Below, one piece after another: positions 1 to 64,000 of a stretch of 64,000 nt of DNA. The position numbers were made by a program, and so were the translations under genes. Where the stretch lies: assembly GCA_903824675.1 (NCBI GenBank), contig CAIJXV010000055.1, positions 39,395 to 103,394 of the forward strand, read 5' to 3'. A model generated the notes under the pieces. That model ran no database searches, was not told the DNA's origin, and saw only the letters and a list, made by a program, of their open reading frames with translations. Position 1 is the first letter of the stretch; the number at the start of each line of letters is the position of its first letter. This DNA is from an uncultured bacterium (lineage in GTDB: Bacteria > Verrucomicrobiota > Kiritimatiellia > CAIKKV01 > CAIJXV01).

Positions 1-154
1 TGCGCCCGGCGTCCGCTGATCCAATCCCCTCCATCACCAGACGCCCGCCACCGAGGGCGGGCCGACATCGAGTGAAAACGGTCGGAGATCAGGGAAAACT
101 TGTGCGGCAGTTAACTTTACCATCCACCTGATCCAAAAAACCAGCGGAAAGCTT

Positions 155-181
155 TTGACGGTTGGCTCGCGCGGGTATACT
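155..181 (+). promoter_or_regulatory. Possible sigma70 promoter of tol-pal operon
   Basis: TTGACG (155-160) and TATACT (176-181); the spacer is only 15 bp. AAGGAGG RBS precedes ATG 208. Confidence 0.35.
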
Positions 182-207
182 TTATCCCCCGACGGCAAGA
201 AGGAGGA

Positions 208-975
208 ATGGCGATGATTTTAAGTCCGATGTGTTTCCCGTTGGCGAGCGTGGCCACGACCGTGGTCTATGCCTTCACAACCTCGGATGGGTTTGGTAAG
301 ACGATTGTTCTCTTGTTGTTACTCGGCTCGGTATTAGCCTGGTCGGTCATGTTGACCAAGATGCGCGAATTCAATCAGGCGATGTCCGATGGACGGCGTT
401 TCCTGTCCGCCTACCGGCGCGAGGCTAATCCCTTGATGCTGTTTTCGCAAAAACGGATTTACAATGGGCCGCTGGCACGGATTTACCAGCAGGCGTGCCA
501 GGCGGTTGCCGGGGAACTGGTGGGCCCCAATGATGCCCCCGAGCTGTTTGCCGCTCGCCTGGCCGGGAACCGGCCCCTGCGGTTGACTTCGGTGGACTAT
601 ACCAATGCCTGCAAAGTGGCGGAACGGACGATGGTTGACCAGAGCGTTCAATTGGAAGCCAATATGAGTTTCCTGGCGACGACGGTCACGGCGGCGCCCT
701 TCCTGGGGTTGCTCGGGACAGTGTGGGGCGTGATGGACGCCTTTCGGGCGATGGCGCAAACGGGGTCGGTACTCCTGTCCGAGGTGGCACCGGGGATTTC
801 AGGCGCTTTGCTGACCACCGTTGTCGGTCTGTTGGTGGCCCTGCCCTCGCTGGTCGGCTACAACCTGTTGAACGGCCGGATGCAGCAACTCGGATTGGAG
901 ATGGAAAACTTTTCAGATGAGTTTACGCATGATCTGGCGCGTCATTTCCTCGATGCCCAACAGCAGGAGAAATGA
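208..975 (+). CDS. tolQ: MotA/TolQ/ExbB proton channel protein
   Basis: APFLGLLGTVWGVMDAF...VAPGISGALLTT..GL.VALP signature; first gene of a tolQRAB-pal cluster. Confidence 0.9.
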   Translation: MAMILSPMCFPLASVATTVVYAFTTSDGFGKTIVLLLLLGSVLAWSVMLTKMREFNQAMSDGRRFLSAYRREANPLMLFSQKRIYNGPLARIYQQACQAVAGELVGPNDAPELFAARLAGNRPLRLTSVDYTNACKVAERTMVDQSVQLEANMSFLATTVTAAPFLGLLGTVWGVMDAFRAMAQTGSVLLSEVAPGISGALLTTVVGLLVALPSLVGYNLLNGRMQQLGLEMENFSDEFTHDLARHFLDAQQQEK

Positions 976-1388
976 TCGTGGCTCGTCGTACTGTTTTCCG
1001 CCGGCATCAGTCGATCAGTGAAATCAATCTGACCCCTCTGATTGATTTGACGTTTTTGCTGCTCATCACCTTTGTGATCACATTCCCCCTGGTTCAGCAG
1101 GGGATTCCCCTGAAACTGCCCAAAGGCGCGGCGGCGGAATTGCCTGCCAATCAGAAACAGACCATCAGTATTGACCGGGAGGGGCGCATTTATTTAAATG
1201 ACCTGCTGGCGTCCTTCGCTGAAATGGAAACCCGCATGGTGGCCCTGGGCCGCAACCAGCCCGATACGGTGATTCTGGTTCGGGCGGATGAAGGGGTTTC
1301 GTACGGGCACGTGGCCCAAATTCTGCGAGTTCTCTACAAGGCCCGGTTGACCCGGATGGCATTGGTGACACAGGCTGACAGCCGTTAG
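972..1388 (+). CDS. tolR: ExbD/TolR biopolymer transport protein
   Basis: EINLTPLIDLTFLLLITF TM motif and VRAD..V.YG motif; ATGA overlap with tolQ. Confidence 0.9.
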   Translation: MIVARRTVFRRHQSISEINLTPLIDLTFLLLITFVITFPLVQQGIPLKLPKGAAAELPANQKQTISIDREGRIYLNDLLASFAEMETRMVALGRNQPDTVILVRADEGVSYGHVAQILRVLYKARLTRMALVTQADSR

Positions 1389-1443
1389 CACGCCGGCGCG
1401 TGCCGGGAGGCCGGAAGCGCGCGGAGTCCGAGGCAAACCGGAT

Positions 1444-2262
1444 ATGAAATCGAAATCGGGATTCACTTTAAACTTGGCGATCGTCGCCGTATTCCATGGC
1501 GTGCTGATTGCCGCCCTGATATTCTTTCCGTCGATTCCAGGGTGCGAACAGGAACATGAGCGGCCGATCGTGCCGGTGGATTTGGTGGTCGAGGTTCCCC
1601 CCGGAGATGAATCCGGGGAGGAGACGAGTCCTGATAAATGGATCCCTCCTGATCCTGAACCGGAAGCCCAATCCTCCGCTCCGGAACCTGAACCCGAGGA
1701 GATGCCGTTGACCTCCTCCAAGTTATCACCCAAGACCCCCCCAAAAAAACAGGTCCAGTCACAAAAAAAAACGACGACCGTTGCCGCCCCGCAAACGGGG
1801 GCAAACGCATCGTCCAAAACCTCGAAAGGCAAGATTCAGGTCAGCCGCAAGAAGGTCAAGAATCCCTATGGGTCTTCGAAATCCACCCGCATGCCGACGA
1901 AACTATTGTCCGCCGCCGAGATTCGGAAACGATTGGCTGCCGGTTCCCAGATCGGAGATCACACGTCGGAGGTGGATGATAACTATTTATATCTGGAGAT
2001 TGTGCGCCGGACCTTTTACCAGGCCTGGACCCAGCCGTCATCAATCCCGATTGACGGGATGGCGGTTAAAGTGGATATTGAGCTGGGTCTGAATGGGGCG
2101 GTTCTCGATAGCCGGCTCGCATCGAGTTCCGGTAATTCGGTGATGGATGAATCGGTTCTGCGGGCGGTGAAGGCGGTCCGGCGCATTCCGGGACTTTCCG
2201 CTGAATTCATCCGTCAGCACCGACGGATGCCGGTGGTGTTTGAGTTGACCGGGGAACGCTGA
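1444..2262 (+). CDS. tolA: TolA/TonB-family energy transducer
   Basis: N-terminal TM with conserved His (VFHGVL), Pro/Glu- and Lys-rich linker, TonB_C-like C-terminus (SSGNSVMDESVLRAV); lies between tolR and tolB. Confidence 0.75.
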   Translation: MKSKSGFTLNLAIVAVFHGVLIAALIFFPSIPGCEQEHERPIVPVDLVVEVPPGDESGEETSPDKWIPPDPEPEAQSSAPEPEPEEMPLTSSKLSPKTPPKKQVQSQKKTTTVAAPQTGANASSKTSKGKIQVSRKKVKNPYGSSKSTRMPTKLLSAAEIRKRLAAGSQIGDHTSEVDDNYLYLEIVRRTFYQAWTQPSSIPIDGMAVKVDIELGLNGAVLDSRLASSSGNSVMDESVLRAVKAVRRIPGLSAEFIRQHRRMPVVFELTGER

Positions 2263-2281
2263 TTTTTGAGGAGTGGTTGTG

Positions 2282-3487
2282 ATGATGAAATGGATGACGG
2301 CGGGATGTCTGGCGGCGGTCTGTCTCTGGAGTTTTTCCGGGATGGCCCAGGATGTGATTATCCGTAAAACCACGGCGTCGAAACTGACCGTCGATCTGAC
2401 GGAGTTGCGCGCCGGTGGATCGGGCGGGACGGTTTTTTTGCGGACGGTGGATGAGGATTTACGGCGGTCCGGTTGGGTTGTTCCGGTTCGGACCGGGGCC
2501 GGTTATAGTGCAGGGGGAACCTTGGCGGCGGCAGGCAATGGTTTGCGGGTGCCCTTGGTGATCCAAAACAGCGAAACGCGCCAGACCCTCTTCAATCAGA
2601 ATGTGGGCATTGACAATGCCGATCCCAAGCGGATGGGGCATCGCGTGTCGGATGCGATCTTAAAGGCGGTCACCGGACGGCGGGGGATGTCCGGCTGCCG
2701 GCTGGTGTTGATCGGCGCCTCCGCCCGGGGCAAGGAACTCTTTGTCTGCGATGCGGATGGGGGCAACTTGTCGCCCCTGACCTCGGATGGGTCGATTGTA
2801 CTGGCGCCGACTTGGGGGCCCCGCGGCGATCAGATTCTCTATACCTCTTTTCGGCGGGGCTTTGCCGATTGTTATTTGCTGGATCTCCGGAGTGGTAAGA
2901 CGCATCAGGTGGCCCAGTATTCCGGGATGAATATGGCGGGTGACATTTCGCCGAACGGGCAGGATGCGGCGCTGGTGCTGTCCAAGGATGGGAACCCCGA
3001 ACTCTACATCAAGAGTCTGTCTTCCGGCGCCCTGACGCGGATGACCCAAACCCGGAGTGTGGGCGAGGCGAGTCCCTCCTGGTCGCCCGATGGATCCCAG
3101 ATCGTTTACGTGTCGGATGCGGCCGGGGTGTCTTCGCCGCAATTATATCTGATTAGTCGGGGGGGTGGTTCCCGGCGGCTGACCACCCGTGGCAGTCAAA
3201 ACGTAAACCCGGATTGGGGGGCGAATAATCTGATTGCCTATTCAAGCCGGCAGGGGGGGCGATTTGCGCTGATGGTATACGACCCGGCGCTTCAGGAGCA
3301 CCGGGTGATTGCGCAGGACGGAGCAGATTATGAAGATCCCTCCTGGGCCCCGGATGGCCGGCATATTTTTTGCACCCGGTCTGAAGGATACCGGAGTACC
3401 ATCTACCTGCTTGACATTATGGGCGATCCTCCCCTAAAGTTGGCGCTACCCGTGGGTAATTGGCGTTCACCGACCTGTTCCCCGTAA
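2282..3487 (+). CDS. tolB: TolB beta-propeller periplasmic protein
   Basis: Signal peptide and PD40 repeats (SPSWSPDG, DPSWAPDG); start chosen from GAGGAG RBS (ORF track start 2273). Confidence 0.9.
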   Translation: MMKWMTAGCLAAVCLWSFSGMAQDVIIRKTTASKLTVDLTELRAGGSGGTVFLRTVDEDLRRSGWVVPVRTGAGYSAGGTLAAAGNGLRVPLVIQNSETRQTLFNQNVGIDNADPKRMGHRVSDAILKAVTGRRGMSGCRLVLIGASARGKELFVCDADGGNLSPLTSDGSIVLAPTWGPRGDQILYTSFRRGFADCYLLDLRSGKTHQVAQYSGMNMAGDISPNGQDAALVLSKDGNPELYIKSLSSGALTRMTQTRSVGEASPSWSPDGSQIVYVSDAAGVSSPQLYLISRGGGSRRLTTRGSQNVNPDWGANNLIAYSSRQGGRFALMVYDPALQEHRVIAQDGADYEDPSWAPDGRHIFCTRSEGYRSTIYLLDIMGDPPLKLALPVGNWRSPTCSP

Positions 3488-3525
3488 TTTGTTTTGTTTA
3501 TGGACTGAAACACAAGGAGTCGACG

Positions 3526-4086
3526 ATGATGATGAATAAACGGTTGATGGTTTCCATGCTTATGATTTGCGCCGTGGCGATGGTTTTCCCTGGATGCCGC
3601 CGGAAACGCGCGCCTGGAGCCATCAGTCTCGATTCCAACCAACCCTCGATCGTTCAGCCGCTGGATGGCATGGGTACCGAGGGGAGTGGGGCTGCTGGGA
3701 GTGGATCGCTCGCGCCGCGCGCCGATGTGTTTACCAGCGGTCAGGCGGTCAGTGCCAATCTGACGGCCATTCTCTTTGATTTCGACAGCGCCCAGGTGGC
3801 TGATCCGGAACGGTCCAAAGCCGAGGCGGTTGCCCAATACCTGAAGAGCAACGCGGATTGCGTGGCGGTGCTGGAAGGGAATTGTGACGAACGCGGGAGC
3901 GCTGAATACAACATGTCGTTGGGTGAACGCCGCGCGTTGGCCGTTCGCGCCTACCTGGTGACCTTGGGCGTCGAGCCGGCCCGCCTGCAGACCCGCAGTT
4001 TCGGCGCCGAAAAGCCCATCCAGATGGGGCATGACGAAGAAGCCTGGCGCATGAATCGCCGGGTTGAATTTGCCGTGATGAAGTAA
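3526..4086 (+). CDS. pal: Peptidoglycan-associated lipoprotein Pal (OmpA-like)
   Basis: Lipobox-like FPGC, FDFDS, EGNCDERGSAEYNMSLGERRA, NRRVEF; AAGGAG RBS before ATG 3526. Confidence 0.92.
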   Translation: MMMNKRLMVSMLMICAVAMVFPGCRRKRAPGAISLDSNQPSIVQPLDGMGTEGSGAAGSGSLAPRADVFTSGQAVSANLTAILFDFDSAQVADPERSKAEAVAQYLKSNADCVAVLEGNCDERGSAEYNMSLGERRALAVRAYLVTLGVEPARLQTRSFGAEKPIQMGHDEEAWRMNRRVEFAVMK

Positions 4087-4112
4087 TCACCGCTGACGGC
4101 GGTAGGATGATC

Positions 4113-4141
4113 GACCCCGGCGGGAATCCGCCGGGGTTTTT
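4113..4141 (+). terminator. Rho-independent terminator after pal
   Basis: GACCCCGGCGG-GAAT-CCGCCGGGGTT followed by a T run. Confidence 0.75.
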
Positions 4142-4155
4142 GTTTGGAGGGCGGG

Positions 4156-4431
4156 ATGATCGAGATCGCTTTCCTGGGGGGCACTATCGGCCCGATGGAA
4201 CTGATGGTGGTATTGACCGCCGTCCTTTTGCTTTTTGGATCCGACCGCCTGCCCGACCTCGCGCGGCGCATCGGTCGTTTCATGAGCCAGCTTCATGAAG
4301 CCTCGGATGAAGTTCGGCGTCAGGTTTTGAACCCGCCGGAAAACCATCTGCCGGGCCCCACTTCGAAATTGCCCGCTCAACCCGGGCCGGCGGATACTAC
4401 CCCGGAGGCGCCCCATGATCGGGTGGGATAA
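4156..4431 (+). CDS. tatA: Twin-arginine translocase TatA/TatB family subunit
   Basis: IGPMELMVVL..LLLFG..RLPDLAR.IG; GGAGG RBS. Could be TatB-like. Confidence 0.8.
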   Translation: MIEIAFLGGTIGPMELMVVLTAVLLLFGSDRLPDLARRIGRFMSQLHEASDEVRRQVLNPPENHLPGPTSKLPAQPGPADTTPEAPHDRVG

Positions 4432-5188
4432 AGACGGGGGACCGGTCAAGACCTTCCTGGCCCATCTGGATGATCTCCGCCGTTTATTGCTGGGGTGCTT
4501 GGTGGCCTGGGCCGTGGGGATGGCGGTGGCCGCGCATGAGGCGCCGCGGATTATGAAAGTCCTGGTGTTGCCGCTTGAAAAGGCGGGTCGATCGCCGGCC
4601 GACTTTCTGCAGACGTTCGAAGTGATGGGGGGAATGAATCTGGCGATGACGATCGCCATCTGGGGCGGCCTCCTGCTGGCCTTGCCGATCATGGTGGGAT
4701 TGATCGGCAACTTCATTCTTCCAGCCCTGACGATCCGCGAACGGCGGACGGTGCTGGCGGGGGGAGGGCTGGCGGTGATTCTTTTTGTAATGGGGGCATC
4801 GATTGCCTACTTCGGCATGTTGACGCCGGCTTTGCGCGTCATGCTTTGGTTTAACGAATGGATGGGCATTCGCGTTGAATTTTTCCGGGTGACCGACTAT
4901 GTGCGGTTTGTATTGATCATGATGGCGGCCTTTGGAATTTGTTTTGAATTGCCCGTGGTCCTCCTGGGGCTGGGACGGCTGGGCATTATCACATCCGATC
5001 AATTGCGGCGGAGTCGCCGGGTGGCCGTGGTGGTGTTGTTGATCGTGGCGATGATCGTGACCCCGACGACGGATCCCTTTTCACAACTGGTCTTGGCCGT
5101 CCCCTTGGTGCTGTTATATGAAGCCTGTATCTGGGCAATTTGGCTGATGGAACGCCGGAGGCGGGAAGAGGGGTTGAAAGGGAGTTGA
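4415..5188 (+). CDS. tatC: Twin-arginine translocase TatC
   Basis: FLAHLDDLR, FGICFELPV, IVTPTTDPFSQ...LYE motifs; about 6 TM segments. Confidence 0.92.
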   Translation: MIGWDKDGGPVKTFLAHLDDLRRLLLGCLVAWAVGMAVAAHEAPRIMKVLVLPLEKAGRSPADFLQTFEVMGGMNLAMTIAIWGGLLLALPIMVGLIGNFILPALTIRERRTVLAGGGLAVILFVMGASIAYFGMLTPALRVMLWFNEWMGIRVEFFRVTDYVRFVLIMMAAFGICFELPVVLLGLGRLGIITSDQLRRSRRVAVVVLLIVAMIVTPTTDPFSQLVLAVPLVLLYEACIWAIWLMERRRREEGLKGS

Positions 5189-5223
5189 TATCCAACCCGT
5201 TCGTTCGGGAGGATTCCTTTTTC

Positions 5224-5262
5224 TGTCATTCCGAGTGGAGCAGGGACGGGGTCGAGGAATCT
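5224..5262. repeat. Degenerate intergenic palindromic repeat (GTCATTCCGAG...CGAGGAATCT type)
   Basis: TGTCATTCCGAGTGGAGC...GTCGAGGAATCT resembles widespread REP-like miniature repeats; single copy here. Confidence 0.4.
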
Positions 5263-5337
5263 GGTGTTTCAGTTGATACGTTGGTGAACGTATGACGGGA
5301 GTACTTAGGGCTAATGACTCACGGATAAGGACGTTTC

Positions 5338-6723
5338 ATGAATAAACAGAAGCTGCTTATGGCCGGTGCGGCCGAGATTGACATTACACCTGCCTTGGGC
5401 ACCCAGATCGCCGGCAACATTGGGGTGCGCCGTCCCGCCAAAATCATCGAACAGCGTTTGTTTGCGAAGGCTTTGGTCCTCCAACAGGGGGATTCCCGGG
5501 TGTGCTATTTTTCCTCGGATATCCTGGCCATCCGCACCGATTTCGCCCTGGCCATTCGGCAAGGAGCCCTGCTTCGATTCCAATTGGCCGCCGAGGAATT
5601 AATCGTCAATTGTACCCAGAATCACTCGTCTCCGTCGGTTGGCCACTGTTTCTGTCTGGACGAATCCTTCTGGCGGCAGTGGATCAAGACGCCGGATCTC
5701 GAATGGGTTCTCGGCGGAGATCCCCAATATACCGATAGTTTCGTGGAAAAAGCGTTGACGGTGATTGGTCAGGCCCTGGGACGCCTGGAACCGGTCACTG
5801 CCCAGGTCGGGCGGGGAATCGAAGGTCGCATCGCGTTCAACCGCCGAACCATCATGCGGGATGGAACGGCGCAAATGCATGCGGCCGCCGGGGACTCGAA
5901 TGTATTGCAAATCGAAGGACCCGCCGATCCCGAGGTGGGCGTGCTGGTGCTCAAGGGCAAGAGGGGGAACACCGTTGCCGCGCTGTTGCATTTCACTTCC
6001 CATCCCTGTCATGGCGTCGATTCCCTGACGATCGCCGGGGGCTGGTCAGGGGCTTGGTGTGAGGGCGTTAAACCGCTTCTCGGAGGCGGAGTGCCCCTGG
6101 TGGTCAATGGATGTTGCGGCAATGTGCATCCCCGGAATCCCCTGGTTCCGGCGGAGACGAAGACCTATCAGGAGATGGGGGCAATCCTGGCGGCCGACAC
6201 GGAAAAAATCATGAGCCGGTTGGTTCCGGTTGACGGTCCTTTATTACACCAGGTCCGGCGGATACCCATTCCCTTGCGCGATCTGGATGTGCTGAAAGTG
6301 CGTAACGCCGAACGCCTGCTGGAAGCCCATCCCGAGCCGATATGGGTCGGGCGGGGTAACGATCAGATCGATTGGCAATGGATTTATGCCATCAGCATTC
6401 TGGATTTGGCCCGTTACAAGGAGACGCATTCCCATTTCGATTACGAAGTTCAGGGTGTGCGGTTGGGGGATGTGCAGTTGCTGGCGTTGACCGGCGAACC
6501 CTTTGTCGAAGCCCAATTAAAAATCAAATTACAGTCTCCATCGCCGTTTACCTGGATCGCCCACATGTCCAATGGCTATGTGGGATATATTCCGACGCCC
6601 GAGGCGATCCGGCGAGGGGGGTATGAAACCGACACCTGTCATTGGTCCAAACTGGCACCCCACGCGTTAGACCTGATTACCACCACCTCGATCGAGGTGG
6701 TGCGCGAATTAGCCGATGCGTAA
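5338..6723 (+). CDS. Neutral/alkaline ceramidase-like metallo-hydrolase
   Basis: AGAAEIDITP, TQNHSSP, FTSHP, NGCCGNV, GEPF, NGYVGYIPT...GGYE pattern; no signal peptide. Confidence 0.7.
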   Translation: MNKQKLLMAGAAEIDITPALGTQIAGNIGVRRPAKIIEQRLFAKALVLQQGDSRVCYFSSDILAIRTDFALAIRQGALLRFQLAAEELIVNCTQNHSSPSVGHCFCLDESFWRQWIKTPDLEWVLGGDPQYTDSFVEKALTVIGQALGRLEPVTAQVGRGIEGRIAFNRRTIMRDGTAQMHAAAGDSNVLQIEGPADPEVGVLVLKGKRGNTVAALLHFTSHPCHGVDSLTIAGGWSGAWCEGVKPLLGGGVPLVVNGCCGNVHPRNPLVPAETKTYQEMGAILAADTEKIMSRLVPVDGPLLHQVRRIPIPLRDLDVLKVRNAERLLEAHPEPIWVGRGNDQIDWQWIYAISILDLARYKETHSHFDYEVQGVRLGDVQLLALTGEPFVEAQLKIKLQSPSPFTWIAHMSNGYVGYIPTPEAIRRGGYETDTCHWSKLAPHALDLITTTSIEVVRELADA

Positions 6724-6753
6724 CGGTTCGAAAGACACCGTGTTTGTAAGAAA

Positions 6754-8208
6754 GTGTTGAGAATGAACCCGTTATCGTATGCGAGCGGAAGCGAACCCAC
6801 CCCGGTCGAAGTTGATCAGGCCGTTCGTCTGACCTATGTCCAGATGATGTTGACCGCCATTTTCGGCGCCAGCACCGGGGGGATGTTTTTGATCGGATTT
6901 GCCCTGGATCTGGGGGCAACGGATTTTCTGCTGGGGTTGATGGCCTCCGTTCCGATGTTTTTCGTGGTGTTTCAAGTGGTGGCGGCCTGGATTATTGAGC
7001 GGGGTTTCAGCCCTAAGCGGTTGGCCGTGTGGTTTGGATTCATCACACCCTTGTGCTGGTTATTCATTGCGACCCTTCCGTTTTTTTCCGCAGTTTTATC
7101 GCCGCCCAATCGTTTGGCCATTCTGGTGGCGGTGCTGGCATTGGTGACCATTGCCGGACAATTTTCGGGGAATGCCCGCGCGGTCTGGGTGGGCGATTTG
7201 ATTCCCGCCAACCGACGGGGTGCGTTTTTCGGAGCGTGCGCACTGTTCAGTGGTATTGTAGGGACTTTTTTTGCGATCGGGGAGGGGCGATTCCTGGATT
7301 TCATACGCATGAAGGGACTGCTGGCCTTCACGTCTCTCTTCCTCTTTGGGGCCATCTTTGGACTGATTGCCGCTGCCTTGAATATTCCCCAGGTCGCGGG
7401 GAAACGGCTGGCGCCTGAATCCCCGCCCACTTTGCAGGGATTGTTCAAGGCGACCTGGAAAAATCGCCCGTTGTTAATCCTGGCTGGTGTTCATGCGGTA
7501 TTGGCGATGGGGAGTATTGCCAATCCGTTCGTTAACGCCTATTGCCTTCGGGATTTAAAGATGAGTTTTTTCGGAGTTGGGTGCGTGAATGCCGTGGCGA
7601 CCGTTTCCAGCCTGATCTTTGCTCCCATGTGGGGCAAGGCGGTGGATCGGTATGGGGGGCGCCCGGTATTGAATTTCAGCCTGTGGGTCTTGCTTCCCTG
7701 TGGATTTATTTGGTTTTTTATCCCGCCCGGGCGTGGGGATCTGGCTTATCGCTTCATGCCTTGGGTGAATTTTGTTTCGGGATTTGCAACCAGTGCGTTG
7801 GGGGTATCCGTCGCTTCCCTGATGTATAAGATGACCTCCAGTAATGGGCGCTCCTTCCAATTCGCCTGTTATAATATTTTCGTATTGCTGGTGGCGGCGC
7901 CGATGCCGCTGATTGGGGGCTGGCTGGTTTCGTCGCTCCAGTCCCATGGATGGGCGATTGATTTGCGCGTGACCTTTTATCTGTGGATCGTGTTTACCTT
8001 CGCCGCCGCGATCTGTGCCCGCTGGGTGCGTGAACCGGATTCGTCCTCCACGCAGCGGATTGTTTTCGAATACCTACCGGAACGTTTTTTGGGGGCGCCG
8101 GGGTTGATATGGTCGGGCCTGATCACCGGCTTGTCGTTTTTTAAGATTCGGGGGCCGGTATCGATAACCAAGCCGCGCTCTTCAGAAGATCCAGAGGATT
8201 CCCCATGA
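6754..8208 (+). CDS. MFS transporter
   Basis: About 12 TM helices; WGKAVDRYGGRP motif A. Confidence 0.85.
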   Translation: MLRMNPLSYASGSEPTPVEVDQAVRLTYVQMMLTAIFGASTGGMFLIGFALDLGATDFLLGLMASVPMFFVVFQVVAAWIIERGFSPKRLAVWFGFITPLCWLFIATLPFFSAVLSPPNRLAILVAVLALVTIAGQFSGNARAVWVGDLIPANRRGAFFGACALFSGIVGTFFAIGEGRFLDFIRMKGLLAFTSLFLFGAIFGLIAAALNIPQVAGKRLAPESPPTLQGLFKATWKNRPLLILAGVHAVLAMGSIANPFVNAYCLRDLKMSFFGVGCVNAVATVSSLIFAPMWGKAVDRYGGRPVLNFSLWVLLPCGFIWFFIPPGRGDLAYRFMPWVNFVSGFATSALGVSVASLMYKMTSSNGRSFQFACYNIFVLLVAAPMPLIGGWLVSSLQSHGWAIDLRVTFYLWIVFTFAAAICARWVREPDSSSTQRIVFEYLPERFLGAPGLIWSGLITGLSFFKIRGPVSITKPRSSEDPEDSP

Positions 8209-9563
8209 GGCCCTTGCCAGATGCCTACGAGTTGACGTCCGGTTCCCTGATCAAGGGATTGATGCGGCTCAGCGGCCCCTTATTATTGAGCGCATTGCTT
8301 CAGAATGCGCAAAGCCTGATCGATCTGTTCTGGGTGGGTCGTCTGGGTTCGATAGCGGTCGCCGGAGTGGCGTTGTCGGCCACGGTCTTTATGCTCTTAT
8401 TTCCCATGATCATGGGATTAACGGCGGGAACCGTGGCTATGGTCGCGCGCATGACGGGCGCAGGCGACGGGGAAGGCGCCAATCGGGCAGCCGGCCAATC
8501 CCTGATGTTGTCCCTGATTTTAGGGGGAATTACCGGTATGGTTTGCAGTTTGTTTTCAGAACCGGTCCTTCGGCTCCTGGGCGCGGATGCCCAGGTGGTT
8601 CGTATGGGGGCGCCGTATTTGCGGATCCTGTTGTTGGGTTCTTTTTCCGTCTTCCTGTTGTTTACCGCCAATGCCGCGTTACAGGCGGTCGGCGATACTG
8701 TCCGGCCGATGTGGAGCATGATCCTGGCGAATGTCCTGAACCTGATTCTCGATCCCCTTCTGATTTTCGGGTTCGGTCCTTTTCCGGAAATGGGCATCGA
8801 GGGGGCGGCCTGGGCAACTGTGTTTTCGCAAGTCGTCGCCTGTGCGGTCTCCATCCACCTGATGAAAACCGGAAAGAGCCGCTTAAAAGTGCAGGCCCAT
8901 CATTGGAAACTGGATTGGGCTCTATCGTGGCGTATCCTGCGGATCGGGGTGCCGGGATCCGGCCAGATGCTGTCGCGCGGTCTCATGGCGGCGGCTTTTA
9001 TGCGAATTGTGGCGCAATACGGGACCGTGGCACTGGCCGCGTATGGAATTGGAATGCGGTTTCACATGATTCTATTGATGCCTGCGTTTGCCTTTGGAAA
9101 TGCGGCGGCCACCTTGGTCGGGCAAAACATGGGAGCCGGCCAACTCGACCGGGCCCGGGCGGCGGCCTGGCTGGCAACGGCAATCGACGCGGGCCTGATG
9201 ATCCTCTGTTCAATTGCCGTGGCGATTTGGGCGGGACCGTTGGTCTCCTTTTTCAGTTCCGATCCCGCGGTCATTGCCGTCGGTGTGAAATTTTTGCGGA
9301 TTGTCACCCCTTTTGCCGTATTTGCCACCCTGGGAATTGTATTGGGGCGCGCCATGAACGGGGCGGGGGAAACCCTGATGCCGATGATCCTGACGGTGGT
9401 GAGCTTGTGGGGTTTGCAAGTTCCGCTGGGGTTATGGTTACCCCATCATTGGCATCCGGCCACGAGCGGAATCTGGTGGGCGAATGCGCTGGCCATGATG
9501 GCCCACGGGATATTAATCATGCTTTGGTTTTTAAAGGGACACTGGCAACGTCAACGGGTGTGA
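8205..9563 (+). CDS. MATE family efflux transporter
   Basis: D.FWVGRLG, GDT..PM, N.ILDPLLIFG..P.MGIEGAA.AT, VGQNMGAG. Confidence 0.92.
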   Translation: MRPLPDAYELTSGSLIKGLMRLSGPLLLSALLQNAQSLIDLFWVGRLGSIAVAGVALSATVFMLLFPMIMGLTAGTVAMVARMTGAGDGEGANRAAGQSLMLSLILGGITGMVCSLFSEPVLRLLGADAQVVRMGAPYLRILLLGSFSVFLLFTANAALQAVGDTVRPMWSMILANVLNLILDPLLIFGFGPFPEMGIEGAAWATVFSQVVACAVSIHLMKTGKSRLKVQAHHWKLDWALSWRILRIGVPGSGQMLSRGLMAAAFMRIVAQYGTVALAAYGIGMRFHMILLMPAFAFGNAAATLVGQNMGAGQLDRARAAAWLATAIDAGLMILCSIAVAIWAGPLVSFFSSDPAVIAVGVKFLRIVTPFAVFATLGIVLGRAMNGAGETLMPMILTVVSLWGLQVPLGLWLPHHWHPATSGIWWANALAMMAHGILIMLWFLKGHWQRQRV

Positions 9564-9584
9564 CGAGTCCCCGGGGGGCCTGTG

Positions 9585-9938
9585 TCAGGGCGTGGCGGTC
9601 GGTCCTCCCAGGGTTGCCACTGCCGATCCCGTGGCCACCAACGCGATGCCGCACCACTGGAGCAGGGTCAATCGCGAATGAAATAACCGGGCGAGCAGGA
9701 GTTGACTACCGATGAATCCTCCGCTGCCGGCGAGGACGGCGGCCAGGTTGCTATTGGCCGGCATGAGTCCGTAGATTTTCATCAGGAAATAAATGCTGGG
9801 AGCCCCCACCGCATTCCCGACCACGAATCCCGTCCACCAGCGCCGCCGACTGCCGGTTCCGTCAGTGCCCCACTTGAAAGCCACATTGGCAAAAATCTGC
9901 ATGGACCAGAAAAGAATCAGCAACAGAATCAAGTTCAT
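9585..9938 (-). CDS. Small 4-TM membrane protein, SMR/EamA-like
   Basis: About 117 aa, hydrophobic, ending LQWCGIALVATG; ATGA-coupled to the upstream paralogue (true start 9938 rather than 10070). Confidence 0.7.
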   Translation of the reverse strand: MNLILLLILFWSMQIFANVAFKWGTDGTGSRRRWWTGFVVGNAVGAPSIYFLMKIYGLMPANSNLAAVLAGSGGFIGSQLLLARLFHSRLTLLQWCGIALVATGSAVATLGGPTATP

Positions 9939-10348
9939 AGCGCCGTCTCCCGGGGCACTGCCCCCTGGGGCGTTTCCCTTTCGATTTTCAAGGAGGCCAG
10001 AACGGTGCCAATCCCGACCATGGCAATGCCGGCGACCTGGAGACCGGTGAGCCGCGTGTGGTAGACCCACCAGAAGGTTCCTTGTTGGAGCAGGAAGGTT
10101 CCGCTCGTGGCCAGAACCATGGCCAGGTTGATATTCATCCGGGCATAGACACCCATGAGCAGAATCGTGCTGGTGATCCCGAAAATATTCCCGACGACAA
10201 AATAGAAAAGCCCGTGTGCGGTGTTTGTTCCGCCCTCTTTAAAACAAAAATTGGCAACCAGCCAAACGGCATAATTTCCGGCCAGTAATGCGGACGTAAT
10301 GCCCACCCGGCGTCGACGTGCGCTACGGTCTTGTTGGGTGATCTCCAT
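9935..10348 (-). CDS. Small 4-TM membrane protein, SMR/EamA-like
   Basis: Paralogue of 9585-9938 (shared ANxxFK.G, FVVGN, NLA.VLA, RLT.LQ..GIA.V). Confidence 0.7.
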   Translation of the reverse strand: MEITQQDRSARRRRVGITSALLAGNYAVWLVANFCFKEGGTNTAHGLFYFVVGNIFGITSTILLMGVYARMNINLAMVLATSGTFLLQQGTFWWVYHTRLTGLQVAGIAMVGIGTVLASLKIERETPQGAVPRETAL

Positions 10349-10429
10349 TTGCCATCATTACCAGAACAGGGATACAGACACAAGCGGTTCTGTTTATCCG
10401 GCGGGTTGTTCCAGAGGACGATAATGCCG

Positions 10430-10458
10430 TTGACAAGAGTAAGCAGAGGGCCTAACTT
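10430..10458 (+). promoter_or_regulatory. Possible sigma70 promoter
   Basis: TTGACA-17 bp-TAACTT upstream of 10541. Confidence 0.4.
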
Positions 10459-10540
10459 TCGATCCGGATTATTAAAACGAGTTTCCTGCACGGACCGCCT
10501 TTTGTTCGTGAAGCTGAACACCCGCCGGGAATGAGTCATC

Positions 10541-11455
10541 ATGCGCGACCGACATCCTGATCAATACCATGCAATTCCTCTTTTGGGAGGGGTGATCGTG
10601 GCTCTCCTATCCGGTCTGATATGCGGCGCCGAACCCGGTCCGGTACCGGTCGAAAGGCCGGTGGTGGTCAGTGTGCAGGGCGTCTATTTGGGACCGGCCG
10701 ATTTTAGCAGAGGGGGCCAGGTGTCTCTCTGGGAAGGCGATCTGGGGGTGGATCTGCCGTTGAGCCCGACGACCGGAACCATGGGGCGCTTGAGCTTCCA
10801 TTCGGATGTGATGGAGGTGGATACCCGTGGGGCCGTGGGGCGGATGGCTGATTTAGAGCTGGATCCCCTGTTGACCACGACGGTGGGATATTTGTTGGCG
10901 ATACCGGGGACCGACGGCTGGTCCTCATTTTTCAGAGGGGGGATAAGCGACTCGGGCGAAAGCGGGGCGCCGGCAGAGGATTCCCTGCTTTACAATGGAA
11001 TGGGCGGCGCGGAATATGCCATCAATCAAAAACTGAGTATTCAGATGAGCCTATTGGCTACGACCCGCCTGGAGGAGGATCCGCTGGTGTTGCCTTTGGT
11101 GGGATTCCGCTGGCGACCTGCGCCAGCCTGGCTGGTGGCGACTGAAGGGGCGGGCTTGAAAATCACGGGACCCCTTCAACGGGATCTGCAATTCACGGTC
11201 AATGCCGGCTGGATGACACGGGCCTGGCGGTTGGATGACGATGCCCCGACACCCCAGGGAATTTTGGCGATGGAAGCGATTCGATTCGAAACCGGGCTTC
11301 GCTGGAAATGCGGGAAGGCCTGGCAATTTGAGACCCGAATAGGATGGGAGCCATCCCGGACCTATCATTTGCTTGACGAGGAGGGGCAATCATCGGGGAT
11401 TCGGACATCGGATGGCGCGCCCTTGGCGGTTTTGTCCGCGACGTATCCGTTTTAA
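10541..11455 (+). CDS. Outer-membrane beta-barrel protein (DUF6268-like)
   Basis: Signal peptide, alternating beta-strand pattern, LPLVGFRW, C-terminal aromatic (ATYPF). Confidence 0.6.
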   Translation: MRDRHPDQYHAIPLLGGVIVALLSGLICGAEPGPVPVERPVVVSVQGVYLGPADFSRGGQVSLWEGDLGVDLPLSPTTGTMGRLSFHSDVMEVDTRGAVGRMADLELDPLLTTTVGYLLAIPGTDGWSSFFRGGISDSGESGAPAEDSLLYNGMGGAEYAINQKLSIQMSLLATTRLEEDPLVLPLVGFRWRPAPAWLVATEGAGLKITGPLQRDLQFTVNAGWMTRAWRLDDDAPTPQGILAMEAIRFETGLRWKCGKAWQFETRIGWEPSRTYHLLDEEGQSSGIRTSDGAPLAVLSATYPF

Positions 11456-11488
11456 GGTCAGGGAAAACAATGAGGGGGGAGACCCGGT

Positions 11489-12100
11489 GTGACGCTGTTG
11501 CCGATTATTGAAAATATTGGACTGATGGCTTTTGCCATGTCAGGGATCATCGAAGCCCGGCGCAAGCGGTTTGACTTGGTCGGGGTCTATGCGGTGGCGC
11601 TGTGCACCGCGTTTGGGGGCGGCACCTTGCGGGATTTGTTGCTGGATCGCAAGCCGATTTTATGGGTCAACGATCCGGTTTATGCCTTGGCCATCTTCGG
11701 GCTGGCCGTGGGCGCTATTTTTCTGCCCGCTTTTGCCCGGCTACGCGAGCGCTATCTGCAGTTGCCGGACGCGATCGGCTTGGGGTTGTTCAGCATTACG
11801 GGGACCGGCTATGCGTTGGAGGGCGGGATTTCCCTGTTTGTCGCGATTCTGATGGGTGTGATCACGGGGACCTTCGGGGGTGTTTTGCGCGATATCATTT
11901 GCAATGAATTGCCCTCTATTTTCCGCCGGACAGAGCTGTATGCGACCTGCTCGTTTTTAGGCAGCCTGGTTTATGCGGTGTTGTTGAAGACCGATTTCAA
12001 TTCAGGAATTGCCGCCGGATCCGGGGTGGCCGTCGTGATTGTCGCCCGGCTGATAGCCATCCGCTATAGCATCAAGCTGCCGGACCGGGCCGGCGAATAG
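11489..12100 (+). CDS. Trimeric intracellular cation channel / UPF0126 (YadS-like) protein
   Basis: FA.SG, TAFGGGTLRDLLL, DAIGLGLF, GTFGGVLRD, ELYA. Confidence 0.9.
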   Translation: MTLLPIIENIGLMAFAMSGIIEARRKRFDLVGVYAVALCTAFGGGTLRDLLLDRKPILWVNDPVYALAIFGLAVGAIFLPAFARLRERYLQLPDAIGLGLFSITGTGYALEGGISLFVAILMGVITGTFGGVLRDIICNELPSIFRRTELYATCSFLGSLVYAVLLKTDFNSGIAAGSGVAVVIVARLIAIRYSIKLPDRAGE

Positions 12101-13061
12101 CGCGTACCTGCTTTGTTCGCGCGCGGCCAATTGGGGGTGGGGCGGATATTGGCGAGGTCGGAGTTGCCGGTCGCGGGTTGACTTTCTTCCGATATTGAGA
12201 GGGAGATAAACCCTGTAACTTGCCGAACTGGCGAGTGAAATAGTTGCTGTCTGAGAATCCCGAAAGAAACGCCACTTCAGAAATAGTGAGATGTTTTTTA
12301 GACAGGAGTTCCGTGGCCTGGCGGACTCGTCGGTAAAGTAAATAATCGATAGGCGACCGGCCGGTAAGGGCTCGAAACCGCCGAGTCAGATTGCGTTTCG
12401 ACATTCCGGCAACGTCGGCAATATGTTGAAGCGTGAGGGGGTCCCGGAGGTATTGATCGATATACGTCCGGGCTTTTTCGATCGATTCCGCAGACGGCAA
12501 ATCGGATTCGGTCAGGCGTGTCATCGACAGGGCCAGTAATTCCACAATCTTGAAAAAAAAGTCGACCGCCCGGTTTGAACCGGAGGCAGGGGCGGATGAC
12601 ACATTATCATGGAGGCGGTATATCAGCTCTTTGATGCGCGGCAATTCATGCGCCTGTAATCGAAGGCGTTTGGTGAAAGGATGTTCGTCCGCCGGGGACG
12701 GTTCCGGGCCAAACAGTCTGTCAAAGCCGGTCAGTGCCCGCATTTTGGGGGGAACTGAGACCAGAATCGAAGGGTCATACACGACGATCATCAATTCCAA
12801 ATCATTCGTTTCATGGATTTCGTGGCTCCGATCCCCTTCGATGACATAGGCATCTCCCCGGGTGATCCGCCATTTGTTTTTGCCGGTGATATGCAATCCC
12901 CGCCCGCTGGTCACGACGGCGAATTCTGAAAACTCATGCCCGTGCTGGGGACAATCCCATTGCACCATATGGGGAAAGACCTGAATGGGAATATCCTTGC
13001 GGGGAAGAAACTTAATTCGCTCGAGAATATTCATAGCGCGAAGCACCTGATTCGTGGCCAT
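12072..13061 (-). CDS. AraC family transcriptional regulator (RhaR/RhaS-like)
   Basis: Cupin HGHEFSE...G.GLH and C-terminal double HTH (ISEVAFLSGFSDSNYFTRQF). Confidence 0.9.
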   Translation of the reverse strand: MATNQVLRAMNILERIKFLPRKDIPIQVFPHMVQWDCPQHGHEFSEFAVVTSGRGLHITGKNKWRITRGDAYVIEGDRSHEIHETNDLELMIVVYDPSILVSVPPKMRALTGFDRLFGPEPSPADEHPFTKRLRLQAHELPRIKELIYRLHDNVSSAPASGSNRAVDFFFKIVELLALSMTRLTESDLPSAESIEKARTYIDQYLRDPLTLQHIADVAGMSKRNLTRRFRALTGRSPIDYLLYRRVRQATELLSKKHLTISEVAFLSGFSDSNYFTRQFGKLQGLSPSQYRKKVNPRPATPTSPISAPPPIGRARTKQVRAIRRPGPAA

Positions 13062-13180
13062 ATAATGCTATATTTTGGCCTGATGATCAAGGCGAATTTG
13101 GTTAATAATGAATATAATTAGAAGATGTAGATTTGTGATGCGGCATTTTATTGCGCCTAAAAATGGGGAGAGACGAAACC

Positions 13181-16100
13181 ATGAAACGATCCCTGTGGAA
13201 AACGGAACGATTTGCCTTTGCGAGGAGGGCTTGGACCTTCGCGGTTTTGCTGGCGGCGTTGGGTGTGGGCGCGGACTTGGCTAAAGCGGCGTCTCGCGCG
13301 GCGAGTGTGTCCGGCGACTGGAATAATACCGCCACCTGGGGCGGGGCATCGGTGCCGGTAGCAGGGGATACGGTGACCAACAATGCGGGAGTGACGGTCA
13401 CCATTCCGGCGGGGTACACAGCAGAGTGCAGCACGATCAATTTCACCACCGGGAATGGCGCGTCCACGATTTTACTGGCCGACGGCACATCCGCCTTGAA
13501 TGTCAGTGGGGCGGTGACGATTCAGCGCAACGGAACCGCCGCCAACAAGATCGATGTGGGGGCCGGCACCTTCTCGGCCGCTTCAGTTGCCTTGCAAGGC
13601 CTAACGGGCGGCACCCGACTCAGCCAACTGCTGATCTCGACCGGAACCGCCACGATCAGCGGAACCATCACCTCGGCCGGCGTCGATTCCCAGATCATCT
13701 TTTCCGGTGCGGGCACCTTGAACGCCGGGGGTACGTTGCTGAGCGGAACGGCTGGAACCTTCACGCCCTCGACGGGCACGGTGAATTACAATGGCGTCGC
13801 GCAAACGGTCGGCGCTTACACTTACAACCACCTGACCCTTTCCGGGAGTGGCGCCAAGACCTTGACCGGCGTGGCGACGGTCAACGGCAATCTGACCCTG
13901 AGCGGGACGGCAACGGCGGCTTCGGGCGCGAATCTGGCCATCGGGGGCAACTTGGTGGTGGGGGCCGGGACGATGTTCACCGTCGGCGCGCACACGATTG
14001 CCGTGGCCGGAACGACGACCGTGTCCGGCTCCTTGTTGCACAACAGCGCGACCGGTTTGAAGACTTACACGGGCGATGTGACGATCAACAGCGGGGGCGG
14101 TTGGACGGGGTCGGTGTTGACCATCGCGTATTCTTTCGGTGGGAGTTTTCAAAATAACGGAAACCTGACAGCCAACACGAACGGGGTGCATACCTTCACC
14201 GGTTCCGGCAAGACCTTTTCCGGGTCCAATCCAATCGCGATTTCTCGCCTGACGATCGACGGAACCTATCAGAATGACGGCGTGCTGATCGTGTCCAATG
14301 CGCTGGCCGGCACGGGGACGTTGACTCAAGGCGTGAATGCGCAGTTGATCGTTCTCGGCCCGACCAATGTCTCGATTTCGCTCACGACGCTGAACGCTTC
14401 GGCCAATGTCAACTCGGTCCATTACAACGGCGCCGTCCAGACGGTGAAGCCGGTGGTCTATTCCCATTTAACCCTCTCCGGGAGTGGGGCGAAGAATCTG
14501 ACGGACGTCATGACGATTGGGGGCGATCTGACGGTATCCGGCAGTGCGACGTTGCTGAGTAATGCGGTGATGATGGTGGTCGGCACTTTTAATTATGCTT
14601 CCAGCGGAACGTCCACCTTGACGAACAATGTGACGGGCGGGGCTTTGACGCTGGCCAACGGCACACTGAATCTGGGCACGAATTTAACTCATGCCTTTGC
14701 GGGGAACTGGACCCGGACGGCCGGCACGCTTTTGGCCAATTCGAGCACATTGAAAATTGGAGGGGACATCAGCGGTTCCGGCGGCGCCTTCACGGCCGGC
14801 ACCTCGATGGTGGAATGGAATGGGGCCGGGGCTCAAACGCTGGCCGCGCTAACGTATCACAACCTGACTCTCTCCGGGGGCGGCGCGAAGTTGATCGGAG
14901 TGGGATCGGTTGTGACGGGCAATATGCAAATCGTGACTGGCTCCAAGGCCGATATTGAGGCCGGACAGGATATCACCGTCGGGTCGCTTTCGTTGGATGG
15001 GGTGGGCCAGGATCGTGGAACCTGGGGGGCCAGCGCATCGAGTGCGACCCACACCAATGACGTGTTCTTTTCTCCGACCACCGGCTATTTGACGGTTATC
15101 ACCGATACCCGGGCGAACACGGTCACCTGGCGCGGTGTGGGCGACTGGGTTGCGAATCCGGGCAACTGGAGCAATGGCATCCCGGGGCCGGGCTCCAATG
15201 TCTGGATCGCCGCGGGCACGGTGACGTTGGCGAGCGCATCAGATGCATTGGGAGAGTTCACGGTGGCCAATGGGGCGACTTTGCTCTTCACGAATTGGGC
15301 CACCTGCCTTACGGCGAGCAATGTGACGATTGCCAGCGGCGGTCTGATGACGTTACCGGCGGCATTCACCAATAACCAAATGTCGAACCGGGTCTGGGTG
15401 GTTTGCACGAACTTCACGATCCATGCCGGTGGTCAGATCCTTACCGACGCGAAGGGATTTGCAACGGGACAAGGGGTGGGGAGTGGAATTGCCATGGCCG
15501 TCAATCAATGTGCCGGTGGTGGTGGCTATGGTGGAAAAGGCGGGACTGGCTTCTCAACCGCAGGCGGTCAGCCGTATGGTTCGACGAATACGCCGCTGGA
15601 TCCCGGTAGTGGCGGGGGCACCCGGGTTGGAAGTACCGATGGCGGGCATGGCGGGGGCGCAGTGTTGATTGAAGCGGCGAATTCTGTGACGATTGACGGA
15701 TTGGTGAGTGCCAATGGCGGCAATGGTACCGGAAGCGCCTCCACCTACGGCGGGGGCGGCTCAGGCGGCTCGATTTATATGACGTGTTCCACTTTTGGCG
15801 GGGGCACGAACGGGATGTTGCAGGCCAACGGCGGCCACTGCGGCAATGCCGCCAGTACCGGCACCACGAAGGGTGGCGGCGGGGGCGGCGGTCGGATCGT
15901 CGTGCAGTATACCAGCTTGGCCGGCACTCCCGGTGTCAGATTTTCCGCCAATTGCGGGAAAAGTCTGTATCTGGTGGATAACAATGCCCCTGCGGACCGT
16001 TCGGCTGCCCAAGTCGGAACGCTCCGATTTTCGAATACGGATCTGCTGGAAGGTGTATTAAATGCCTGGTCCGGCATGATCTCCGAGTTGAACGGCTATC

Positions 16101-19100
16101 TGTATTTCGAATCCACCAACAGTTGGGCACCGACCCATCTGCTGGTCGTGAGCAATTCGACGCTGGGCATTCCGGAAGGTTCCTCTTGGCGGATCACGAA
16201 CGATCTGACGGTGGTGACCGGCGGGGTGATGATTGCCGCTCAAGGCAGTTTGCAGTGCAAGGGAAACTTGACTTTGACCAATGTCGCAACCCTGGTGGTC
16301 TATGGCGGAGAAACGAATTCGGGCCCGCCGAATTATGGTGCCTGGGTGGGGGTGACGAACACCTTGACGGTGGCGACCAATTGCTGGATTTATCCCTTCT
16401 CGCACTCGACCAACGGTGGCTCGGTTCTCTTTCAAGTGGGGGGATTGGCGGTTCAGGGCGGCGGCGGAATCAATGCGAACGGACGGGGGTTGGCACGGGG
16501 AACCGGTCGGGGAAAAGGGGTTGATGGCGTGGTTAACCGCGGTACCGGAGGGGGCGGTTATGGCGGCAGGGGGGGGACGGGCTTGCACTTTGCAGGGGGA
16601 AATCCTTATGGAACAACGAATGTGCTCCTCGATCCCGGCAGTGGCGGAGGCACTACGGCAAACCTCGGCGGACATGGCGGGGGCGTGGTGCGGATTGAAT
16701 CCGCGGGGAGTGTGACGATCGACGGGGCGGTGACCGCCAATGGCAGCAATGGACTCAGTAACGGGTCCACTTACTGCGGGGGCGGCTCAGGTGGCTCAAT
16801 TTTTATGACTTGCGCATCGTTTGGCGGAGCCGGGACTTTGGAAGCGAAAGGGGGCGATGCCTCTACCTCTGGCGGTGGGGGCGGTGGGGGGGGGCGGATC
16901 TCGATCGTGATTGGGTTCTCGGCTTCACAAAAGGCCGATCTCGTTGCGGGGGTTTCAATTCCCGGCTTGTTTAGCTATCTGGACGAACCCGCTTTCCCCA
17001 CGCCGGTTTCGGTCGCCAATGGAAATGGATATGTGTCGGCTAACCCTGCCCAGCCCGGCTCAAGACAATACCTAAAAATCGTCTCGGCCAGCCAGCGAAC
17101 CGTGAAAATCACCGGCGACACCGGGTTGTATGGCGCACCGGGGCCGCTCGGGTATGGCGATTCCTGGCTGATCGATGACAGCACGGCGTTGACCAATGCC
17201 GTGGCCACGCCTGCCAACTCATCGAATGGAGTGCGCTGGGCTTGCACGGGCTGGCGGGTCAACGATACCGTTCAGGGCACTCTGATCACCAATGACGTGA
17301 GCACGCAGGCCGTGTTTACGGTGACGACCAACCTGACGCTGACCTGGCTCTGGACCAATCAATATTGGCTCGCCTTCTCCCCCAGTCCCAATGGATCAGT
17401 GAATTCGAACAGCCTGAATGGCTGGTACACCAACGGAACACAGGTGTTGGGAATTGAGGCGATACCCTATCCTGGTTATGTTTTCGTGATGTGGACTGGC
17501 TCGGATGTGCCCGACGGGCTGGCCGGGAACAATCCATTGACCATGACGATGGATAGGTCCCGCACGAATATTATGGCCGTGTTTGCATCAACCATCGGCC
17601 AAACCATGACCTGGAATGGGGTCGGATTGTGGACCAGTCCCACCAACTGGTCGCCGCAGGGCGTGCCGGGTTCGAATGACCAGGTCATCCTCCAATCGGG
17701 AACCAGCATCCTCAGCACGGCCTACGCCACGACGGGTTCGGTTCTCGTGAACACAGGGGCCACCCTGATCTTCTCGAATTGGACCACCTGTCTGACGGCG
17801 AGCGATGTGACGATTCTGAGCAGCGGGGTGATCACTCTGCCGGCCGCGTTCGCCAATAACCAGATGTCGAACCGGGTCTGGGTGGTCTGCACGAATTTCA
17901 CGCTCAACTTCGGCGGACAGATTCTGGCCGACGCCCGCGGGTATGCGCAGTCCAGCGGGCCGGGGCAGGGGATTAGTGGAGGCGTCAACGATGGCACGGG
18001 CGGGGGCGGGTATGGGGGCAAAGGCGGAAGCGGCTCGTCGACTGTGGGCGGGAACGGGTATGGTGAGACATCTTTGCCGTTGGCCCCCGGCAGTGGCGGA
18101 GGTCTTGCTACGGCAACCGGTATTGGTGGATCGGGTGGGGGTGCGGTGCGGATTGAGGCGGCGGGAATAATGACGATCGATGGGACGATCAACGCCAATG
18201 GTGGAAACGGGACCTACGGCAGTGGCGGCGGATCGGGAGGCGCGATACTTCTCACCTGTGCTTCGTTCGGTGGGAGCACGCAAGGAACTCTACGGGCGAA
18301 CGGCGGCAATAGCGCGCTCAATACCTATAATAATAATTTCGGGGGGGGTGGCGGCGGGGGGCGCATTGCGGTGCTTTATGCCAGCCTGGTGGGCACGCCC
18401 GGGGTCCGATTCTCCGCGAACTGCGGTGCCGGCCTGTATGCGGTGGATGCCAATGCACCGGCGGACCTGAGGGCCGCCCAATTGGGGACGTTGTGTTTCA
18501 CCAATCCGGCGCTGGTCGATACGGTTCTGACCGCCTGGTCTGGGATCGGTTCGGAACTGAACGGCTATCTGTTCTTTCAATCCACCAATGGCGGAATTCT
18601 GTCCAATCTTTGGATGCTCAGCCAGTCAACCCTCGGTATTCCGGAAGGAACCTCCTTGCAACTCCCGAACGATTTGACGGTGATGACGGGCGGAGTGGTG
18701 ATCGCCGCCCGGGGCAGTCTGCGCTGCGGGGGGAATTTGACGTTGACCAATGGCGCCAGCCTGGTTGTGTATGGCGGCGAAACGAATGTGATATTCCCGG
18801 ATTATGGCGCCCTGGTGGGGGTGACGAATACGTTGACGGTGGCGGCCGATTGCCGGATTTATCCTTTCGCGCATTCGACGAATGGCGGGTCGGTTCTCCT
18901 GCGGGTAGGGGATTTGAAAATCCGAAGCGGCGGTGCCATCGATGCGACCGGCCGAGGATATGCGAATGCCAATGGTCCGGGGCGGGGAACCAATTATTTC
19001 AGTTACCAAGGGGGGGCCGGAGGTGGGGGATATGGGGGAAAAGGTGGGAAGGGACGAAACGTCGCGGAGGGGCGCGCCTATGGTTCAACGAATGTGCCAC

Positions 19101-19624
19101 AAGATCCCGGGAGTGGCGGGGGCAATGCTTATGCCGATCAAGGCTATCATAACGCCGGACATGGCGGTGGCGCGGTACGGATTGAGGCCAATGGGGCTGT
19201 GACGGTTGACGGGGCCGTGCGCGCCAATGGCGGAAGTAGCGGGAGTATGGGCGAAGGGGGGGGCTCGGGCGGCACGATTTACCTGACGTGCGCCGCATTT
19301 GACGGAAGTACAAATGGAGTTTTACAGGCGGATGGGGGCAGTGGTCGCGCCAATCCCAACTTTACCGGCCTCAGCGGCGGCGGTGGGGGCGGCGGACGGA
19401 TCGCCGTGTGGATCAATGTGCCTCAAACACTGAAAGACCGCTACCTTGCCGGACTGGACGTTTCGGTGTTTCGTGACGGGACCAACCGATTCTTTTTGGG
19501 AACCCTGTCGGTCTCCAACGGGCCCGGCTACATCAATTCTCCTGATATCGGTGCGGCGGAGCCCGGCACGGCCTGGTTCTTTATCGCCCGGCCGAACCAG
19601 GGCACGATTTTTCTGATTAAATAA
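13181..19624 (+). CDS. Large secreted protein with beta-helix-like repeats and four glycine-rich modules
   Basis: Signal peptide (..ADLAKA); YNHLTLSGSGAK repeats; 4x GGGGYGG..P..PGSGGG..GG.GGG.V.IE modules; ends QGTIFLIK. Start placed at ATG 13181 after GGGGAG (track start 13151). Confidence 0.85.
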   Translation: MKRSLWKTERFAFARRAWTFAVLLAALGVGADLAKAASRAASVSGDWNNTATWGGASVPVAGDTVTNNAGVTVTIPAGYTAECSTINFTTGNGASTILLADGTSALNVSGAVTIQRNGTAANKIDVGAGTFSAASVALQGLTGGTRLSQLLISTGTATISGTITSAGVDSQIIFSGAGTLNAGGTLLSGTAGTFTPSTGTVNYNGVAQTVGAYTYNHLTLSGSGAKTLTGVATVNGNLTLSGTATAASGANLAIGGNLVVGAGTMFTVGAHTIAVAGTTTVSGSLLHNSATGLKTYTGDVTINSGGGWTGSVLTIAYSFGGSFQNNGNLTANTNGVHTFTGSGKTFSGSNPIAISRLTIDGTYQNDGVLIVSNALAGTGTLTQGVNAQLIVLGPTNVSISLTTLNASANVNSVHYNGAVQTVKPVVYSHLTLSGSGAKNLTDVMTIGGDLTVSGSATLLSNAVMMVVGTFNYASSGTSTLTNNVTGGALTLANGTLNLGTNLTHAFAGNWTRTAGTLLANSSTLKIGGDISGSGGAFTAGTSMVEWNGAGAQTLAALTYHNLTLSGGGAKLIGVGSVVTGNMQIVTGSKADIEAGQDITVGSLSLDGVGQDRGTWGASASSATHTNDVFFSPTTGYLTVITDTRANTVTWRGVGDWVANPGNWSNGIPGPGSNVWIAAGTVTLASASDALGEFTVANGATLLFTNWATCLTASNVTIASGGLMTLPAAFTNNQMSNRVWVVCTNFTIHAGGQILTDAKGFATGQGVGSGIAMAVNQCAGGGGYGGKGGTGFSTAGGQPYGSTNTPLDPGSGGGTRVGSTDGGHGGGAVLIEAANSVTIDGLVSANGGNGTGSASTYGGGGSGGSIYMTCSTFGGGTNGMLQANGGHCGNAASTGTTKGGGGGGGRIVVQYTSLAGTPGVRFSANCGKSLYLVDNNAPADRSAAQVGTLRFSNTDLLEGVLNAWSGMISELNGYLYFESTNSWAPTHLLVVSNSTLGIPEGSSWRITNDLTVVTGGVMIAAQGSLQCKGNLTLTNVATLVVYGGETNSGPPNYGAWVGVTNTLTVATNCWIYPFSHSTNGGSVLFQVGGLAVQGGGGINANGRGLARGTGRGKGVDGVVNRGTGGGGYGGRGGTGLHFAGGNPYGTTNVLLDPGSGGGTTANLGGHGGGVVRIESAGSVTIDGAVTANGSNGLSNGSTYCGGGSGGSIFMTCASFGGAGTLEAKGGDASTSGGGGGGGGRISIVIGFSASQKADLVAGVSIPGLFSYLDEPAFPTPVSVANGNGYVSANPAQPGSRQYLKIVSASQRTVKITGDTGLYGAPGPLGYGDSWLIDDSTALTNAVATPANSSNGVRWACTGWRVNDTVQGTLITNDVSTQAVFTVTTNLTLTWLWTNQYWLAFSPSPNGSVNSNSLNGWYTNGTQVLGIEAIPYPGYVFVMWTGSDVPDGLAGNNPLTMTMDRSRTNIMAVFASTIGQTMTWNGVGLWTSPTNWSPQGVPGSNDQVILQSGTSILSTAYATTGSVLVNTGATLIFSNWTTCLTASDVTILSSGVITLPAAFANNQMSNRVWVVCTNFTLNFGGQILADARGYAQSSGPGQGISGGVNDGTGGGGYGGKGGSGSSTVGGNGYGETSLPLAPGSGGGLATATGIGGSGGGAVRIEAAGIMTIDGTINANGGNGTYGSGGGSGGAILLTCASFGGSTQGTLRANGGNSALNTYNNNFGGGGGGGRIAVLYASLVGTPGVRFSANCGAGLYAVDANAPADLRAAQLGTLCFTNPALVDTVLTAWSGIGSELNGYLFFQSTNGGILSNLWMLSQSTLGIPEGTSLQLPNDLTVMTGGVVIAARGSLRCGGNLTLTNGASLVVYGGETNVIFPDYGALVGVTNTLTVAADCRIYPFAHSTNGGSVLLRVGDLKIRSGGAIDATGRGYANANGPGRGTNYFSYQGGAGGGGYGGKGGKGRNVAEGRAYGSTNVPQDPGSGGGNAYADQGYHNAGHGGGAVRIEANGAVTVDGAVRANGGSSGSMGEGGGSGGTIYLTCAAFDGSTNGVLQADGGSGRANPNFTGLSGGGGGGGRIAVWINVPQTLKDRYLAGLDVSVFRDGTNRFFLGTLSVSNGPGYINSPDIGAAEPGTAWFFIARPNQGTIFLIK
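15119..19410 (+). repeat. Intragenic duplication (~1.8 kb unit, 2484 bp offset)
   Basis: For example AATAACCA.ATGTCGAACCGGGTCTGGGTGGT.TGCACGAA.TTCACG at 15371 and 17855; TWxGVGxW starts at ~15119 and ~17603. Confidence 0.85.
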
Positions 19625-19640
19625 CCCGCCGAATCTGCCG

Positions 19641-21551
19641 TCAGGGCGATCCCTGCTCCAGCAAGGCGCGGAGAGCCGGGAGACCGGAGAGATGAGCCAG
19701 GGCGCGTCGCATCTGGGCGAGGGCGGCAGGGATATGGCGGGCGAAATCAGCGGTGGCAGGCTCTGCTCCCAATTTGGCGTAGGCCCCGAGGGCCTGGGCC
19801 AGACGTTGGACGACGGCCAACCAAAAATCTTTCTCGGCCAGTTCATGGAACGGGCTCATATCCTGATAGAATTTAAGTAAGTCGAGCTGAATTTTTTCTT
19901 CCAGCCGGGCATACGGATCCGCCAGCAGTGAGGCTAGATCGTAATAGGGCGAACCCCACCGCATGCCTTGGAAATCAATGAAGACCGTTCTTCCCTTGTG
20001 AAACAGGATATTGGTCGATTGCAGATCCCGATGAATCAGCACCTGGGGATGGCGCAACAACCGGGTGGCGATGGATTGGAGATCACGTCGGATGCCGTCG
20101 ATGGCCGCTGATTCGAGACGAAGCCGATGGGATAGAAAGTGTTCGGCGAAATAATCATGTTCCCATGTATACAGACGGCGGTTGAAGGGCGGCATCAGTT
20201 TGATCCGGGCTTGGGCGACGGCGCGCGGACCCTCAACATGGAGACGGAGGACATCAGGCAAAACCTGACGATAGAGTTTTAGGGCGGTTGCCGGAGAAGC
20301 CGTTTCGAGTCGGGTCAGGAGGGAGATATTCCCTAAATCTTCAAGCGCGGTGGCCTGAAGTTCGGGAAAATCGGCCAAAACCCGGGGGACGGGGACTCCG
20401 ACTTGGGCGAGTTGGCGGGCATGATTTGCGTATAGGGTATTTTCATGCCGGATGGGGTCGTAAGCGATCAGGATGGCGCGTTGCCGTCCGTAGAAAGCAC
20501 GGGTGAAATCACGGGCCGAGCCGCGAGCGCCGAGCGGGACCAGGGTGGTGCGATCCAGTGGCCAGCCGAGTTGGTTGAGCAGGGAATGTAAACGGGGCTG
20601 GGGCCAATCGGAGGCGCGGACCAGGAGGGCCGATTGGACGGATTGATTAAAATAAACATCCGGGCCGATGAGGGTGTCGACGATCCGGGCCTGGGGTCCG
20701 ATCCGTGCGCCCTCCAGTACGACCGAGTTGATCAGCTGGGCCCCGGGTTGGATCCGGGTGGTCGGGTGGATGCCGGCAAAGGTTGTTGCACGCGGGGAAA
20801 AATCACCCGCCGGGGTGTAAAAACGTTGCCCGGGCTGTCGTGAGTGCCAGGCGGAGCGCGTATCGGCGTGCGCCTGAAGAAGGCTTGCCGGCGTGCCCAG
20901 GTCGGCCCAGAATCCACGATCGGAAGCGATCCCGAGGAGCGTGCGCCCTGCTTTTTGAGCGCGTTCGTAAGCGGCAATAAGCGTGTCAAAACCCACGGGT
21001 TGGATGAATTCGATGAGGGTTGGGTCAAAGAGTTGTAATCCGCAGAAGGTGGCGGTGCCCGGTGTTCCCGGGGAGGAACTCCGGAAGGTTCGGATCCGGT
21101 TCCGGTCGAGTTCGACGGTCCGGGGTCCAAGCGTGGGGTGCATCCAGAGGGCGGCCTGGGCGTGTTCCCGGGCGAAGGGGTACAGCAGGAGGCGCGGATC
21201 CAAATCGGCGGCGACATCGGCATTAAGGATCCAGATCGGTTCCTCGGGAAGGAACCAGGCGGCCTGGCGAAGCGCGCCACCGGTTCCGAGAATTTCGGGT
21301 TCGAAGGAAAACTGGATACGCAGGTCCGGGGGCGGTGTGAGGGTGCGGATGAAATTGACCATGGGGCCGGGTTCATGATGCAGATTAATCAGAACCTCGC
21401 GCACGCCCCATTGATGGAGCAGGTCGAGATTATGCAGGATGAGGGGGCGGCTCCAAAGGGGCAGGAGAGGTTTAGGGATGCGGAAGGTGAGGGGCTGCAA
21501 CCGGGACCCGAAGCCGGCGGCGAGGAGGATGGCGCGACGGGGGCGAATCAT
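19641..21551 (-). CDS. Fused nucleotidyltransferase (MurU-like) and aminoglycoside-phosphotransferase-family kinase (AmgK-like)
   Basis: N-terminal ILLAAGFGSRLQPLT..PKPL and LGTGG; short LbH; C-terminal GSAR.F.R, EDLG, HRDLQS.N, IDFQG...YDLASLL.D.Y. Confidence 0.85.
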   Translation of the reverse strand: MIRPRRAILLAAGFGSRLQPLTFRIPKPLLPLWSRPLILHNLDLLHQWGVREVLINLHHEPGPMVNFIRTLTPPPDLRIQFSFEPEILGTGGALRQAAWFLPEEPIWILNADVAADLDPRLLLYPFAREHAQAALWMHPTLGPRTVELDRNRIRTFRSSSPGTPGTATFCGLQLFDPTLIEFIQPVGFDTLIAAYERAQKAGRTLLGIASDRGFWADLGTPASLLQAHADTRSAWHSRQPGQRFYTPAGDFSPRATTFAGIHPTTRIQPGAQLINSVVLEGARIGPQARIVDTLIGPDVYFNQSVQSALLVRASDWPQPRLHSLLNQLGWPLDRTTLVPLGARGSARDFTRAFYGRQRAILIAYDPIRHENTLYANHARQLAQVGVPVPRVLADFPELQATALEDLGNISLLTRLETASPATALKLYRQVLPDVLRLHVEGPRAVAQARIKLMPPFNRRLYTWEHDYFAEHFLSHRLRLESAAIDGIRRDLQSIATRLLRHPQVLIHRDLQSTNILFHKGRTVFIDFQGMRWGSPYYDLASLLADPYARLEEKIQLDLLKFYQDMSPFHELAEKDFWLAVVQRLAQALGAYAKLGAEPATADFARHIPAALAQMRRALAHLSGLPALRALLEQGSP

Positions 21552-22738
21552 GGGGCTGCCTCATAGAGGAGGGCTGTGGCGCGTTCGGAGGCGAAGGCGG
21601 CCAAGTCCGGCTGCCATCCGGTGACAATGTGGTCCGGCGAATGTCCGGTCTGTAAAGCCACCCGGACCGACGGGGTGCCATAGAGTTGATCGAAGAACGC
21701 CGGGCGATTGGCGGAAAATGACCAGAGGGCGCCTGCGCCGCAGGCCGCCTGGAAGGCGGCGATCAGGTGGACCGACAGGGTGACCGGTTGGAAGCGTGCG
21801 GCGTCTGTGATTTGGATTCGGGCGCCCCCGATGGAGCGGGACGCCCAGGGGCCTTGGGTGGGGGTGAAGTTGCAGGGATTGAGGCGAACCCCGGGCAGAC
21901 GGATGGCGGCCAGTGCCTGGTGGATTTCGCGGGGATCGGCGAGACCGGAGCCGACCACTTGAAAAACTTCTTCCAGGCCGGTTCCATTATCAATGGCGGC
22001 CAGTCCCTCAGAAAAGACCGTCGCCGTGAAACATTGGGCGGCCGCGAGGGACCGGATTCGGGGAGAGGGAGGAATCCATGACCAGTCCGGCGTACCCGAA
22101 AAAGTGGGTCGCCGATAATTTTCCATGGGCGCGACCGTGAGATCGAGATCGAGTTCGAGCCGGGTGACCAACCATCGGGCGGTTTCGCCGGGCGTCATTC
22201 CGTAGAGCAGAGGCGCCGGAATGGCTCCGACAAAGCTGGCACAGGCGGGATCGAGCAGGGGTCCGTCGAGGGTTTGGGGAAGCGGAATCGGCCGATCGGC
22301 AACCATGACGGGACGATGGGTTTCGGCGGCGACTTCGAGGCAGGCGCGGAGAGTGGAGACGTAAGTATAAGGCCGCGCGCCCAAATCCTGAAGATCGATC
22401 AGAAGTAAATCGAGTTGTTGAAAAGATTCGGGGAGGGGACGACGGCGATGCCCATAGAGCGAGTGGATGGGGATTTTCCAGAGCGGATGAAGGCCATCGG
22501 GCGTGTGTTCTCCGGCGGCGGCCTGACCGGTGAAGCCATGCTCTGGACCAAAGAGGGCCGCCAGGTTTAAATCGGGATCGGCTTGAAGGCGGGCGGCCGT
22601 GGTTTGACCGGTTTCATCGACGGCCGCGAGGTGGGAGACGAGTCCGATCCGGCGGCCGAGGAGGCAGACGCGACGGGAGGTGAGCAGATTCGAAATGCCC
22701 GGTCGCCAGGGAGGAGGATGGAAGGGCGCATTCATCAT
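21548..22738 (-). CDS. namZ: DUF1343 / exo-beta-N-acetylmuramidase NamZ family
   Basis: ALFGPEHG, SLYG, DLQDLGAR.YTY, DRP.P, GMTPGE, W.PPSP; start placed at ATG 22738. Confidence 0.8.
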   Translation of the reverse strand: MMNAPFHPPPWRPGISNLLTSRRVCLLGRRIGLVSHLAAVDETGQTTAARLQADPDLNLAALFGPEHGFTGQAAAGEHTPDGLHPLWKIPIHSLYGHRRRPLPESFQQLDLLLIDLQDLGARPYTYVSTLRACLEVAAETHRPVMVADRPIPLPQTLDGPLLDPACASFVGAIPAPLLYGMTPGETARWLVTRLELDLDLTVAPMENYRRPTFSGTPDWSWIPPSPRIRSLAAAQCFTATVFSEGLAAIDNGTGLEEVFQVVGSGLADPREIHQALAAIRLPGVRLNPCNFTPTQGPWASRSIGGARIQITDAARFQPVTLSVHLIAAFQAACGAGALWSFSANRPAFFDQLYGTPSVRVALQTGHSPDHIVTGWQPDLAAFASERATALLYEAAP

Positions 22739-22755
22739 GGGGCATTTGAAAGGGA

Positions 22756-24699
22756 TCACTTTATGCGTTGGGCGAGCATGCGTTGGATGGTCGCGACCAG
22801 CGACTCGGGGTCGAATGGTTTCTGGATGAATTTCCAGGCGCCCGGCGGAAGGATGGAGCGGACATAGTCGCGGGAGAAGCCACAGGCCATGATAATGTTG
22901 GCGGCGGGGTCGCGCTCGAGAACGGCATTGAGTAGAAGTCGGCAATCGGAGCCCGGCATGATGACATCGACCAGGTGCAGGTCGAAGGACAGCGCAGGAT
23001 CGCGGATGAGGGCCAGGGCTTCTTCACTTCCCCCGGCGGTGAACACCTGGAAACCCGCCGCCTCCAAAAGGGACCGGACATCGGTGCGAACCTCCTCGTG
23101 GTCATCGACCACGAGGATTCGAGCGATGGCGGGAGCCGAAGTGGAGGAAGGCCTGGATTTGCGCTGGGTGGATTCCGGGAGAAAGAGCGTGAGCGTGTTG
23201 CCGCTCCAGCGTTTATTGGCGGCCTTGATCCATCCGCCGAATCGTTGGGCGGCCGCCTGGGCGACAGAGAGGCCCAGACCAATCCGAACGCCTTGGGCGC
23301 GGGCCAGGTAAAAGGGTTCAAAAAGGTGTTCCAGAACGTCGTTGGGCCAGCGATTATCGGCGTCGCGGATGCGCAGGGCGACATAGGGACCCGGCTTGGC
23401 GTGCGGATTCAGGGTGGGATCGGGGGTTGAAATGGTGGTCCGGGAGGCATCGACATGCAGGATCCCCCCGTTGGACATGGCGTCGGCGGCGCACATGAAG
23501 AGGTCGGTCAGAATATCGAGGAGGCGGCTGGCATCAGCCATGACCACGGGGAGATCCTGGTTTTTATCGATTTGGATTTTAATGCGACGTTCGGTGAGGG
23601 GTTGTTCCAGGAGAATCTGGGCATTGAGGATCAGGCCGGACAAGGGCACCGGGCTGATGGAAATATCCGAATCCGAGGAGGTGGCTCGGGCGACGCCGAG
23701 GATGCGCCGGGTGAGAAGACCGGCATGACGGAGGGTGTCGAGGATGTTCAGCGTATCGGTGTGGGCATGGGTATTGGGCAGGAGATGATCGAGCATGGAG
23801 GTGGCATAACTCCGGACCTGAGTTATGACGGAATCAAATTCATAGGCCAGCGTTCCGGCCATTTTGCCGATCGCCTCCATTTTCTGGGTGGTCAGCATGT
23901 GCTTTTCGATTTCGCGCCGGTGGGAAAGATCGGTGAGAACCAAGACGCGGCCTGCCGGTTGGTTCTGGGTGTCGCGAATCAGGGAGAGGCGATAGCTGAC
24001 CGGTCGGTCGTCGCCCTGTCGGGAAGTGAGGAGGACTTCGGTGGGTTCTTCGGAGGCATCTTGGGGCAACTCGGCCAAGTCGGCCAGGTCGGGCAGGATG
24101 ATTTCGGTATGGGTCGGTTCGGCGAGGAGTCGAATAATGGAGTTGAAGCTTCGGCCCAGGGCTTCCGCGCGGGGCCAGCCGGTAAAGGTTTCGGCGAGGG
24201 GGTTGATGAAGTTGATGTGGTCGCTCTCGTCGGTGGTGATGACGGCATCGCCGATCCCCCGGAGAGTTGCCTCGAACCAGCGTTCCCGGGCCATGCGACG
24301 GTTTTCCGCCTGGTGCCGGTAGAGGGCCAGATCGATCATGACGAGGAGTTCCCGTTCTGCGAACGGTTTGATCAGGTAACCGAAAGGGTCCGTGAGTTTG
24401 ACGCGATCCAGAGTTTCCGCGTCGCTGAGGGCGGTAATAAAAACGATGGGAATATCGAGGCGTTCATGGATTTCACGGCCGGCGTCGATGCCATCGACCG
24501 CTCCGTCCAGAACGATATCCATGATGATCAGGTCGGGTTTGAGTCGGGCCGCTTCCCGCCGGGCGGCATCGCCCGAAGTCAGCAGGCCGACGATCGCATA
24601 GCCCTCCCGGCGCAAAAGATCAGCCAGGGTTTGCAGGATAACCGGCTCGTCATCGACGATGAGAATTCTGGCTTTTTCCCGAGTCATCGAGGCGGCCAC
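22756..24699 (-). CDS. REC-PAS-(degenerate HisKA/HATPase)-REC hybrid signalling protein
   Basis: Two receiver domains with conserved Asp/Lys and a PAS domain; QKMEAIG..AG.LAYEF in place of the AHDFNN H-box. Confidence 0.85.
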   Translation of the reverse strand: MAASMTREKARILIVDDEPVILQTLADLLRREGYAIVGLLTSGDAARREAARLKPDLIIMDIVLDGAVDGIDAGREIHERLDIPIVFITALSDAETLDRVKLTDPFGYLIKPFAERELLVMIDLALYRHQAENRRMARERWFEATLRGIGDAVITTDESDHINFINPLAETFTGWPRAEALGRSFNSIIRLLAEPTHTEIILPDLADLAELPQDASEEPTEVLLTSRQGDDRPVSYRLSLIRDTQNQPAGRVLVLTDLSHRREIEKHMLTTQKMEAIGKMAGTLAYEFDSVITQVRSYATSMLDHLLPNTHAHTDTLNILDTLRHAGLLTRRILGVARATSSDSDISISPVPLSGLILNAQILLEQPLTERRIKIQIDKNQDLPVVMADASRLLDILTDLFMCAADAMSNGGILHVDASRTTISTPDPTLNPHAKPGPYVALRIRDADNRWPNDVLEHLFEPFYLARAQGVRIGLGLSVAQAAAQRFGGWIKAANKRWSGNTLTLFLPESTQRKSRPSSTSAPAIARILVVDDHEEVRTDVRSLLEAAGFQVFTAGGSEEALALIRDPALSFDLHLVDVIMPGSDCRLLLNAVLERDPAANIIMACGFSRDYVRSILPPGAWKFIQKPFDPESLVATIQRMLAQRIK

Positions 24700-24748
24700 C
24701 TTCCGACGGGAAACGGCTAGGCCGTTTCCCGTCGTTCAGAAATTCGAC

Positions 24749-25750
24749 TTACTTGTTTTTCTCGCTAAAGGCCTCGTCGAAGACGCGGCCCGACTTCGGG
24801 AAGTCCAGATCACGGACGAAACGGCACGCCTCGGGGGCGCCGAATTCGCGATCCATGGCGGCATCTTCCCACTCCACCGATAGCGGTCCGCCGTAATTGA
24901 TGGTATTGAGCGTGCGAATGATCTCTTCGAAGTTGACCTGTCCGCGGCCGAGGCTCCGGAAGTCCCATCCCCGTCCGGGGCTGCCGAAATTCAGGTGCGA
25001 GCTGAGAATTCCACTTTCGCCGTCCAGGGTCAGGGCTGCATCCTTCATGTGGCAGTGATAGATCCGGTCCGGGAACGCCTGGATGAACTTGACCGGATCG
25101 ACCATTTGCCAATGCAAATGGCTGGGGTCGAAATTGAATCCGAAGGTTTCCCGGTTGTTCAAAGCCTTGAGCGCGCGACGAGCCGTGACGATATCGAAGG
25201 CGATTTCGGTCGGATGCACTTCGAGCGCAAAGCGCACGCCGCACTTATCGAAGACATCGAGAATGGGATTCCAAGTTTTGGCGAAAAACTGGAAGCCTTT
25301 TTCGATCATCGCGTCACTGACCGGCGGAAAGCTGTAAATCATGTGCCAGATGGGGGAGCCGGTGAAGCCATTGACCGTTTTGACCCCGATATTTTCGGCG
25401 GCCTTGGCGGTATCCTTCATCGTCTGGATGGCCCATTTACGCTTGGCGTCGGCATTACCCTTGCAAGCCGGCGGGGCAAACATGTCCGAGCGGGCATCGT
25501 CGTTGGGGTCGCAGACCAACTGGCCGGCCAGGTGCGCACTGATGGCATAGACCTTCAGTCCGTGATCCGCCAGAATCTCGACGCGGGTTTTGGCGTATTT
25601 TTTATCCTTGGCCGCGCGGGCGACATCGACATGATCGCCCCAGCAGGCGAGTTCCAAGCCGTCATAGCCCCAGGCGGCGGCTTTCTTGGCGAGTTGTTCG
25701 AGGGGGATGTCGGCGAATTGACCGGTGAACAGTGTGACAGGTCTCGGCAT
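24749..25750 (-). CDS. Sugar phosphate isomerase/epimerase (xylose-isomerase-like TIM barrel)
   Basis: GYDGLELACWGDH, FALEVHPTEIA, NFDPSH, H.HMKD, LSVEWED. Confidence 0.9.
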   Translation of the reverse strand: MPRPVTLFTGQFADIPLEQLAKKAAAWGYDGLELACWGDHVDVARAAKDKKYAKTRVEILADHGLKVYAISAHLAGQLVCDPNDDARSDMFAPPACKGNADAKRKWAIQTMKDTAKAAENIGVKTVNGFTGSPIWHMIYSFPPVSDAMIEKGFQFFAKTWNPILDVFDKCGVRFALEVHPTEIAFDIVTARRALKALNNRETFGFNFDPSHLHWQMVDPVKFIQAFPDRIYHCHMKDAALTLDGESGILSSHLNFGSPGRGWDFRSLGRGQVNFEEIIRTLNTINYGGPLSVEWEDAAMDREFGAPEACRFVRDLDFPKSGRVFDEAFSEKNK

Positions 25751-25780
25751 GATCTGATCTCCTTATGTTTGCGGTGGTTG

Positions 25781-26941
25781 TTAGATTTTCGGCATCGGGG
25801 TCCAGACAGAACCCTTTTTGTTACTCTTGACGACGGTCTCGAGGAAGGCCATGCCGCGCACGCCATCGTGAACGGTGGGGTAGTCATATTTCTCCTCGAC
25901 CACTTTTTTCCCGGCTCGTTTAGCCTCTACCGCGTTGGCGAAATTGCGATAGATATTGGCAAAAGCTTCCAGATAACCTTCCGGATGGCCGGCCGGGATA
26001 CGCGATACTGCGGAGGCGGCTGCGCCGGCGAACGGCGTGGCTGTACGGCGGATTTCGCGCGGCTTATCCAGCCAATCCACGATCAATGAATTGGGTTCCT
26101 GCTGGTGCCATTCGAGGGAGCCTTTTTCGCCGTAGACGCGGATGTTCAGTCCATTTTCGCATCCGATGGCGATCTGGCTGGCCCAGATAATGCCTTGGGC
26201 GCCATTTTCGAAATGGGCCAGGATACTGCCATCGTCATCGAGGGGGCGGCCCTTGACGAAGGTGGCGAGGTCGGCGCAGAGCTCCTTGATTTTGAGCCCG
26301 GTGATGTATTCAGCCAGATTTTCAGCATGCGATCCGATATCCCCGATGCAACAGGTGCCACCGGCGAGTTTGGGATCCGTCCGCCAACCGGCCTGTTTTT
26401 GACCCGAGGATTCCAGGCGAGTGGCGAGCCATCCCTGGGGGTATTCAGAGACGATTCGACGAACTTTTCCGAGTTGGCCGGACCGGACCAGTTCGCGAGC
26501 GGCCTTGACCATCGCATTGCCGGTGTAGTTATGGGTGAGCGCGAAGAGCAAGCCGGTTTGCTTGACTTTGGCTTCCAGTTTCAATGCTTGGTCGAGCGTC
26601 ATGGTCATGGGCTTATCGCAAATGACATGAAACCCGGCGGACAAGGCGGCCATCGCGATGGGGAAATGGGTGCTGTTGGGAGTGACGATGGCGACGAAAT
26701 CCATGCGATCGCCAGCGGGTCGTTTGGCTTCGGCGCGGATCATTTCCTGGTAGGTTCCATAGGCGCGGTCGGGGGGGATCAGGAGATCGGCAGCACTGGC
26801 CTTGGATTTTTCGGGCGTACTGCTGAATGCGCCACAAACCAGCTCTATTTTGCCGTCGATAGCGGCGGCGATCCGGTGAACTCCGCCGATAAATGCGCCA
26901 CGTCCGCCACCCACCATTCCCATCTTGAGCCGTCGATTCAT
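25781..26941 (-). CDS. Gfo/Idh/MocA family oxidoreductase
   Basis: GMVGGGRGAFIG.VHR, TPN..H, ICDKP, GDIGSHA, GHPEGYLEAFANIY. Confidence 0.92.
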   Translation of the reverse strand: MNRRLKMGMVGGGRGAFIGGVHRIAAAIDGKIELVCGAFSSTPEKSKASAADLLIPPDRAYGTYQEMIRAEAKRPAGDRMDFVAIVTPNSTHFPIAMAALSAGFHVICDKPMTMTLDQALKLEAKVKQTGLLFALTHNYTGNAMVKAARELVRSGQLGKVRRIVSEYPQGWLATRLESSGQKQAGWRTDPKLAGGTCCIGDIGSHAENLAEYITGLKIKELCADLATFVKGRPLDDDGSILAHFENGAQGIIWASQIAIGCENGLNIRVYGEKGSLEWHQQEPNSLIVDWLDKPREIRRTATPFAGAAASAVSRIPAGHPEGYLEAFANIYRNFANAVEAKRAGKKVVEEKYDYPTVHDGVRGMAFLETVVKSNKKGSVWTPMPKI

Positions 26942-27215
26942 TATGCGCCTCCGAGTTGATCGGGTTAGACCTTCAAACTTGTCTGTCAGCCTATCCGTTT
27001 CTCGTCAAAGGATCAAACGAAAAGCGGATCCCGCCAGGGCAACTGCAAGTGCCTCTGACGTTACCCCCATAAACCAGACAGGTTTCTGAGCGAGTCTGAC
27101 GCCGGGGTACGGATGGCGCTTGAAAAGGGCGGGGGGTGGGAATATGATTTGTCGCCGATGTCCTCGCGTGAAAGCGCGACGGATACCCGGAAGCCAGTCA
27201 CTTGCAGGAGGACGT

Positions 27216-28070
27216 ATGTTTTTATCAGGCATTGCGGATGAGGCGGGGAAGTCTTTGGATGTTCAAATCAAGGCCCACCGCGAATTGGGGTGGTCCCATA
27301 TCGAATTGCGGATGGTCGATGGGCGTCAATTCACGTCGCTTAGCGATGCCGAATTTGATGTGGCCTATGGTCAATTGGAAAAGGCGGGGATGAAGGTGAG
27401 TTGCTTTTCATCGGCCATCGCCAATTGGGCCCGGCACATTACCGGATCTTTTGAGATCGATCTTGACGATCTGCGCCGCAGTATTCCCCGGATGCGCCGG
27501 TTGGGTTGCCCTTTCATTCGGATCATGAGCTGGCCCAACAAAGGCCTGGAGTCGGATGCGTGGAAGAACGAGGTCGTGCGGCGGATGAAGGAATTGGCAC
27601 GGATGGCCGAGGATGGCGGGATAACGCTGGCTCTGGAAAACTGTGACGGCTGGGCCTCTCAATCGGCCGTGCGCATGGTTGAATTCATGGGGCTGATCAA
27701 CAGTCCGGCCTTAAAAGTGGTGTTTGACACCGGCAATCCCCCGGCGCATGGGCACAATGCGGCGGCCTGGTACCTGGCCGTCAAACGGTTTATCGCCTAT
27801 ATCCACATCAAGGATTGTTATATCGATGCCGATGAACAGGTCCGCTATACCTGGCCCAATGAGGGGCATGGCTTTGTGCGTTTCATTCTGGACGACTTGT
27901 TCCGGGACGGGTATGACGGGGGGATTTCGATTGAACCGCATGTGGCCGCGCAGATCCATTCCGGGAATATGGCGGAAGCGAATGAAGATTCGGCCTATCG
28001 CAGTTATGTGACATATGGCCGCAAGTTGGCTGAATTGGTCGAAAAAATGCGGGAGTCGGAAACGCGATGA
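27216..28070 (+). CDS. Sugar phosphate isomerase/epimerase family TIM barrel
   Basis: SGIADE, LENC, FDTGN, IHIKD, ISIEPH; AGGAGG RBS before ATG 27216. Confidence 0.85.
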   Translation: MFLSGIADEAGKSLDVQIKAHRELGWSHIELRMVDGRQFTSLSDAEFDVAYGQLEKAGMKVSCFSSAIANWARHITGSFEIDLDDLRRSIPRMRRLGCPFIRIMSWPNKGLESDAWKNEVVRRMKELARMAEDGGITLALENCDGWASQSAVRMVEFMGLINSPALKVVFDTGNPPAHGHNAAAWYLAVKRFIAYIHIKDCYIDADEQVRYTWPNEGHGFVRFILDDLFRDGYDGGISIEPHVAAQIHSGNMAEANEDSAYRSYVTYGRKLAELVEKMRESETR

Positions 28071-28102
28071 GAGAAATCAAAGAGGCGCCCGAATCGGAGA
28101 AT

Positions 28103-28160
28103 AGCCGCCCCATAGGTTCGGCGGTACTCTGGACGTAGAGCCGGATCTATGAGACGGCTC
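28103..28160. repeat. REP/REPIN-like inverted doublet
   Basis: AGCCGCCCCATAGGTTCGGCGGTAC and GTAGAGCCGGATCTATGAGACGGCTC in inverted orientation. Confidence 0.5.
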
Positions 28161-28204
28161 ACAGGCAAGCCTAGTCAAGGCCGAATTAACGGAAAGGTTT
28201 TCAC

Positions 28205-30187
28205 ATGAAACAACCGATCGTGATCAATGGGCCGGGAAAATTGTGTGGATTTAAAGGTCTTCGGGGAGCAGCGCCATTCCCCGGGTTGGGGTGGTATGGG
28301 ATTCCGGCCGGGGGAGCCTATAGAGCCGGTGTTTCCTTTGCGATGCCCCTGTCGGCCTCCTCCGCGAAGTTCTTGTGGTTTGACATTCTGTTGAGTGGCC
28401 CCTGGTTTGCCATGTTTTCGTTGCGATTCGAAAATGGGAAGACGCAATCGGTACACCATTTTTCTCCGCTGAATGAATGCCAGACCCGGCAGGTTTTTCC
28501 AATTCCCCCGGGACCTTGGAAACGGGTGACGATCGCCATCGAACGCAAGCCGGATCCGGCCACGAAGTGTTTTCTCTCCGCGCTCACGTTTGCTGAAGCC
28601 GAGCCGTCGGTTTTGCTGCGACCGGCCCTGCCCTGTGGGCCGTTGGCGGATGAGATGGGGCAGAGCCGGTTCCATGAAGGGGACGCCAGGCAGAAAACCA
28701 CGGCCGATATGGTGCGGCACCTGACCCGGCTTCATCGCGAAGCTCCCCGGCAAAAATGGCCGGTCAAATTTTCCAAGTGGGGCGGATGTAAGAGCCGACG
28801 TGTGGCAGGTAGCGGCTTTTTCCGGACCCATCATGACGGACAGCGCTGGTGGTTGGTTGATCCGGAGGGGTATTTGTTCTGGTCCAGTGGAGCGGATTGT
28901 GTTCATGGGTCGATCGATAATGAGAGCAAAGTGGAGACCCGGTATATGCGCCTGGATCGGGCGCATACGGCCCTTCCCAATGTCATGGGGCCGGCGGGCC
29001 GGTGTTTCCGGTCTAATCCCTGGCACGGCAAGGATGATCGGGAGTTCAATTATCTCGAGGCGAATTTTGTCCGGGCGTTCGGTCCTGAACAGGCCTATGA
29101 CCGCTGGATTACGGTTGCCCACGGCGAATTGCGGCGGGTGGGGTTCAATACGGCCGGCGACTGGTCGGATGAATACGCGGCCCAGCGGGAAGGCACGCCC
29201 TATGTGCGCCCTCTGGAGCGGTATTTCTCCTTTCCGAATACGCCGTTGGTGGGCCCCCAGATGCCGGATGTTTTTCAACCCAGCTTGGAAGCGGATGCCG
29301 GTGAATTTGCTGAAAGCTTGCGTGAAACCCGCGACGATCCGGCTCTGCTGGGTTATTTTTTTCACAACGAGCCGCCTTGGGGTTGGCATGACGCCGGGGT
29401 GGCCGGTACGATGTTGGAAGGGACTCCGGCCTGCCAGACGCGACGGGTATTGGCCGGGATCCTGCGTCGGAAATATGGCAGTTCTGCCGGCTTGAAAAAG
29501 GCGTGGGGGCCGGAGGTGTCCCTGGCCCAAATCGCTGAAGGCGTCTGGACCCAGCCCTTCACCGATGCCGCTAAAGATGATTTGCGAAAATTCAGCACGG
29601 TCATGTTATCCCGACTGATGGAAACTTTTACCCGGGCCGCGCGCCGGGTGGACCCGAACCATTTGAACCTGGGCATCCGCTGGTGGACGTATCCGCCGAT
29701 TTGGGCGCTCAAGGCGATGGGCTGTTTTGATGTGATCAGTTTTAATTGTTACCAGCCCCAGGTGAATCGGGTGGGATATGGCCGGACGTTGGAGGCGGGG
29801 GTGGACGAGGTAGCGGACGGGTTGAATCGGCCGTTCATGGTAGGGGAATGGCATTTCGGCGCCCTGGATGGCGGCCTGCCCGCCGCCGGGCTTTACCGGG
29901 CTGCGAACCAGGAGGAGCGGGGCAAGGCATTTCGATTTTATGCCGAACAGGCGATGGCCCTACCGTGGTGCGTGGGAGCCCATTGGTTTAACCTGTATGA
30001 CCGCAACGCCCTGTATTGCACCATGGGCAGTGAAAATGCCAGTCATGGTTTCTATTCCGTCACCCACACGCCGCATCGCCCGATTTGTCGGGCGGCCCGC
30101 GTAACCCACGAGCGGATGTACGAGGTGGTCGCGGGTCGGAAGAAGCCTTTTGCCGGTCCGGTAGACTATCGGTTTCCGTCGAGGTAG
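28205..30187 (+). CDS. GH50-like (beta-agarase-like) clan GH-A glycoside hydrolase
   Basis: GFFRT...RWWLVDPEGYLF, GFNT.GDWS, LGYFF.NE, VGEWHFGA.D.G; no signal peptide. Confidence 0.75.
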   Translation: MKQPIVINGPGKLCGFKGLRGAAPFPGLGWYGIPAGGAYRAGVSFAMPLSASSAKFLWFDILLSGPWFAMFSLRFENGKTQSVHHFSPLNECQTRQVFPIPPGPWKRVTIAIERKPDPATKCFLSALTFAEAEPSVLLRPALPCGPLADEMGQSRFHEGDARQKTTADMVRHLTRLHREAPRQKWPVKFSKWGGCKSRRVAGSGFFRTHHDGQRWWLVDPEGYLFWSSGADCVHGSIDNESKVETRYMRLDRAHTALPNVMGPAGRCFRSNPWHGKDDREFNYLEANFVRAFGPEQAYDRWITVAHGELRRVGFNTAGDWSDEYAAQREGTPYVRPLERYFSFPNTPLVGPQMPDVFQPSLEADAGEFAESLRETRDDPALLGYFFHNEPPWGWHDAGVAGTMLEGTPACQTRRVLAGILRRKYGSSAGLKKAWGPEVSLAQIAEGVWTQPFTDAAKDDLRKFSTVMLSRLMETFTRAARRVDPNHLNLGIRWWTYPPIWALKAMGCFDVISFNCYQPQVNRVGYGRTLEAGVDEVADGLNRPFMVGEWHFGALDGGLPAAGLYRAANQEERGKAFRFYAEQAMALPWCVGAHWFNLYDRNALYCTMGSENASHGFYSVTHTPHRPICRAARVTHERMYEVVAGRKKPFAGPVDYRFPSR

Positions 30188-30190
30188 AGA

Positions 30191-32509
30191 ATGTCCAATC
30201 TACGCGAAATCTGGCTGGTTCATCATACCCATGTGGACATCGGGTATACCGAACCCCAATCCGTGATCGTGCGCAAACATGCCGATTTCATCGTCCAGGC
30301 GCTGGATCATTGCAGTTCCACGGATCACCTGCCGGCCGGTGAGCGATTTTGTTGGACCTGTGAAGGAGCTTGGACGGTCAAAGCGTTTCTGGCGCGTTAT
30401 CCGCATCGCCGGGAAGAGTTTTTTCGCCGGGTTCGTGAGAGACGGGTAGAAATCACGGCTTTATATTTTCAATTAACCGACCTATTCACCCGGGATTTAT
30501 TGGAACGGACAACCGACTATGCCGTGAACCTGGCTCACGGCGAAGGGGTTGAATTGGTTACGGCGATGAACGACGATGTCAACGGCTGGGCCTGGGGTTT
30601 GGCCGACATCCTGGCGGAGCGGGGCGTGCGGTATCTGGATGTGGGAATCAACGAAACCCGGGCGTTGGGTGTTCGCCCCAAGCCGAATCTATTTCGCTGG
30701 ATAGGTCCCCAAGGTGGGGGCGTATGGGTCTGGCATTCCGATGGCTATATGTGCGGCAATGGGCTGGATCTGGATGGGGCTGGAGGGCCTGAGCGGGTGG
30801 CTGACTACGTGAGATATTTGGAGGGGGTGGGGTATCCCTTTGAGGCCGTGCAGGTTCATATTCAGGGACAGGCGCATGATAATGCGCCCCCGGGGCTTTG
30901 GCTATGTGAGATGATCCGAAATTGGAATGCGAAACCCGACCGCCCGCGACTCCGACTTTGCACTTCACGGGAATGGATGGAGTTTGCGATCGCCAACTGG
31001 CCGAAACCCATTTCTGAATTCCAGGCGGGTTGGCCGGACTGGTGGGCGGATGGCAATGGGACGGCGGCGTTCGAAGTGGCGGCGGTGCGTTCGGCACAGG
31101 CCGATCTGGTGACCGCCGAGGCGCTGGCACGGGCAACCGGCAGGAGTCCGTCGGCAGAACCGGTCGAACGCGTGGTTGAGGCGGCCGCCTTTTTTTGTGA
31201 GCACACCTGGGGCGCCTGGTGTAGTACCGATGAACCCGAGTCACTGGAAAGCAGAGCCCAATGGAATGCCAAGTCCCAGTTTGCCTATGTGGCGGCCGTG
31301 GAAGCTCGCACTTTGGTGCAGGAGGGCCTCGCGGTTGAGGCCCAGCGCCCGACAGGAGAGGGTCCTGGCCTATTGGTCTTCAATCCCGGGGATCACAGCC
31401 GAAGCGATCTGGTGGAAGTGACCGTGGGGGATGCGGCGATGGGGTTGCCGAATGAGGGAAGTGTGATGGCGCCGATACGCGAAAAGGAAGGCGCGGCCTT
31501 TCATTTGGAGGATGCAGCCACGGGCCAGACGATCATGGTGGAGCGTCGCCCGACCCTCGTGAACTCGGCTCGCCAATCCGGCCAAAAGGTTCGATTTGTG
31601 GCGGCGTCAGTGCCCGCGCATGGGTTCCGTCGGTATCGGGTACAGCTTGGGGACGGCCCCGCCGTTGCAGGAGTGCTGCTGGCTGGCGATACCCTTTGCG
31701 GATCGCATCACCATGTTCGCTTTGACCCACAAGGGGGCGGTCTCGCCTCGATTGTCGAACGACGCAAGTCCCGTGAACTGGTGCGGTCCGGAATGGGATT
31801 CAACTTGGGACAGGTGATTTACGAAAGCATTCCCGGTCCTTATGGACGCGAAAAACTATGTGGATGGGGGGGGATCCGAACCGATTGCCCGTTGGAGCGG
31901 ATCGGGATACGGTTTTCCTCGCCGGAAGTTTTTACCCGACCTTATGGCGTGGGAGCCCGCTTGCGGGGGGTGGATTTACCCGGCAGTCTGCGAGAGTTGA
32001 GTCTTGAAATCATACTCTACGATGATCTACCGCGGGTCGACTTGGTGTATCATATGAATAAGATTCCGAACGCCGATGCCGAAGCCCTTTATGTGGCTTT
32101 TCCTTTGGCGGGGGGGGATGCGCCCCGAGTCCGGCTCGAGATTCCCGGCGGGTGGATGCAACCGGGGATTGAACAAATTCCAGGATCTGCCACCGACTGG
32201 CACAGTGTTCAGCATGGCTTTGTCGTGGAAGGCGGCGGGGTTTGTGCGGTGGTGGCGTCGCCGGATGTGCCGCTGGTACAAATCAATGGGATCAATACGG
32301 GGAAATGGCAGGAACGTCTGCCTCCGCATAATGGGCTGGTGATGTCGTGGGTGTTTAATAATTACTGGTTCACCAATTTTCCCGCAGCGCAAGGTGGGGG
32401 ACTTACCTGGCGTTACAGTTTGAGTGCGTTGCCCGAGCCGTTTGATGTGGGATTGGCCAATCGTTTCCTTGGCGATATCCGGCAACCGCTGGTGGCAACG
32501 ACCGGGTGA
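30191..32509 (+). CDS. GH38-like glycoside hydrolase (alpha-mannosidase-like)
   Basis: HHTHVDIGYT, WT.E, DNAPP, DWWADG, EHTWG, NNYWFTNF..Q.G. Confidence 0.75.
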   Translation: MSNLREIWLVHHTHVDIGYTEPQSVIVRKHADFIVQALDHCSSTDHLPAGERFCWTCEGAWTVKAFLARYPHRREEFFRRVRERRVEITALYFQLTDLFTRDLLERTTDYAVNLAHGEGVELVTAMNDDVNGWAWGLADILAERGVRYLDVGINETRALGVRPKPNLFRWIGPQGGGVWVWHSDGYMCGNGLDLDGAGGPERVADYVRYLEGVGYPFEAVQVHIQGQAHDNAPPGLWLCEMIRNWNAKPDRPRLRLCTSREWMEFAIANWPKPISEFQAGWPDWWADGNGTAAFEVAAVRSAQADLVTAEALARATGRSPSAEPVERVVEAAAFFCEHTWGAWCSTDEPESLESRAQWNAKSQFAYVAAVEARTLVQEGLAVEAQRPTGEGPGLLVFNPGDHSRSDLVEVTVGDAAMGLPNEGSVMAPIREKEGAAFHLEDAATGQTIMVERRPTLVNSARQSGQKVRFVAASVPAHGFRRYRVQLGDGPAVAGVLLAGDTLCGSHHHVRFDPQGGGLASIVERRKSRELVRSGMGFNLGQVIYESIPGPYGREKLCGWGGIRTDCPLERIGIRFSSPEVFTRPYGVGARLRGVDLPGSLRELSLEIILYDDLPRVDLVYHMNKIPNADAEALYVAFPLAGGDAPRVRLEIPGGWMQPGIEQIPGSATDWHSVQHGFVVEGGGVCAVVASPDVPLVQINGINTGKWQERLPPHNGLVMSWVFNNYWFTNFPAAQGGGLTWRYSLSALPEPFDVGLANRFLGDIRQPLVATTG

Positions 32510-32562
32510 AGGGCAGGCTCGAGGCCAAGTGCAAGGGCATAGGCTCGATCGCGAGGAGGGGG

Positions 32563-32597
32563 CAGGTGGGAGGTGCGAGGTGTGAGGGGCGAGGAGG
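32563..32597 (+). repeat. Degenerate heptamer tandem repeat
   Basis: CAGGTGG GAGGTGC GAGGTGT GAGGGGC GAGGAGG. Confidence 0.55.
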
Positions 32598-32728
32598 GAA
32601 AGGAGCAGGGATCATAGGGCAGAGTCAAGAAAAGGTCGGGCGATCACACCAAGGCCTGACGAGCGAGCCTAGGTGGCAATAGAACGGAGCGGAAGCCTAG
32701 GGATAACGCCAGATGCTAAATTCCCGTT

Positions 32729-32781
32729 CCGCTCATAGCGCGGCTACACTTCAACTCGTTGTGGCCGCGCTCTATGCGCGC
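32729..32781. repeat. REP/REPIN-like inverted doublet
   Basis: CCGCTCATAGCGCGGCTAC...GTGGCCGCGCTCTATGCGCGC; GTRG followed by a palindrome with a CTATG loop. Confidence 0.5.
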
Positions 32782-32827
32782 AGCTCCTGATCGACAGAAT
32801 TCTGACTTCTGTCTTCTTCCCCCAAAA

Positions 32828-33277
32828 TCAGGACAGTAGCGCCTGGACGATTTCGTTAACCATTTTCCCATCCGCCCGGCCTTTGACTTTGAGCAGGATG
32901 GCCTGCATGACGCGGCCCATTTCCTTTTTTGAGGTCACGCCTAATTCCGCGATGGCGGCGCGGACAATGGTTTCAACCGCAGGACGGTCTAATTGTTGAG
33001 GTTGATAGCGGCGGAAGATCTCGATTTCGGCATCCTCTTTTATGGCCAAATCTTCCCGGGCGGCCGCGCGATACTGGGTGGCGGCATCCTGACGTTGCTT
33101 GATGGCCTTGGCGACGACCTGGACAACAGCCTCATCGGTGGGATCTTTGCCGGCATTGACGGTGGCGTTTTTGACCTCGGAATGCAGGGTTCGCAGGGCA
33201 ACCAATTTGGTTTGCGCCTGTGTTTTCATGGCGTCCTTGATGTCGGCCATCAATTGATCGAGCAGGGGTGAACTCAT
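32828..33277 (-). CDS. yqeY: GatB/YqeY domain protein
   Basis: D.K.AMK, K.IKQR.DA..QY....R.DL..KE, Y.P.QL, K.MG.VM, GRADG; AAGGAG RBS. Confidence 0.9.
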   Translation of the reverse strand: MSSPLLDQLMADIKDAMKTQAQTKLVALRTLHSEVKNATVNAGKDPTDEAVVQVVAKAIKQRQDAATQYRAAAREDLAIKEDAEIEIFRRYQPQQLDRPAVETIVRAAIAELGVTSKKEMGRVMQAILLKVKGRADGKMVNEIVQALLS

Positions 33278-33300
33278 GGAATCTCCTTGTTTTGGACAAA

Positions 33301-33483
33301 TTACACGATTTCGATCGCAGAGGCACGTTTTTTTGAGCAGCATGGAATTTTTGTGCTGAACGATATAGGGATCAGCCACGTGTACCTCCGAACTAATCTT
33401 CCCCGAAAGCCATCCCCTAGGTCTGGTTTTACTGGCTTCTGCTTCCCAGTACAGCCACGTGTGCCGCGTGGCTCAAGCAGCAT
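33301..33483 (-). other. Candidate 60-aa basic small ORF and/or structured RNA upstream of yqeY
   Basis: ATG 33483 to TAA 33301 with AAGGGA upstream; also a 14-nt direct repeat and several hairpins. Confidence 0.4.
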
Positions 33484-33619
33484 CAGAAGTTTTTCCCTTA
33501 TTTCTGTGAAATACAACAACGGGATTCTTGCGCGGCTGGGACAAACATCATACCCTATCGGGAAAGAGTTGGTTTTGCCATAGGATGCTTTGCGATTTAG
33601 CCGCACAGAAAGGTCAACC

Positions 33620-34459
33620 ATGCAAGAGTCAGGCAAGGCAGGGGTTGAATTCGATTTCAAGGGGAAGACCGTTTGGGTGATGGGCGGGAGTGGGGTTTTG
33701 GGCGGCGCCTTGTCGAGGGGGTTTGCCGAAGCCGGCGCGCGGGTCCTGGTATGCGGCCATTCGCATATGGGGCGGGCGGCGGAACTGGCCCACGAATTGG
33801 TGGCGGCGGGTTGCCGTGCTGAAACGCGACAGGTGGACGTGACGTCCCGTGAATCGCTCCTGCGCCTATCCGATGAGATGGATCGGGAAGGCGTGGGTAT
33901 CGATATCCTGATCAATGCGGCCGGCGGCGCGGTTCCCGCTGCGACAACGGGGGCGGACCGATCCTTTTTTGATCTGGAAGATCAGCCTTTGGGCCAGGCG
34001 ATGGATTTGAATTTCATGGGGACGCTCTATGCCTGCCAGGCGTTTGGGCGACAGATGGCGGCCCAGGGGCGGGGATGCATCATTAATATTGCATCGATCG
34101 GCGCGATGAGGCCCCTGACCCGCAGTGTGGCGTATTCAGCGGGGAAAGCGGCCGTGATCAATTTCACCCAATGGTTGGCAGTGCATCTGTCGCAAACTTA
34201 TGCGGCTGATTTACGCGTGAACGCCTTGGTGCCCGGATTCTTTTTGACCCATCAGAATCGTTTTTTGCTGACCGATGAACAGACGGGTGAATTAACGGAA
34301 CGGGGACAACGTATTATCGCCCATACCCCGATGCGGCGATTTGGCCAGCCTGAAGATTTAGTGGGGCCCGCCTTGTGGCTCGCCTCGGATGCGGCGCGTT
34401 TTGTGCAGGGGGCTGCAATTGTAGTGGATGGAGGGGTTGCCGCGTTTGGGGGCATATAA
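33620..34459 (+). CDS. uxuB: SDR oxidoreductase, D-mannonate oxidoreductase-like
   Basis: GGSGVLG, DILINAAGG, RPLTR..AYSA.KAAV.NFTQWLAVH, PGFFLT.QNR.LL. Confidence 0.75.
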   Translation: MQESGKAGVEFDFKGKTVWVMGGSGVLGGALSRGFAEAGARVLVCGHSHMGRAAELAHELVAAGCRAETRQVDVTSRESLLRLSDEMDREGVGIDILINAAGGAVPAATTGADRSFFDLEDQPLGQAMDLNFMGTLYACQAFGRQMAAQGRGCIINIASIGAMRPLTRSVAYSAGKAAVINFTQWLAVHLSQTYAADLRVNALVPGFFLTHQNRFLLTDEQTGELTERGQRIIAHTPMRRFGQPEDLVGPALWLASDAARFVQGAAIVVDGGVAAFGGI

Positions 34460-34520
34460 GCGAGTTTAGGGTTCAGGGAGATGCGGAAGGTGCAGCCACT
34501 GAACCCTGTGCCCCGATGGC

Positions 34521-36551
34521 TTACTTGGCGGTCTTCGCCTTCTTCTCTGCAGCCGCTTTTTTCTTTTGGGCAATTTCGTCTTTGAATTTCTGAAGCTCTT
34601 GCTGATTGAGTTCCCGCTGATTTTCAGAAAGCACCAGTTGCCGTTCGACCAAGTCTGAATTTTCCGGGAGCCCGATCCGGTTATCCATCGAGCCTGGAGA
34701 GGCGATGCCCACCGTTACGAAAATAATGGTTTCAGTTTGGGATTTTTCCTTGTGCGTATGCGAGAATAGATATTTTCCGATCAGGGGGATATCGCCCAGG
34801 AGCGGGATCTTTTTGGTGACATCCCGATCTTCGGTTTCAGTCAGTCCGCCGATGGCGGCCGTTTTGCCATTATCAAGGCTGAAGATGGTTTTAATGGTCT
34901 TGGTAGAGGTGATCGGGAAGGAGTTCCCATCAGGGGCGACCTTGTTTTGCACAAAGCGGCTGATGGTCGGCGCGATGCGGACGGTGATATTGCTTTCGCT
35001 GTTGATGGTAGGGGTGACATCGAGGGTTACACCGAATTTGAAATACGGCTCTTTATCGTCGAGTTCGTACGTAGTGGTATTGGCCTGACCTTGCTGGCCA
35101 GGGGTGACCGTTCCCTTGATATTCGGCTCATTGTCGCCGATATGGATGGTTGCGGTTTCATCATTCGCGACGATGATTTTGGGATTGGAGGCCACGGTAA
35201 TGCCGGTCGTTTGTTTCAAGGCGCTCAGGATGACGGAAAAATCGTCGGCGCTTAAGACGGCCGTACGGATATCGGTGATGGTCCGTGCGTCAGAGGCGAG
35301 GAGCGACTGTTCGTTCAGCTTGCTTTGGTCGATGGTATCGGTGAGGGTCCGGGTGGGGGTGATAAGATCGGGTGTGGCGGGAGTGATGACGACGCCGTTT
35401 TGAATGACGGCCGGGGTGCCGGGCGTAATTTCCTGGTACTGCTGGCCGTCCTTGTCATAACGTTCATTAATCCCGTCAATATGGATCCGGTTGTCTTTCT
35501 GGTCCTGAGTATCCTTACTGCTATTGACTTTTTCGCCCTTATTTTCGTAACCGATTTTCATGCCGCTGACGCCGACTTTATAGCCTTCCAGCACCTGCCA
35601 GTTGATGCCGAGATCCTTGATGGCTTTATCGGTCAACTCGATGAATTTGGCCTCGATATAGACCTGTTTGCGAGGCTGGTCGATTTCCTTGATGACGCGT
35701 TTAATTTCGAGGATATTGGCCGAAGTGGCCCGGACGATCAGGGCGTTACCGGAATTAAACGGGACCACGCTTCCCTGGCCCGCGAGCATGGAGGAGACGA
35801 TGGTGATGACGTTGGTAACAGGGGCGTAACTGAGGAAGATGGTATCGGCGACCAGCGGGTCGGGTTGGCCGGCGGGGCGGGGGGCAATGGTATAGATCTT
35901 GGATCCGGCCGTGGTTTCCACCAGGGCCATGTTGTGCATGGACAAAATCGAATCGAGCGCCGGCTTCCACTCGACATCCTGAATATTGACCGTCACGGTC
36001 CCATGGAGATTGGACGCGGAGGCGATGATATTGGCGCCGGAGATACGGGTGAACATGCGAACGACATCCAGCAGAGGAACTTCATCCAAGGCGATGGAGA
36101 TAAGGTTGGGTTGCTGATTGGTGGGGAGGGCGATATCCAGGGTCTGGTCTTCCGGTTCCACATCGGGGGTGGGCGCCGCCTCTTCGACGGTGAGCGAGGC
36201 GATGGGTTCCTGAGGCATGACGCTGGGGGAGGGCGTCGTTTCGGCGGCAGGCGCCGGGGCGGGGGCAGGGGTTGGCGTGGCACCCGAATTGACGGGCGTT
36301 GCGGGGGCTGTACTCAGCGTGGCGGCGGCTTGAAGCGCATTGGATTCCGCGGCACTCCCAGCCGGTGCGGGGGCGCTGGTCGCCGGCACATATTCTGCCG
36401 GGATGGATTTCGCTGCGGGATCCTCCAAGGGGATCACGGGTTGGGGATTTGAATCCGGCGTTCGGACGGCTTGGGCGAAAAGTGACAAGACAGCGATCAG
36501 CGCAATACTGGCTGATAATGCGGACCAGACGATCAGATTCTTTTTGTTCAT
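34521..36551 (-). CDS. pilQ: Secretin (PilQ/GspD family)
   Basis: Signal peptide, Pro/Ala linker, N domains, ID.PR.QVYIEAKFIE, GV.LDVTP.I, KIPLLGDIPLIG.LF; end of pilMNOP operon. Confidence 0.88.
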   Translation of the reverse strand: MNKKNLIVWSALSASIALIAVLSLFAQAVRTPDSNPQPVIPLEDPAAKSIPAEYVPATSAPAPAGSAAESNALQAAATLSTAPATPVNSGATPTPAPAPAPAAETTPSPSVMPQEPIASLTVEEAAPTPDVEPEDQTLDIALPTNQQPNLISIALDEVPLLDVVRMFTRISGANIIASASNLHGTVTVNIQDVEWKPALDSILSMHNMALVETTAGSKIYTIAPRPAGQPDPLVADTIFLSYAPVTNVITIVSSMLAGQGSVVPFNSGNALIVRATSANILEIKRVIKEIDQPRKQVYIEAKFIELTDKAIKDLGINWQVLEGYKVGVSGMKIGYENKGEKVNSSKDTQDQKDNRIHIDGINERYDKDGQQYQEITPGTPAVIQNGVVITPATPDLITPTRTLTDTIDQSKLNEQSLLASDARTITDIRTAVLSADDFSVILSALKQTTGITVASNPKIIVANDETATIHIGDNEPNIKGTVTPGQQGQANTTTYELDDKEPYFKFGVTLDVTPTINSESNITVRIAPTISRFVQNKVAPDGNSFPITSTKTIKTIFSLDNGKTAAIGGLTETEDRDVTKKIPLLGDIPLIGKYLFSHTHKEKSQTETIIFVTVGIASPGSMDNRIGLPENSDLVERQLVLSENQRELNQQELQKFKDEIAQKKKAAAEKKAKTAK

Positions 36552-36575
36552 GGATACCGTTCCTTCCTTATCCTG

Positions 36576-39500
36576 TTAATAGGCCAAAATCCGATAATAT
36601 CGGTTGGAGACCCCGACACTGGTGGTGTCGACACAACTCATGAGTCCAGTCGTGCCGACGATATTGACACAACCGGGCACATCCGTCCAAGAATTAAGAT
36701 TCGTCAGGGAGGCGGTATACTGAATGGTATAAATCCAGTTGGGGTTCCCGTTCCAGGTAATAACGAAGCCGCTAGGAGAGGAAGTAATCGTGTCGGGTTC
36801 CATGTCGGAGGGGGCGGTTTCCGATGTCGGCAGGGTTAGCAGCAGGAGCCGGTTATGGCCGGTATCGGCGATGCAGAGGAAGCCGTGAGGGTCGAAGGCC
36901 ACGTCCTGCGGGAGACTCAGGGCGGAGGAACTGACCAGCAGTTTCCAGCCGGAGGGAAAGGTCGAACCGATCATGACGCGACTATTATCGTAATCGGCAA
37001 CGGCAATAGCCCCGTTGGTGTTGACTGACATCCCCCAGGAACTCTTAAACCCGCCGTCATTGGTCGCGGAACTCCCGATCCGATCTATATAGTTGCCCGA
37101 CGTGGTAAATCGCCGAATTCGGCTGAATGAATTTGTGCCGACAAAATCGGAGATCAATAGTTGGCCGCTGTTATTTAGGGCGATGCCGCGGGGTGCCCGG
37201 GTTTGATTATCGTTAAATCCGTTTGTGATGATGATCGACCAAACACCTGCTGAAGTGCGTTTCTGAACGCGATTGTTATAAAGATCGGTGACATATAAAT
37301 TGGTGGCGGCATCGATGGCCAGATCGAAGGGACCGCTGAGTTGCCCCGTTCCGGTGCCGGGACCGGCGATCAATGTCCAAGTGTTGGCCGCGCGATTCCA
37401 TCGTTGGACCCGGTCATTGATGGTGTCGGCCACATACAGGTTGGTGGCGCCATCGAGGGCGAGGGCGAGGGGTTGGTTGAATTGCCCCAAGTTGGTTCCG
37501 GCCGAGCCGAGAATGGACCAGGTTCCCGAGGTCGGGCTGTAAATCTGGATCCGATCATTTTCGCTGTCGGCGACATAGAGCCGGTGCATCTTGTCGTACA
37601 CCACGCTGGCGGGTTTGCTGAACTGTCCGCCCCCATTGGTTCCGTAATAGCCGAGGATCGCATATTGGTAGTAGGTGCCCGTCAGGAATGTGGTGATCTC
37701 GTTGGAGACGACCGCACTGACGGACGGAGGTTCGGCCCAGCCGACCACGGGCTTGAAGTCCACCGTATAGGTTCCGGCGCTTAAGGGAACAAAAGATCCG
37801 CTATTGGTCCAAGCTCCGCCCGCGACCCGCCACAAGGCTCCGGAGGCGATGGCATCCGGCGGTTGGAGGGTTACGAAAACTCCCGAAACCATGGTGTAGA
37901 GTCCGGTCCCGACAAAGGGTACGGCATTCGAGAAGGTGACCGTGAAGTTGGCCGGCGAAACATAAGGAACAGCCGCCTGGAATTCAATCGAATGGGTGCC
38001 GAGGGATAGATTGCTGACGGAATTCCCGGTTCCTTGCCAGCCGCCGCCATCGACCCGCCAAGCGGCTCCGAGAGCGATGGCACCTGCGGGTTCAAGGTAC
38101 AATCGGACCGCACTGGTGATCGGCACATAGACGGCGGTCAAGGTGGTTTCTGCCCCTTCGTTGATGGTGACGATGTCCGGAGATGGCTCAATCCAATTGG
38201 TGGCGGTTTGGTAATTAATCAGATGGAGACCGACCGTCAAGTTGCTGGCCGTTGCGCCGCTGGATAACCAAGGTCCGCCATCCACCCTCCATAAGGCGCC
38301 TTGGAGGAGGGCGGCCGCAGGTTGAAGCGTGACGGTCAATCGACCATTTTGAATATAGGTTCGCGTGAAGGTAGCTGTAATCCCGTTGGTCAAGGAAACG
38401 ATTTCATTGGAGGGTGCTGTCCACCCGGTGATGGGCAGATAAGTGATCGAATGGGGCCCCGGTGTGAGGGAGTCGACCGTAACGCCGCTGTCATTCCAGA
38501 TGCCGCCATCGACAGCCCATTGGGCGCCGTTGGCAATTGCCGGGGGCGGGAGCAACGAAATGCGGATACCCGGGGGGGGAATGATGGCCCCTGTTCCGTT
38601 AGCCGTGAAACGGACATTATGACGGAGGAGGGCGGCATGGATCCATTGGTTGGTCCAATCCTTGCGGAATTTGAAGTCCTGTGCTCCGAAGGGTTGATTA
38701 TAATTTCCAAAGGGGAACCGATTGGTATTGGCTTGGCTGTCGTCAAACCGGAAATATTGGCGGAGGTCGGACGCGGAAGCATCGATTGTCCGGTTTAGAT
38801 TGGTCTGGATATCGACGGGGGTTCGCACCGAGGACCAGATCCGGACTTCATCAATGAGGCCGAAGAAACCCTGGCCGAGGCGCACCCAGGAATCGCCGAC
38901 TTGTCCATTGAGCAAAGGTAGATCGACGAAGGTATTGGTCACCTTGTCCTGGGTTCCATTGGTATAGAGGATGAGGGTTCCGCTGCCCGGGTTATAGCTG
39001 GCCGCCAGGTGGGTCCATCGGCCGGCGGCGAAAGGGGTTCCGTTGAGATAATTGGTGGTGCCGAGCGCGGTGTGATATCCGGCATACGGCTGGACGAGAG
39101 CCCCGCTGTTACGGAGACCGAGGACATAGTTCATGGCCACGCTGCCATCGGAGAGGTGCTGAAGGCCACGGCCCAGGATGAGACCGCCCGCTGTATTGCT
39201 GGGATTGACCCAGGCTTCGAGGGTCCAGGTGGTTAGTCGTTGGCTCAGGTTGAGGGGAAGGTCGAGATAATCGTTGGTGGATCCGCCCAGCCAAACGGCC
39301 CGGGAGACGCCGGGATCGATGGCGTCCGCAGGGTTTGTTCCCGCGAGCCATTCCTCATGGTCGGTGAGTCCGTCGTCGTCGGTATCGGTCCAGTCGGGGC
39401 GGGTGCCGAGGGTTTGTTCGAGAAGGTTATTGAGCCCATCCCCGTCACGATCCTCCTGAATATCCAGGACGCCATCCTGATCGGTATCTTCAAAGTTGGG

Positions 39501-42443
39501 ATTCGTTTCCGACCAGTATTCGTAAAGGTTGCTGAGTCCATCGTTGTCGCGATCGCCGTCGGCGCCCTGGGCGCCATCGGCGTTCTTCGGATCGAGCCCA
39601 TTGAGCATTTCCCAGGGATCCGGGAGTCCGTCGCCGTCGGCATCATCTGCATTGCGGGAGTCGATTCCGAGAACATCGGCTACGTCATTGGTGACGAAGA
39701 TGAAATCGCTATTGGTGGTGAGGGCATAACCGAAATCGCCAAAGGTATAGTCTTCGGACGCCGTTCCGAGCAGACCGGATTTGGCCTTGCGGGCGAAATC
39801 CTCGGCCGTTTCGCCGCCGTCGTCGAAGCGGAAATAGGCCAACAGGCCGGCGGCATTTTGGGGGGCGAGATGGCGGCGATAATTTTCGATTTCCACTGCG
39901 GACCGGGCGACGCCCCAGATGCGGACTTCATCGATTGACACGCGGTTGACGAAGGACGCATTGGAATTATGGGCGATCGTGACGGGGTCGATCGAGGCGT
40001 AGAGCCGGCTGGAAATGCCGGGTTCAAAAATCCGTTGGCCGGCGTCGAAAACGCCATTGATATATAGAGAGAGAGAGTTCTGGGCGGGGCTCCAGACGGC
40101 GGCGAGATGGGTCCATTGATTGGACGGAATCGCCGACCCCACCTGGACGTAACGGAAGAGGCTGCTGACGGTGTCGAAGGCGATATGCGGAACGTTATTC
40201 GAAAGATAGAGCCGATAGGTGATCTGGTTGGGCAAGGGGCCGGGGTTATCGATCAGCCAGCCGGTGCAATTCGTTCCATCCAATTTGACATAACATTCGA
40301 GAGTCCACGCATCCCGGTGGAGCAGGGGACTGTAGCCGCGGCTGGGGGTTCCTTCGGGATCGGGAATTGCAATACCACTGGTGGACGTAATTCGCGCCGC
40401 CCGGCGAATAAAGGGCGACATGGAATGGACGGGACTGCTGGGTTCGGCCCAGCCCAGGTATTCAGACCGGATTTCGACGTCATCCGGGATACCGTCATCG
40501 TCCGTATCGGTCCCATAATCAACGCCGAAACTGCGGGTGGGGCGGGCGGCTCCGAGAGTACCATTGGAAGGCGAAACGGAGATGGAAGACCAATAATTGG
40601 CCGGAATATAGGGGCGTATGATACCGGGTCCGGAGCCGGTGCTGTCCGGACGCCAGTTGTGTTCGTTGGGATTGGTTTCGTCTCCGGACCCGTTGATGTA
40701 GGGTTTGACGGTATTACGGTAACCATCCTGGCCGGTATATTCTTCCGTGTTGAGCAAACCATCGAAATCGGGGTCGCCCCAGAAACCATCGGGATTGATG
40801 ATCCAGGTGAAGCCATTCCAGATAATGTCAGCGCCACTCCGGGGGTTGAGATTGAATTCGACCTCCCAGCCGTCGGGGAGCAGATCGCCATCCGTATCCC
40901 AGCCATCCGAGCCTTTGAGCGGATAATCGGATTCGTGGCCGCTGCCATGGGTTGGATCGGTCCAGTCATTATTGCGCAGGTTGACAAGGGTTCCGGTTGA
41001 CAGGGTGGTGTAATTGGTCGCGCCGAGGTTGAGGGAGACGGTCAGGGCGCGCAGGCCATTGGCGTCGATTCGGGGAAGGGCGGTGGTGCCCTTACTCCAG
41101 ATATCGTTAACGCCGCCTTCTTCCAAGGTATCCAAAAGGCATTGCTCGCGGTAGGCGGTGAGGCCGTCTTCGTCCTGATCGGCGCTTAACGAGCCTGCGG
41201 TATATGGATCGATGCCGTTGGACGGGTCGTACCAGGCGACTTCAAAGCTGTCCAACAGGCCGTCGCCATCGGTATCGAAGTTGAGCGGATTGAGACTGTC
41301 GGTGCTGGTGTTATCCACGGCGATTCCCGTGGACTTGGAGGGGTCCTGTTTCAGGCGGGGCTTATTGTCGATTCCGAGGTATTCATGGAGGTTGATCAAC
41401 CCGTCGCCATCCGCATCCCCAAAGCCATCGGCGACATCGGGGGTAAGTCCGGTACCATTGGCATAATGGTCGTATTCCCATTTATCGTCCATCCCGTCGG
41501 CATCGGAGTCAAAAAGCGCGGGGGAGAGTCGATTGGTCATGCCGGCGGCATAGAGGTCGTATTCTTTCTGGTTGGAAAGGCCGTCATTATCGTAGTCCTC
41601 ATCGCCCGTATGGGTGAGATTGCCGAAAAACGTCAGTTCCCAGGAGTCCAGAAGTTTATCGCCATCACTATCGAGGATAATATTGGGCAGGTAATTACGG
41701 GTCAGGGCAAGGGGAATCCCACTGATCATGGAAATGGGTTCATTGGAGGGGGAAATCCAAAGCGGCACAGACTGATAGGCTATGGCATGGGCACCGGCGG
41801 CGACCGTATTGGTCGTACCACTGGCCAACCAGGGACCGCCATCGATACTCCAGCGGGCACCGGCCGTACGGGCAGCGGCCGGTTCCAGGGTAATGGAAAG
41901 GTCGGCGACCGCTGGGGTATAAGAACGGGTGAGGGTCAGGCTTCCCGCTTCCAACATGGTCACGGACTCACTGGCGGGTGCATCCCAGCCCGCGGCGGGT
42001 TTGAAATCGATCAGGTGTGCCCCGACGCTGATATTGGAGACGGTGGTCCCTCCGTCCAGCCAGATGCCGCCATCCAGGCGCCACTGGGCGCCCGCGGCGA
42101 TGGCGGTCGGCGGATCGAGAATGACTCGTAAACTCCCGTTTTGCTGATAAGTTCGGATCAGCGTGACGGCGACGCCATTGACGAGGGGTAGGGTCTCATT
42201 GGTGGGAGCGCTCCAATTGAGGATGGGCTTGAAGGAGAGCAGATGGTTCCCCGGAGTGAGGTTTTGGAGGGTTACCCCATTATTTTCCCAATCGCCGCCA
42301 TCCAGGGTCCATTGTGCGCCGTCCAGCCGGGCTTGGTCGGGTTGGAGGAGGACCCGGAGAGAGGGGGGGGGATAAAGGCCCCGGGCTCGACAAAATCGAC
42401 ATTGCCGTTGAACCGGCCGGCATGAAACCAGGCGTTGGACCAA
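36576..42443 (-). CDS. C-terminal part of giant LamG/TSP3-like/NHL surface protein (frame continues from 42272-45889 at the C9 tract)
   Basis: GA.W.xDGG repeats, DxDxDG Ca-binding repeats, two LamG domains (WTLE.., IDEVRIW, YFRFDD), NHL propeller, C-terminal ..NRYYRILAY; no credible own start. Confidence 0.85.
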   Translation of the reverse strand: MVQRLVSCRPVQRQCRFCRARGLYPPPSLRVLLQPDQARLDGAQWTLDGGDWENNGVTLQNLTPGNHLLSFKPILNWSAPTNETLPLVNGVAVTLIRTYQQNGSLRVILDPPTAIAAGAQWRLDGGIWLDGGTTVSNISVGAHLIDFKPAAGWDAPASESVTMLEAGSLTLTRSYTPAVADLSITLEPAAARTAGARWSIDGGPWLASGTTNTVAAGAHAIAYQSVPLWISPSNEPISMISGIPLALTRNYLPNIILDSDGDKLLDSWELTFFGNLTHTGDEDYDNDGLSNQKEYDLYAAGMTNRLSPALFDSDADGMDDKWEYDHYANGTGLTPDVADGFGDADGDGLINLHEYLGIDNKPRLKQDPSKSTGIAVDNTSTDSLNPLNFDTDGDGLLDSFEVAWYDPSNGIDPYTAGSLSADQDEDGLTAYREQCLLDTLEEGGVNDIWSKGTTALPRIDANGLRALTVSLNLGATNYTTLSTGTLVNLRNNDWTDPTHGSGHESDYPLKGSDGWDTDGDLLPDGWEVEFNLNPRSGADIIWNGFTWIINPDGFWGDPDFDGLLNTEEYTGQDGYRNTVKPYINGSGDETNPNEHNWRPDSTGSGPGIIRPYIPANYWSSISVSPSNGTLGAARPTRSFGVDYGTDTDDDGIPDDVEIRSEYLGWAEPSSPVHSMSPFIRRAARITSTSGIAIPDPEGTPSRGYSPLLHRDAWTLECYVKLDGTNCTGWLIDNPGPLPNQITYRLYLSNNVPHIAFDTVSSLFRYVQVGSAIPSNQWTHLAAVWSPAQNSLSLYINGVFDAGQRIFEPGISSRLYASIDPVTIAHNSNASFVNRVSIDEVRIWGVARSAVEIENYRRHLAPQNAAGLLAYFRFDDGGETAEDFARKAKSGLLGTASEDYTFGDFGYALTTNSDFIFVTNDVADVLGIDSRNADDADGDGLPDPWEMLNGLDPKNADGAQGADGDRDNDGLSNLYEYWSETNPNFEDTDQDGVLDIQEDRDGDGLNNLLEQTLGTRPDWTDTDDDGLTDHEEWLAGTNPADAIDPGVSRAVWLGGSTNDYLDLPLNLSQRLTTWTLEAWVNPSNTAGGLILGRGLQHLSDGSVAMNYVLGLRNSGALVQPYAGYHTALGTTNYLNGTPFAAGRWTHLAASYNPGSGTLILYTNGTQDKVTNTFVDLPLLNGQVGDSWVRLGQGFFGLIDEVRIWSSVRTPVDIQTNLNRTIDASASDLRQYFRFDDSQANTNRFPFGNYNQPFGAQDFKFRKDWTNQWIHAALLRHNVRFTANGTGAIIPPPGIRISLLPPPAIANGAQWAVDGGIWNDSGVTVDSLTPGPHSITYLPITGWTAPSNEIVSLTNGITATFTRTYIQNGRLTVTLQPAAALLQGALWRVDGGPWLSSGATASNLTVGLHLINYQTATNWIEPSPDIVTINEGAETTLTAVYVPITSAVRLYLEPAGAIALGAAWRVDGGGWQGTGNSVSNLSLGTHSIEFQAAVPYVSPANFTVTFSNAVPFVGTGLYTMVSGVFVTLQPPDAIASGALWRVAGGAWTNSGSFVPLSAGTYTVDFKPVVGWAEPPSVSAVVSNEITTFLTGTYYQYAILGYYGTNGGGQFSKPASVVYDKMHRLYVADSENDRIQIYSPTSGTWSILGSAGTNLGQFNQPLALALDGATNLYVADTINDRVQRWNRAANTWTLIAGPGTGTGQLSGPFDLAIDAATNLYVTDLYNNRVQKRTSAGVWSIIITNGFNDNQTRAPRGIALNNSGQLLISDFVGTNSFSRIRRFTTSGNYIDRIGSSATNDGGFKSSWGMSVNTNGAIAVADYDNSRVMIGSTFPSGWKLLVSSSALSLPQDVAFDPHGFLCIADTGHNRLLLLTLPTSETAPSDMEPDTITSSPSGFVITWNGNPNWIYTIQYTASLTNLNSWTDVPGCVNIVGTTGLMSCVDTTSVGVSNRYYRILAY

Positions 42444-45400
42444 TCGCCCGGATAGACGAAGTCCTGGGCGGACTGGGGCTGATGAAAGGCATCAAAGGGG
42501 AAGACGTTGGTCGTTGCCTGTCCATCGTCGAAGCGGAAGTAATGAATCAACCCGGTGGGGAGTGTATCCAGGAGCAACCGATAACTGGCCGCGATTTCGC
42601 CTGCGGACCGGGCAAAGTTCCAGATACGAATTTCGTCGAGTTGTCCGGCGAATCCTTCACCGATGCGGACGAACGTTTCCCCGCCCTTGCCATTGATAGG
42701 GGGGTCAATGGCGAAGCTATTGGTGAGAGCCACCGCGGAGGCGTTGGTATAGAGAACCAGAGTGGCAGCGTGATTGTTGTAGGTGGCGGCGAGGTGGGTC
42801 CATGTCCCCGTGGGCACGGTTCCACCGCGGAGGATATAGGATGCGCCACTGCTCAATACATAACCGGCATAGGGCCGAAGGGTGCTGCCGTTTGTTTCGA
42901 GGCCGAGGACAAAGGTCATGCCATAATTGTTGCCCCCGCCGATGGCCTGGACCGTCCGGCGCACGATGATGCCGTCCCCATCGACCGCATTGGACGGGTT
43001 AACCCAGGCTTCAAGTGTCCAACTTCGAAGGCGTTGGGCGTACGATTGGGGAATGGTCATGTAATCATTGGACCCCCCGCCGAGGGTGAGGGCGCGGGAG
43101 ACACTTCGGTCGAGAGGATTCACGGGGTTGGTGCCGGCGCTCTGTTCGATATTGTCGGGATCCCCGTCATCATCCGTATCCTTAAGGTTGGGGCGACTAC
43201 CGAGATCTTGTTCGGTGATATTGGCGACGTTGTCGCCATCGAAATCCTCATTACCATCGAGGACACCGTCCCCATCGGTATCTTCGGCATTGGGGTTGGT
43301 TTGAGACCAATATTCGTAAATATTCGAGAGCCCGTCCTTGTCGGGGTCGCCTTGCGCCCCGTCAGGTCCGTCGGCGGAGAGGGGATTTAAATGGTGGATG
43401 ACTTCCCAGGCGTCAGGCAAGCCGTCCCCGTCCGAGTCATCCGATCCATCGGCATCGACTCCGCGAATAGGCGCCGCGGTATTGGTGACGAACTGGAAAT
43501 TATTGGTGGCCAAAGCATAACCGAAATCGCCGAAGGTATAGTCTTCAGATGTTGCGTTCAGGAGGCCGGTCTTGGCTTTCCGGGCAAAATCCTCGGCGGA
43601 TGAACCTCCGTCATCAAAGCGATAATAGGCGAGCAGGTTGGGACTTTTTTGGGGGACCAGTCGGGTCCGATACATTTCGAGTTCTTCAGCGGTCCGGGGG
43701 GCGCCCCAGATGCGGACCTCGTCCAGATAGACTTTATTGATAAACGAGGCATCGCTTGCAGCGCCGAGCGCGAGGGGCGTGGGCGTGCTGAAGAGTCTTG
43801 ACGAAAGGGCTTCCTGAAAGACGAGTGTTTGTTGGACAAAGATGCCGTCGACGTAGAGCGAGAGGCTGTTGGATGCGTAGTTCCACACGCCGGCGAGATG
43901 AATCCACTGATTGGTGGGCAATGGCAAGCCGATGGCGGAATACAAGGGAAAGGCCCCGCCGACCCGATGAAAGCTGATCATGGGGGTGTTATTGGTCAGC
44001 GAAAGGCGATAGACAATCGAAGCCCCGCCGACGGTGGGCCGGGTGTGATTGATGAGGTAACCGGTGCAATTGGTGGCCATCAGTTTGACCTGGCATTCGA
44101 CCGTCCAATCGCGTCTGTGCAACAGGGGACTGTAGCCTTGAGTGGTTCCCTCGGGGTCGGGAATGGTGATGCCGGATGCGGCGGTGAGAAGAATGGCGCG
44201 GTGGATGAACGGGTCGGTGGAGTGGACCGGACTGGATCCACGGCCAAGTCCGAGATAGGCGGCCCAGATTTCATCGCTGTCGGACAGTCCGTCGTCATCC
44301 GAGTCGGTTCCAGGATCAACCCCCAGGCTGGTGGTGGGAAGGGCTGCGCCGAGGGTGCCGAAGGCGGGGGAGGCATCAGCGGTATTCCACCAGTTCGAGG
44401 CGATGGAAGGACGGCTGGTGCCGGGACCGGAAGCCGTGCTCATAGGCCGCCAGTTGTGTTCGTTGGGACTGGTTTCATCACCCGTGCCGTTGATATAGGG
44501 GAGGGCGAGCGACCGATTGCCGTCCTGACCGAGATATTCTTCGATGTTGACCAGTTGATCTTTATCGCGATCACCCCAGAAACCGTAATCGTTCACCACC
44601 CCATTGGTGAGTGAGTCTCCGCTCTTGGGATCCAAATTAAACTCGACTTCCCAGCCATCGGGAAGCAGGTCGTCGTCGGTGTCATGGCCGGGTTGAGGCG
44701 ACTCATCATAACTCGATCCATCGGTGGGGTCGGTCCAGGCATTATTTCGGAAGGTGTCGATGCCTGCCCAAATGGTGGGATTGCTGGCCCCCAGGCTGAG
44801 GGGAGGATTGAAGGCCCGTAGTCCATTGATGTCGATGATGGGCAGAGAACTGGCCGCGCCCACCGTCCACAGGTCATTGACACCGCCCTGACGCAAGGCG
44901 GGGAGCAAACACATTTCCCGGAAATTACTCAATCCATCGAGGTCGGGGTCTGCGGCGGGATTTCCCGGGGACCGGGGATCGATTCCGCTCGCCGTGTCGT
45001 ACCAGGTGGCTTCGAAGCTGTCGATCAGGGTATCGTTGTCGGTGTCAACATCGATGGGGTTGATATCGTCCGTACTGCCGGTGATGAGGGCGATTTGGCC
45101 TGAAAGCGACGGATTTCTTTTCCGGGGCGGGATGCCGTCGACGCCGTTGTATTCCTGAAGATTGGTCAAGCCGTCGCCATCGGCGTCGGCTTGGGCATCG
45201 GCGGTGATGGGGTCCAATCCCGTTCCGAACGCGTAATAGCTGTATTCCCAGCCGTCATCCATGAGGTCGCCATCGCTGTCCCACTTAATGGGGCTGAGCA
45301 TCGTCAGGGGCGGCGAGAAGGCCAGGTTCCGGCTGATGTCGTATTCCTGCTTATCGGTCAGTCCGTCATTGTCGTAATCGCCAGCTCCAGCCGAGGTCTC

Positions 45401-45889
45401 GAGGTCACCAAACCAATAGACCTCCCACCAATCGGGAATGCCGTCATTATCGGAATCGTCGGTGATGGTAACCGTCAATCCCAATATATCGTTACTGGTC
45501 AGGTTGATGGCTTGCGGCGGGCTCAAGGGTTCGCCGAGATCGTGGGCACCATTGTTATTACCGTCCACCCAGGCGGACAGGGAATAGGTTCCACTGGTCG
45601 CAGAAAACGTGAAGGCATGGTAGGAATTCAGGGCAAACGGCAGGGATGACGTGGACGACAGGCCGGATGAAAAACCGGGCGTGCCGAGGATTTCACTGCC
45701 TTGATTCCAGAGGCCGACATAAATCTGGCCGGCACCCGTGCCGTCACCAGGCGGAGTTAACCCGGTATTGCTCCAAGTCGACCGGTTGCGCACATTACCC
45801 GACAGGGACTGGGCGGAGGCCGATGCGCCGGGCCAAAGCCAGGCGCCGACACAACACGCCATCCCCAGTGCGAGGAGGCTTTTTTTCAT
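42272..45889 (-). CDS. N-terminal part of giant LamG/TSP3-like surface protein
   Basis: Signal peptide (..ASASA), DxDxDG repeats, two LamG domains; homology to the second repeat stops at GAFIPPP. Confidence 0.85.
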   Translation of the reverse strand: MKKSLLALGMACCVGAWLWPGASASAQSLSGNVRNRSTWSNTGLTPPGDGTGAGQIYVGLWNQGSEILGTPGFSSGLSSTSSLPFALNSYHAFTFSATSGTYSLSAWVDGNNNGAHDLGEPLSPPQAINLTSNDILGLTVTITDDSDNDGIPDWWEVYWFGDLETSAGAGDYDNDGLTDKQEYDISRNLAFSPPLTMLSPIKWDSDGDLMDDGWEYSYYAFGTGLDPITADAQADADGDGLTNLQEYNGVDGIPPRKRNPSLSGQIALITGSTDDINPIDVDTDNDTLIDSFEATWYDTASGIDPRSPGNPAADPDLDGLSNFREMCLLPALRQGGVNDLWTVGAASSLPIIDINGLRAFNPPLSLGASNPTIWAGIDTFRNNAWTDPTDGSSYDESPQPGHDTDDDLLPDGWEVEFNLDPKSGDSLTNGVVNDYGFWGDRDKDQLVNIEEYLGQDGNRSLALPYINGTGDETSPNEHNWRPMSTASGPGTSRPSIASNWWNTADASPAFGTLGAALPTTSLGVDPGTDSDDDGLSDSDEIWAAYLGLGRGSSPVHSTDPFIHRAILLTAASGITIPDPEGTTQGYSPLLHRRDWTVECQVKLMATNCTGYLINHTRPTVGGASIVYRLSLTNNTPMISFHRVGGAFPLYSAIGLPLPTNQWIHLAGVWNYASNSLSLYVDGIFVQQTLVFQEALSSRLFSTPTPLALGAASDASFINKVYLDEVRIWGAPRTAEELEMYRTRLVPQKSPNLLAYYRFDDGGSSAEDFARKAKTGLLNATSEDYTFGDFGYALATNNFQFVTNTAAPIRGVDADGSDDSDGDGLPDAWEVIHHLNPLSADGPDGAQGDPDKDGLSNIYEYWSQTNPNAEDTDGDGVLDGNEDFDGDNVANITEQDLGSRPNLKDTDDDGDPDNIEQSAGTNPVNPLDRSVSRALTLGGGSNDYMTIPQSYAQRLRSWTLEAWVNPSNAVDGDGIIVRRTVQAIGGGNNYGMTFVLGLETNGSTLRPYAGYVLSSGASYILRGGTVPTGTWTHLAATYNNHAATLVLYTNASAVALTNSFAIDPPINGKGGETFVRIGEGFAGQLDEIRIWNFARSAGEIAASYRLLLDTLPTGLIHYFRFDDGQATTNVFPFDAFHQPQSAQDFVYPGDWSNAWFHAGRFNGNVDFVEPGAFIPPPLSGSSSNPTKPGWTAHNGPWMAAIGKIMG
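42363..42371 (-). repeat. C9 homopolymer (G9 on + strand) at the frameshift
   Basis: + strand GA-GGGGGGGGG-ATAAAGGCC; the reading frame switches here. Confidence 0.9.
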
Positions 45890-45901
45890 AGAGGGGGCAT
45901 C

Positions 45902-46555
45902 CTAGGGTTGCTTAACCAACGCGATGGCCGTATTGCCAAGATCATCCACAATCGTAATCGAGTTGTCTCCGGGAGCGAGACGTTGATAGACTTCGGTGCT
46001 CGAATCCACTGGAGGATTGAGCATTTTTCCGAGAGAAGCGTCGCTGACGGTCCACGTAAAGGGCGCGGTTCCACCGGTGACCGTGAAGGTCGCGAGATCT
46101 CCGTAATTTTCAAGGGTTACGGTGGAAGGGGTGACTGCCATCGCCACGGGCGAGGCCGTGATTTCAGCCGAGACCGCCTGGCCTTTGGAATCATGAACAA
46201 CGACACTGTTGGCGCTGACTGATGCGACCGTGTAGATGGTCTGGCTGCCCGTCACGGGGCTGACCGAGCCGACGGCAGGGAGGGCCACGCTCCAAGTGAA
46301 CGGGGCGGTCCCTTCTGAAACGCGGAAATTGACCTGTTGTCCGATGAAGGTGACGGTTGCCTTGGTTGGAGTAACGACCAAAATTCCGGGTTGGATGGGC
46401 TCGCGGGTTTGATTTTCAAGGGGATTCTGGCTGAAATAATTATCGGTTCCATCGGTATTGGGGTCGCTGGTGTCACAGCCCGGCCCGGTCATTAAAAATA
46501 ACGCCACTCCGGCAACTTGAAGACTACGAATCACCCAACTGATTTTCTTGTTCAT
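45902..46555 (-). CDS. Lipoprotein with two Ig-like (Big_2-like) repeats
   Basis: Lipobox-like GPGC; two repeats VTP....T...F.V..GTAPFTW.V. Confidence 0.7.
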   Translation of the reverse strand: MNKKISWVIRSLQVAGVALFLMTGPGCDTSDPNTDGTDNYFSQNPLENQTREPIQPGILVVTPTKATVTFIGQQVNFRVSEGTAPFTWSVALPAVGSVSPVTGSQTIYTVASVSANSVVVHDSKGQAVSAEITASPVAMAVTPSTVTLENYGDLATFTVTGGTAPFTWTVSDASLGKMLNPPVDSSTEVYQRLAPGDNSITIVDDLGNTAIALVKQP

Positions 46556-46640
46556 GCGGATCTCTCCCCGATTTTAGTAGGACACCGACAATGGCTGATA
46601 TTTGATCGCTACGCGCACAGGAGTGCGCTTGCGAGCAGGA

Positions 46641-47105
46641 TCACCGGCTTTGAGCCTCCAGAGGATTAAGCTTGATGTTTTTTTCGGCAATGGAAGCGAC
46701 TTTCCAACGATATTTAAAATCGGGCGTGGCCGCATCGACGATGCTGCCTTCTTCCACGACCCGTCCGTTGATGACGGCGAAAAAAGTGGGGTGCCCGGTT
46801 TTTTTGTCGATGCCAACCCGGCTGATTCCCTGAACTTTAAGCAGTTTGCGGGCCGCATCCCATTGGGGTTCCTTGGGTGAAGGGGGAAGCGTGTCGGCGG
46901 TGGTGCCGGTGGAATTAACCGCGAAAGAAATAACCGGAGCGGGGACGGGATTGGAAGGGACATAGCTGACCGGCCAAAAAGGATCCCGCAGGCGGGTGGC
47001 TGGGGTGATGACCACGATTCCCGCCGGTGCTGCATCATCCGCCCGGACCGGCAGGCTGAAAACCACGGAAAGGGCTACGCAGGTGAAAAGGAGGGATGTT
47101 TTCAT
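46641..47105 (-). CDS. PilP-like assembly protein
   Basis: Signal peptide, LRDPFWP motif, V.GI...A.INGR.V..G; ATGA-coupled to pilO (start 47105). Confidence 0.65.
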   Translation of the reverse strand: MKTSLLFTCVALSVVFSLPVRADDAAPAGIVVITPATRLRDPFWPVSYVPSNPVPAPVISFAVNSTGTTADTLPPSPKEPQWDAARKLLKVQGISRVGIDKKTGHPTFFAVINGRVVEEGSIVDAATPDFKYRWKVASIAEKNIKLNPLEAQSR

Positions 47106-47776
47106 GGAGCGTCCTCCACGGGAGTGGCGGTGGGCGTCGGTGAGGCTGAACTGGGCTCCGGCGCCGGATTCTCGTCCGTACCTTTTTCGGCTTCGGCCCA
47201 CACCGGCCATTCAATCGAAAAACTGATCTGGTGGGATTCCGGAACGGACGATTGAGACATGATCGAGAGTTCGGAAATGCAAAGCAGGGAATTGCTCGCT
47301 TCCAATTGGTGGACCAGATTCAGTAATTGAGGATAACCGCCGGACCCGGTCATGCGAGCCCCATACGATTTGAGCAAATGCTTGGATCCATTCTTTTTTT
47401 TGCCGGGAATCTCGGCGAAACCGATTTCGCTGGCAGGATTGAGCTCGAGCCCCGCCTCACTTGAAAATTGTTCCAAGTTGGCCTGAATGCCGATCAGGTA
47501 GGTGCCCAGAATCGGTTGCGCCAGATACACTGAAAGGGCCTCAACCTGGGTCCCGACGGCATCGAACTGCTTTTGGATCGTTTGTACCTTGCGAAGTTCC
47601 GTCATCATATCCTCGTATTCGGCCTGCTTCTTTTCGAGGGACGCAAGATTTTTCTTATGAGATTCCATGACCGGCAAAATGATCAATTGGAAGATGGCAA
47701 AGATGACGGCAAGCCCCCCCATTAAGATCATGGCCAGAATCTTGATGCGCTCGTTCTTGTTGTCAGGTAATTTCAT
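47102..47776 (-). CDS. pilO: PilO/GspM-like protein
   Basis: Single TM, coiled coil, G.Y..L......LE.....L.I..L.I; synteny. Confidence 0.7.
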   Translation of the reverse strand: MKLPDNKNERIKILAMILMGGLAVIFAIFQLIILPVMESHKKNLASLEKKQAEYEDMMTELRKVQTIQKQFDAVGTQVEALSVYLAQPILGTYLIGIQANLEQFSSEAGLELNPASEIGFAEIPGKKKNGSKHLLKSYGARMTGSGGYPQLLNLVHQLEASNSLLCISELSIMSQSSVPESHQISFSIEWPVWAEAEKGTDENPAPEPSSASPTPTATPVEDAP

Positions 47777-48393
47777 TCGAATTTCAGCGGCTTATACTTG
47801 CAGACGAGTTCGAACAGACGATCGGTTTTGGCGGCCTTGGGATCCGGATCCTGTCGAAAACTTCCCGGGGGGATGGCGATTTCCTGGAGATACGGTTGAA
47901 GCGTGGGGTCTTTGAGGAGATCCTGGCGGAATTTGTCGACTTCCGCGTCAGCCCGGGCGGATGTAGCGCGACCCTTGATTTGTATTTTGAAGACCCGTGC
48001 GGTTTTTTTGTCGACGGTTTGCACGACCCGGTCGATTCGGAGTTCCGTCAGTTGAATGGTGGGCGGAACCAGAACCTGAATGGCTTTCAACTGTTCATAA
48101 ACAGGGAGGCGTGCGGATTTCCAGCCTTGGAATTCGGTCAGGACATCTTTTTGACGGTTCAAATTGGTGGTCAATGCGATTTGTTCATCATATTGCGGCT
48201 TAATTTTCTTGATGCTCGTATTGACCCAATGGAGGTGTTCATTGACATCGCGCATATGTTTACCGAAAACGAGGATGACGAATACGAGCGCGGAGATCAC
48301 GGTAAACGTCAGAATCCGGAGGAATAAGGAGAGCGAGACGAGACTGGCGCTTCGTCGTTCGGCAACCTGTATGAGATCGACCCGCAGGTTCAT
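47773..48393 (-). CDS. pilN: PilN-like protein
   Basis: VDLI N-terminal motif (INLL-like), TM, coiled coil, P..IQLT.L; synteny; start placed at 48393. Confidence 0.7.
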   Translation of the reverse strand: MNLRVDLIQVAERRSASLVSLSLFLRILTFTVISALVFVILVFGKHMRDVNEHLHWVNTSIKKIKPQYDEQIALTTNLNRQKDVLTEFQGWKSARLPVYEQLKAIQVLVPPTIQLTELRIDRVVQTVDKKTARVFKIQIKGRATSARADAEVDKFRQDLLKDPTLQPYLQEIAIPPGSFRQDPDPKAAKTDRLFELVCKYKPLKFE

Positions 48394-49418
48394 GGTGGTG
48401 TATCCAGGGTTCCCCACGCTGCGCCCATGGCAGCCGAGAAACGGGATTCTCGGCCCTTGAGTTCATCCGGAATCGCGCCTGGCTGTATGGTCACGGGCTC
48501 AAAGGGGTCCCAAAGGGTGATCGGCAATCCCAAGGCGTTTTGAACAACGGCATTCCAATCGCGGGAGGCGGTTGCGCCGCCGCTGACATAAATCCGGCTG
48601 ATCCGACAGTTCTCCCGGCGTTCCAGGAAATCGCGCGAGATCACCAGCTGCTTGATAAAGGGATCCATGGCGTCGGTGAAAAATTGAGAGAGATCGATCG
48701 ATCCGCCCGAGACGATTTCCAAGGCGGTCGCCGCATCCACCCCCATGCTTTTCTGCACCCGGGCGAGAATGGCATTGGATCCAAAATCAAATTTACGGAC
48801 GAGTGCTGCGACGGACTTGTTGAAAATGGCCATGAAACTGACTTCCGCGCCAAAATCGATGACCCCGACGGTGTCCTCTTTGTGTTGGAAGACCGGTCCC
48901 TGCAGGAAGGACGAGAGACTGGCCAATCCGGAAACTTCGATAGAGTAGGGCGCCGGAAAGCCGGAGGGGAAAAGTTGGAGGGCCCATTGAATATCCGCCT
49001 CCGGGATAGCGACGACGAGCACTTTCGATTCCGTGCGACCATGGCCTTCGCTTAAAATGCGGTAGGAAATCCGGAAATCAGCCGTTTTATCAATGCCCAT
49101 CATCTCGCTGAGTTGGGCTTCCATCGTGGCATCCGTCTTCCCCATGAAGCTGAGTAGCTTAACGAGGGCTGATTTGCCGGTCAAGGCGATGGAGACCTGA
49201 CGGGCGGAGAGATTTTTGGGGAGGAGTAAAGGCAAAACCGGACTGCCCTCTGGGGGGAGGGTAATCGCGGGGAGCAGGGCGGCCGCCACGAGGGTTGGGG
49301 CGGTTGTTGAATCGGGATTGCGTTTTAAGCGGACCGCCTTGACCCCTCCAGCGGCAACATCCACTCCGACAATGTCGGCAACCCCGCGTTTGAAATTAAA
49401 TTTCATACCGTCGATCAA
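48390..49418 (-). CDS. pilM: PilM actin-like assembly protein
   Basis: VGVDV....VKAV.L, VIDFGA, IYVSGG, WDPF, AAMGAA. Confidence 0.85.
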   Translation of the reverse strand: MIDGMKFNFKRGVADIVGVDVAAGGVKAVRLKRNPDSTTAPTLVAAALLPAITLPPEGSPVLPLLLPKNLSARQVSIALTGKSALVKLLSFMGKTDATMEAQLSEMMGIDKTADFRISYRILSEGHGRTESKVLVVAIPEADIQWALQLFPSGFPAPYSIEVSGLASLSSFLQGPVFQHKEDTVGVIDFGAEVSFMAIFNKSVAALVRKFDFGSNAILARVQKSMGVDAATALEIVSGGSIDLSQFFTDAMDPFIKQLVISRDFLERRENCRISRIYVSGGATASRDWNAVVQNALGLPITLWDPFEPVTIQPGAIPDELKGRESRFSAAMGAAWGTLDTPP

Positions 49419-49612
49419 AATCCTCGAGGCTTAAATTACGTCTCTTAAGTAACAAAAAAAATGAATGATGACAAACCCTTATTTTTATCCCTGAGCGAAG
49501 ACAGTAGAGCCGATGCACTCCAGCGCCCTGTACATTGTAATCTGGCGGTTCCTCCCTCTCCAGGGCCTGTCCCCCCGTCACGAGGAGGGAGGAGGAAAAA
49601 GCCAATTGCATT

Positions 49613-50704
49613 TTATTTCAACCATCCGCCCACAATCACCTCTGGCGGTACGGTTGGATTCAAGGGATCCCACGGGGGATAGCCGGAACCCTTGGTAACG
49701 GTTACATTGTTTTTGATGTCGACATAACCATTGGCAATCACACCATTTTGAATGACCATATTATTGCGCAGGATGATGTTGCCCCCAGAAGAATAAAGGA
49801 GCCCATTCCATCGGGTCCGATTATTAACGTCAATCGTTCCTTTACAGATAATGGCTGGATAATTGGCGTTTATCGAATTGTGCTGTTCGAATTTATTGTC
49901 AATGGTGACCGTTCCATTGGCGACCAGCGTTCCATTCAGCGTGCTTCTATTCGCAATGGTCACATTTCCGTTGACGTAAATGATGCCATTTGAGGACGAG
50001 ATCGTTTCGCCAGAGAAGGTCTTGTTGGTCGGGTAATAGGCTCCGCCGTTGAGGGCCAGGGTGCGAAAACTGTCGATGTTGAAAACCGGAAGAACTCGGC
50101 GGGGCGAAGCCGGCTGAAGAGTGCCATCCAGATCCCCAATGGTTCCGACGGCTGACACGATGCCGTTAATATCACCGTTTTTCCCCCCTGAAGATTCGGT
50201 GATATTCCCGTTGGCATGTACATTGCCATTGATAGTGAAGGCTGCGGACGCGAAGGAGACATACGTCCCGGCCAGAATGGCCCCGTCGATATCCCAGAGA
50301 TCGTTATTCGCGTTCTCGGTTGTGCCCAGAAGTTCAACAACGGTTGTTCGTTGGGAGGTGTTAAACGTCCCGACGCTGGTGATCAGCACGTTGTTATTGG
50401 TCTTTTTCTGAGACACTGCGGAGTAGGCTCCGCCTTCAAAGTCCGTGTTGGCGGTGGTGTTATTCTGCCAATACAGGTAATTGGTGCCCAACTTGGCGAT
50501 CATGTCGGCGATGCCGGCTTCGGCACAGGCCAGTGCTTTGGCATCGCGATTGATGCGGCGAACCCGAAATGCGGACTGGTTGGTCATGGTGGTCAAGGCC
50601 AGGGTGGCCAGTAGCAGGAGGGTCAGAATAACCATGGCGATGACCAAGGCAAACCCCTGGTTTGCCGCCCGATTTTTCGGCGTGCGGATGATGGTGTTGT
50701 TCAT
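49613..50704 (-). CDS. PilX/GspK-like minor pilin
   Basis: QG|FALVIAMV (no Glu5), A..CAEAG, ITSVGT; beta-helix-like C-terminus. Confidence 0.75.
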   Translation of the reverse strand: MNNTIIRTPKNRAANQGFALVIAMVILTLLLLATLALTTMTNQSAFRVRRINRDAKALACAEAGIADMIAKLGTNYLYWQNNTTANTDFEGGAYSAVSQKKTNNNVLITSVGTFNTSQRTTVVELLGTTENANNDLWDIDGAILAGTYVSFASAAFTINGNVHANGNITESSGGKNGDINGIVSAVGTIGDLDGTLQPASPRRVLPVFNIDSFRTLALNGGAYYPTNKTFSGETISSSNGIIYVNGNVTIANRSTLNGTLVANGTVTIDNKFEQHNSINANYPAIICKGTIDVNNRTRWNGLLYSSGGNIILRNNMVIQNGVIANGYVDIKNNVTVTKGSGYPPWDPLNPTVPPEVIVGGWLK

Positions 50705-50721
50705 GATCGGACTCCTTATGT

Positions 50722-52824
50722 TTATTTTGCGGTGTTAAGTGGACGAACTTCCATCAGACCGGAGACCTTATTGGTGCCGAAGGGGCCGGTCTTGTAAATT
50801 TCCATATCAATTTCGAGGCCCTTGATGAACTGGTTGCCATCGACGGTGGCGCCAATAATGCCATAGTTGGGGCCCTGGCCCAGATCGACGGTCAGATCGC
50901 AAATGCCGGTGGGCGGAGTCCATTCGATGGTCACATCGCGCAAATACGCGGTGATGAGATGTTCAGTATGACCGATAGAACCCGCTGGAGATCCGTCGGT
51001 CGTAAAAAGCGCTTCGTATTGGAGATAGCGACCGGCTCCAATTCCCGCCAAGCTATTGGCGTCTGATGGATTTTGGAAATAGGTGGATGAAATCCAGGGG
51101 CCGGCATCGCTGAGATCGGGATTGTCCCCGCTTCGAGCCCGGATATCAATGTCGCCAGCGGAATAGTTTTCGACATGGGTCCAGTTTAGTTTTCGATAGG
51201 CGGGGTTGATGATATGCGTGTCGAAAATACCCGAACGATAGATTCCCTGATCGGGATACCGCACCTCGATCTTGCTGATCCCCACCAGGTTGGGTGACTG
51301 ATCGCCATCAATGTAGCTCATGTGCCACTTGGTGCTGACCCATCCTCGGGCGCAACTTTGGGCCATGGAATCGGTTTTACGGTCAAAATAGACCAGATAA
51401 CTTTTGTCGCGATTGATGGTCGTGTCGAGCCAGTCGCTCCAGACCCCGGTATTGGCCGAAATTCGTTTGCTGGTACTGCCCGAAAAATAGATTTGCTTAA
51501 TGGTCCCGGAGACCGGATTCGTGTTGGCGGCCATTTCGGCGATGTAGACGTCATTGATGAAGAGGCTGTCGTTGGAGCCGGCCTCGAAATAGAAACGGGC
51601 CCATACGCCATTCAGAATAATTTTGGAATAGATTTCGGATCCGCCCCAGATGATATTATAGATGGTGTCCGAATTGGTGATGGCGAACGAGGGAATATCG
51701 CCTTCGGTGCAGTTGGCGGCAGACCAGGCAATACCTTGTTGGAGCGCAAGGCAAATATCGGGAATATAGGGGGAGGAGGAGGCGAAAGAGTCTATTTTTT
51801 GCCGGCTGGTATTGCTGTTGATGAGACCGATCTGATCGTCAAAATGGGTGTCGCACCAGAGGTCGTTAAAGACTTTGAAGTTGATATAGTGGTTGGAGGA
51901 GGGAGGGGTGAAGGTGAGTTGGGCGTCCCCGCTCCAGGACGCGCCGTAGGCTGACATGACTTGGGCGGAAACGGAGCCGCCGGAAATGGTATAGGCGTAA
52001 GAGGGGGCCCCATCGGAACCGCTGGGAATATAGGAATTCCGCAGATACATCTCGCCTTCCCGGGCACTGTCGCTGGCGCTGAGCGCGAATTTGTCGAACC
52101 CGACGGAATAGCCGGAACTCAACGGGTTTTTGTCGACAACCGTGAACTTCAGGTCGTGCATGCCGTTGGTGAGTACGATGCTGCCCCAGTTGACGGTTTT
52201 GGCTTTGCGATAGCTGGGAGCATAGCCGTCGAATCGGACTTCCGGTGGGCGGAGGTAAAGTTTAACCAGATTGGCGAAGATAACTTTGGAGGCAACCGCT
52301 TCGACGACTCCATTGGCATTGGTGAGGCGGGCGGCTTGCAATCCGGCCGTGTTGGTCGCCTGCACCGTTTTAAGGAGTTGCCCATAAAGTTCGGAGGGCG
52401 TGGCATTGGTTTTACGGGGTGAGTAGACCGTGCGGAGCAGTTCGTCCGGTGAACCGGTGCGGACGTGATAGACGACGGTTTTGTCCCAAATGATCTTGCC
52501 CGCGGCATCCCGGGTGAGGAGACCGTCGTTGCCGGGGGTAGCCAAAGGGATGCTGAATGCGGTGTAAACCGTGCCGGTGGCTGGATAGAAAGCCATCAGA
52601 CCAATGCCGACGCTGGAAAGCCGCAGATCCTGTCGGATTCGTTCGGTGGCTATTTCCAGGTTGATATTCAATTCGCTTTTAATCATTTCCGTGCGCCAAG
52701 TCCGCAGACCATTGATGAAAGCCATGGTGGTACTGCCGATGACCAAGGTTGCAATGGTGAGTGCAACGAGGATTTCGGTGATCGTAAACCCGCAGACCCC
52801 TGTTTTCTGGCGATGAATTTTCAT
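50722..52824 (-). CDS. Large (700 aa) PilW/GspJ-like minor pilin
   Basis: G|FTITEILVAL class III signal, I..DLR, terminal V.P.N. Confidence 0.75.
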   Translation of the reverse strand: MKIHRQKTGVCGFTITEILVALTIATLVIGSTTMAFINGLRTWRTEMIKSELNINLEIATERIRQDLRLSSVGIGLMAFYPATGTVYTAFSIPLATPGNDGLLTRDAAGKIIWDKTVVYHVRTGSPDELLRTVYSPRKTNATPSELYGQLLKTVQATNTAGLQAARLTNANGVVEAVASKVIFANLVKLYLRPPEVRFDGYAPSYRKAKTVNWGSIVLTNGMHDLKFTVVDKNPLSSGYSVGFDKFALSASDSAREGEMYLRNSYIPSGSDGAPSYAYTISGGSVSAQVMSAYGASWSGDAQLTFTPPSSNHYINFKVFNDLWCDTHFDDQIGLINSNTSRQKIDSFASSSPYIPDICLALQQGIAWSAANCTEGDIPSFAITNSDTIYNIIWGGSEIYSKIILNGVWARFYFEAGSNDSLFINDVYIAEMAANTNPVSGTIKQIYFSGSTSKRISANTGVWSDWLDTTINRDKSYLVYFDRKTDSMAQSCARGWVSTKWHMSYIDGDQSPNLVGISKIEVRYPDQGIYRSGIFDTHIINPAYRKLNWTHVENYSAGDIDIRARSGDNPDLSDAGPWISSTYFQNPSDANSLAGIGAGRYLQYEALFTTDGSPAGSIGHTEHLITAYLRDVTIEWTPPTGICDLTVDLGQGPNYGIIGATVDGNQFIKGLEIDMEIYKTGPFGTNKVSGLMEVRPLNTAK

Positions 52825-52837
52825 GGCGATCTTCTTT

Positions 52838-53245
52838 CTAAAATTTATTAGAAATCAGCGTGGTGACTTTGACCGGTTGCGCGCTCAAATTGGTTCCCCG
52901 ATGCGGGTAATACACTTCCACCTGTATTTGGGTCAAATTGGGTGCGACATTAGTGTTGATGGTGGTGGGTCGCCGGTAAAGACCATTCTGCTTAAGATTC
53001 CCTTCGCCGTCGATTGCGACCCCGCTGGGTTCAGCCATTAGAGACAAACTGCCGTAATCGAAACTGAGCGCGCGTTGAATACGGTTGCGAGCGATTAATG
53101 TGGCCCGATAATTGTCGCCCGCCAGCTTGTGCGTCCGAAGCGCTCCAATAAAGACGGCATAGAACCCGGCACAAAAGATCATAAAAATGAAAGCGGCCAC
53201 AATGACTTCAACTAATGTCATTCCTTTTTTAAGGTTCATTTTCAT
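52838..53245 (-). CDS. PilV/GspI-like minor pilin
   Basis: KKG|MTLVEVIVA, A..IA.NRI; 135 aa. Confidence 0.75.
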   Translation of the reverse strand: MKMNLKKGMTLVEVIVAAFIFMIFCAGFYAVFIGALRTHKLAGDNYRATLIARNRIQRALSFDYGSLSLMAEPSGVAIDGEGNLKQNGLYRRPTTINTNVAPNLTQIQVEVYYPHRGTNLSAQPVKVTTLISNKF

Positions 53246-53282
53246 TTAAATCACCTTTGTCATTACCTGTCTGTATTCTTTT

Positions 53283-53298
53283 AGCACATGCTGTGCCA
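53283..53298 (-). promoter_or_regulatory. Sigma54 (-24/-12) promoter of minor-pilin operon
   Basis: TGGCACAGCATGTGCT (GG-N10-GC), 38 bp upstream of the start codon. Confidence 0.7.
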
Positions 53299-53525
53299 TT
53301 CTTATACACCAGTATCTTGGTTTCCGTTTAAACTGACATCTACTAAGATGAATGTGGCATATTCACGTCTACAATAAAAGGAGGAATATTCATATTTCAA
53401 CGGGTTACAGGAATATTGATCAAGGGAGGGTTGAAAAACTAACGGATAGATAACGATAGATTTGTACGAAATTCGCTTAGCTTCATCTAGGCAATATTCA
53501 TGCGGAACACAAATCATTATGAAGA

Positions 53526-53547
53526 ATTTTCTCAATATTGAGAAAAT
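53526..53547. promoter_or_regulatory. Perfect 22-bp palindrome, candidate activator site
   Basis: ATTTTCTCAATATTGAGAAAAT between divergent sigma54-type promoters. Confidence 0.55.
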
Positions 53548-53621
53548 ATTTAATTAAAAATAAATGGACGACATGGTTTTTTTGGATGATAATCCAAATT
53601 GTTAGTTTCGGGTATCCGTTT

Positions 53622-53637
53622 TGGCATCTATTGTGCT
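53622..53637 (+). promoter_or_regulatory. Sigma54 (-24/-12) promoter of PAS gene
   Basis: TGGCATCTATTGTGCT (GG-N10-GC). Confidence 0.55.
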
Positions 53638-53718
53638 ACTTGACTTTGCGTAAAGGTATGTTTTAGTTAATCGCCTGACTTTTTGAAGAGTAAGGGCGCG
53701 AGTCATTCGTAGGGATGT

Positions 53719-54894
53719 TTGTTTATGGCAGAACGCCGGGACATGCTATCGCAGACGATTCGGATCGATATTCCACCAGATCTGCTCAAGACCATTGATT
53801 CCACCCGGGACCGTAAAGTGGGTGTGCCTGCCCGGAAATCACACGAAACACGGTCCTCGACCGGGCCCGTTGGTCTATTGGAGTTAGACAGCAATTTCCA
53901 CGAATTATTTCAACACGTTTACGATGGAGCGCTCATCGCCGATCTATCCGGCCGCATCATCGATGCCAATAGACGGGCGTGTGAATTTTTGCTCTATGAA
54001 CGCGCTGAATTTCAAAGTCTCAATATTACGGACGTCATCTCCGGATCCGATTCCGGACTGGTCAAGGCCTTGCGGACCAACCTGGCAAAAGATCTCTTCA
54101 CGTTGATTCAGTGCTATTGCGCTCGAAAAGACCGATCCCTCTTTCCATCTGAAATCGCCGTCAACCACCTGAAACTCTCCAATCAAGGCTATCTGTGTTT
54201 CTTTATTCGGGATATCACGCTTCGGCGACAGGCCGATGAACTTCTGCGCACGGAACATAATGCGATCCAGAACTCCAGCAACGGGATTGGAATTGCGACG
54301 TTGGACGCCCAGTTCGAGTATGTCAACCCGGCTGTAGCCCAGATGTGGGGGTATGACCGGGTCGAGGAGGTCATCGGCCGGAATATCGTCGATTTCCTGG
54401 CTGATCCTGCGTTGGCGGGGAAGATGATTGAGGCGGGTAGAGCCGGCAAGGTCTGGACCGGCCGGACGCTGGCTAAGCGCAAGAACGGATCCTCCTTTCA
54501 TGTCCAGATTTCAATTGCCGGTAACCGGGACAGTGATGATGAATTGGTGGGGATGGTGTTTTCCTTCCTCGACATTAGCGACAGTCTGCGGGTTGAGGAG
54601 GCCGAGCGCCAGACGGAACGGCAGCGGGTGATGGTGGAGAGCCTCGGTGCGGCCTGTCATCACCTTGGGCAGCCGGCCACCGTTATTCTGGCGAGTCTCG
54701 ATGTGCTGCTTAAGTTGTCTGCCGTTGAAAAAAATGAGGTCGTAATCGACCTGTTGTCTTCCAGCATGGAAGCCGCGGAAACGCTGCGGACCATGTTGCG
54801 CGATTTAAATGGCATGACCGAATACAAGACCCGGCCATACCTCGAAAACCAGGAAGGGACCGCTGCCGGCGGCGCCCGGATCCTGGATGTATAG
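53719..54894 (+). CDS. PAS-PAS protein with C-terminal DHp-like helix pair, no ATPase domain
   Basis: Two PAS/PAC domains (RKDRSLFP.E, RKNGSSF.V); ..LGAACHHLGQP H-box-like segment; protein ends ~75 aa later. Confidence 0.8.
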   Translation: MFMAERRDMLSQTIRIDIPPDLLKTIDSTRDRKVGVPARKSHETRSSTGPVGLLELDSNFHELFQHVYDGALIADLSGRIIDANRRACEFLLYERAEFQSLNITDVISGSDSGLVKALRTNLAKDLFTLIQCYCARKDRSLFPSEIAVNHLKLSNQGYLCFFIRDITLRRQADELLRTEHNAIQNSSNGIGIATLDAQFEYVNPAVAQMWGYDRVEEVIGRNIVDFLADPALAGKMIEAGRAGKVWTGRTLAKRKNGSSFHVQISIAGNRDSDDELVGMVFSFLDISDSLRVEEAERQTERQRVMVESLGAACHHLGQPATVILASLDVLLKLSAVEKNEVVIDLLSSSMEAAETLRTMLRDLNGMTEYKTRPYLENQEGTAAGGARILDV

Positions 54895-54942
54895 GGTCTC
54901 AATCTTCGAAGCCATGATATCAAATCAGACGATGGCCCCAGG

Positions 54943-56325
54943 ATGAACCGGCTCAAACTTCTTCTTTTTTCAAGTATCGATGAACGGTCTGAAGTCGAAA
55001 CCCGCTACGCACCCATCGGCTTGGCCGGACTCGCCGCCGGGGTTAATCGCGATTTCCCTGACGCTTGGGAGGTCCGGATCGCCAACGGCAATCTCCCGGC
55101 CCTTCTGCGCGATTTTGCGCCCGATGTGGTCGGGTTAAGTTGCGTCAGTCAGAATTATCATATTGCTCAAGCCCAGGCGCGGATATGCCGGGCGGCGTCG
55201 ATCCCGGTTCTTTTGGGCGGCGTACATATCAGTATGCTTCCCGCTTCGTTGACGCCCGATTTTACAGCCGCCGGTCTGGATGAGGGTGAGGCGACCTTGT
55301 CCGATTTCCTGCGTATTTTCCAGGAGTGCCGGGGATTTCCGGTGGACCGGCTGGCGGCCGTTCCCGGTGTGGTTTTTTTTGATGGCGACCGCCGGATTCA
55401 AACCGCGCCGCGCCCGCCGGTGGCGAACCTCGATTCGATCCCGATTCCCCGCCATGATCTGTTGCCTCCCTCCTCGCACCGCTATCTCTTTACCTCCCGC
55501 GGGTGTCCCTACCGCTGTGCCTTTTGTGCCAGTTCCCGCTTCTGGCATAAAGTTCGTTTCCATTCTCCAGACCGGGTGCTGGAGGAAATCCATCTCCTGG
55601 TTGGGTTGGGCGCGCGGTTGATCAGTTTTTATGATGATCTATTTATCGCCGACATCAAGCGGTTGGCTGAAATCGCCGGGCGCATTGCCGCGTCCGATTT
55701 GCCGCAACGGGTCAAATTTACCTGTTCGGTTCGCGCCAATACGGTCACCGAGCCCGCCGCCGCCTTGCTGAAATCGATGAATGTGGTTTCTTGCGGATTA
55801 GGACTCGAATCCGGAAACCCGGAGATCCTGACCTTTCTCAAAGGGAAGGGGATTACGGTCGAGCATAACCGGCAGGCGGTTGAAATTCTCAAGCGCCAGG
55901 GGATCAAGGCCAACGCCTCATTTGTGATCGGATCCCCCCACGAGACGGTGGAACAAATGATGGACACCTATCGATTCATTCGGGACACCCCTTTGGATCT
56001 CGTGGATATTTATGTGCTAACCCCCTTTCCGGGAACACCGGTTTGGGACTTGGCGCGGGAGCGGGGATTGGTATCGGATGATATGGATTGGTCGCGGCTG
56101 AATGTGAATTGGGAAGTGGGGGGGGATCGTGCCATTTTACTCAGCGAGACGGTGACACGTGAAGAGATGGCCCGGATGTATGCGCGGTTTCGCCGGCTCC
56201 GGTTTCGGAAAAATATCAAGGCCGTCTGGTCTCATCCGTTGTTGCGCGATCTGCCCGCGATTTTATGGAAGACCTCACAGGAACGGATGGCTCGTTGTTT
56301 TCGCGGGGCGTCTCCGCGAAAATAA
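54943..56325 (+). CDS. Cobalamin-binding radical SAM protein
   Basis: B12-binding domain (PIGL, DVVGLS, LGGVH), TSRGCPYRCAFC, GLESG, TPFPGT. Confidence 0.9.
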   Translation: MNRLKLLLFSSIDERSEVETRYAPIGLAGLAAGVNRDFPDAWEVRIANGNLPALLRDFAPDVVGLSCVSQNYHIAQAQARICRAASIPVLLGGVHISMLPASLTPDFTAAGLDEGEATLSDFLRIFQECRGFPVDRLAAVPGVVFFDGDRRIQTAPRPPVANLDSIPIPRHDLLPPSSHRYLFTSRGCPYRCAFCASSRFWHKVRFHSPDRVLEEIHLLVGLGARLISFYDDLFIADIKRLAEIAGRIAASDLPQRVKFTCSVRANTVTEPAAALLKSMNVVSCGLGLESGNPEILTFLKGKGITVEHNRQAVEILKRQGIKANASFVIGSPHETVEQMMDTYRFIRDTPLDLVDIYVLTPFPGTPVWDLARERGLVSDDMDWSRLNVNWEVGGDRAILLSETVTREEMARMYARFRRLRFRKNIKAVWSHPLLRDLPAILWKTSQERMARCFRGASPRK

Positions 56326-56338
56326 AGGGGAGATCATC

Positions 56339-56986
56339 CTAAATCCGTAAGTTCAACTTTCTGGCACAGACCAGGCCGTGCAGGCTGAGGGACCAGAAAA
56401 CAAAGGGCAATGCGCGTCCCGCAACCCAGTCGTATCCCTGGGCAGAGAGTGTTTTTCGCAGATCTGAAGGCGTCCACTGCCGGACATGTCCGGGATCAAA
56501 GGCCGCTTCCTTGAGCCGGCCGGTGGCCAACCGGGCCCATTTAAAAATACGATCATTCGGGAAAACGACGATTAATTTTCCGCCGGGTTTCAATATCCGG
56601 TGGATCTCGGTCAGCGCCCGTTCCGGTTGATCCAGATGTTCGATCACCTCAATGAAAAGCACGGCATCCTGGCTGGCATCTGCAATATTTTTCAAGTCAT
56701 AGACATCCCCGGCTTCAACGGGCAGGTTGAATTGACGACAGATGGCGATATTTTCAGGTAACACATCGATTCCGCGCAAATGGGCGGAGGGAAAACGCGC
56801 CCGGATTTTTTCCAGGGTGATCCCCTCACCACAGCCCAGGTCGAGAATGGCGGAATCGTCAGGGGTGAGGAATTCGAGAATGGCCCGGTCCCGGAAATCC
56901 CAATAGCGACGGCCCCATCCACCCTTGGCATATTGGGTGCGCTGGAGAATCTGGGACTGATGGGGTTGGGATGGGGTGACGGGCAT
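56339..56986 (-). CDS. Class I SAM-dependent methyltransferase
   Basis: LDLGCGEG, EVIEH, RILKPGG. Confidence 0.9.
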   Translation of the reverse strand: MPVTPSQPHQSQILQRTQYAKGGWGRRYWDFRDRAILEFLTPDDSAILDLGCGEGITLEKIRARFPSAHLRGIDVLPENIAICRQFNLPVEAGDVYDLKNIADASQDAVLFIEVIEHLDQPERALTEIHRILKPGGKLIVVFPNDRIFKWARLATGRLKEAAFDPGHVRQWTPSDLRKTLSAQGYDWVAGRALPFVFWSLSLHGLVCARKLNLRI

Positions 56987-56989
56987 GGG

Positions 56990-57397
56990 TCAACCGGGCG
57001 ACGCTGGGGGAATGGAGGTGGGGGGCTGTTTCTTCGGGATGGTTGGGGCCTGGCTTGCGGCTTGGGATTGCTGGAGGAGAGCGATTTGTTGGGTGAGCCG
57101 TTTGATTTGTCGCCGATGGGAGGAGATGACCAGCGAGAACTGCAGGCAGAGCAGGAGGATCACCACAAACCCCACCAGAAAGACCGTCGTGGTTGGCATA
57201 ACGGCGCCGATCATCCGGGACAGGCGGACGACCCAGTCATATTGAATGACCACCAGCATGATGCCCATCCCGATTCCCAGCCAGAGCCAGCAGTAGGCGA
57301 TATCCAGTCGGCCGCGTTGGACCAGGCGGATGATCAGGGCCAGCAAGGCGATGCCGATGATGAACGAGGCCATCATTTGTCGTAAGGTCAGCATCAT
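56990..57397 (-). CDS. DUF2304 family membrane protein
   Basis: 3 TM, L...Y..LWL, S..IS......K.LTQ.IALL; coupled to GT2. Confidence 0.8.
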   Translation of the reverse strand: MMLTLRQMMASFIIGIALLALIIRLVQRGRLDIAYCWLWLGIGMGIMLVVIQYDWVVRLSRMIGAVMPTTTVFLVGFVVILLLCLQFSLVISSHRRQIKRLTQQIALLQQSQAASQAPTIPKKQPPTSIPPASPG

Positions 57398-58200
57398 GGT
57401 TCAAGGCTCCCGGTGAGAGACGATGAATTCGGGTTCCACGTCCGGCGCCACTTACGCCAGGTGGGATAATTCAGGAGGACGATAAAGATGGACAGCAACA
57501 TTTTTAATCCGTAATAGAGCGGTTTCCATCCGGCATGCATCGAGGCGCCCCCCTCCCGCGCGCGCATGGTCACCGCCACTTCACGGATGCGCAAGCCAGC
57601 GAGATGGGCCATCAGGATCACGTCGGCATCCGGATAATCACAAGGGAAAACCCCGCTGGCGAAAAGACGCAACGTCTGTCCTCCCAGGGCCTGAAAACCG
57701 GAGGTCGGATCGGTGAAATGCCGTCCCGTGCAGAGCCGGAGGATGCCGGCGAATAGAACCTGTCCGCATCGTCTCAGGGGAGAGGTAGGAAAGGGGCCAG
57801 ACCCTGCCATAAACCGGGAGCCCAGGACCAGGTCGGCTTCTCCGGTCAGGATCGGGGCCAGGATGCGGGGGAGTTCTTCGGCCAGATGCTGGCCATCGCC
57901 GTCCATCTGCAAAACCACGTCGTAACTCTGATTCCGGGCAAAGAGATAGGCGGTTTCCAAGGCGGCGCCATAGCCGAGATTGGTTGTGAGTGGCAGGACG
58001 AATGCACCCGCCTCAGCCGCTTCGCGGGCCGTGGTGTCGTGGGAATCGTCATTGACGACCGCAATATCGACGGTGGGCAGAACACGATGGATGGAACGAA
58101 TGACCCCCCCAATCCGGCCGGCTTCATTCCGTGCAGGAATAGCCACCAGAATGCGGGTTTTCGTCTCGTTGCTGGTCAGGGACCCATCTTTTGCTTTCAC
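57394..58200 (-). CDS. GT2 glycosyltransferase, polyprenol-phosphate sugar synthase (DPM1-like)
   Basis: IPARNE, VVNDDS.D.T, NLGYGAA, QMDGDGQH, GSRF, DPTSGF, R.GG.S. Confidence 0.88.
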   Translation of the reverse strand: MKAKDGSLTSNETKTRILVAIPARNEAGRIGGVIRSIHRVLPTVDIAVVNDDSHDTTAREAAEAGAFVLPLTTNLGYGAALETAYLFARNQSYDVVLQMDGDGQHLAEELPRILAPILTGEADLVLGSRFMAGSGPFPTSPLRRCGQVLFAGILRLCTGRHFTDPTSGFQALGGQTLRLFASGVFPCDYPDADVILMAHLAGLRIREVAVTMRAREGGASMHAGWKPLYYGLKMLLSIFIVLLNYPTWRKWRRTWNPNSSSLTGSLEP

Positions 58201-58264
58201 AAGGCGACAGCATACGATAAAAAGGAAGAGATGCCATAAGAAAATGATCCCTTATGAATTATGA

Positions 58265-60265
58265 ATGATGAATGAACGACGAGTGAAATCTACCACAGAA
58301 GCTAATGTTCACAGCGGTTCTGCAGGTTCCGCTCGGTTTCAATTCTCGCGCTCCATCGGGGAGCCGGTTTTAATCGTGTTCCTCATCTTGCTGGCCTATG
58401 GCGGTAGTTTGCGGGGAGCTTTTGTTTTTGACGATATCGGAGAGGTGTTGGATGCCGGTCCGGTGCGTTCCGTTACCGGGACCATTTTGTGGCCGGTCGC
58501 GCACCCGACACGAACCGTGGGCGATCTGATGTTTCTGCTCAATCGCCGCTGGGGGGGTGTTTCGCCGATTGGTTATCACGGGGTGAATCTGGCTCTTCAC
58601 GGCTTGGTGGCGTTGTTGTTACTGGGGATTTTACGCCGCATCCTCGGTCGACTTTGTCCGATGGGCCAGACCGTGGAAACCCCGGGGGTTTGGGCTTTGA
58701 TCATTACGGCCTTATGGGCGGTTCATCCCCTCCAAACCCAGGCGGTGAGCTATATCGTCCAGCGCCATGAAATCCTGGCATCCCTGTTTTACCTGGGGAC
58801 CCTCTATGCCTACATCCGGATGCGAGAAGGGAGAGGTGTTGTTTTCTGGCGGTGGACCTGCCTGGTTTCGGCGATCCTCGGGATGGCGTCCAAGGAGATC
58901 ATGGTCACGGTCCCCTTGGCTCTGTTGGCCTACGAAAGTTTGGTTCTCCGGACGTCATGGCGGGAATTCCGCCAGCAAGCTGCGAGTTTTTGGGTTCTGC
59001 TGGCGGTGACACCTCTGGTAACGATCACATTGGTTGGGCTGGCCTTGCGAATAGTTTCAGTGCCCGGTGGGGTGCTGTCGGTGACGGCAACCCCCTGTCG
59101 CTATGCGTTGACCCAGGCCGGAGTCTGGGTCCACTATCTAAAGTTGATCGTCTGGCCCTGGCCGCTATGCCTCGATTACGGGTGGCCCATTGTTCGCGGG
59201 ATGGGGGCGGAGGTGGTTCTACCGCTGATGGCCGTTGGGCTGGGGCTGGGGGTTACGGTTTATGGGGTTTTCCGCCGCCGAGCTTGGGCGTTTTTGCCGT
59301 TGATGTTCGGTCTCGTTTTATTGCCGACGTCGAGTTTTTTGCCGTTGCCGGATGCCGCGATGGAACATCGCGTTTATCTTGCGTCGGCGTGGGTGCTAAC
59401 GGGGTTGGTATGTGGAGTGGGGTGGATGCTACGACGGTTAATGTTGCCGTCGGTCCGATGGATGAAAATGGCGGGAGTGTTATTTGTGGTGGGGGTGCTG
59501 GGCGTAGGGATTTTTTTGACCCGGGAACGGAATCGGGATTATGTCGATCCCGTTCGCTTATGGCGGGGGGCACTTGAGGTGAATCCCACAAATCAGCGGG
59601 CGTGGTTTCACTTGGGACGGGCTTGCCGGGATGCCGGTCAGATCGAAAAATCCCGTCTGGCCATGGCGGGCCTGTTGGCCTTGGGACCCGATTATACCTC
59701 TACCGATCCGGTTCAACTGGCGGAACAGGCCAGGGTCAGTGTCGACGCGCGCCGGCAGATTCGATATTATGCTCTCGCTCATACTTTTTTGGGGGTGTTG
59801 GATTTGGATCAAAACCACCCGGAATTGGCCCTGGTGCATTTGCGGAGTGCGGTTCGAGTGCATCCGGATCCCGAGGCCCTTTACAATCTGGCCCAGGCTC
59901 TGTATCGGTTGGGGACTTGGGGTGAAGCACGGGCGGTTTGCCAGCGGTTCCTGGCGTTGGAGCCCAACGATGTCGAGGGGTGGTGGCTGTGGGCCAGGAT
60001 CGCCCGTGAGCAGGGCGATGAAGGCCAGACGTCCCTGGCATTGGGAAAAGTTCTGCATTTGTCACCTGCCGATCCTACGGCCCGATATGAATTGGCCTGG
60101 TTATGGGTTACGGCGAAGGACCCTGCGAGTCGTCGGCCGGCCGAGGCCTTGCGCGTGGCCCGTGAGTTGTGGGCGGAAAGCCGGGGGCAAAGCCCAAAGG
60201 TCAGGGCGTTGTTGGAAACGGCCCAAAAGGCGGACAGCAAAGGCTTCAATCAGGGAATGGAGTAG
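58265..60265 (+). CDS. TMTC-like GT-C membrane glycosyltransferase with TPR repeats
   Basis: FVFDD, H.VNL.LH, HPLQTQAVSYIVQR, SKE, P.PL..DY, EHRVYL, C-terminal TPRs. Confidence 0.8.
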   Translation: MMNERRVKSTTEANVHSGSAGSARFQFSRSIGEPVLIVFLILLAYGGSLRGAFVFDDIGEVLDAGPVRSVTGTILWPVAHPTRTVGDLMFLLNRRWGGVSPIGYHGVNLALHGLVALLLLGILRRILGRLCPMGQTVETPGVWALIITALWAVHPLQTQAVSYIVQRHEILASLFYLGTLYAYIRMREGRGVVFWRWTCLVSAILGMASKEIMVTVPLALLAYESLVLRTSWREFRQQAASFWVLLAVTPLVTITLVGLALRIVSVPGGVLSVTATPCRYALTQAGVWVHYLKLIVWPWPLCLDYGWPIVRGMGAEVVLPLMAVGLGLGVTVYGVFRRRAWAFLPLMFGLVLLPTSSFLPLPDAAMEHRVYLASAWVLTGLVCGVGWMLRRLMLPSVRWMKMAGVLFVVGVLGVGIFLTRERNRDYVDPVRLWRGALEVNPTNQRAWFHLGRACRDAGQIEKSRLAMAGLLALGPDYTSTDPVQLAEQARVSVDARRQIRYYALAHTFLGVLDLDQNHPELALVHLRSAVRVHPDPEALYNLAQALYRLGTWGEARAVCQRFLALEPNDVEGWWLWARIAREQGDEGQTSLALGKVLHLSPADPTARYELAWLWVTAKDPASRRPAEALRVARELWAESRGQSPKVRALLETAQKADSKGFNQGME

Positions 60266-60298
60266 GGCGGGTTCACGTTGGATTAAGGAGTAATACTC

Positions 60299-62458
60299 AT
60301 GAATGATGGATTGACCTGGGTTCAGCGGGTACAACGTTGGCTACCCCTGGCTTTGATTGCGGTCGTTTTGCTGTCCTATCGAAACAGTTATTCCGGCGTA
60401 TTTGTTTTTGACGACACCGGGATCATTCAAACCAATCCGAAGGTCCAGCATCTTTGGCCGCTTTGGGATGCGGTTCTGAGGCCGACCCGCTGGCTGGCGG
60501 ATATTTCATACGCCGTTAATTTTGCTATCGGAGGGATGAATCCGGCCGACTTTCACGCGGGGAACGTACTGATCCACCTCGGTGCGACCCTGTTGTTGTT
60601 CGGCTTGATCCGACGGATGCTGAATTTGCCGTTTTGGGCGGGACGCTGGGACGGGTGTTCTCCCTTTCTGGCGGCGGCCATCGCGGGTATATGGGGCGCC
60701 CATCCGCTTCAAACCGAAAGCGTGACTTACATTGTTCAGCGGGATGAATCTTTGATGGGCTTCTTTTTCCTGCTGACCCTCTATTGTTATGTGCGCACTG
60801 TGACTTCTCCACGTCCCCGTCTCTGGGTGGATGTTTCTTTGCTGACCTGTCTCATTGGAATGGGGACCAAGGAAATGATGGTAGCGATTCCCATCTTGGT
60901 GCCCCTTTTTGATGGTATTTTTGTTTTTCCCAGTTGGCGGGATGCTTTTTCGCGTCGTTGGAAGGTGTATCTGGCATTCAGTCTTCTGTGGGGGGTCTTT
61001 TTCATTCAACTGCTCCATATTAATCCTGCGGAAATCGGATTGGAGGCAGCTCAGGGCTATCATGGGTTTACCCGGGGGGAGTATTTGTTGACGCAATTTG
61101 AGGTGATTCCCCATTATTTGCGCTTGGTTTTTTATCCAGTTGGCCAGTGCCTTGATTATATGTGGTTGCCAACCGAGAGTCTCTGGGTATGGGTTTGGCC
61201 GGGGATCGTCTTGTGGGGGATTATTGGGGCGGCCGCGATCGGGGTATTGATGCGCAAACCCATCGGATGGGTGGCGGCGGCCTTTTTACTGATTTTGGCG
61301 CCGACTTCCAGTCTGATGCCTTTGCCGGACCCGGCGGTGGAGCACCGGATGTATTTGCCGCTGGCGGCGGTGTTGGTTTTCATTGGGGTGGGGGGATACG
61401 CCGTTTTGGAGCGGATTTTAAAGTCTCGTCCTCCTCGGTGGCGCCCCTGGGGTGTTTCGCTAGGGGTTGGAGTCTGTCTGGTCGCCGTCGCTATTCTGGG
61501 GAAGATGACCTATCAGCGCAATCTCGACTACCTCTCTGAATTCCGAATGTGGCAGGATGTGGTTGAAAAACGGCCCGACAATTGGAGGGCTTACCTGGCG
61601 GTATCGAAAAGTTTGTTGCAATGCGGCCAATTTGAAAAAACCATCGAATGGGTGGATCGATTTAAAAAGAAAATCCCCGATTATGCCTCGTTCACCGATT
61701 CCGAGATAGCGGCGCTGAAAGATGCCCCCACCCGGGCGCGCGTGCGCGCCACCTATTTCACCATGATCGAGAACAATGTGGGCGTGGCCAAGTCTCAACT
61801 CGGCCGGGTGGATGAAGCGTTGGTTCATTATCGAACGGTCCTGCGGTTCACTCCTGACGATAAGGAGGCGCTCAATAACATCGGCTATGAATTGTTCCTG
61901 CGCGGGGCCACGAATGATGCCGTTCGCCATTGGTTTGCCGCATTGAATGCCGACCCCAACAATGCTCCCGCCCACGCCTTTTTGGCGATGATTTACGAAG
62001 ACCGCCAACAATGGGCGAATGCGATCCACCATTATCAGGCGGTCTTGGCTGAGAATCCCAGCCATGTTGTGTATCAATACCGGTTGGGCTGGTTATTGGC
62101 CACGGCCGAGGATGCTCAATTGCGGGATTCAGCCCAGGCCTGGGCCTTGGCCCAATCGGTCATGCGGGCCACCGAGGGGAAAAGCGTAAAGGTATGGGAT
62201 CTTCTGGGGATCCTGTATGCGGACCGGGGTGATTTCGGACAAGCCTTGAATTGTGTCGATAAAGCCCTGGCATTGATGCCGCCGGAGGAGGAGGAGGAGT
62301 CGCAGAAAACGAACAGTGTAACGCGGACCAATCTGGATCGCGACTTTCTGAAACGGTCGGACTTGGAGGAACGGAAAAAATTATACCGATCCAACCGTCC
62401 GTATTATTTGCAGGCGACCGCTTTTGCCGTTACCGGAAGTGAGATTCCGGAACATTGA
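60299..62458 (+). CDS. TMTC-like GT-C membrane glycosyltransferase with TPR repeats
   Basis: FVFDD, H..NVLIH, HPLQTESVTYIVQR, TKE, EHRMYLP, multiple TPRs; paralogue of 58265. Confidence 0.8.
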   Translation: MNDGLTWVQRVQRWLPLALIAVVLLSYRNSYSGVFVFDDTGIIQTNPKVQHLWPLWDAVLRPTRWLADISYAVNFAIGGMNPADFHAGNVLIHLGATLLLFGLIRRMLNLPFWAGRWDGCSPFLAAAIAGIWGAHPLQTESVTYIVQRDESLMGFFFLLTLYCYVRTVTSPRPRLWVDVSLLTCLIGMGTKEMMVAIPILVPLFDGIFVFPSWRDAFSRRWKVYLAFSLLWGVFFIQLLHINPAEIGLEAAQGYHGFTRGEYLLTQFEVIPHYLRLVFYPVGQCLDYMWLPTESLWVWVWPGIVLWGIIGAAAIGVLMRKPIGWVAAAFLLILAPTSSLMPLPDPAVEHRMYLPLAAVLVFIGVGGYAVLERILKSRPPRWRPWGVSLGVGVCLVAVAILGKMTYQRNLDYLSEFRMWQDVVEKRPDNWRAYLAVSKSLLQCGQFEKTIEWVDRFKKKIPDYASFTDSEIAALKDAPTRARVRATYFTMIENNVGVAKSQLGRVDEALVHYRTVLRFTPDDKEALNNIGYELFLRGATNDAVRHWFAALNADPNNAPAHAFLAMIYEDRQQWANAIHHYQAVLAENPSHVVYQYRLGWLLATAEDAQLRDSAQAWALAQSVMRATEGKSVKVWDLLGILYADRGDFGQALNCVDKALALMPPEEEEESQKTNSVTRTNLDRDFLKRSDLEERKKLYRSNRPYYLQATAFAVTGSEIPEH

Positions 62459-62783
62459 CACACAGGGGCTTACTGCCGATGAGTTCTATGGTATAGGACG
62501 TGTTGAAAGATTTGTTCTGATCCGACGGGCAGATGACCCCGCTGGTGGTTTGCTTAATGAAGGGATCCAGCATGGTGGTGGCACAGGGAGATCCTTCATT
62601 CAAGCTGTTCGCCATGGCGGCCTGTTCCTTGGCATCTTCCAGTTGACGCAGATTATTAATACAGGTGTTGGTCCGGGCTGTCCGGCGAGCTCGCATGATG
62701 GACGGGATGGACAAGGAGGCCAGCAGGGCAATCAAGGAGACCACCATCATGATCTCAACCAATGTGAACCCTTTTTTATTCAT
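62430..62783 (-). CDS. Type IV pilin-like protein (divergent paralogue)
   Basis: KG|FTLVEIMMVV...[17 protein letters not shown]..., C-terminal Cys. Confidence 0.88.
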   Translation of the reverse strand: MNKKGFTLVEIMMVVSLIALLASLSIPSIMRARRTARTNTCINNLRQLEDAKEQAAMANSLNEGSPCATTMLDPFIKQTTSGVICPSDQNKSFNTSYTIELIGSKPLCVNVPESHFR

Positions 62784-62917
62784 ACCCGCCTCTTTTCTGG
62801 CTCAACCCACCGGAGTCGAGTCATCACCGATTGCCTACCGGTATTATATTCCTGCCGAAGAACCTGATCCGGATTTGTTGGATTGCGTATGTCCCCACTC
62901 TCGCGCGGTTTCGGGAT

Positions 62918-62953
62918 AAAAAAAGCGCGAAGCTTTTTCAAGCTTCGCGCTTT
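62918..62953 (-). terminator. Rho-independent terminator after pilin 62975-63334
   Basis: + strand AAAAAAAGCGCGAAGCTTTTTCAAGCTTCGCGCTTT. Confidence 0.8.
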
Positions 62954-62974
62954 AGGGTTAACCCTCAACCCTGA

Positions 62975-63334
62975 TTACAGCGTGTGCGAAGCCGGAACGT
63001 TTTTGCACAGAGGCTTGGAGCCGATCAGGCCGATCGTATAGGAGGTGTCAAAGGACTTGGTGAAATCGGAGGGGCATTTCACGGCGGTGGTCTGACCCTT
63101 GATGAACGAATCGAGATCGGTCGAACTGACGGCAGCGCTTTCCGCGAGATTCTTTTCCATGGCGCATTGTTCTTTGGCGCCATCGAGCTGACGGAGGTTA
63201 TTGATACAGGTGCTCGTACGGGAAGCCTGGCGAGACTTCATGAACGACGGGATGGCGATCGCCGCCAACAGACCAATGATGGCCACCACGATCATAATCT
63301 CAACCAATGTGAACCCTTGTTGCATTTTCTTCAT
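62975..63334 (-). CDS. Type IV major pilin candidate
   Basis: QG|[22 protein letters not shown]; AAGGAG RBS; own sigma54 promoter and terminator. Confidence 0.92.
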
Positions 63335-63406
63335 CGCATTGCTCCTTATGTTGTTTGTTTATTGTTTGGTCTGCGATTGACCATAACAACTTGTTACCAT
63401 GCATTA

Positions 63407-63422
63407 AGCAGGCATTGTGCCA
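63407..63422 (-). promoter_or_regulatory. Sigma54 (-24/-12) promoter of pilin
   Basis: TGGCACAATGCCTGCT (GG-N10-GC). Confidence 0.75.
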
Positions 63423-63609
63423 AGTTTATATTATACGATAAAATACCACTTTTAGGTAAATTTAGCTAATATATCGCCGTGTTTTCCATTAAACATATTT
63501 TCTCATTTATTAACTATGAGAACTTTAGCGTCAAAAAAACAGTAATTTTCAACATAAATCTAATCAATAGTGATTAACATGTTGATGATTAAATAGTTAT
63601 GTCGATATG

Positions 63610-63653
63610 TCATCTTTGAGAAAAATATTCTGATTTGCACATCATCTTTGAGA
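63610..63653. promoter_or_regulatory. 12-bp direct repeat, candidate activator sites
   Basis: TCATCTTTGAGA at 63610-63621 and 63642-63653. Confidence 0.5.
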
Positions 63654-63674
63654 GCTGAAATTGTATATAAAAAC

Positions 63675-63708
63675 AAAAAAAGGCGAAACTTTTTAAAGTT
63701 TCGCCTTT
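63675..63708 (-). terminator. Rho-independent terminator after pilin 63731->64000
   Basis: + strand AAAAAAAGGCGAAACTTTTTAAAGTTTCGCCTTT. Confidence 0.8.
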
Positions 63709-63730
63709 GAGTTGATTTAGGTAATCCGAA

Positions 63731-64000
63731 TTACAGCGTGTGCGAAGCCGGAACGTTTTGGCATAACGGCTTGGAACCGATTAGGCCGATCGTGTAGGAG
63801 GTGTCAAAGGACTTGGTGAAATCGGAGGGGCATTTCACGGCGGTGGTCTGACCCTTGATGAACGAATCGAGATCGGTCGAGCTGACGGCAGCGCTTTCCG
63901 CGAGATTCTTTTCCATGGCGCATTGCTCTTTGGCGCCATCGAGCTGACGGAGGTTATTGATACAGGTGCTCGTACGGGAAGCCTGGCGAGACTTCATGAA
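63731..64000 (-). CDS. Type IV pilin, near-identical copy of 62975-63334 (5' end outside window)
   Basis: The visible 88 aa differ from the neighbour by one residue (K/Q). Confidence 0.9.
   Translation of the reverse strand, partial: FMKSRQASRTSTCINNLRQLDGAKEQCAMEKNLAESAAVSSTDLDSFIKGQTTAVKCPSDFTKSFDTSYTIGLIGSKPLCQNVPASHTL

Follow-up and report, generated by a model that had tools for sequence, protein, structure and literature searches.

We describe a giant secreted protein whose gene lies directly upstream of the secretin gene in a type IV pilus-like operon, an adjacency that is conserved among related genomes. Type IV pili (T4P) and type II secretion systems (T2SS) are textbook machines whose gene sets are considered well mapped, with pilMNOPQ normally in one uninterrupted run. 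In an order-level group of uncultured freshwater bacteria, two extra genes stand between the alignment complex and the channel, a core lipoprotein gene and an optional giant gene. We tentatively favor the explanation that the giant serves as a lineage-specific adhesin of the cell surface, optional but genetically tied to the secretin of a type IVa-pilus-like machine, and that it is not a core component of the machine and not a homologue of PilY1.

The operon was studied in a 64,000-nucleotide stretch of DNA (the window) from a freshwater bacterium of the Verrucomicrobiota/Lentisphaeria group with a genome 96% complete. On the minus strand, three prepilin-like genes are followed by pilM, N/O/P-like genes, a lipoprotein with two Ig-like domains, the giant and the secretin (Table 1). 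Every pilus gene listed by the first-pass annotation was found, with correct coordinates and co-oriented on this strand. As also reported there, the giant starts (45889) only 12 nt after the lipoprotein stop (45902), and the secretin starts (36551) only 24 nt after the giant stop (36576), making a tightly spaced, co-oriented block. PilB and PilC had been placed outside the window, and both indeed lie just past its right end with a 119-aa major pilin, on the same strand and 10-13 kb upstream of the operon. The major pilin has an N_methyl match, and its neighbours match T2SSE (466.5 bits) and T2SSF (199.4 bits).

Table 1. Features of the operon and its surroundings; positions refer to the window unless a locus is named.
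Feature	Position	Strand	Remarks
Secretin, 676 aa, Pro/Ala/Thr-rich N-terminal linker	34521..36551	-	PF00263 127 bits (cut-off 27.5), PF03958 (Secretin_N) 40.9 bits
Giant secreted protein, 3104 aa with missing base restored	36576..45889	-	signal peptide 1-26, N-terminal beta-sandwich, two modules, NHL, last domain
G9/C9 homopolymer with one base missing in assembly	42363..42371	.	false frameshift; C9 on minus strand
Conserved lipoprotein, two Big_2/Ig-like domains, 217 aa	45902..46555	-	lipobox, AF2 model
PilP-like secreted protein, 154 aa from internal ATG overlapping pilO stop	46641..47105	-	signal-peptide-like N-terminus
PilO/GspM-like bitopic protein, 224 aa	47102..47776	-	start overlaps upstream gene by 4 nt
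PilN-like bitopic protein	47773..48417	-	position and one transmembrane segment
PilM, actin-like cytoplasmic, 342 aa	48390..49418	-	PF11104 PilM_2 41.8 bits (cut-off 27)
363-aa protein, 'PilX/GspK' by position	49613..50704	-	prepilin-like N-terminus (…NQG/FALVIAMVIL…), read from sequence
Large pilin-like protein, 700 aa, 'PilW' by position	50722..52824	-	N-terminus alone matches pilin models
Minor (pseudo)pilin, PilV/GspI-like, 135 aa	52838..53245	-	PF07963 N_methyl 27.6 bits (cut-off 21.2)
Candidate operon promoter, sigma-54-type -24/-12-like (TGGCAC-N5-TGTGCT)	53283..53298	-	38 nt 5' of first pilin ATG
3' part of 119-aa major pilin gene	63731..64000	-	runs past window end
Major pilin, PilC, PilB	125-484, 725-1891, 1923-3650 (locus L001)	all -	past right end of window

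The candidate sigma-54-type promoter has one mismatch to the consensus. The window holds four such matches against 1.77 expected, a count that is not significant, and it is position alone that makes the element before the first pilin gene suggestive of a promoter. A similar element lies upstream of the major pilin gene, and a sigma-54 activator is encoded nearby. Scanning the operon for sigma-70 promoters and terminators gave counts at shuffle level.

The identity of the individual pilus genes was established to differing degrees. The 135-aa pilin has weak N-terminal matches to GspI, PilV and GspJ, all under cut-off (GspI 20.5 bits; cut-off 44). The names pilW and pilX fit the N-terminus, which is pilin-like in both proteins, and nothing further in them. 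The 700-aa protein matches the HpsC pseudopilin over residues 4-68 (E 4.9e-6) and N_methyl at E 0.034, and the 363-aa protein has no family match in profile searches. PilM scores 50.2 bits on TIGR01175, under the cut-off of 133. Order, size and topology of the N/O/P-like genes agree with PilN/PilO/PilP. The PilN-like gene likely starts at the ATG at 48393, overlapping the pilM stop as ATGA, and its orthologs start MHINLI. The PilO-like protein stays under cut-off on both T2SSM (17.8 bits) and NF040576 GspM (30.1 bits; GspM cut-off 60). The PilP-like protein has the invariant motif RDPFWPxxY, and its nearest named Atlas cluster is PilP (0.90, 156 shared features), which is a lead only. The earlier names pilN and pilP depend solely on position and topology, as the N/O/P-like proteins have no match to the PilN, PilO or PilP Pfam families at E<=5 and none to PDB sequences, even with profiles.

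The type IVa machine parts found comprise a separate PilM, a secretin, a PilB-type ATPase, a PilC platform and prepilins. The ATPase scores 648.9 bits as PilB (equivalog cut-off 675.65) and 612.1 as GspE (cut-off 630), both just under cut-off; the secretin, likewise under cut-off, scores 173.6 bits as PilQ and 171.4 as GspD (GspD cut-off 351). All scores on the T2SS equivalog models (GspD, GspE, GspM, GspI) are under cut-off. The closest solved structures of the secretin are T2SS GspD (110.7 bits), then PilQs (89 and 83 bits). With its separate PilM and a PilB score above that of GspE, the machine appears slightly closer to a type IVa pilus (T4aP) than to a T2SS. ATPase frames of PilT size are found elsewhere in the genome, and overall the machine resembles a true retractile T4aP no less than a T2SS.

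In the window itself the giant is split into overlapping ORFs of 1205 aa (42272-45889) and 1955 aa (36576-42443), although it had been annotated as a single protein of ~3100 aa. We compared the homopolymer at the split in contigs of four public runs: X1 (possible source sample), X2 (same study, other sample) and, each from a further study, X5 and X6. All four carry one extra G behind position 42362. Two RNA runs, X19 and X20, contained small shares of the query words (0.13 and 0.10). The giant is therefore a single ORF of 3104 aa once the base is restored, and the split is an assembly error. Hence the giant gene is intact in the natural population, and a frameshift that would otherwise lead to its annotation as a pseudogene or two genes is now corrected.

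The domain layout of the giant is as first described. A Sec-type signal peptide, read from sequence, and an N-terminal beta-sandwich are followed by module 1 (DxDxDG runs of TSP3 type, LamG, TSP3, LamG), three GAxWxxDG sandwiches, module 2 of the same make-up, four further sandwiches, an NHL propeller (2745-3016) and a small Fn3-like last domain (3017-3104). In total there are 26 DxDxD[GND] and 7 GAxWxxDG motifs. At E<=0.01, the only Pfam families matched by the two ORFs are Laminin_G_3 (twice per ORF), TSP3_bac (under its cut-off) and NHL; the GAxW domain has no match among PDB sequences. An AF2 model of the last 455 aa shows a six-bladed NHL propeller (pLDDT 86). Its target-normalised TM-scores are 0.83-0.91 against almost every single-domain NHL structure listed and 0.77-0.79 against Brat NHL. 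The best PDB matches are TRIM71, Lin41, Thin and PknD.

Among relatives the module count varies from 1 to 4 and the length from ~1850 aa to at least ~5600 aa, the length changing by duplication of a module of ~1050 aa. In 13 relatives the ortholog is a single ORF of 1856-2006 aa. In the sister species an unbroken frame covers at least 5079 aa before it runs into the contig end, and a further ~550 aa lie by the secretin on a second contig. The genome studied here also encodes a 7061-aa LamG/TSP3 paralog on a contig (C123) without a secretin or T2SSE ATPase match. Another member of the giant family, P0015, carries vWA domains.

Synteny in relatives bears out the conserved link between the giant and the pilMNOP-lipoprotein-secretin block. 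The giant is present in 25 of 41 genomes of the same order, and in all 25 carriers its 3' end immediately precedes the secretin, both genes sharing contig and strand. These carriers span five family-level groups, and their secretins are only 48-59% identical. The giant lies between lipoprotein and secretin in 13 of 20 contiguous loci; in the other seven the lipoprotein directly adjoins the secretin, the order pilMNOP-lipoprotein-secretin being read directly. The order pilMNOP-lipoprotein-giant(-secretin) is seen in loci L059, L062, L063, L064, L068, L069, L070 and L074 (PilP is undetected in L062; L068 and L074 stop within the giant). In L067 the pair is retained in reversed order, secretin then giant. 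In L060 the giant is convergent and ~7 kb from pilMNOP-secretin, so that giant-secretin adjacency is not obligatory.

The giant was not found in the other 16 genomes of the order, 13 of which show a secretin ortholog. A quick secretin tree places giant-less genomes (G023, G030, G031) among carriers, and in G031 a 53-aa remnant of the giant's last domain is left between lipoprotein and secretin, showing that the giant has been lost repeatedly. Conversely, the Ig-like lipoprotein is a core gene of the locus, retained even without the giant. It was found by tblastn in the loci of 20 of 20 relatives, and its lipobox Cys27 is invariant in 17 of 17 aligned orthologs. The AF2 model (pLDDT 82.7) consists of a signal helix, a linker and two beta-sandwiches. 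It retrieves only generic tandem Ig domains in Foldseek (phage tail, LigA, intimin, S-layer), and there is an intimin match by sequence (E 5.9e-4).

The giant ends in an Fn3-like '…FYRI' module. The same genome encodes 18 other large secreted proteins with this ending, including S8, M4 and M6 peptidases and LRR, cadherin and PKD proteins. The giant ends where the last strand of the Fn3 fold would follow. At E<=0.001, FYRI domains turn up in 32,630 representative proteins, often in tandem; they have no relative among PDB sequences, and their Atlas matches are unnamed Verrucomicrobiota clusters only (0.83). The giant draws attention to a very common terminal domain of this phylum. Besides the giant's contig (C55), only one of 17 other contigs with FYRI-domain genes (C93) has a secretin within 10 kb. 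Assignment of the domain to Amuc_1099_fam was rejected, since the matches, in 6 of 24 sequences and under cut-off, cover only the preceding TSP3 motif (model ~101-157).

Cargo of the type IX secretion system (T9SS) is marked by a Por_Secre_tail-type C-terminal domain, and the system has core genes such as SprA. We rejected this route for the giant, as 24 last-domain sequences gave no match to a T9SS C-terminal-domain family (Pfam/NCBIfam, E<=0.1). SprA_N had no match in the genome in a search without a positive control. The likeness to T9SS cargo is one of logic only, a Sec signal peptide combined with a terminal beta-sandwich.

Taking the giant as a secretin-linked adhesin, we infer export through the adjacent secretin, binding of Ca2+ and glycans, and retention on the surface. 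The giant would enter the periplasm via Sec with its cleavable signal peptide and may fold as a long beads-on-a-string fibre stiffened by Ca2+ at the 26 thrombospondin-type DxDxD loops. It could then exit through the secretin encoded 24 nt downstream, with the pilus or pseudopilus acting either as a piston, following type II secretion logic, or as a carrier. Retained on the surface, its four LamG lectin-type domains and NHL propeller may bind polysaccharide or lake-water particles, with the reach of the fibre presumably set by the number of ~1050-aa modules. Should the giant pass through or dock on the secretin, it would widen the cargo and tip repertoire of T4P/T2SS machines, offer an entry point for studying how very long proteins traverse the outer membrane, and suggest a possible way for abundant lake polysaccharide degraders to capture polymers or particles.

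A bolder version, which we regard as doubtful and put forward as speculation, is that PilQ-type secretins of Verrucomicrobiota/Lentisphaeria are dedicated gates for fibrillar lectin adhesins of 1850 to >5600 aa. These would be threaded or carried by the pilus and tethered near the channel, the FYRI Fn3-like domain serving as a retention or sorting tag. Such a pilus-secretion hybrid would have a cargo class and a tag undescribed so far.

The propeller of PilY1 is seven-bladed, its gene lies in a minor-pilin cluster (fimU-pilVWXY1E type), vWA is its typical head domain, and it binds PilX/PilW. The first-pass annotation saw no PilY1 and proposed two roles for the giant, replacement of PilY1 or dedicated cargo of a T2SS-like machine. 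Its first observation agrees with ours: PF05567 (PilY1) has no match in the 96%-complete genome, in a search without a positive control, so that PilY1 is 'not found' rather than 'absent'. The replacement claim fares less well. The NHL propeller is six-bladed, the giant is tied to the secretin and not to minor pilins, 16 of 41 genomes lack it, and it has no association with the PilW-like pilin. Given the six-bladed NHL, the missing PF05567 match and the lack of minor-pilin linkage, the giant is not a PilY1 homologue. From sequence, the role of dedicated cargo appears to fit the data better.

The giant could nevertheless be a non-homologous functional replacement of PilY1, which we consider rather unlikely. 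It would then sit at the pilus tip, docked on the PilV/W/X-like pilins via its NHL or last domain with LamG facing outward, and retraction would reel in polymer or particles. Minor-pilin genes do share its operon, here and in G006, and the T4aP-like traits of the machine (separate PilM, PilB ahead of GspE, PilT-size frames) favor a pilus-borne role. The unmatched PF05567, the control caveat applying, and the vWA domains of P0015 also agree with a tip location. PilY1 has the layout of the giant, namely a Sec signal peptide, variable N-terminal adhesive modules and a C-terminal propeller (PMC13190605, PMC7541494), and lectin modules at pilus tips are known from Streptococcus sanguinis PilC (PMC9934059). 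However, the propeller differs, and pilM, N, O and P lie between the pilin genes and the giant gene. In most relatives PilW/X-like genes were undetected upstream of pilM (~10 kb where the contig allowed), yet the giant still adjoins the secretin. The PilW-like pilin, present in 21 of 41 genomes of the order, is found in 13 of 25 giant carriers versus 9 of 16 giant-less genomes, showing no association. The last domain is generic and common to proteases. Furthermore, PilY1 is required for priming in model organisms (PMC7541494, PMC11525922), whereas the giant was not found in the 16 genomes above. A complex prediction of PilX-like 18-363 and PilV-like 9-135 with the giant's NHL and last domain scored 0.00, which speaks neither for nor against binding.

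Alternatively, the giant may be an ordinary adhesin exported by another route and merely co-transcribed in the pilus operon, with no physical or functional tie to the machine. The last domain is generic and recurs in 18 further secreted proteins, 16 of them encoded on contigs without a secretin match (only the C93 gene lies near one), so that the giant could leave by a general route unrelated to the pilus machine. The repeated losses with flanking genes kept, the L060 giant outside the operon and the paralog on C123 point the same way. Against this stand the adjacency of giant and secretin in every one of the 25 carriers, which represent five family-level groups with secretins as divergent as 48-59% identity, the survival of the pair through rearrangement in L067, and the very short gaps of 12 and 24 nt. 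On balance we judge this explanation unlikely. Finally, homopolymer switches are known in pilus adhesin genes, and the C9 run with two overlapping ORFs in the window would suit a real frameshift that makes the giant a pseudogene or switches it off by phase variation, but we rejected this as highly improbable because the contigs of all four runs, including the re-assembled possible source sample and two other studies, are in frame (contigs being blind to minority variants, so that low-level length variation is possible), G or C runs of at least 9 nt are common (108 in the genome), and the sister species crosses the site in frame with an interrupted C run.

In the literature covered, main texts of papers outside subscription journals, we found no description of a giant LamG/NHL protein within pilMNOPQ, and the giant-secretin pairing kept in relatives seems undescribed. 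Several known systems share parts of it. PilY1/PilC of Pseudomonas, Neisseria and Myxococcus is, like the giant, a large non-pilin encoded within a pilus cluster; both have a Sec signal peptide, adhesive modules that vary in the N-terminal part, motifs for Ca2+ binding and, close to the C-terminus, a beta-propeller. Unlike PilY1 with its seven-bladed PF05567 propeller and minor-pilin operon, the giant has a six-bladed NHL and lies beside the secretin; it is also 2-5 times longer, is modular and ends in a generic Fn3-like domain. No giant was found in 16 of the 41 related genomes, although 13 of these have a secretin ortholog. T2SS operons with embedded cargo include that of E. coli, where the lipoprotein mucinase SslE/YghJ and a pilotin are encoded beside gsp genes, and pullulanase PulA is a further case. 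Here too a very large secreted or surface protein is encoded in a secretin-machine operon with a small lipoprotein gene nearby. In contrast to these systems, the machine has a separate PilM and a PilB-like ATPase of T4aP type, the giant has no enzyme domain, and the lipoprotein is a two-Ig protein kept even without the giant.

Within Verrucomicrobiota, the type IV-like pilus locus MUL2 of Akkermansia has been proposed to mediate attachment to complex glycans (PMC13174399). MUL2/Amuc_1098-1102 (PMC13174399, PMC5332112), a locus flanked by coaE and rho, resembles our operon in having uncharacterised secreted proteins between PilM and secretin, and the gene just 5' of its secretin (Amuc_1099 family) shares a TSP3-type motif with the giant. 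Our operon differs in its N/O/P-like genes, its GspI/J/K-like pilins and its protein of 3104 aa in place of ~320 aa. We rejected its assignment to MUL2, as the secretin reaches only 102.5 bits against Amuc_1098_fam, where the cut-off is 750, and the giant scores 15.9 bits against Amuc_1099_fam. A separate MUL2-like locus does occur in this genome, on contig C93, where Amuc_1102_rel (58.9; cut-off 55) and Amuc_1099_fam (67.3; cut-off 50) pass, Amuc_1101 (483.6), Amuc_1100 (80.7) and Amuc_1098 (424.5) are under cut-off, and an exonuclease, CoaE and Rho follow. Finally, S. sanguinis PilC offers a ConA/LamG-type lectin fold for glycan binding in a type IV filament system, but that lectin is a fusion with a pilin and forms part of the tip of the filament, whereas the LamG domains of the giant are carried by a non-pilin Sec substrate.

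The operon at 34521-53245 of the window comprises eleven genes, all co-oriented on the minus strand, whose neighbouring starts and stops overlap or almost touch. The gene coordinates show ATGA overlaps at the M/N, N/O and O/P junctions, and gaps of 12 nt (before) and 24 nt (after) flank the giant, the secreted LamG/NHL protein encoded between a lipoprotein and the secretin. The pilus-like gene set described in the first-pass annotation, with the giant and the lipoprotein placed ahead of the secretin, is borne out with corrections. The names pilN and pilP agree with gene order and topology, but neither protein found PilN or PilP support in family or PDB-sequence searches; the O-like protein matches GspM models with scores under their cut-offs, and an Atlas feature match of the P-like protein to a PilP cluster is a lead only. 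In the 700-aa and 363-aa proteins, named PilW and PilX, the resemblance to pilins is confined to the N-terminus.

Features of the pilus-like operon and of related loci in the genome under study (G000) and a relative (G031); L numbers are fetched loci, C numbers contigs
Feature	Location	Strand	Remarks
Prepilin, 135 aa		-	N_methyl 27.6 bits (cut-off 21.2); weak GspI and PilV matches
700-aa protein		-	pilin-like at N-terminus only
363-aa protein		-	pilin-like at N-terminus only
PilM		-	PF11104 41.8 bits (cut-off 27)
Three small proteins, N-, O-, P-like		-	assigned by order and topology
Lipoprotein, 217 aa		-	
Giant	window 36576..45889	-	
C9 run	window 42363-42371	-	overlap of the giant's two ORFs
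Secretin, 676 aa		-	PF00263 and PF03958
Sigma-54-type -24/-12-like element	window 53283-53298	-	38 nt upstream of first pilin gene
Sigma-54-type -24/-12-like element	L001:558-573	-	about 75 nt upstream of major pilin gene
Histidine kinase and sigma-54 activator (PilS/PilR-like)	L001:7122-9914	+	divergent pair, adjoins PilB block
53-aa ORF	L045:170-331 (G031:C25)	-	end of giant's last domain
MUL2-like locus	G000:C93:74001-92400 (L156)		
7061-aa LamG/TSP3/S8 paralog	G000:C123:24217-45399 (L146)		ends …YYRI
1386-aa M4 peptidase	G000:C123:19668-23825 (L151)		same end domain
Last-domain frames (L138-L155)	G000 C6, C13, C15, C20, C31, C37, C44, C45, C58, C61, C65, C67, C73, C93, C102, C103, C123		

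In the window as given, the giant is split into two overlapping ORFs of 1205 and 1955 aa. We compared this gene with contigs assembled from four public metagenomes of lake water or freshwater (X1, a possible source sample; X2, another sample from the study of X1; X5 and X6, from two other studies). All four carry one additional G at the C9 run and no further frame-breaking change in the gene; beyond this, X5 and X6 differ only by an in-frame deletion of 3 bases, and their contigs also bridge the junction between the giant's two internal modules. Adding the base restores an ORF of 3104 aa, and the same homopolymer site is in frame in the sister species. Runs of G/C of at least 9 nt are frequent in the genome (108 in all). 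Given the extra G in 4/4 runs and the in-frame sister species, the frameshift comes from the assembly and does not mark a pseudogene. The giant of about 3100 aa reported at first pass is a real gene, although the window itself holds two ORFs.

The domain layout first read from the sequence (signal peptide, doubled DxDxDG/LamG modules, GAxWxxDGG domains, NHL propeller and small C-terminal domain) held up. Following a Sec-type signal peptide, as read from the sequence, and a beta-sandwich, two modules of ~1050 aa each share 53% identity, each composed of TSP3-type DxDxD runs, LamG, TSP3 and LamG; 'GAxWxxDG' beta-sandwiches of ~80 aa each come three after the first module and four after the second. 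The C-terminal part is a six-bladed NHL propeller followed by a last domain of ~88 aa. For the C-terminal 455 aa, an AF2 model (pLDDT 86) was matched by Foldseek to the NHL propellers of TRIM71, Lin41 (filamin-NHL), Thin and PknD. Among the single-domain NHL structures listed, nearly all reached target-normalised TM-scores of 0.83-0.91, and Brat NHL 0.77-0.79.

Giant size tracks module number. One module corresponds to about 1850-2000 aa; the protein has about 3000-3500 aa in G000, in relatives G004 and G011 and at loci L059, L062 and L063, and at least 5380 aa at L060. The sister species G001 has a four-module giant, with an uninterrupted ORF of 5079 aa or more running off its contig (G001:C53; L052, L053) and ~550 aa more on the secretin-bearing contig (G001:C247; L054). 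Among further relatives of the giant, P0015 (2363 aa) combines von Willebrand A, LamG and NHL and matches the whole query region, and P0119 (3131 aa), matching 32% of that region, has von Willebrand A, LamG and TSP3, with NHL absent from its listed domains. Many PilY1 proteins have a head domain of the von Willebrand A type.

We searched 41 genomes, namely G000 and 40 relatives that, with one exception, share its order and not its genus, and found a secretin ortholog in 38. Twenty upstream stretches were fetched, and tblastn located pilM, N, O, P and the lipoprotein in every one (pilM being cut by the contig end in L043). The giant occupies the lipoprotein-secretin interval in 13 of these, as one ORF of 1856-2006 aa; the lipoprotein stands immediately beside the secretin, with no giant, in the other seven. 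Searched with a profile built on its C-terminal 455 aa, the giant was identified in 25/41 genomes (by family-level group: f1 2/2, f2 0/3, f3 1/2, f4 1/1, f5 0/7, f6 1/1, f7 20/25). Synteny in relatives, one of the checks proposed at first pass, bears out the linkage: in 25/25 carriers the secretin gene immediately follows a match to the giant and shares its contig and strand (in G009, the weaker of two matches). Two loci are arranged differently, L067 with the order reversed, secretin first and giant after, and L060 with the giant about 7 kb off and convergent to pilMNOP-secretin.

A quick secretin tree, in which the G002 row sits on a very long, unreliable branch, places giant-less G023, G030 and G031 each beside carriers and requires at least six state changes. 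In G031, the 53-aa ORF exactly between lipoprotein and secretin is what a deletion of nearly the entire giant gene left behind. By the carrier distribution, the tree and this remnant, the giant is an old, optional gene of this group and has been deleted repeatedly. The lipoprotein is retained with or without the giant in the 20 stretches and therefore belongs to the machine rather than to the giant. Its lipobox Cys is invariant in 17/17 aligned orthologs, and it has two Big_2-type Ig domains, judged from a sequence match, an AF2 model and Foldseek, with no likeness to solved pilotins or secretin partners among the structures ranked by Foldseek.

To trace the last, '…FYRI' domain, we ran three iterations of a profile built from the final ~90 aa of the giant against the six-frame ORFs of G000. 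Twenty open frames carry the same Fn3-like domain of ~80-95 aa. In 19 of them (giant counted) 0-3 residues separate it from the stop, and nearly all end in …[FY][YW]R[IVL]xxx; among the carriers are S8, M4 and M6 peptidases and LVIVD, LRR, cadherin, PKD and fn3 proteins. The sandwich falls outside every Pfam and NCBIfam family. Against 1.84 billion representative proteins, the profile has 32,630 matches at E<=0.001, of which 1204 reach E<=1e-10; 149 of the best 150 contain several copies (median 4), with a copy at the end in 99. The domain is therefore a very widespread Fn3-like module in the phylum, often but not always terminal, and may serve in sorting or anchoring. This is no piece reserved for pilin docking. 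One carrier is a 7061-aa LamG/TSP3/S8 paralog with TSP3 repeats, an S8 subtilase domain and Laminin_G_3 matched six times over the 4500 C-terminal aa that were scanned. The M4 peptidase is encoded beside it, and this contig has no secretin or T2SSE ATPase match.

PilB and PilC are indeed outside the window, as first noted, but lie with a 119-aa major pilin immediately past its right end on the same strand. PilB scores 648.9 bits with TIGR02538 vs 612.1 with GspE and has an MshEN domain. G000 has six secretin matches and 13 T2SSE matches, 12 of them above the family cut-off and some PilT-sized. Matches to a -24/-12-like consensus number three in L001, the stretch bearing PilB, PilC and the major pilin, vs 0.34 expected; the window count is not above chance. 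Between the operon and this block, ~10 kb (window 53719-63469) encode a PAS protein, a B12-binding radical SAM enzyme, a methyltransferase, DUF2304, a GT2 glycosyltransferase, two large TPR proteins and two small unknowns, which may be a surface-glycan or pilin-modification set.

The first-pass annotation offered two roles for the giant. Its alternative, cargo of a T2SS-like machine, fares better: by gene order, conservation and domain content only, the giant fits best as cargo or a secretin-coupled adhesin. In the literature searched, we found no account of a giant between pilMNOP-lipoprotein and secretin. The other proposal, that the giant replaces PilY1, is unsupported. The defining feature of PilY1 is a PF05567 propeller of seven blades, and its gene belongs to the minor-pilin cluster (PMC13190605, PMC7541494); the giant has neither, its propeller being a six-bladed NHL and its linkage being to the secretin, and we reject PilY1 homology. 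The claim that PilY1 is lacking agrees with the absence of PF05567 matches in G000, in a search run without a positive control. A PilW-like pilin occurs in 13/25 genomes with the giant vs 9/16 without, so there is no association between the two. In the model organisms, PilY1 acts as a primer of pilus assembly (PMC7541494, PMC11525922). The giant is missing from 16/41 genomes of the order, 13 of which have the secretin ortholog, with the full giant-less block read in seven loci, making it a poor fit to such a priming role.

Weak matches of operon proteins to the Amuc_1098 and Amuc_1099 families led to contig C93, which carries a full MUL2-like locus with Amuc_1102-, 1101-, 1100-, 1099- and 1098-family genes, then a 5'-3' exonuclease, CoaE, Rho and trigger factor. 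Upstream of the MUL2-like genes, a divergent gene encodes a 995-aa protein with the '…FYRI' domain. The same CoaE/Rho-side flanks are described for MUL2 (Akkermansia Amuc_1098-1102) in PMC13174399 and PMC5332112, and the former presents MUL2 as a pilus-like system of the same phylum, proposed to grip complex glycans. As the MUL2 counterpart of G000 sits on C93, the operon at 34521-53245 is therefore a second pilus-like system, more canonical than MUL2.
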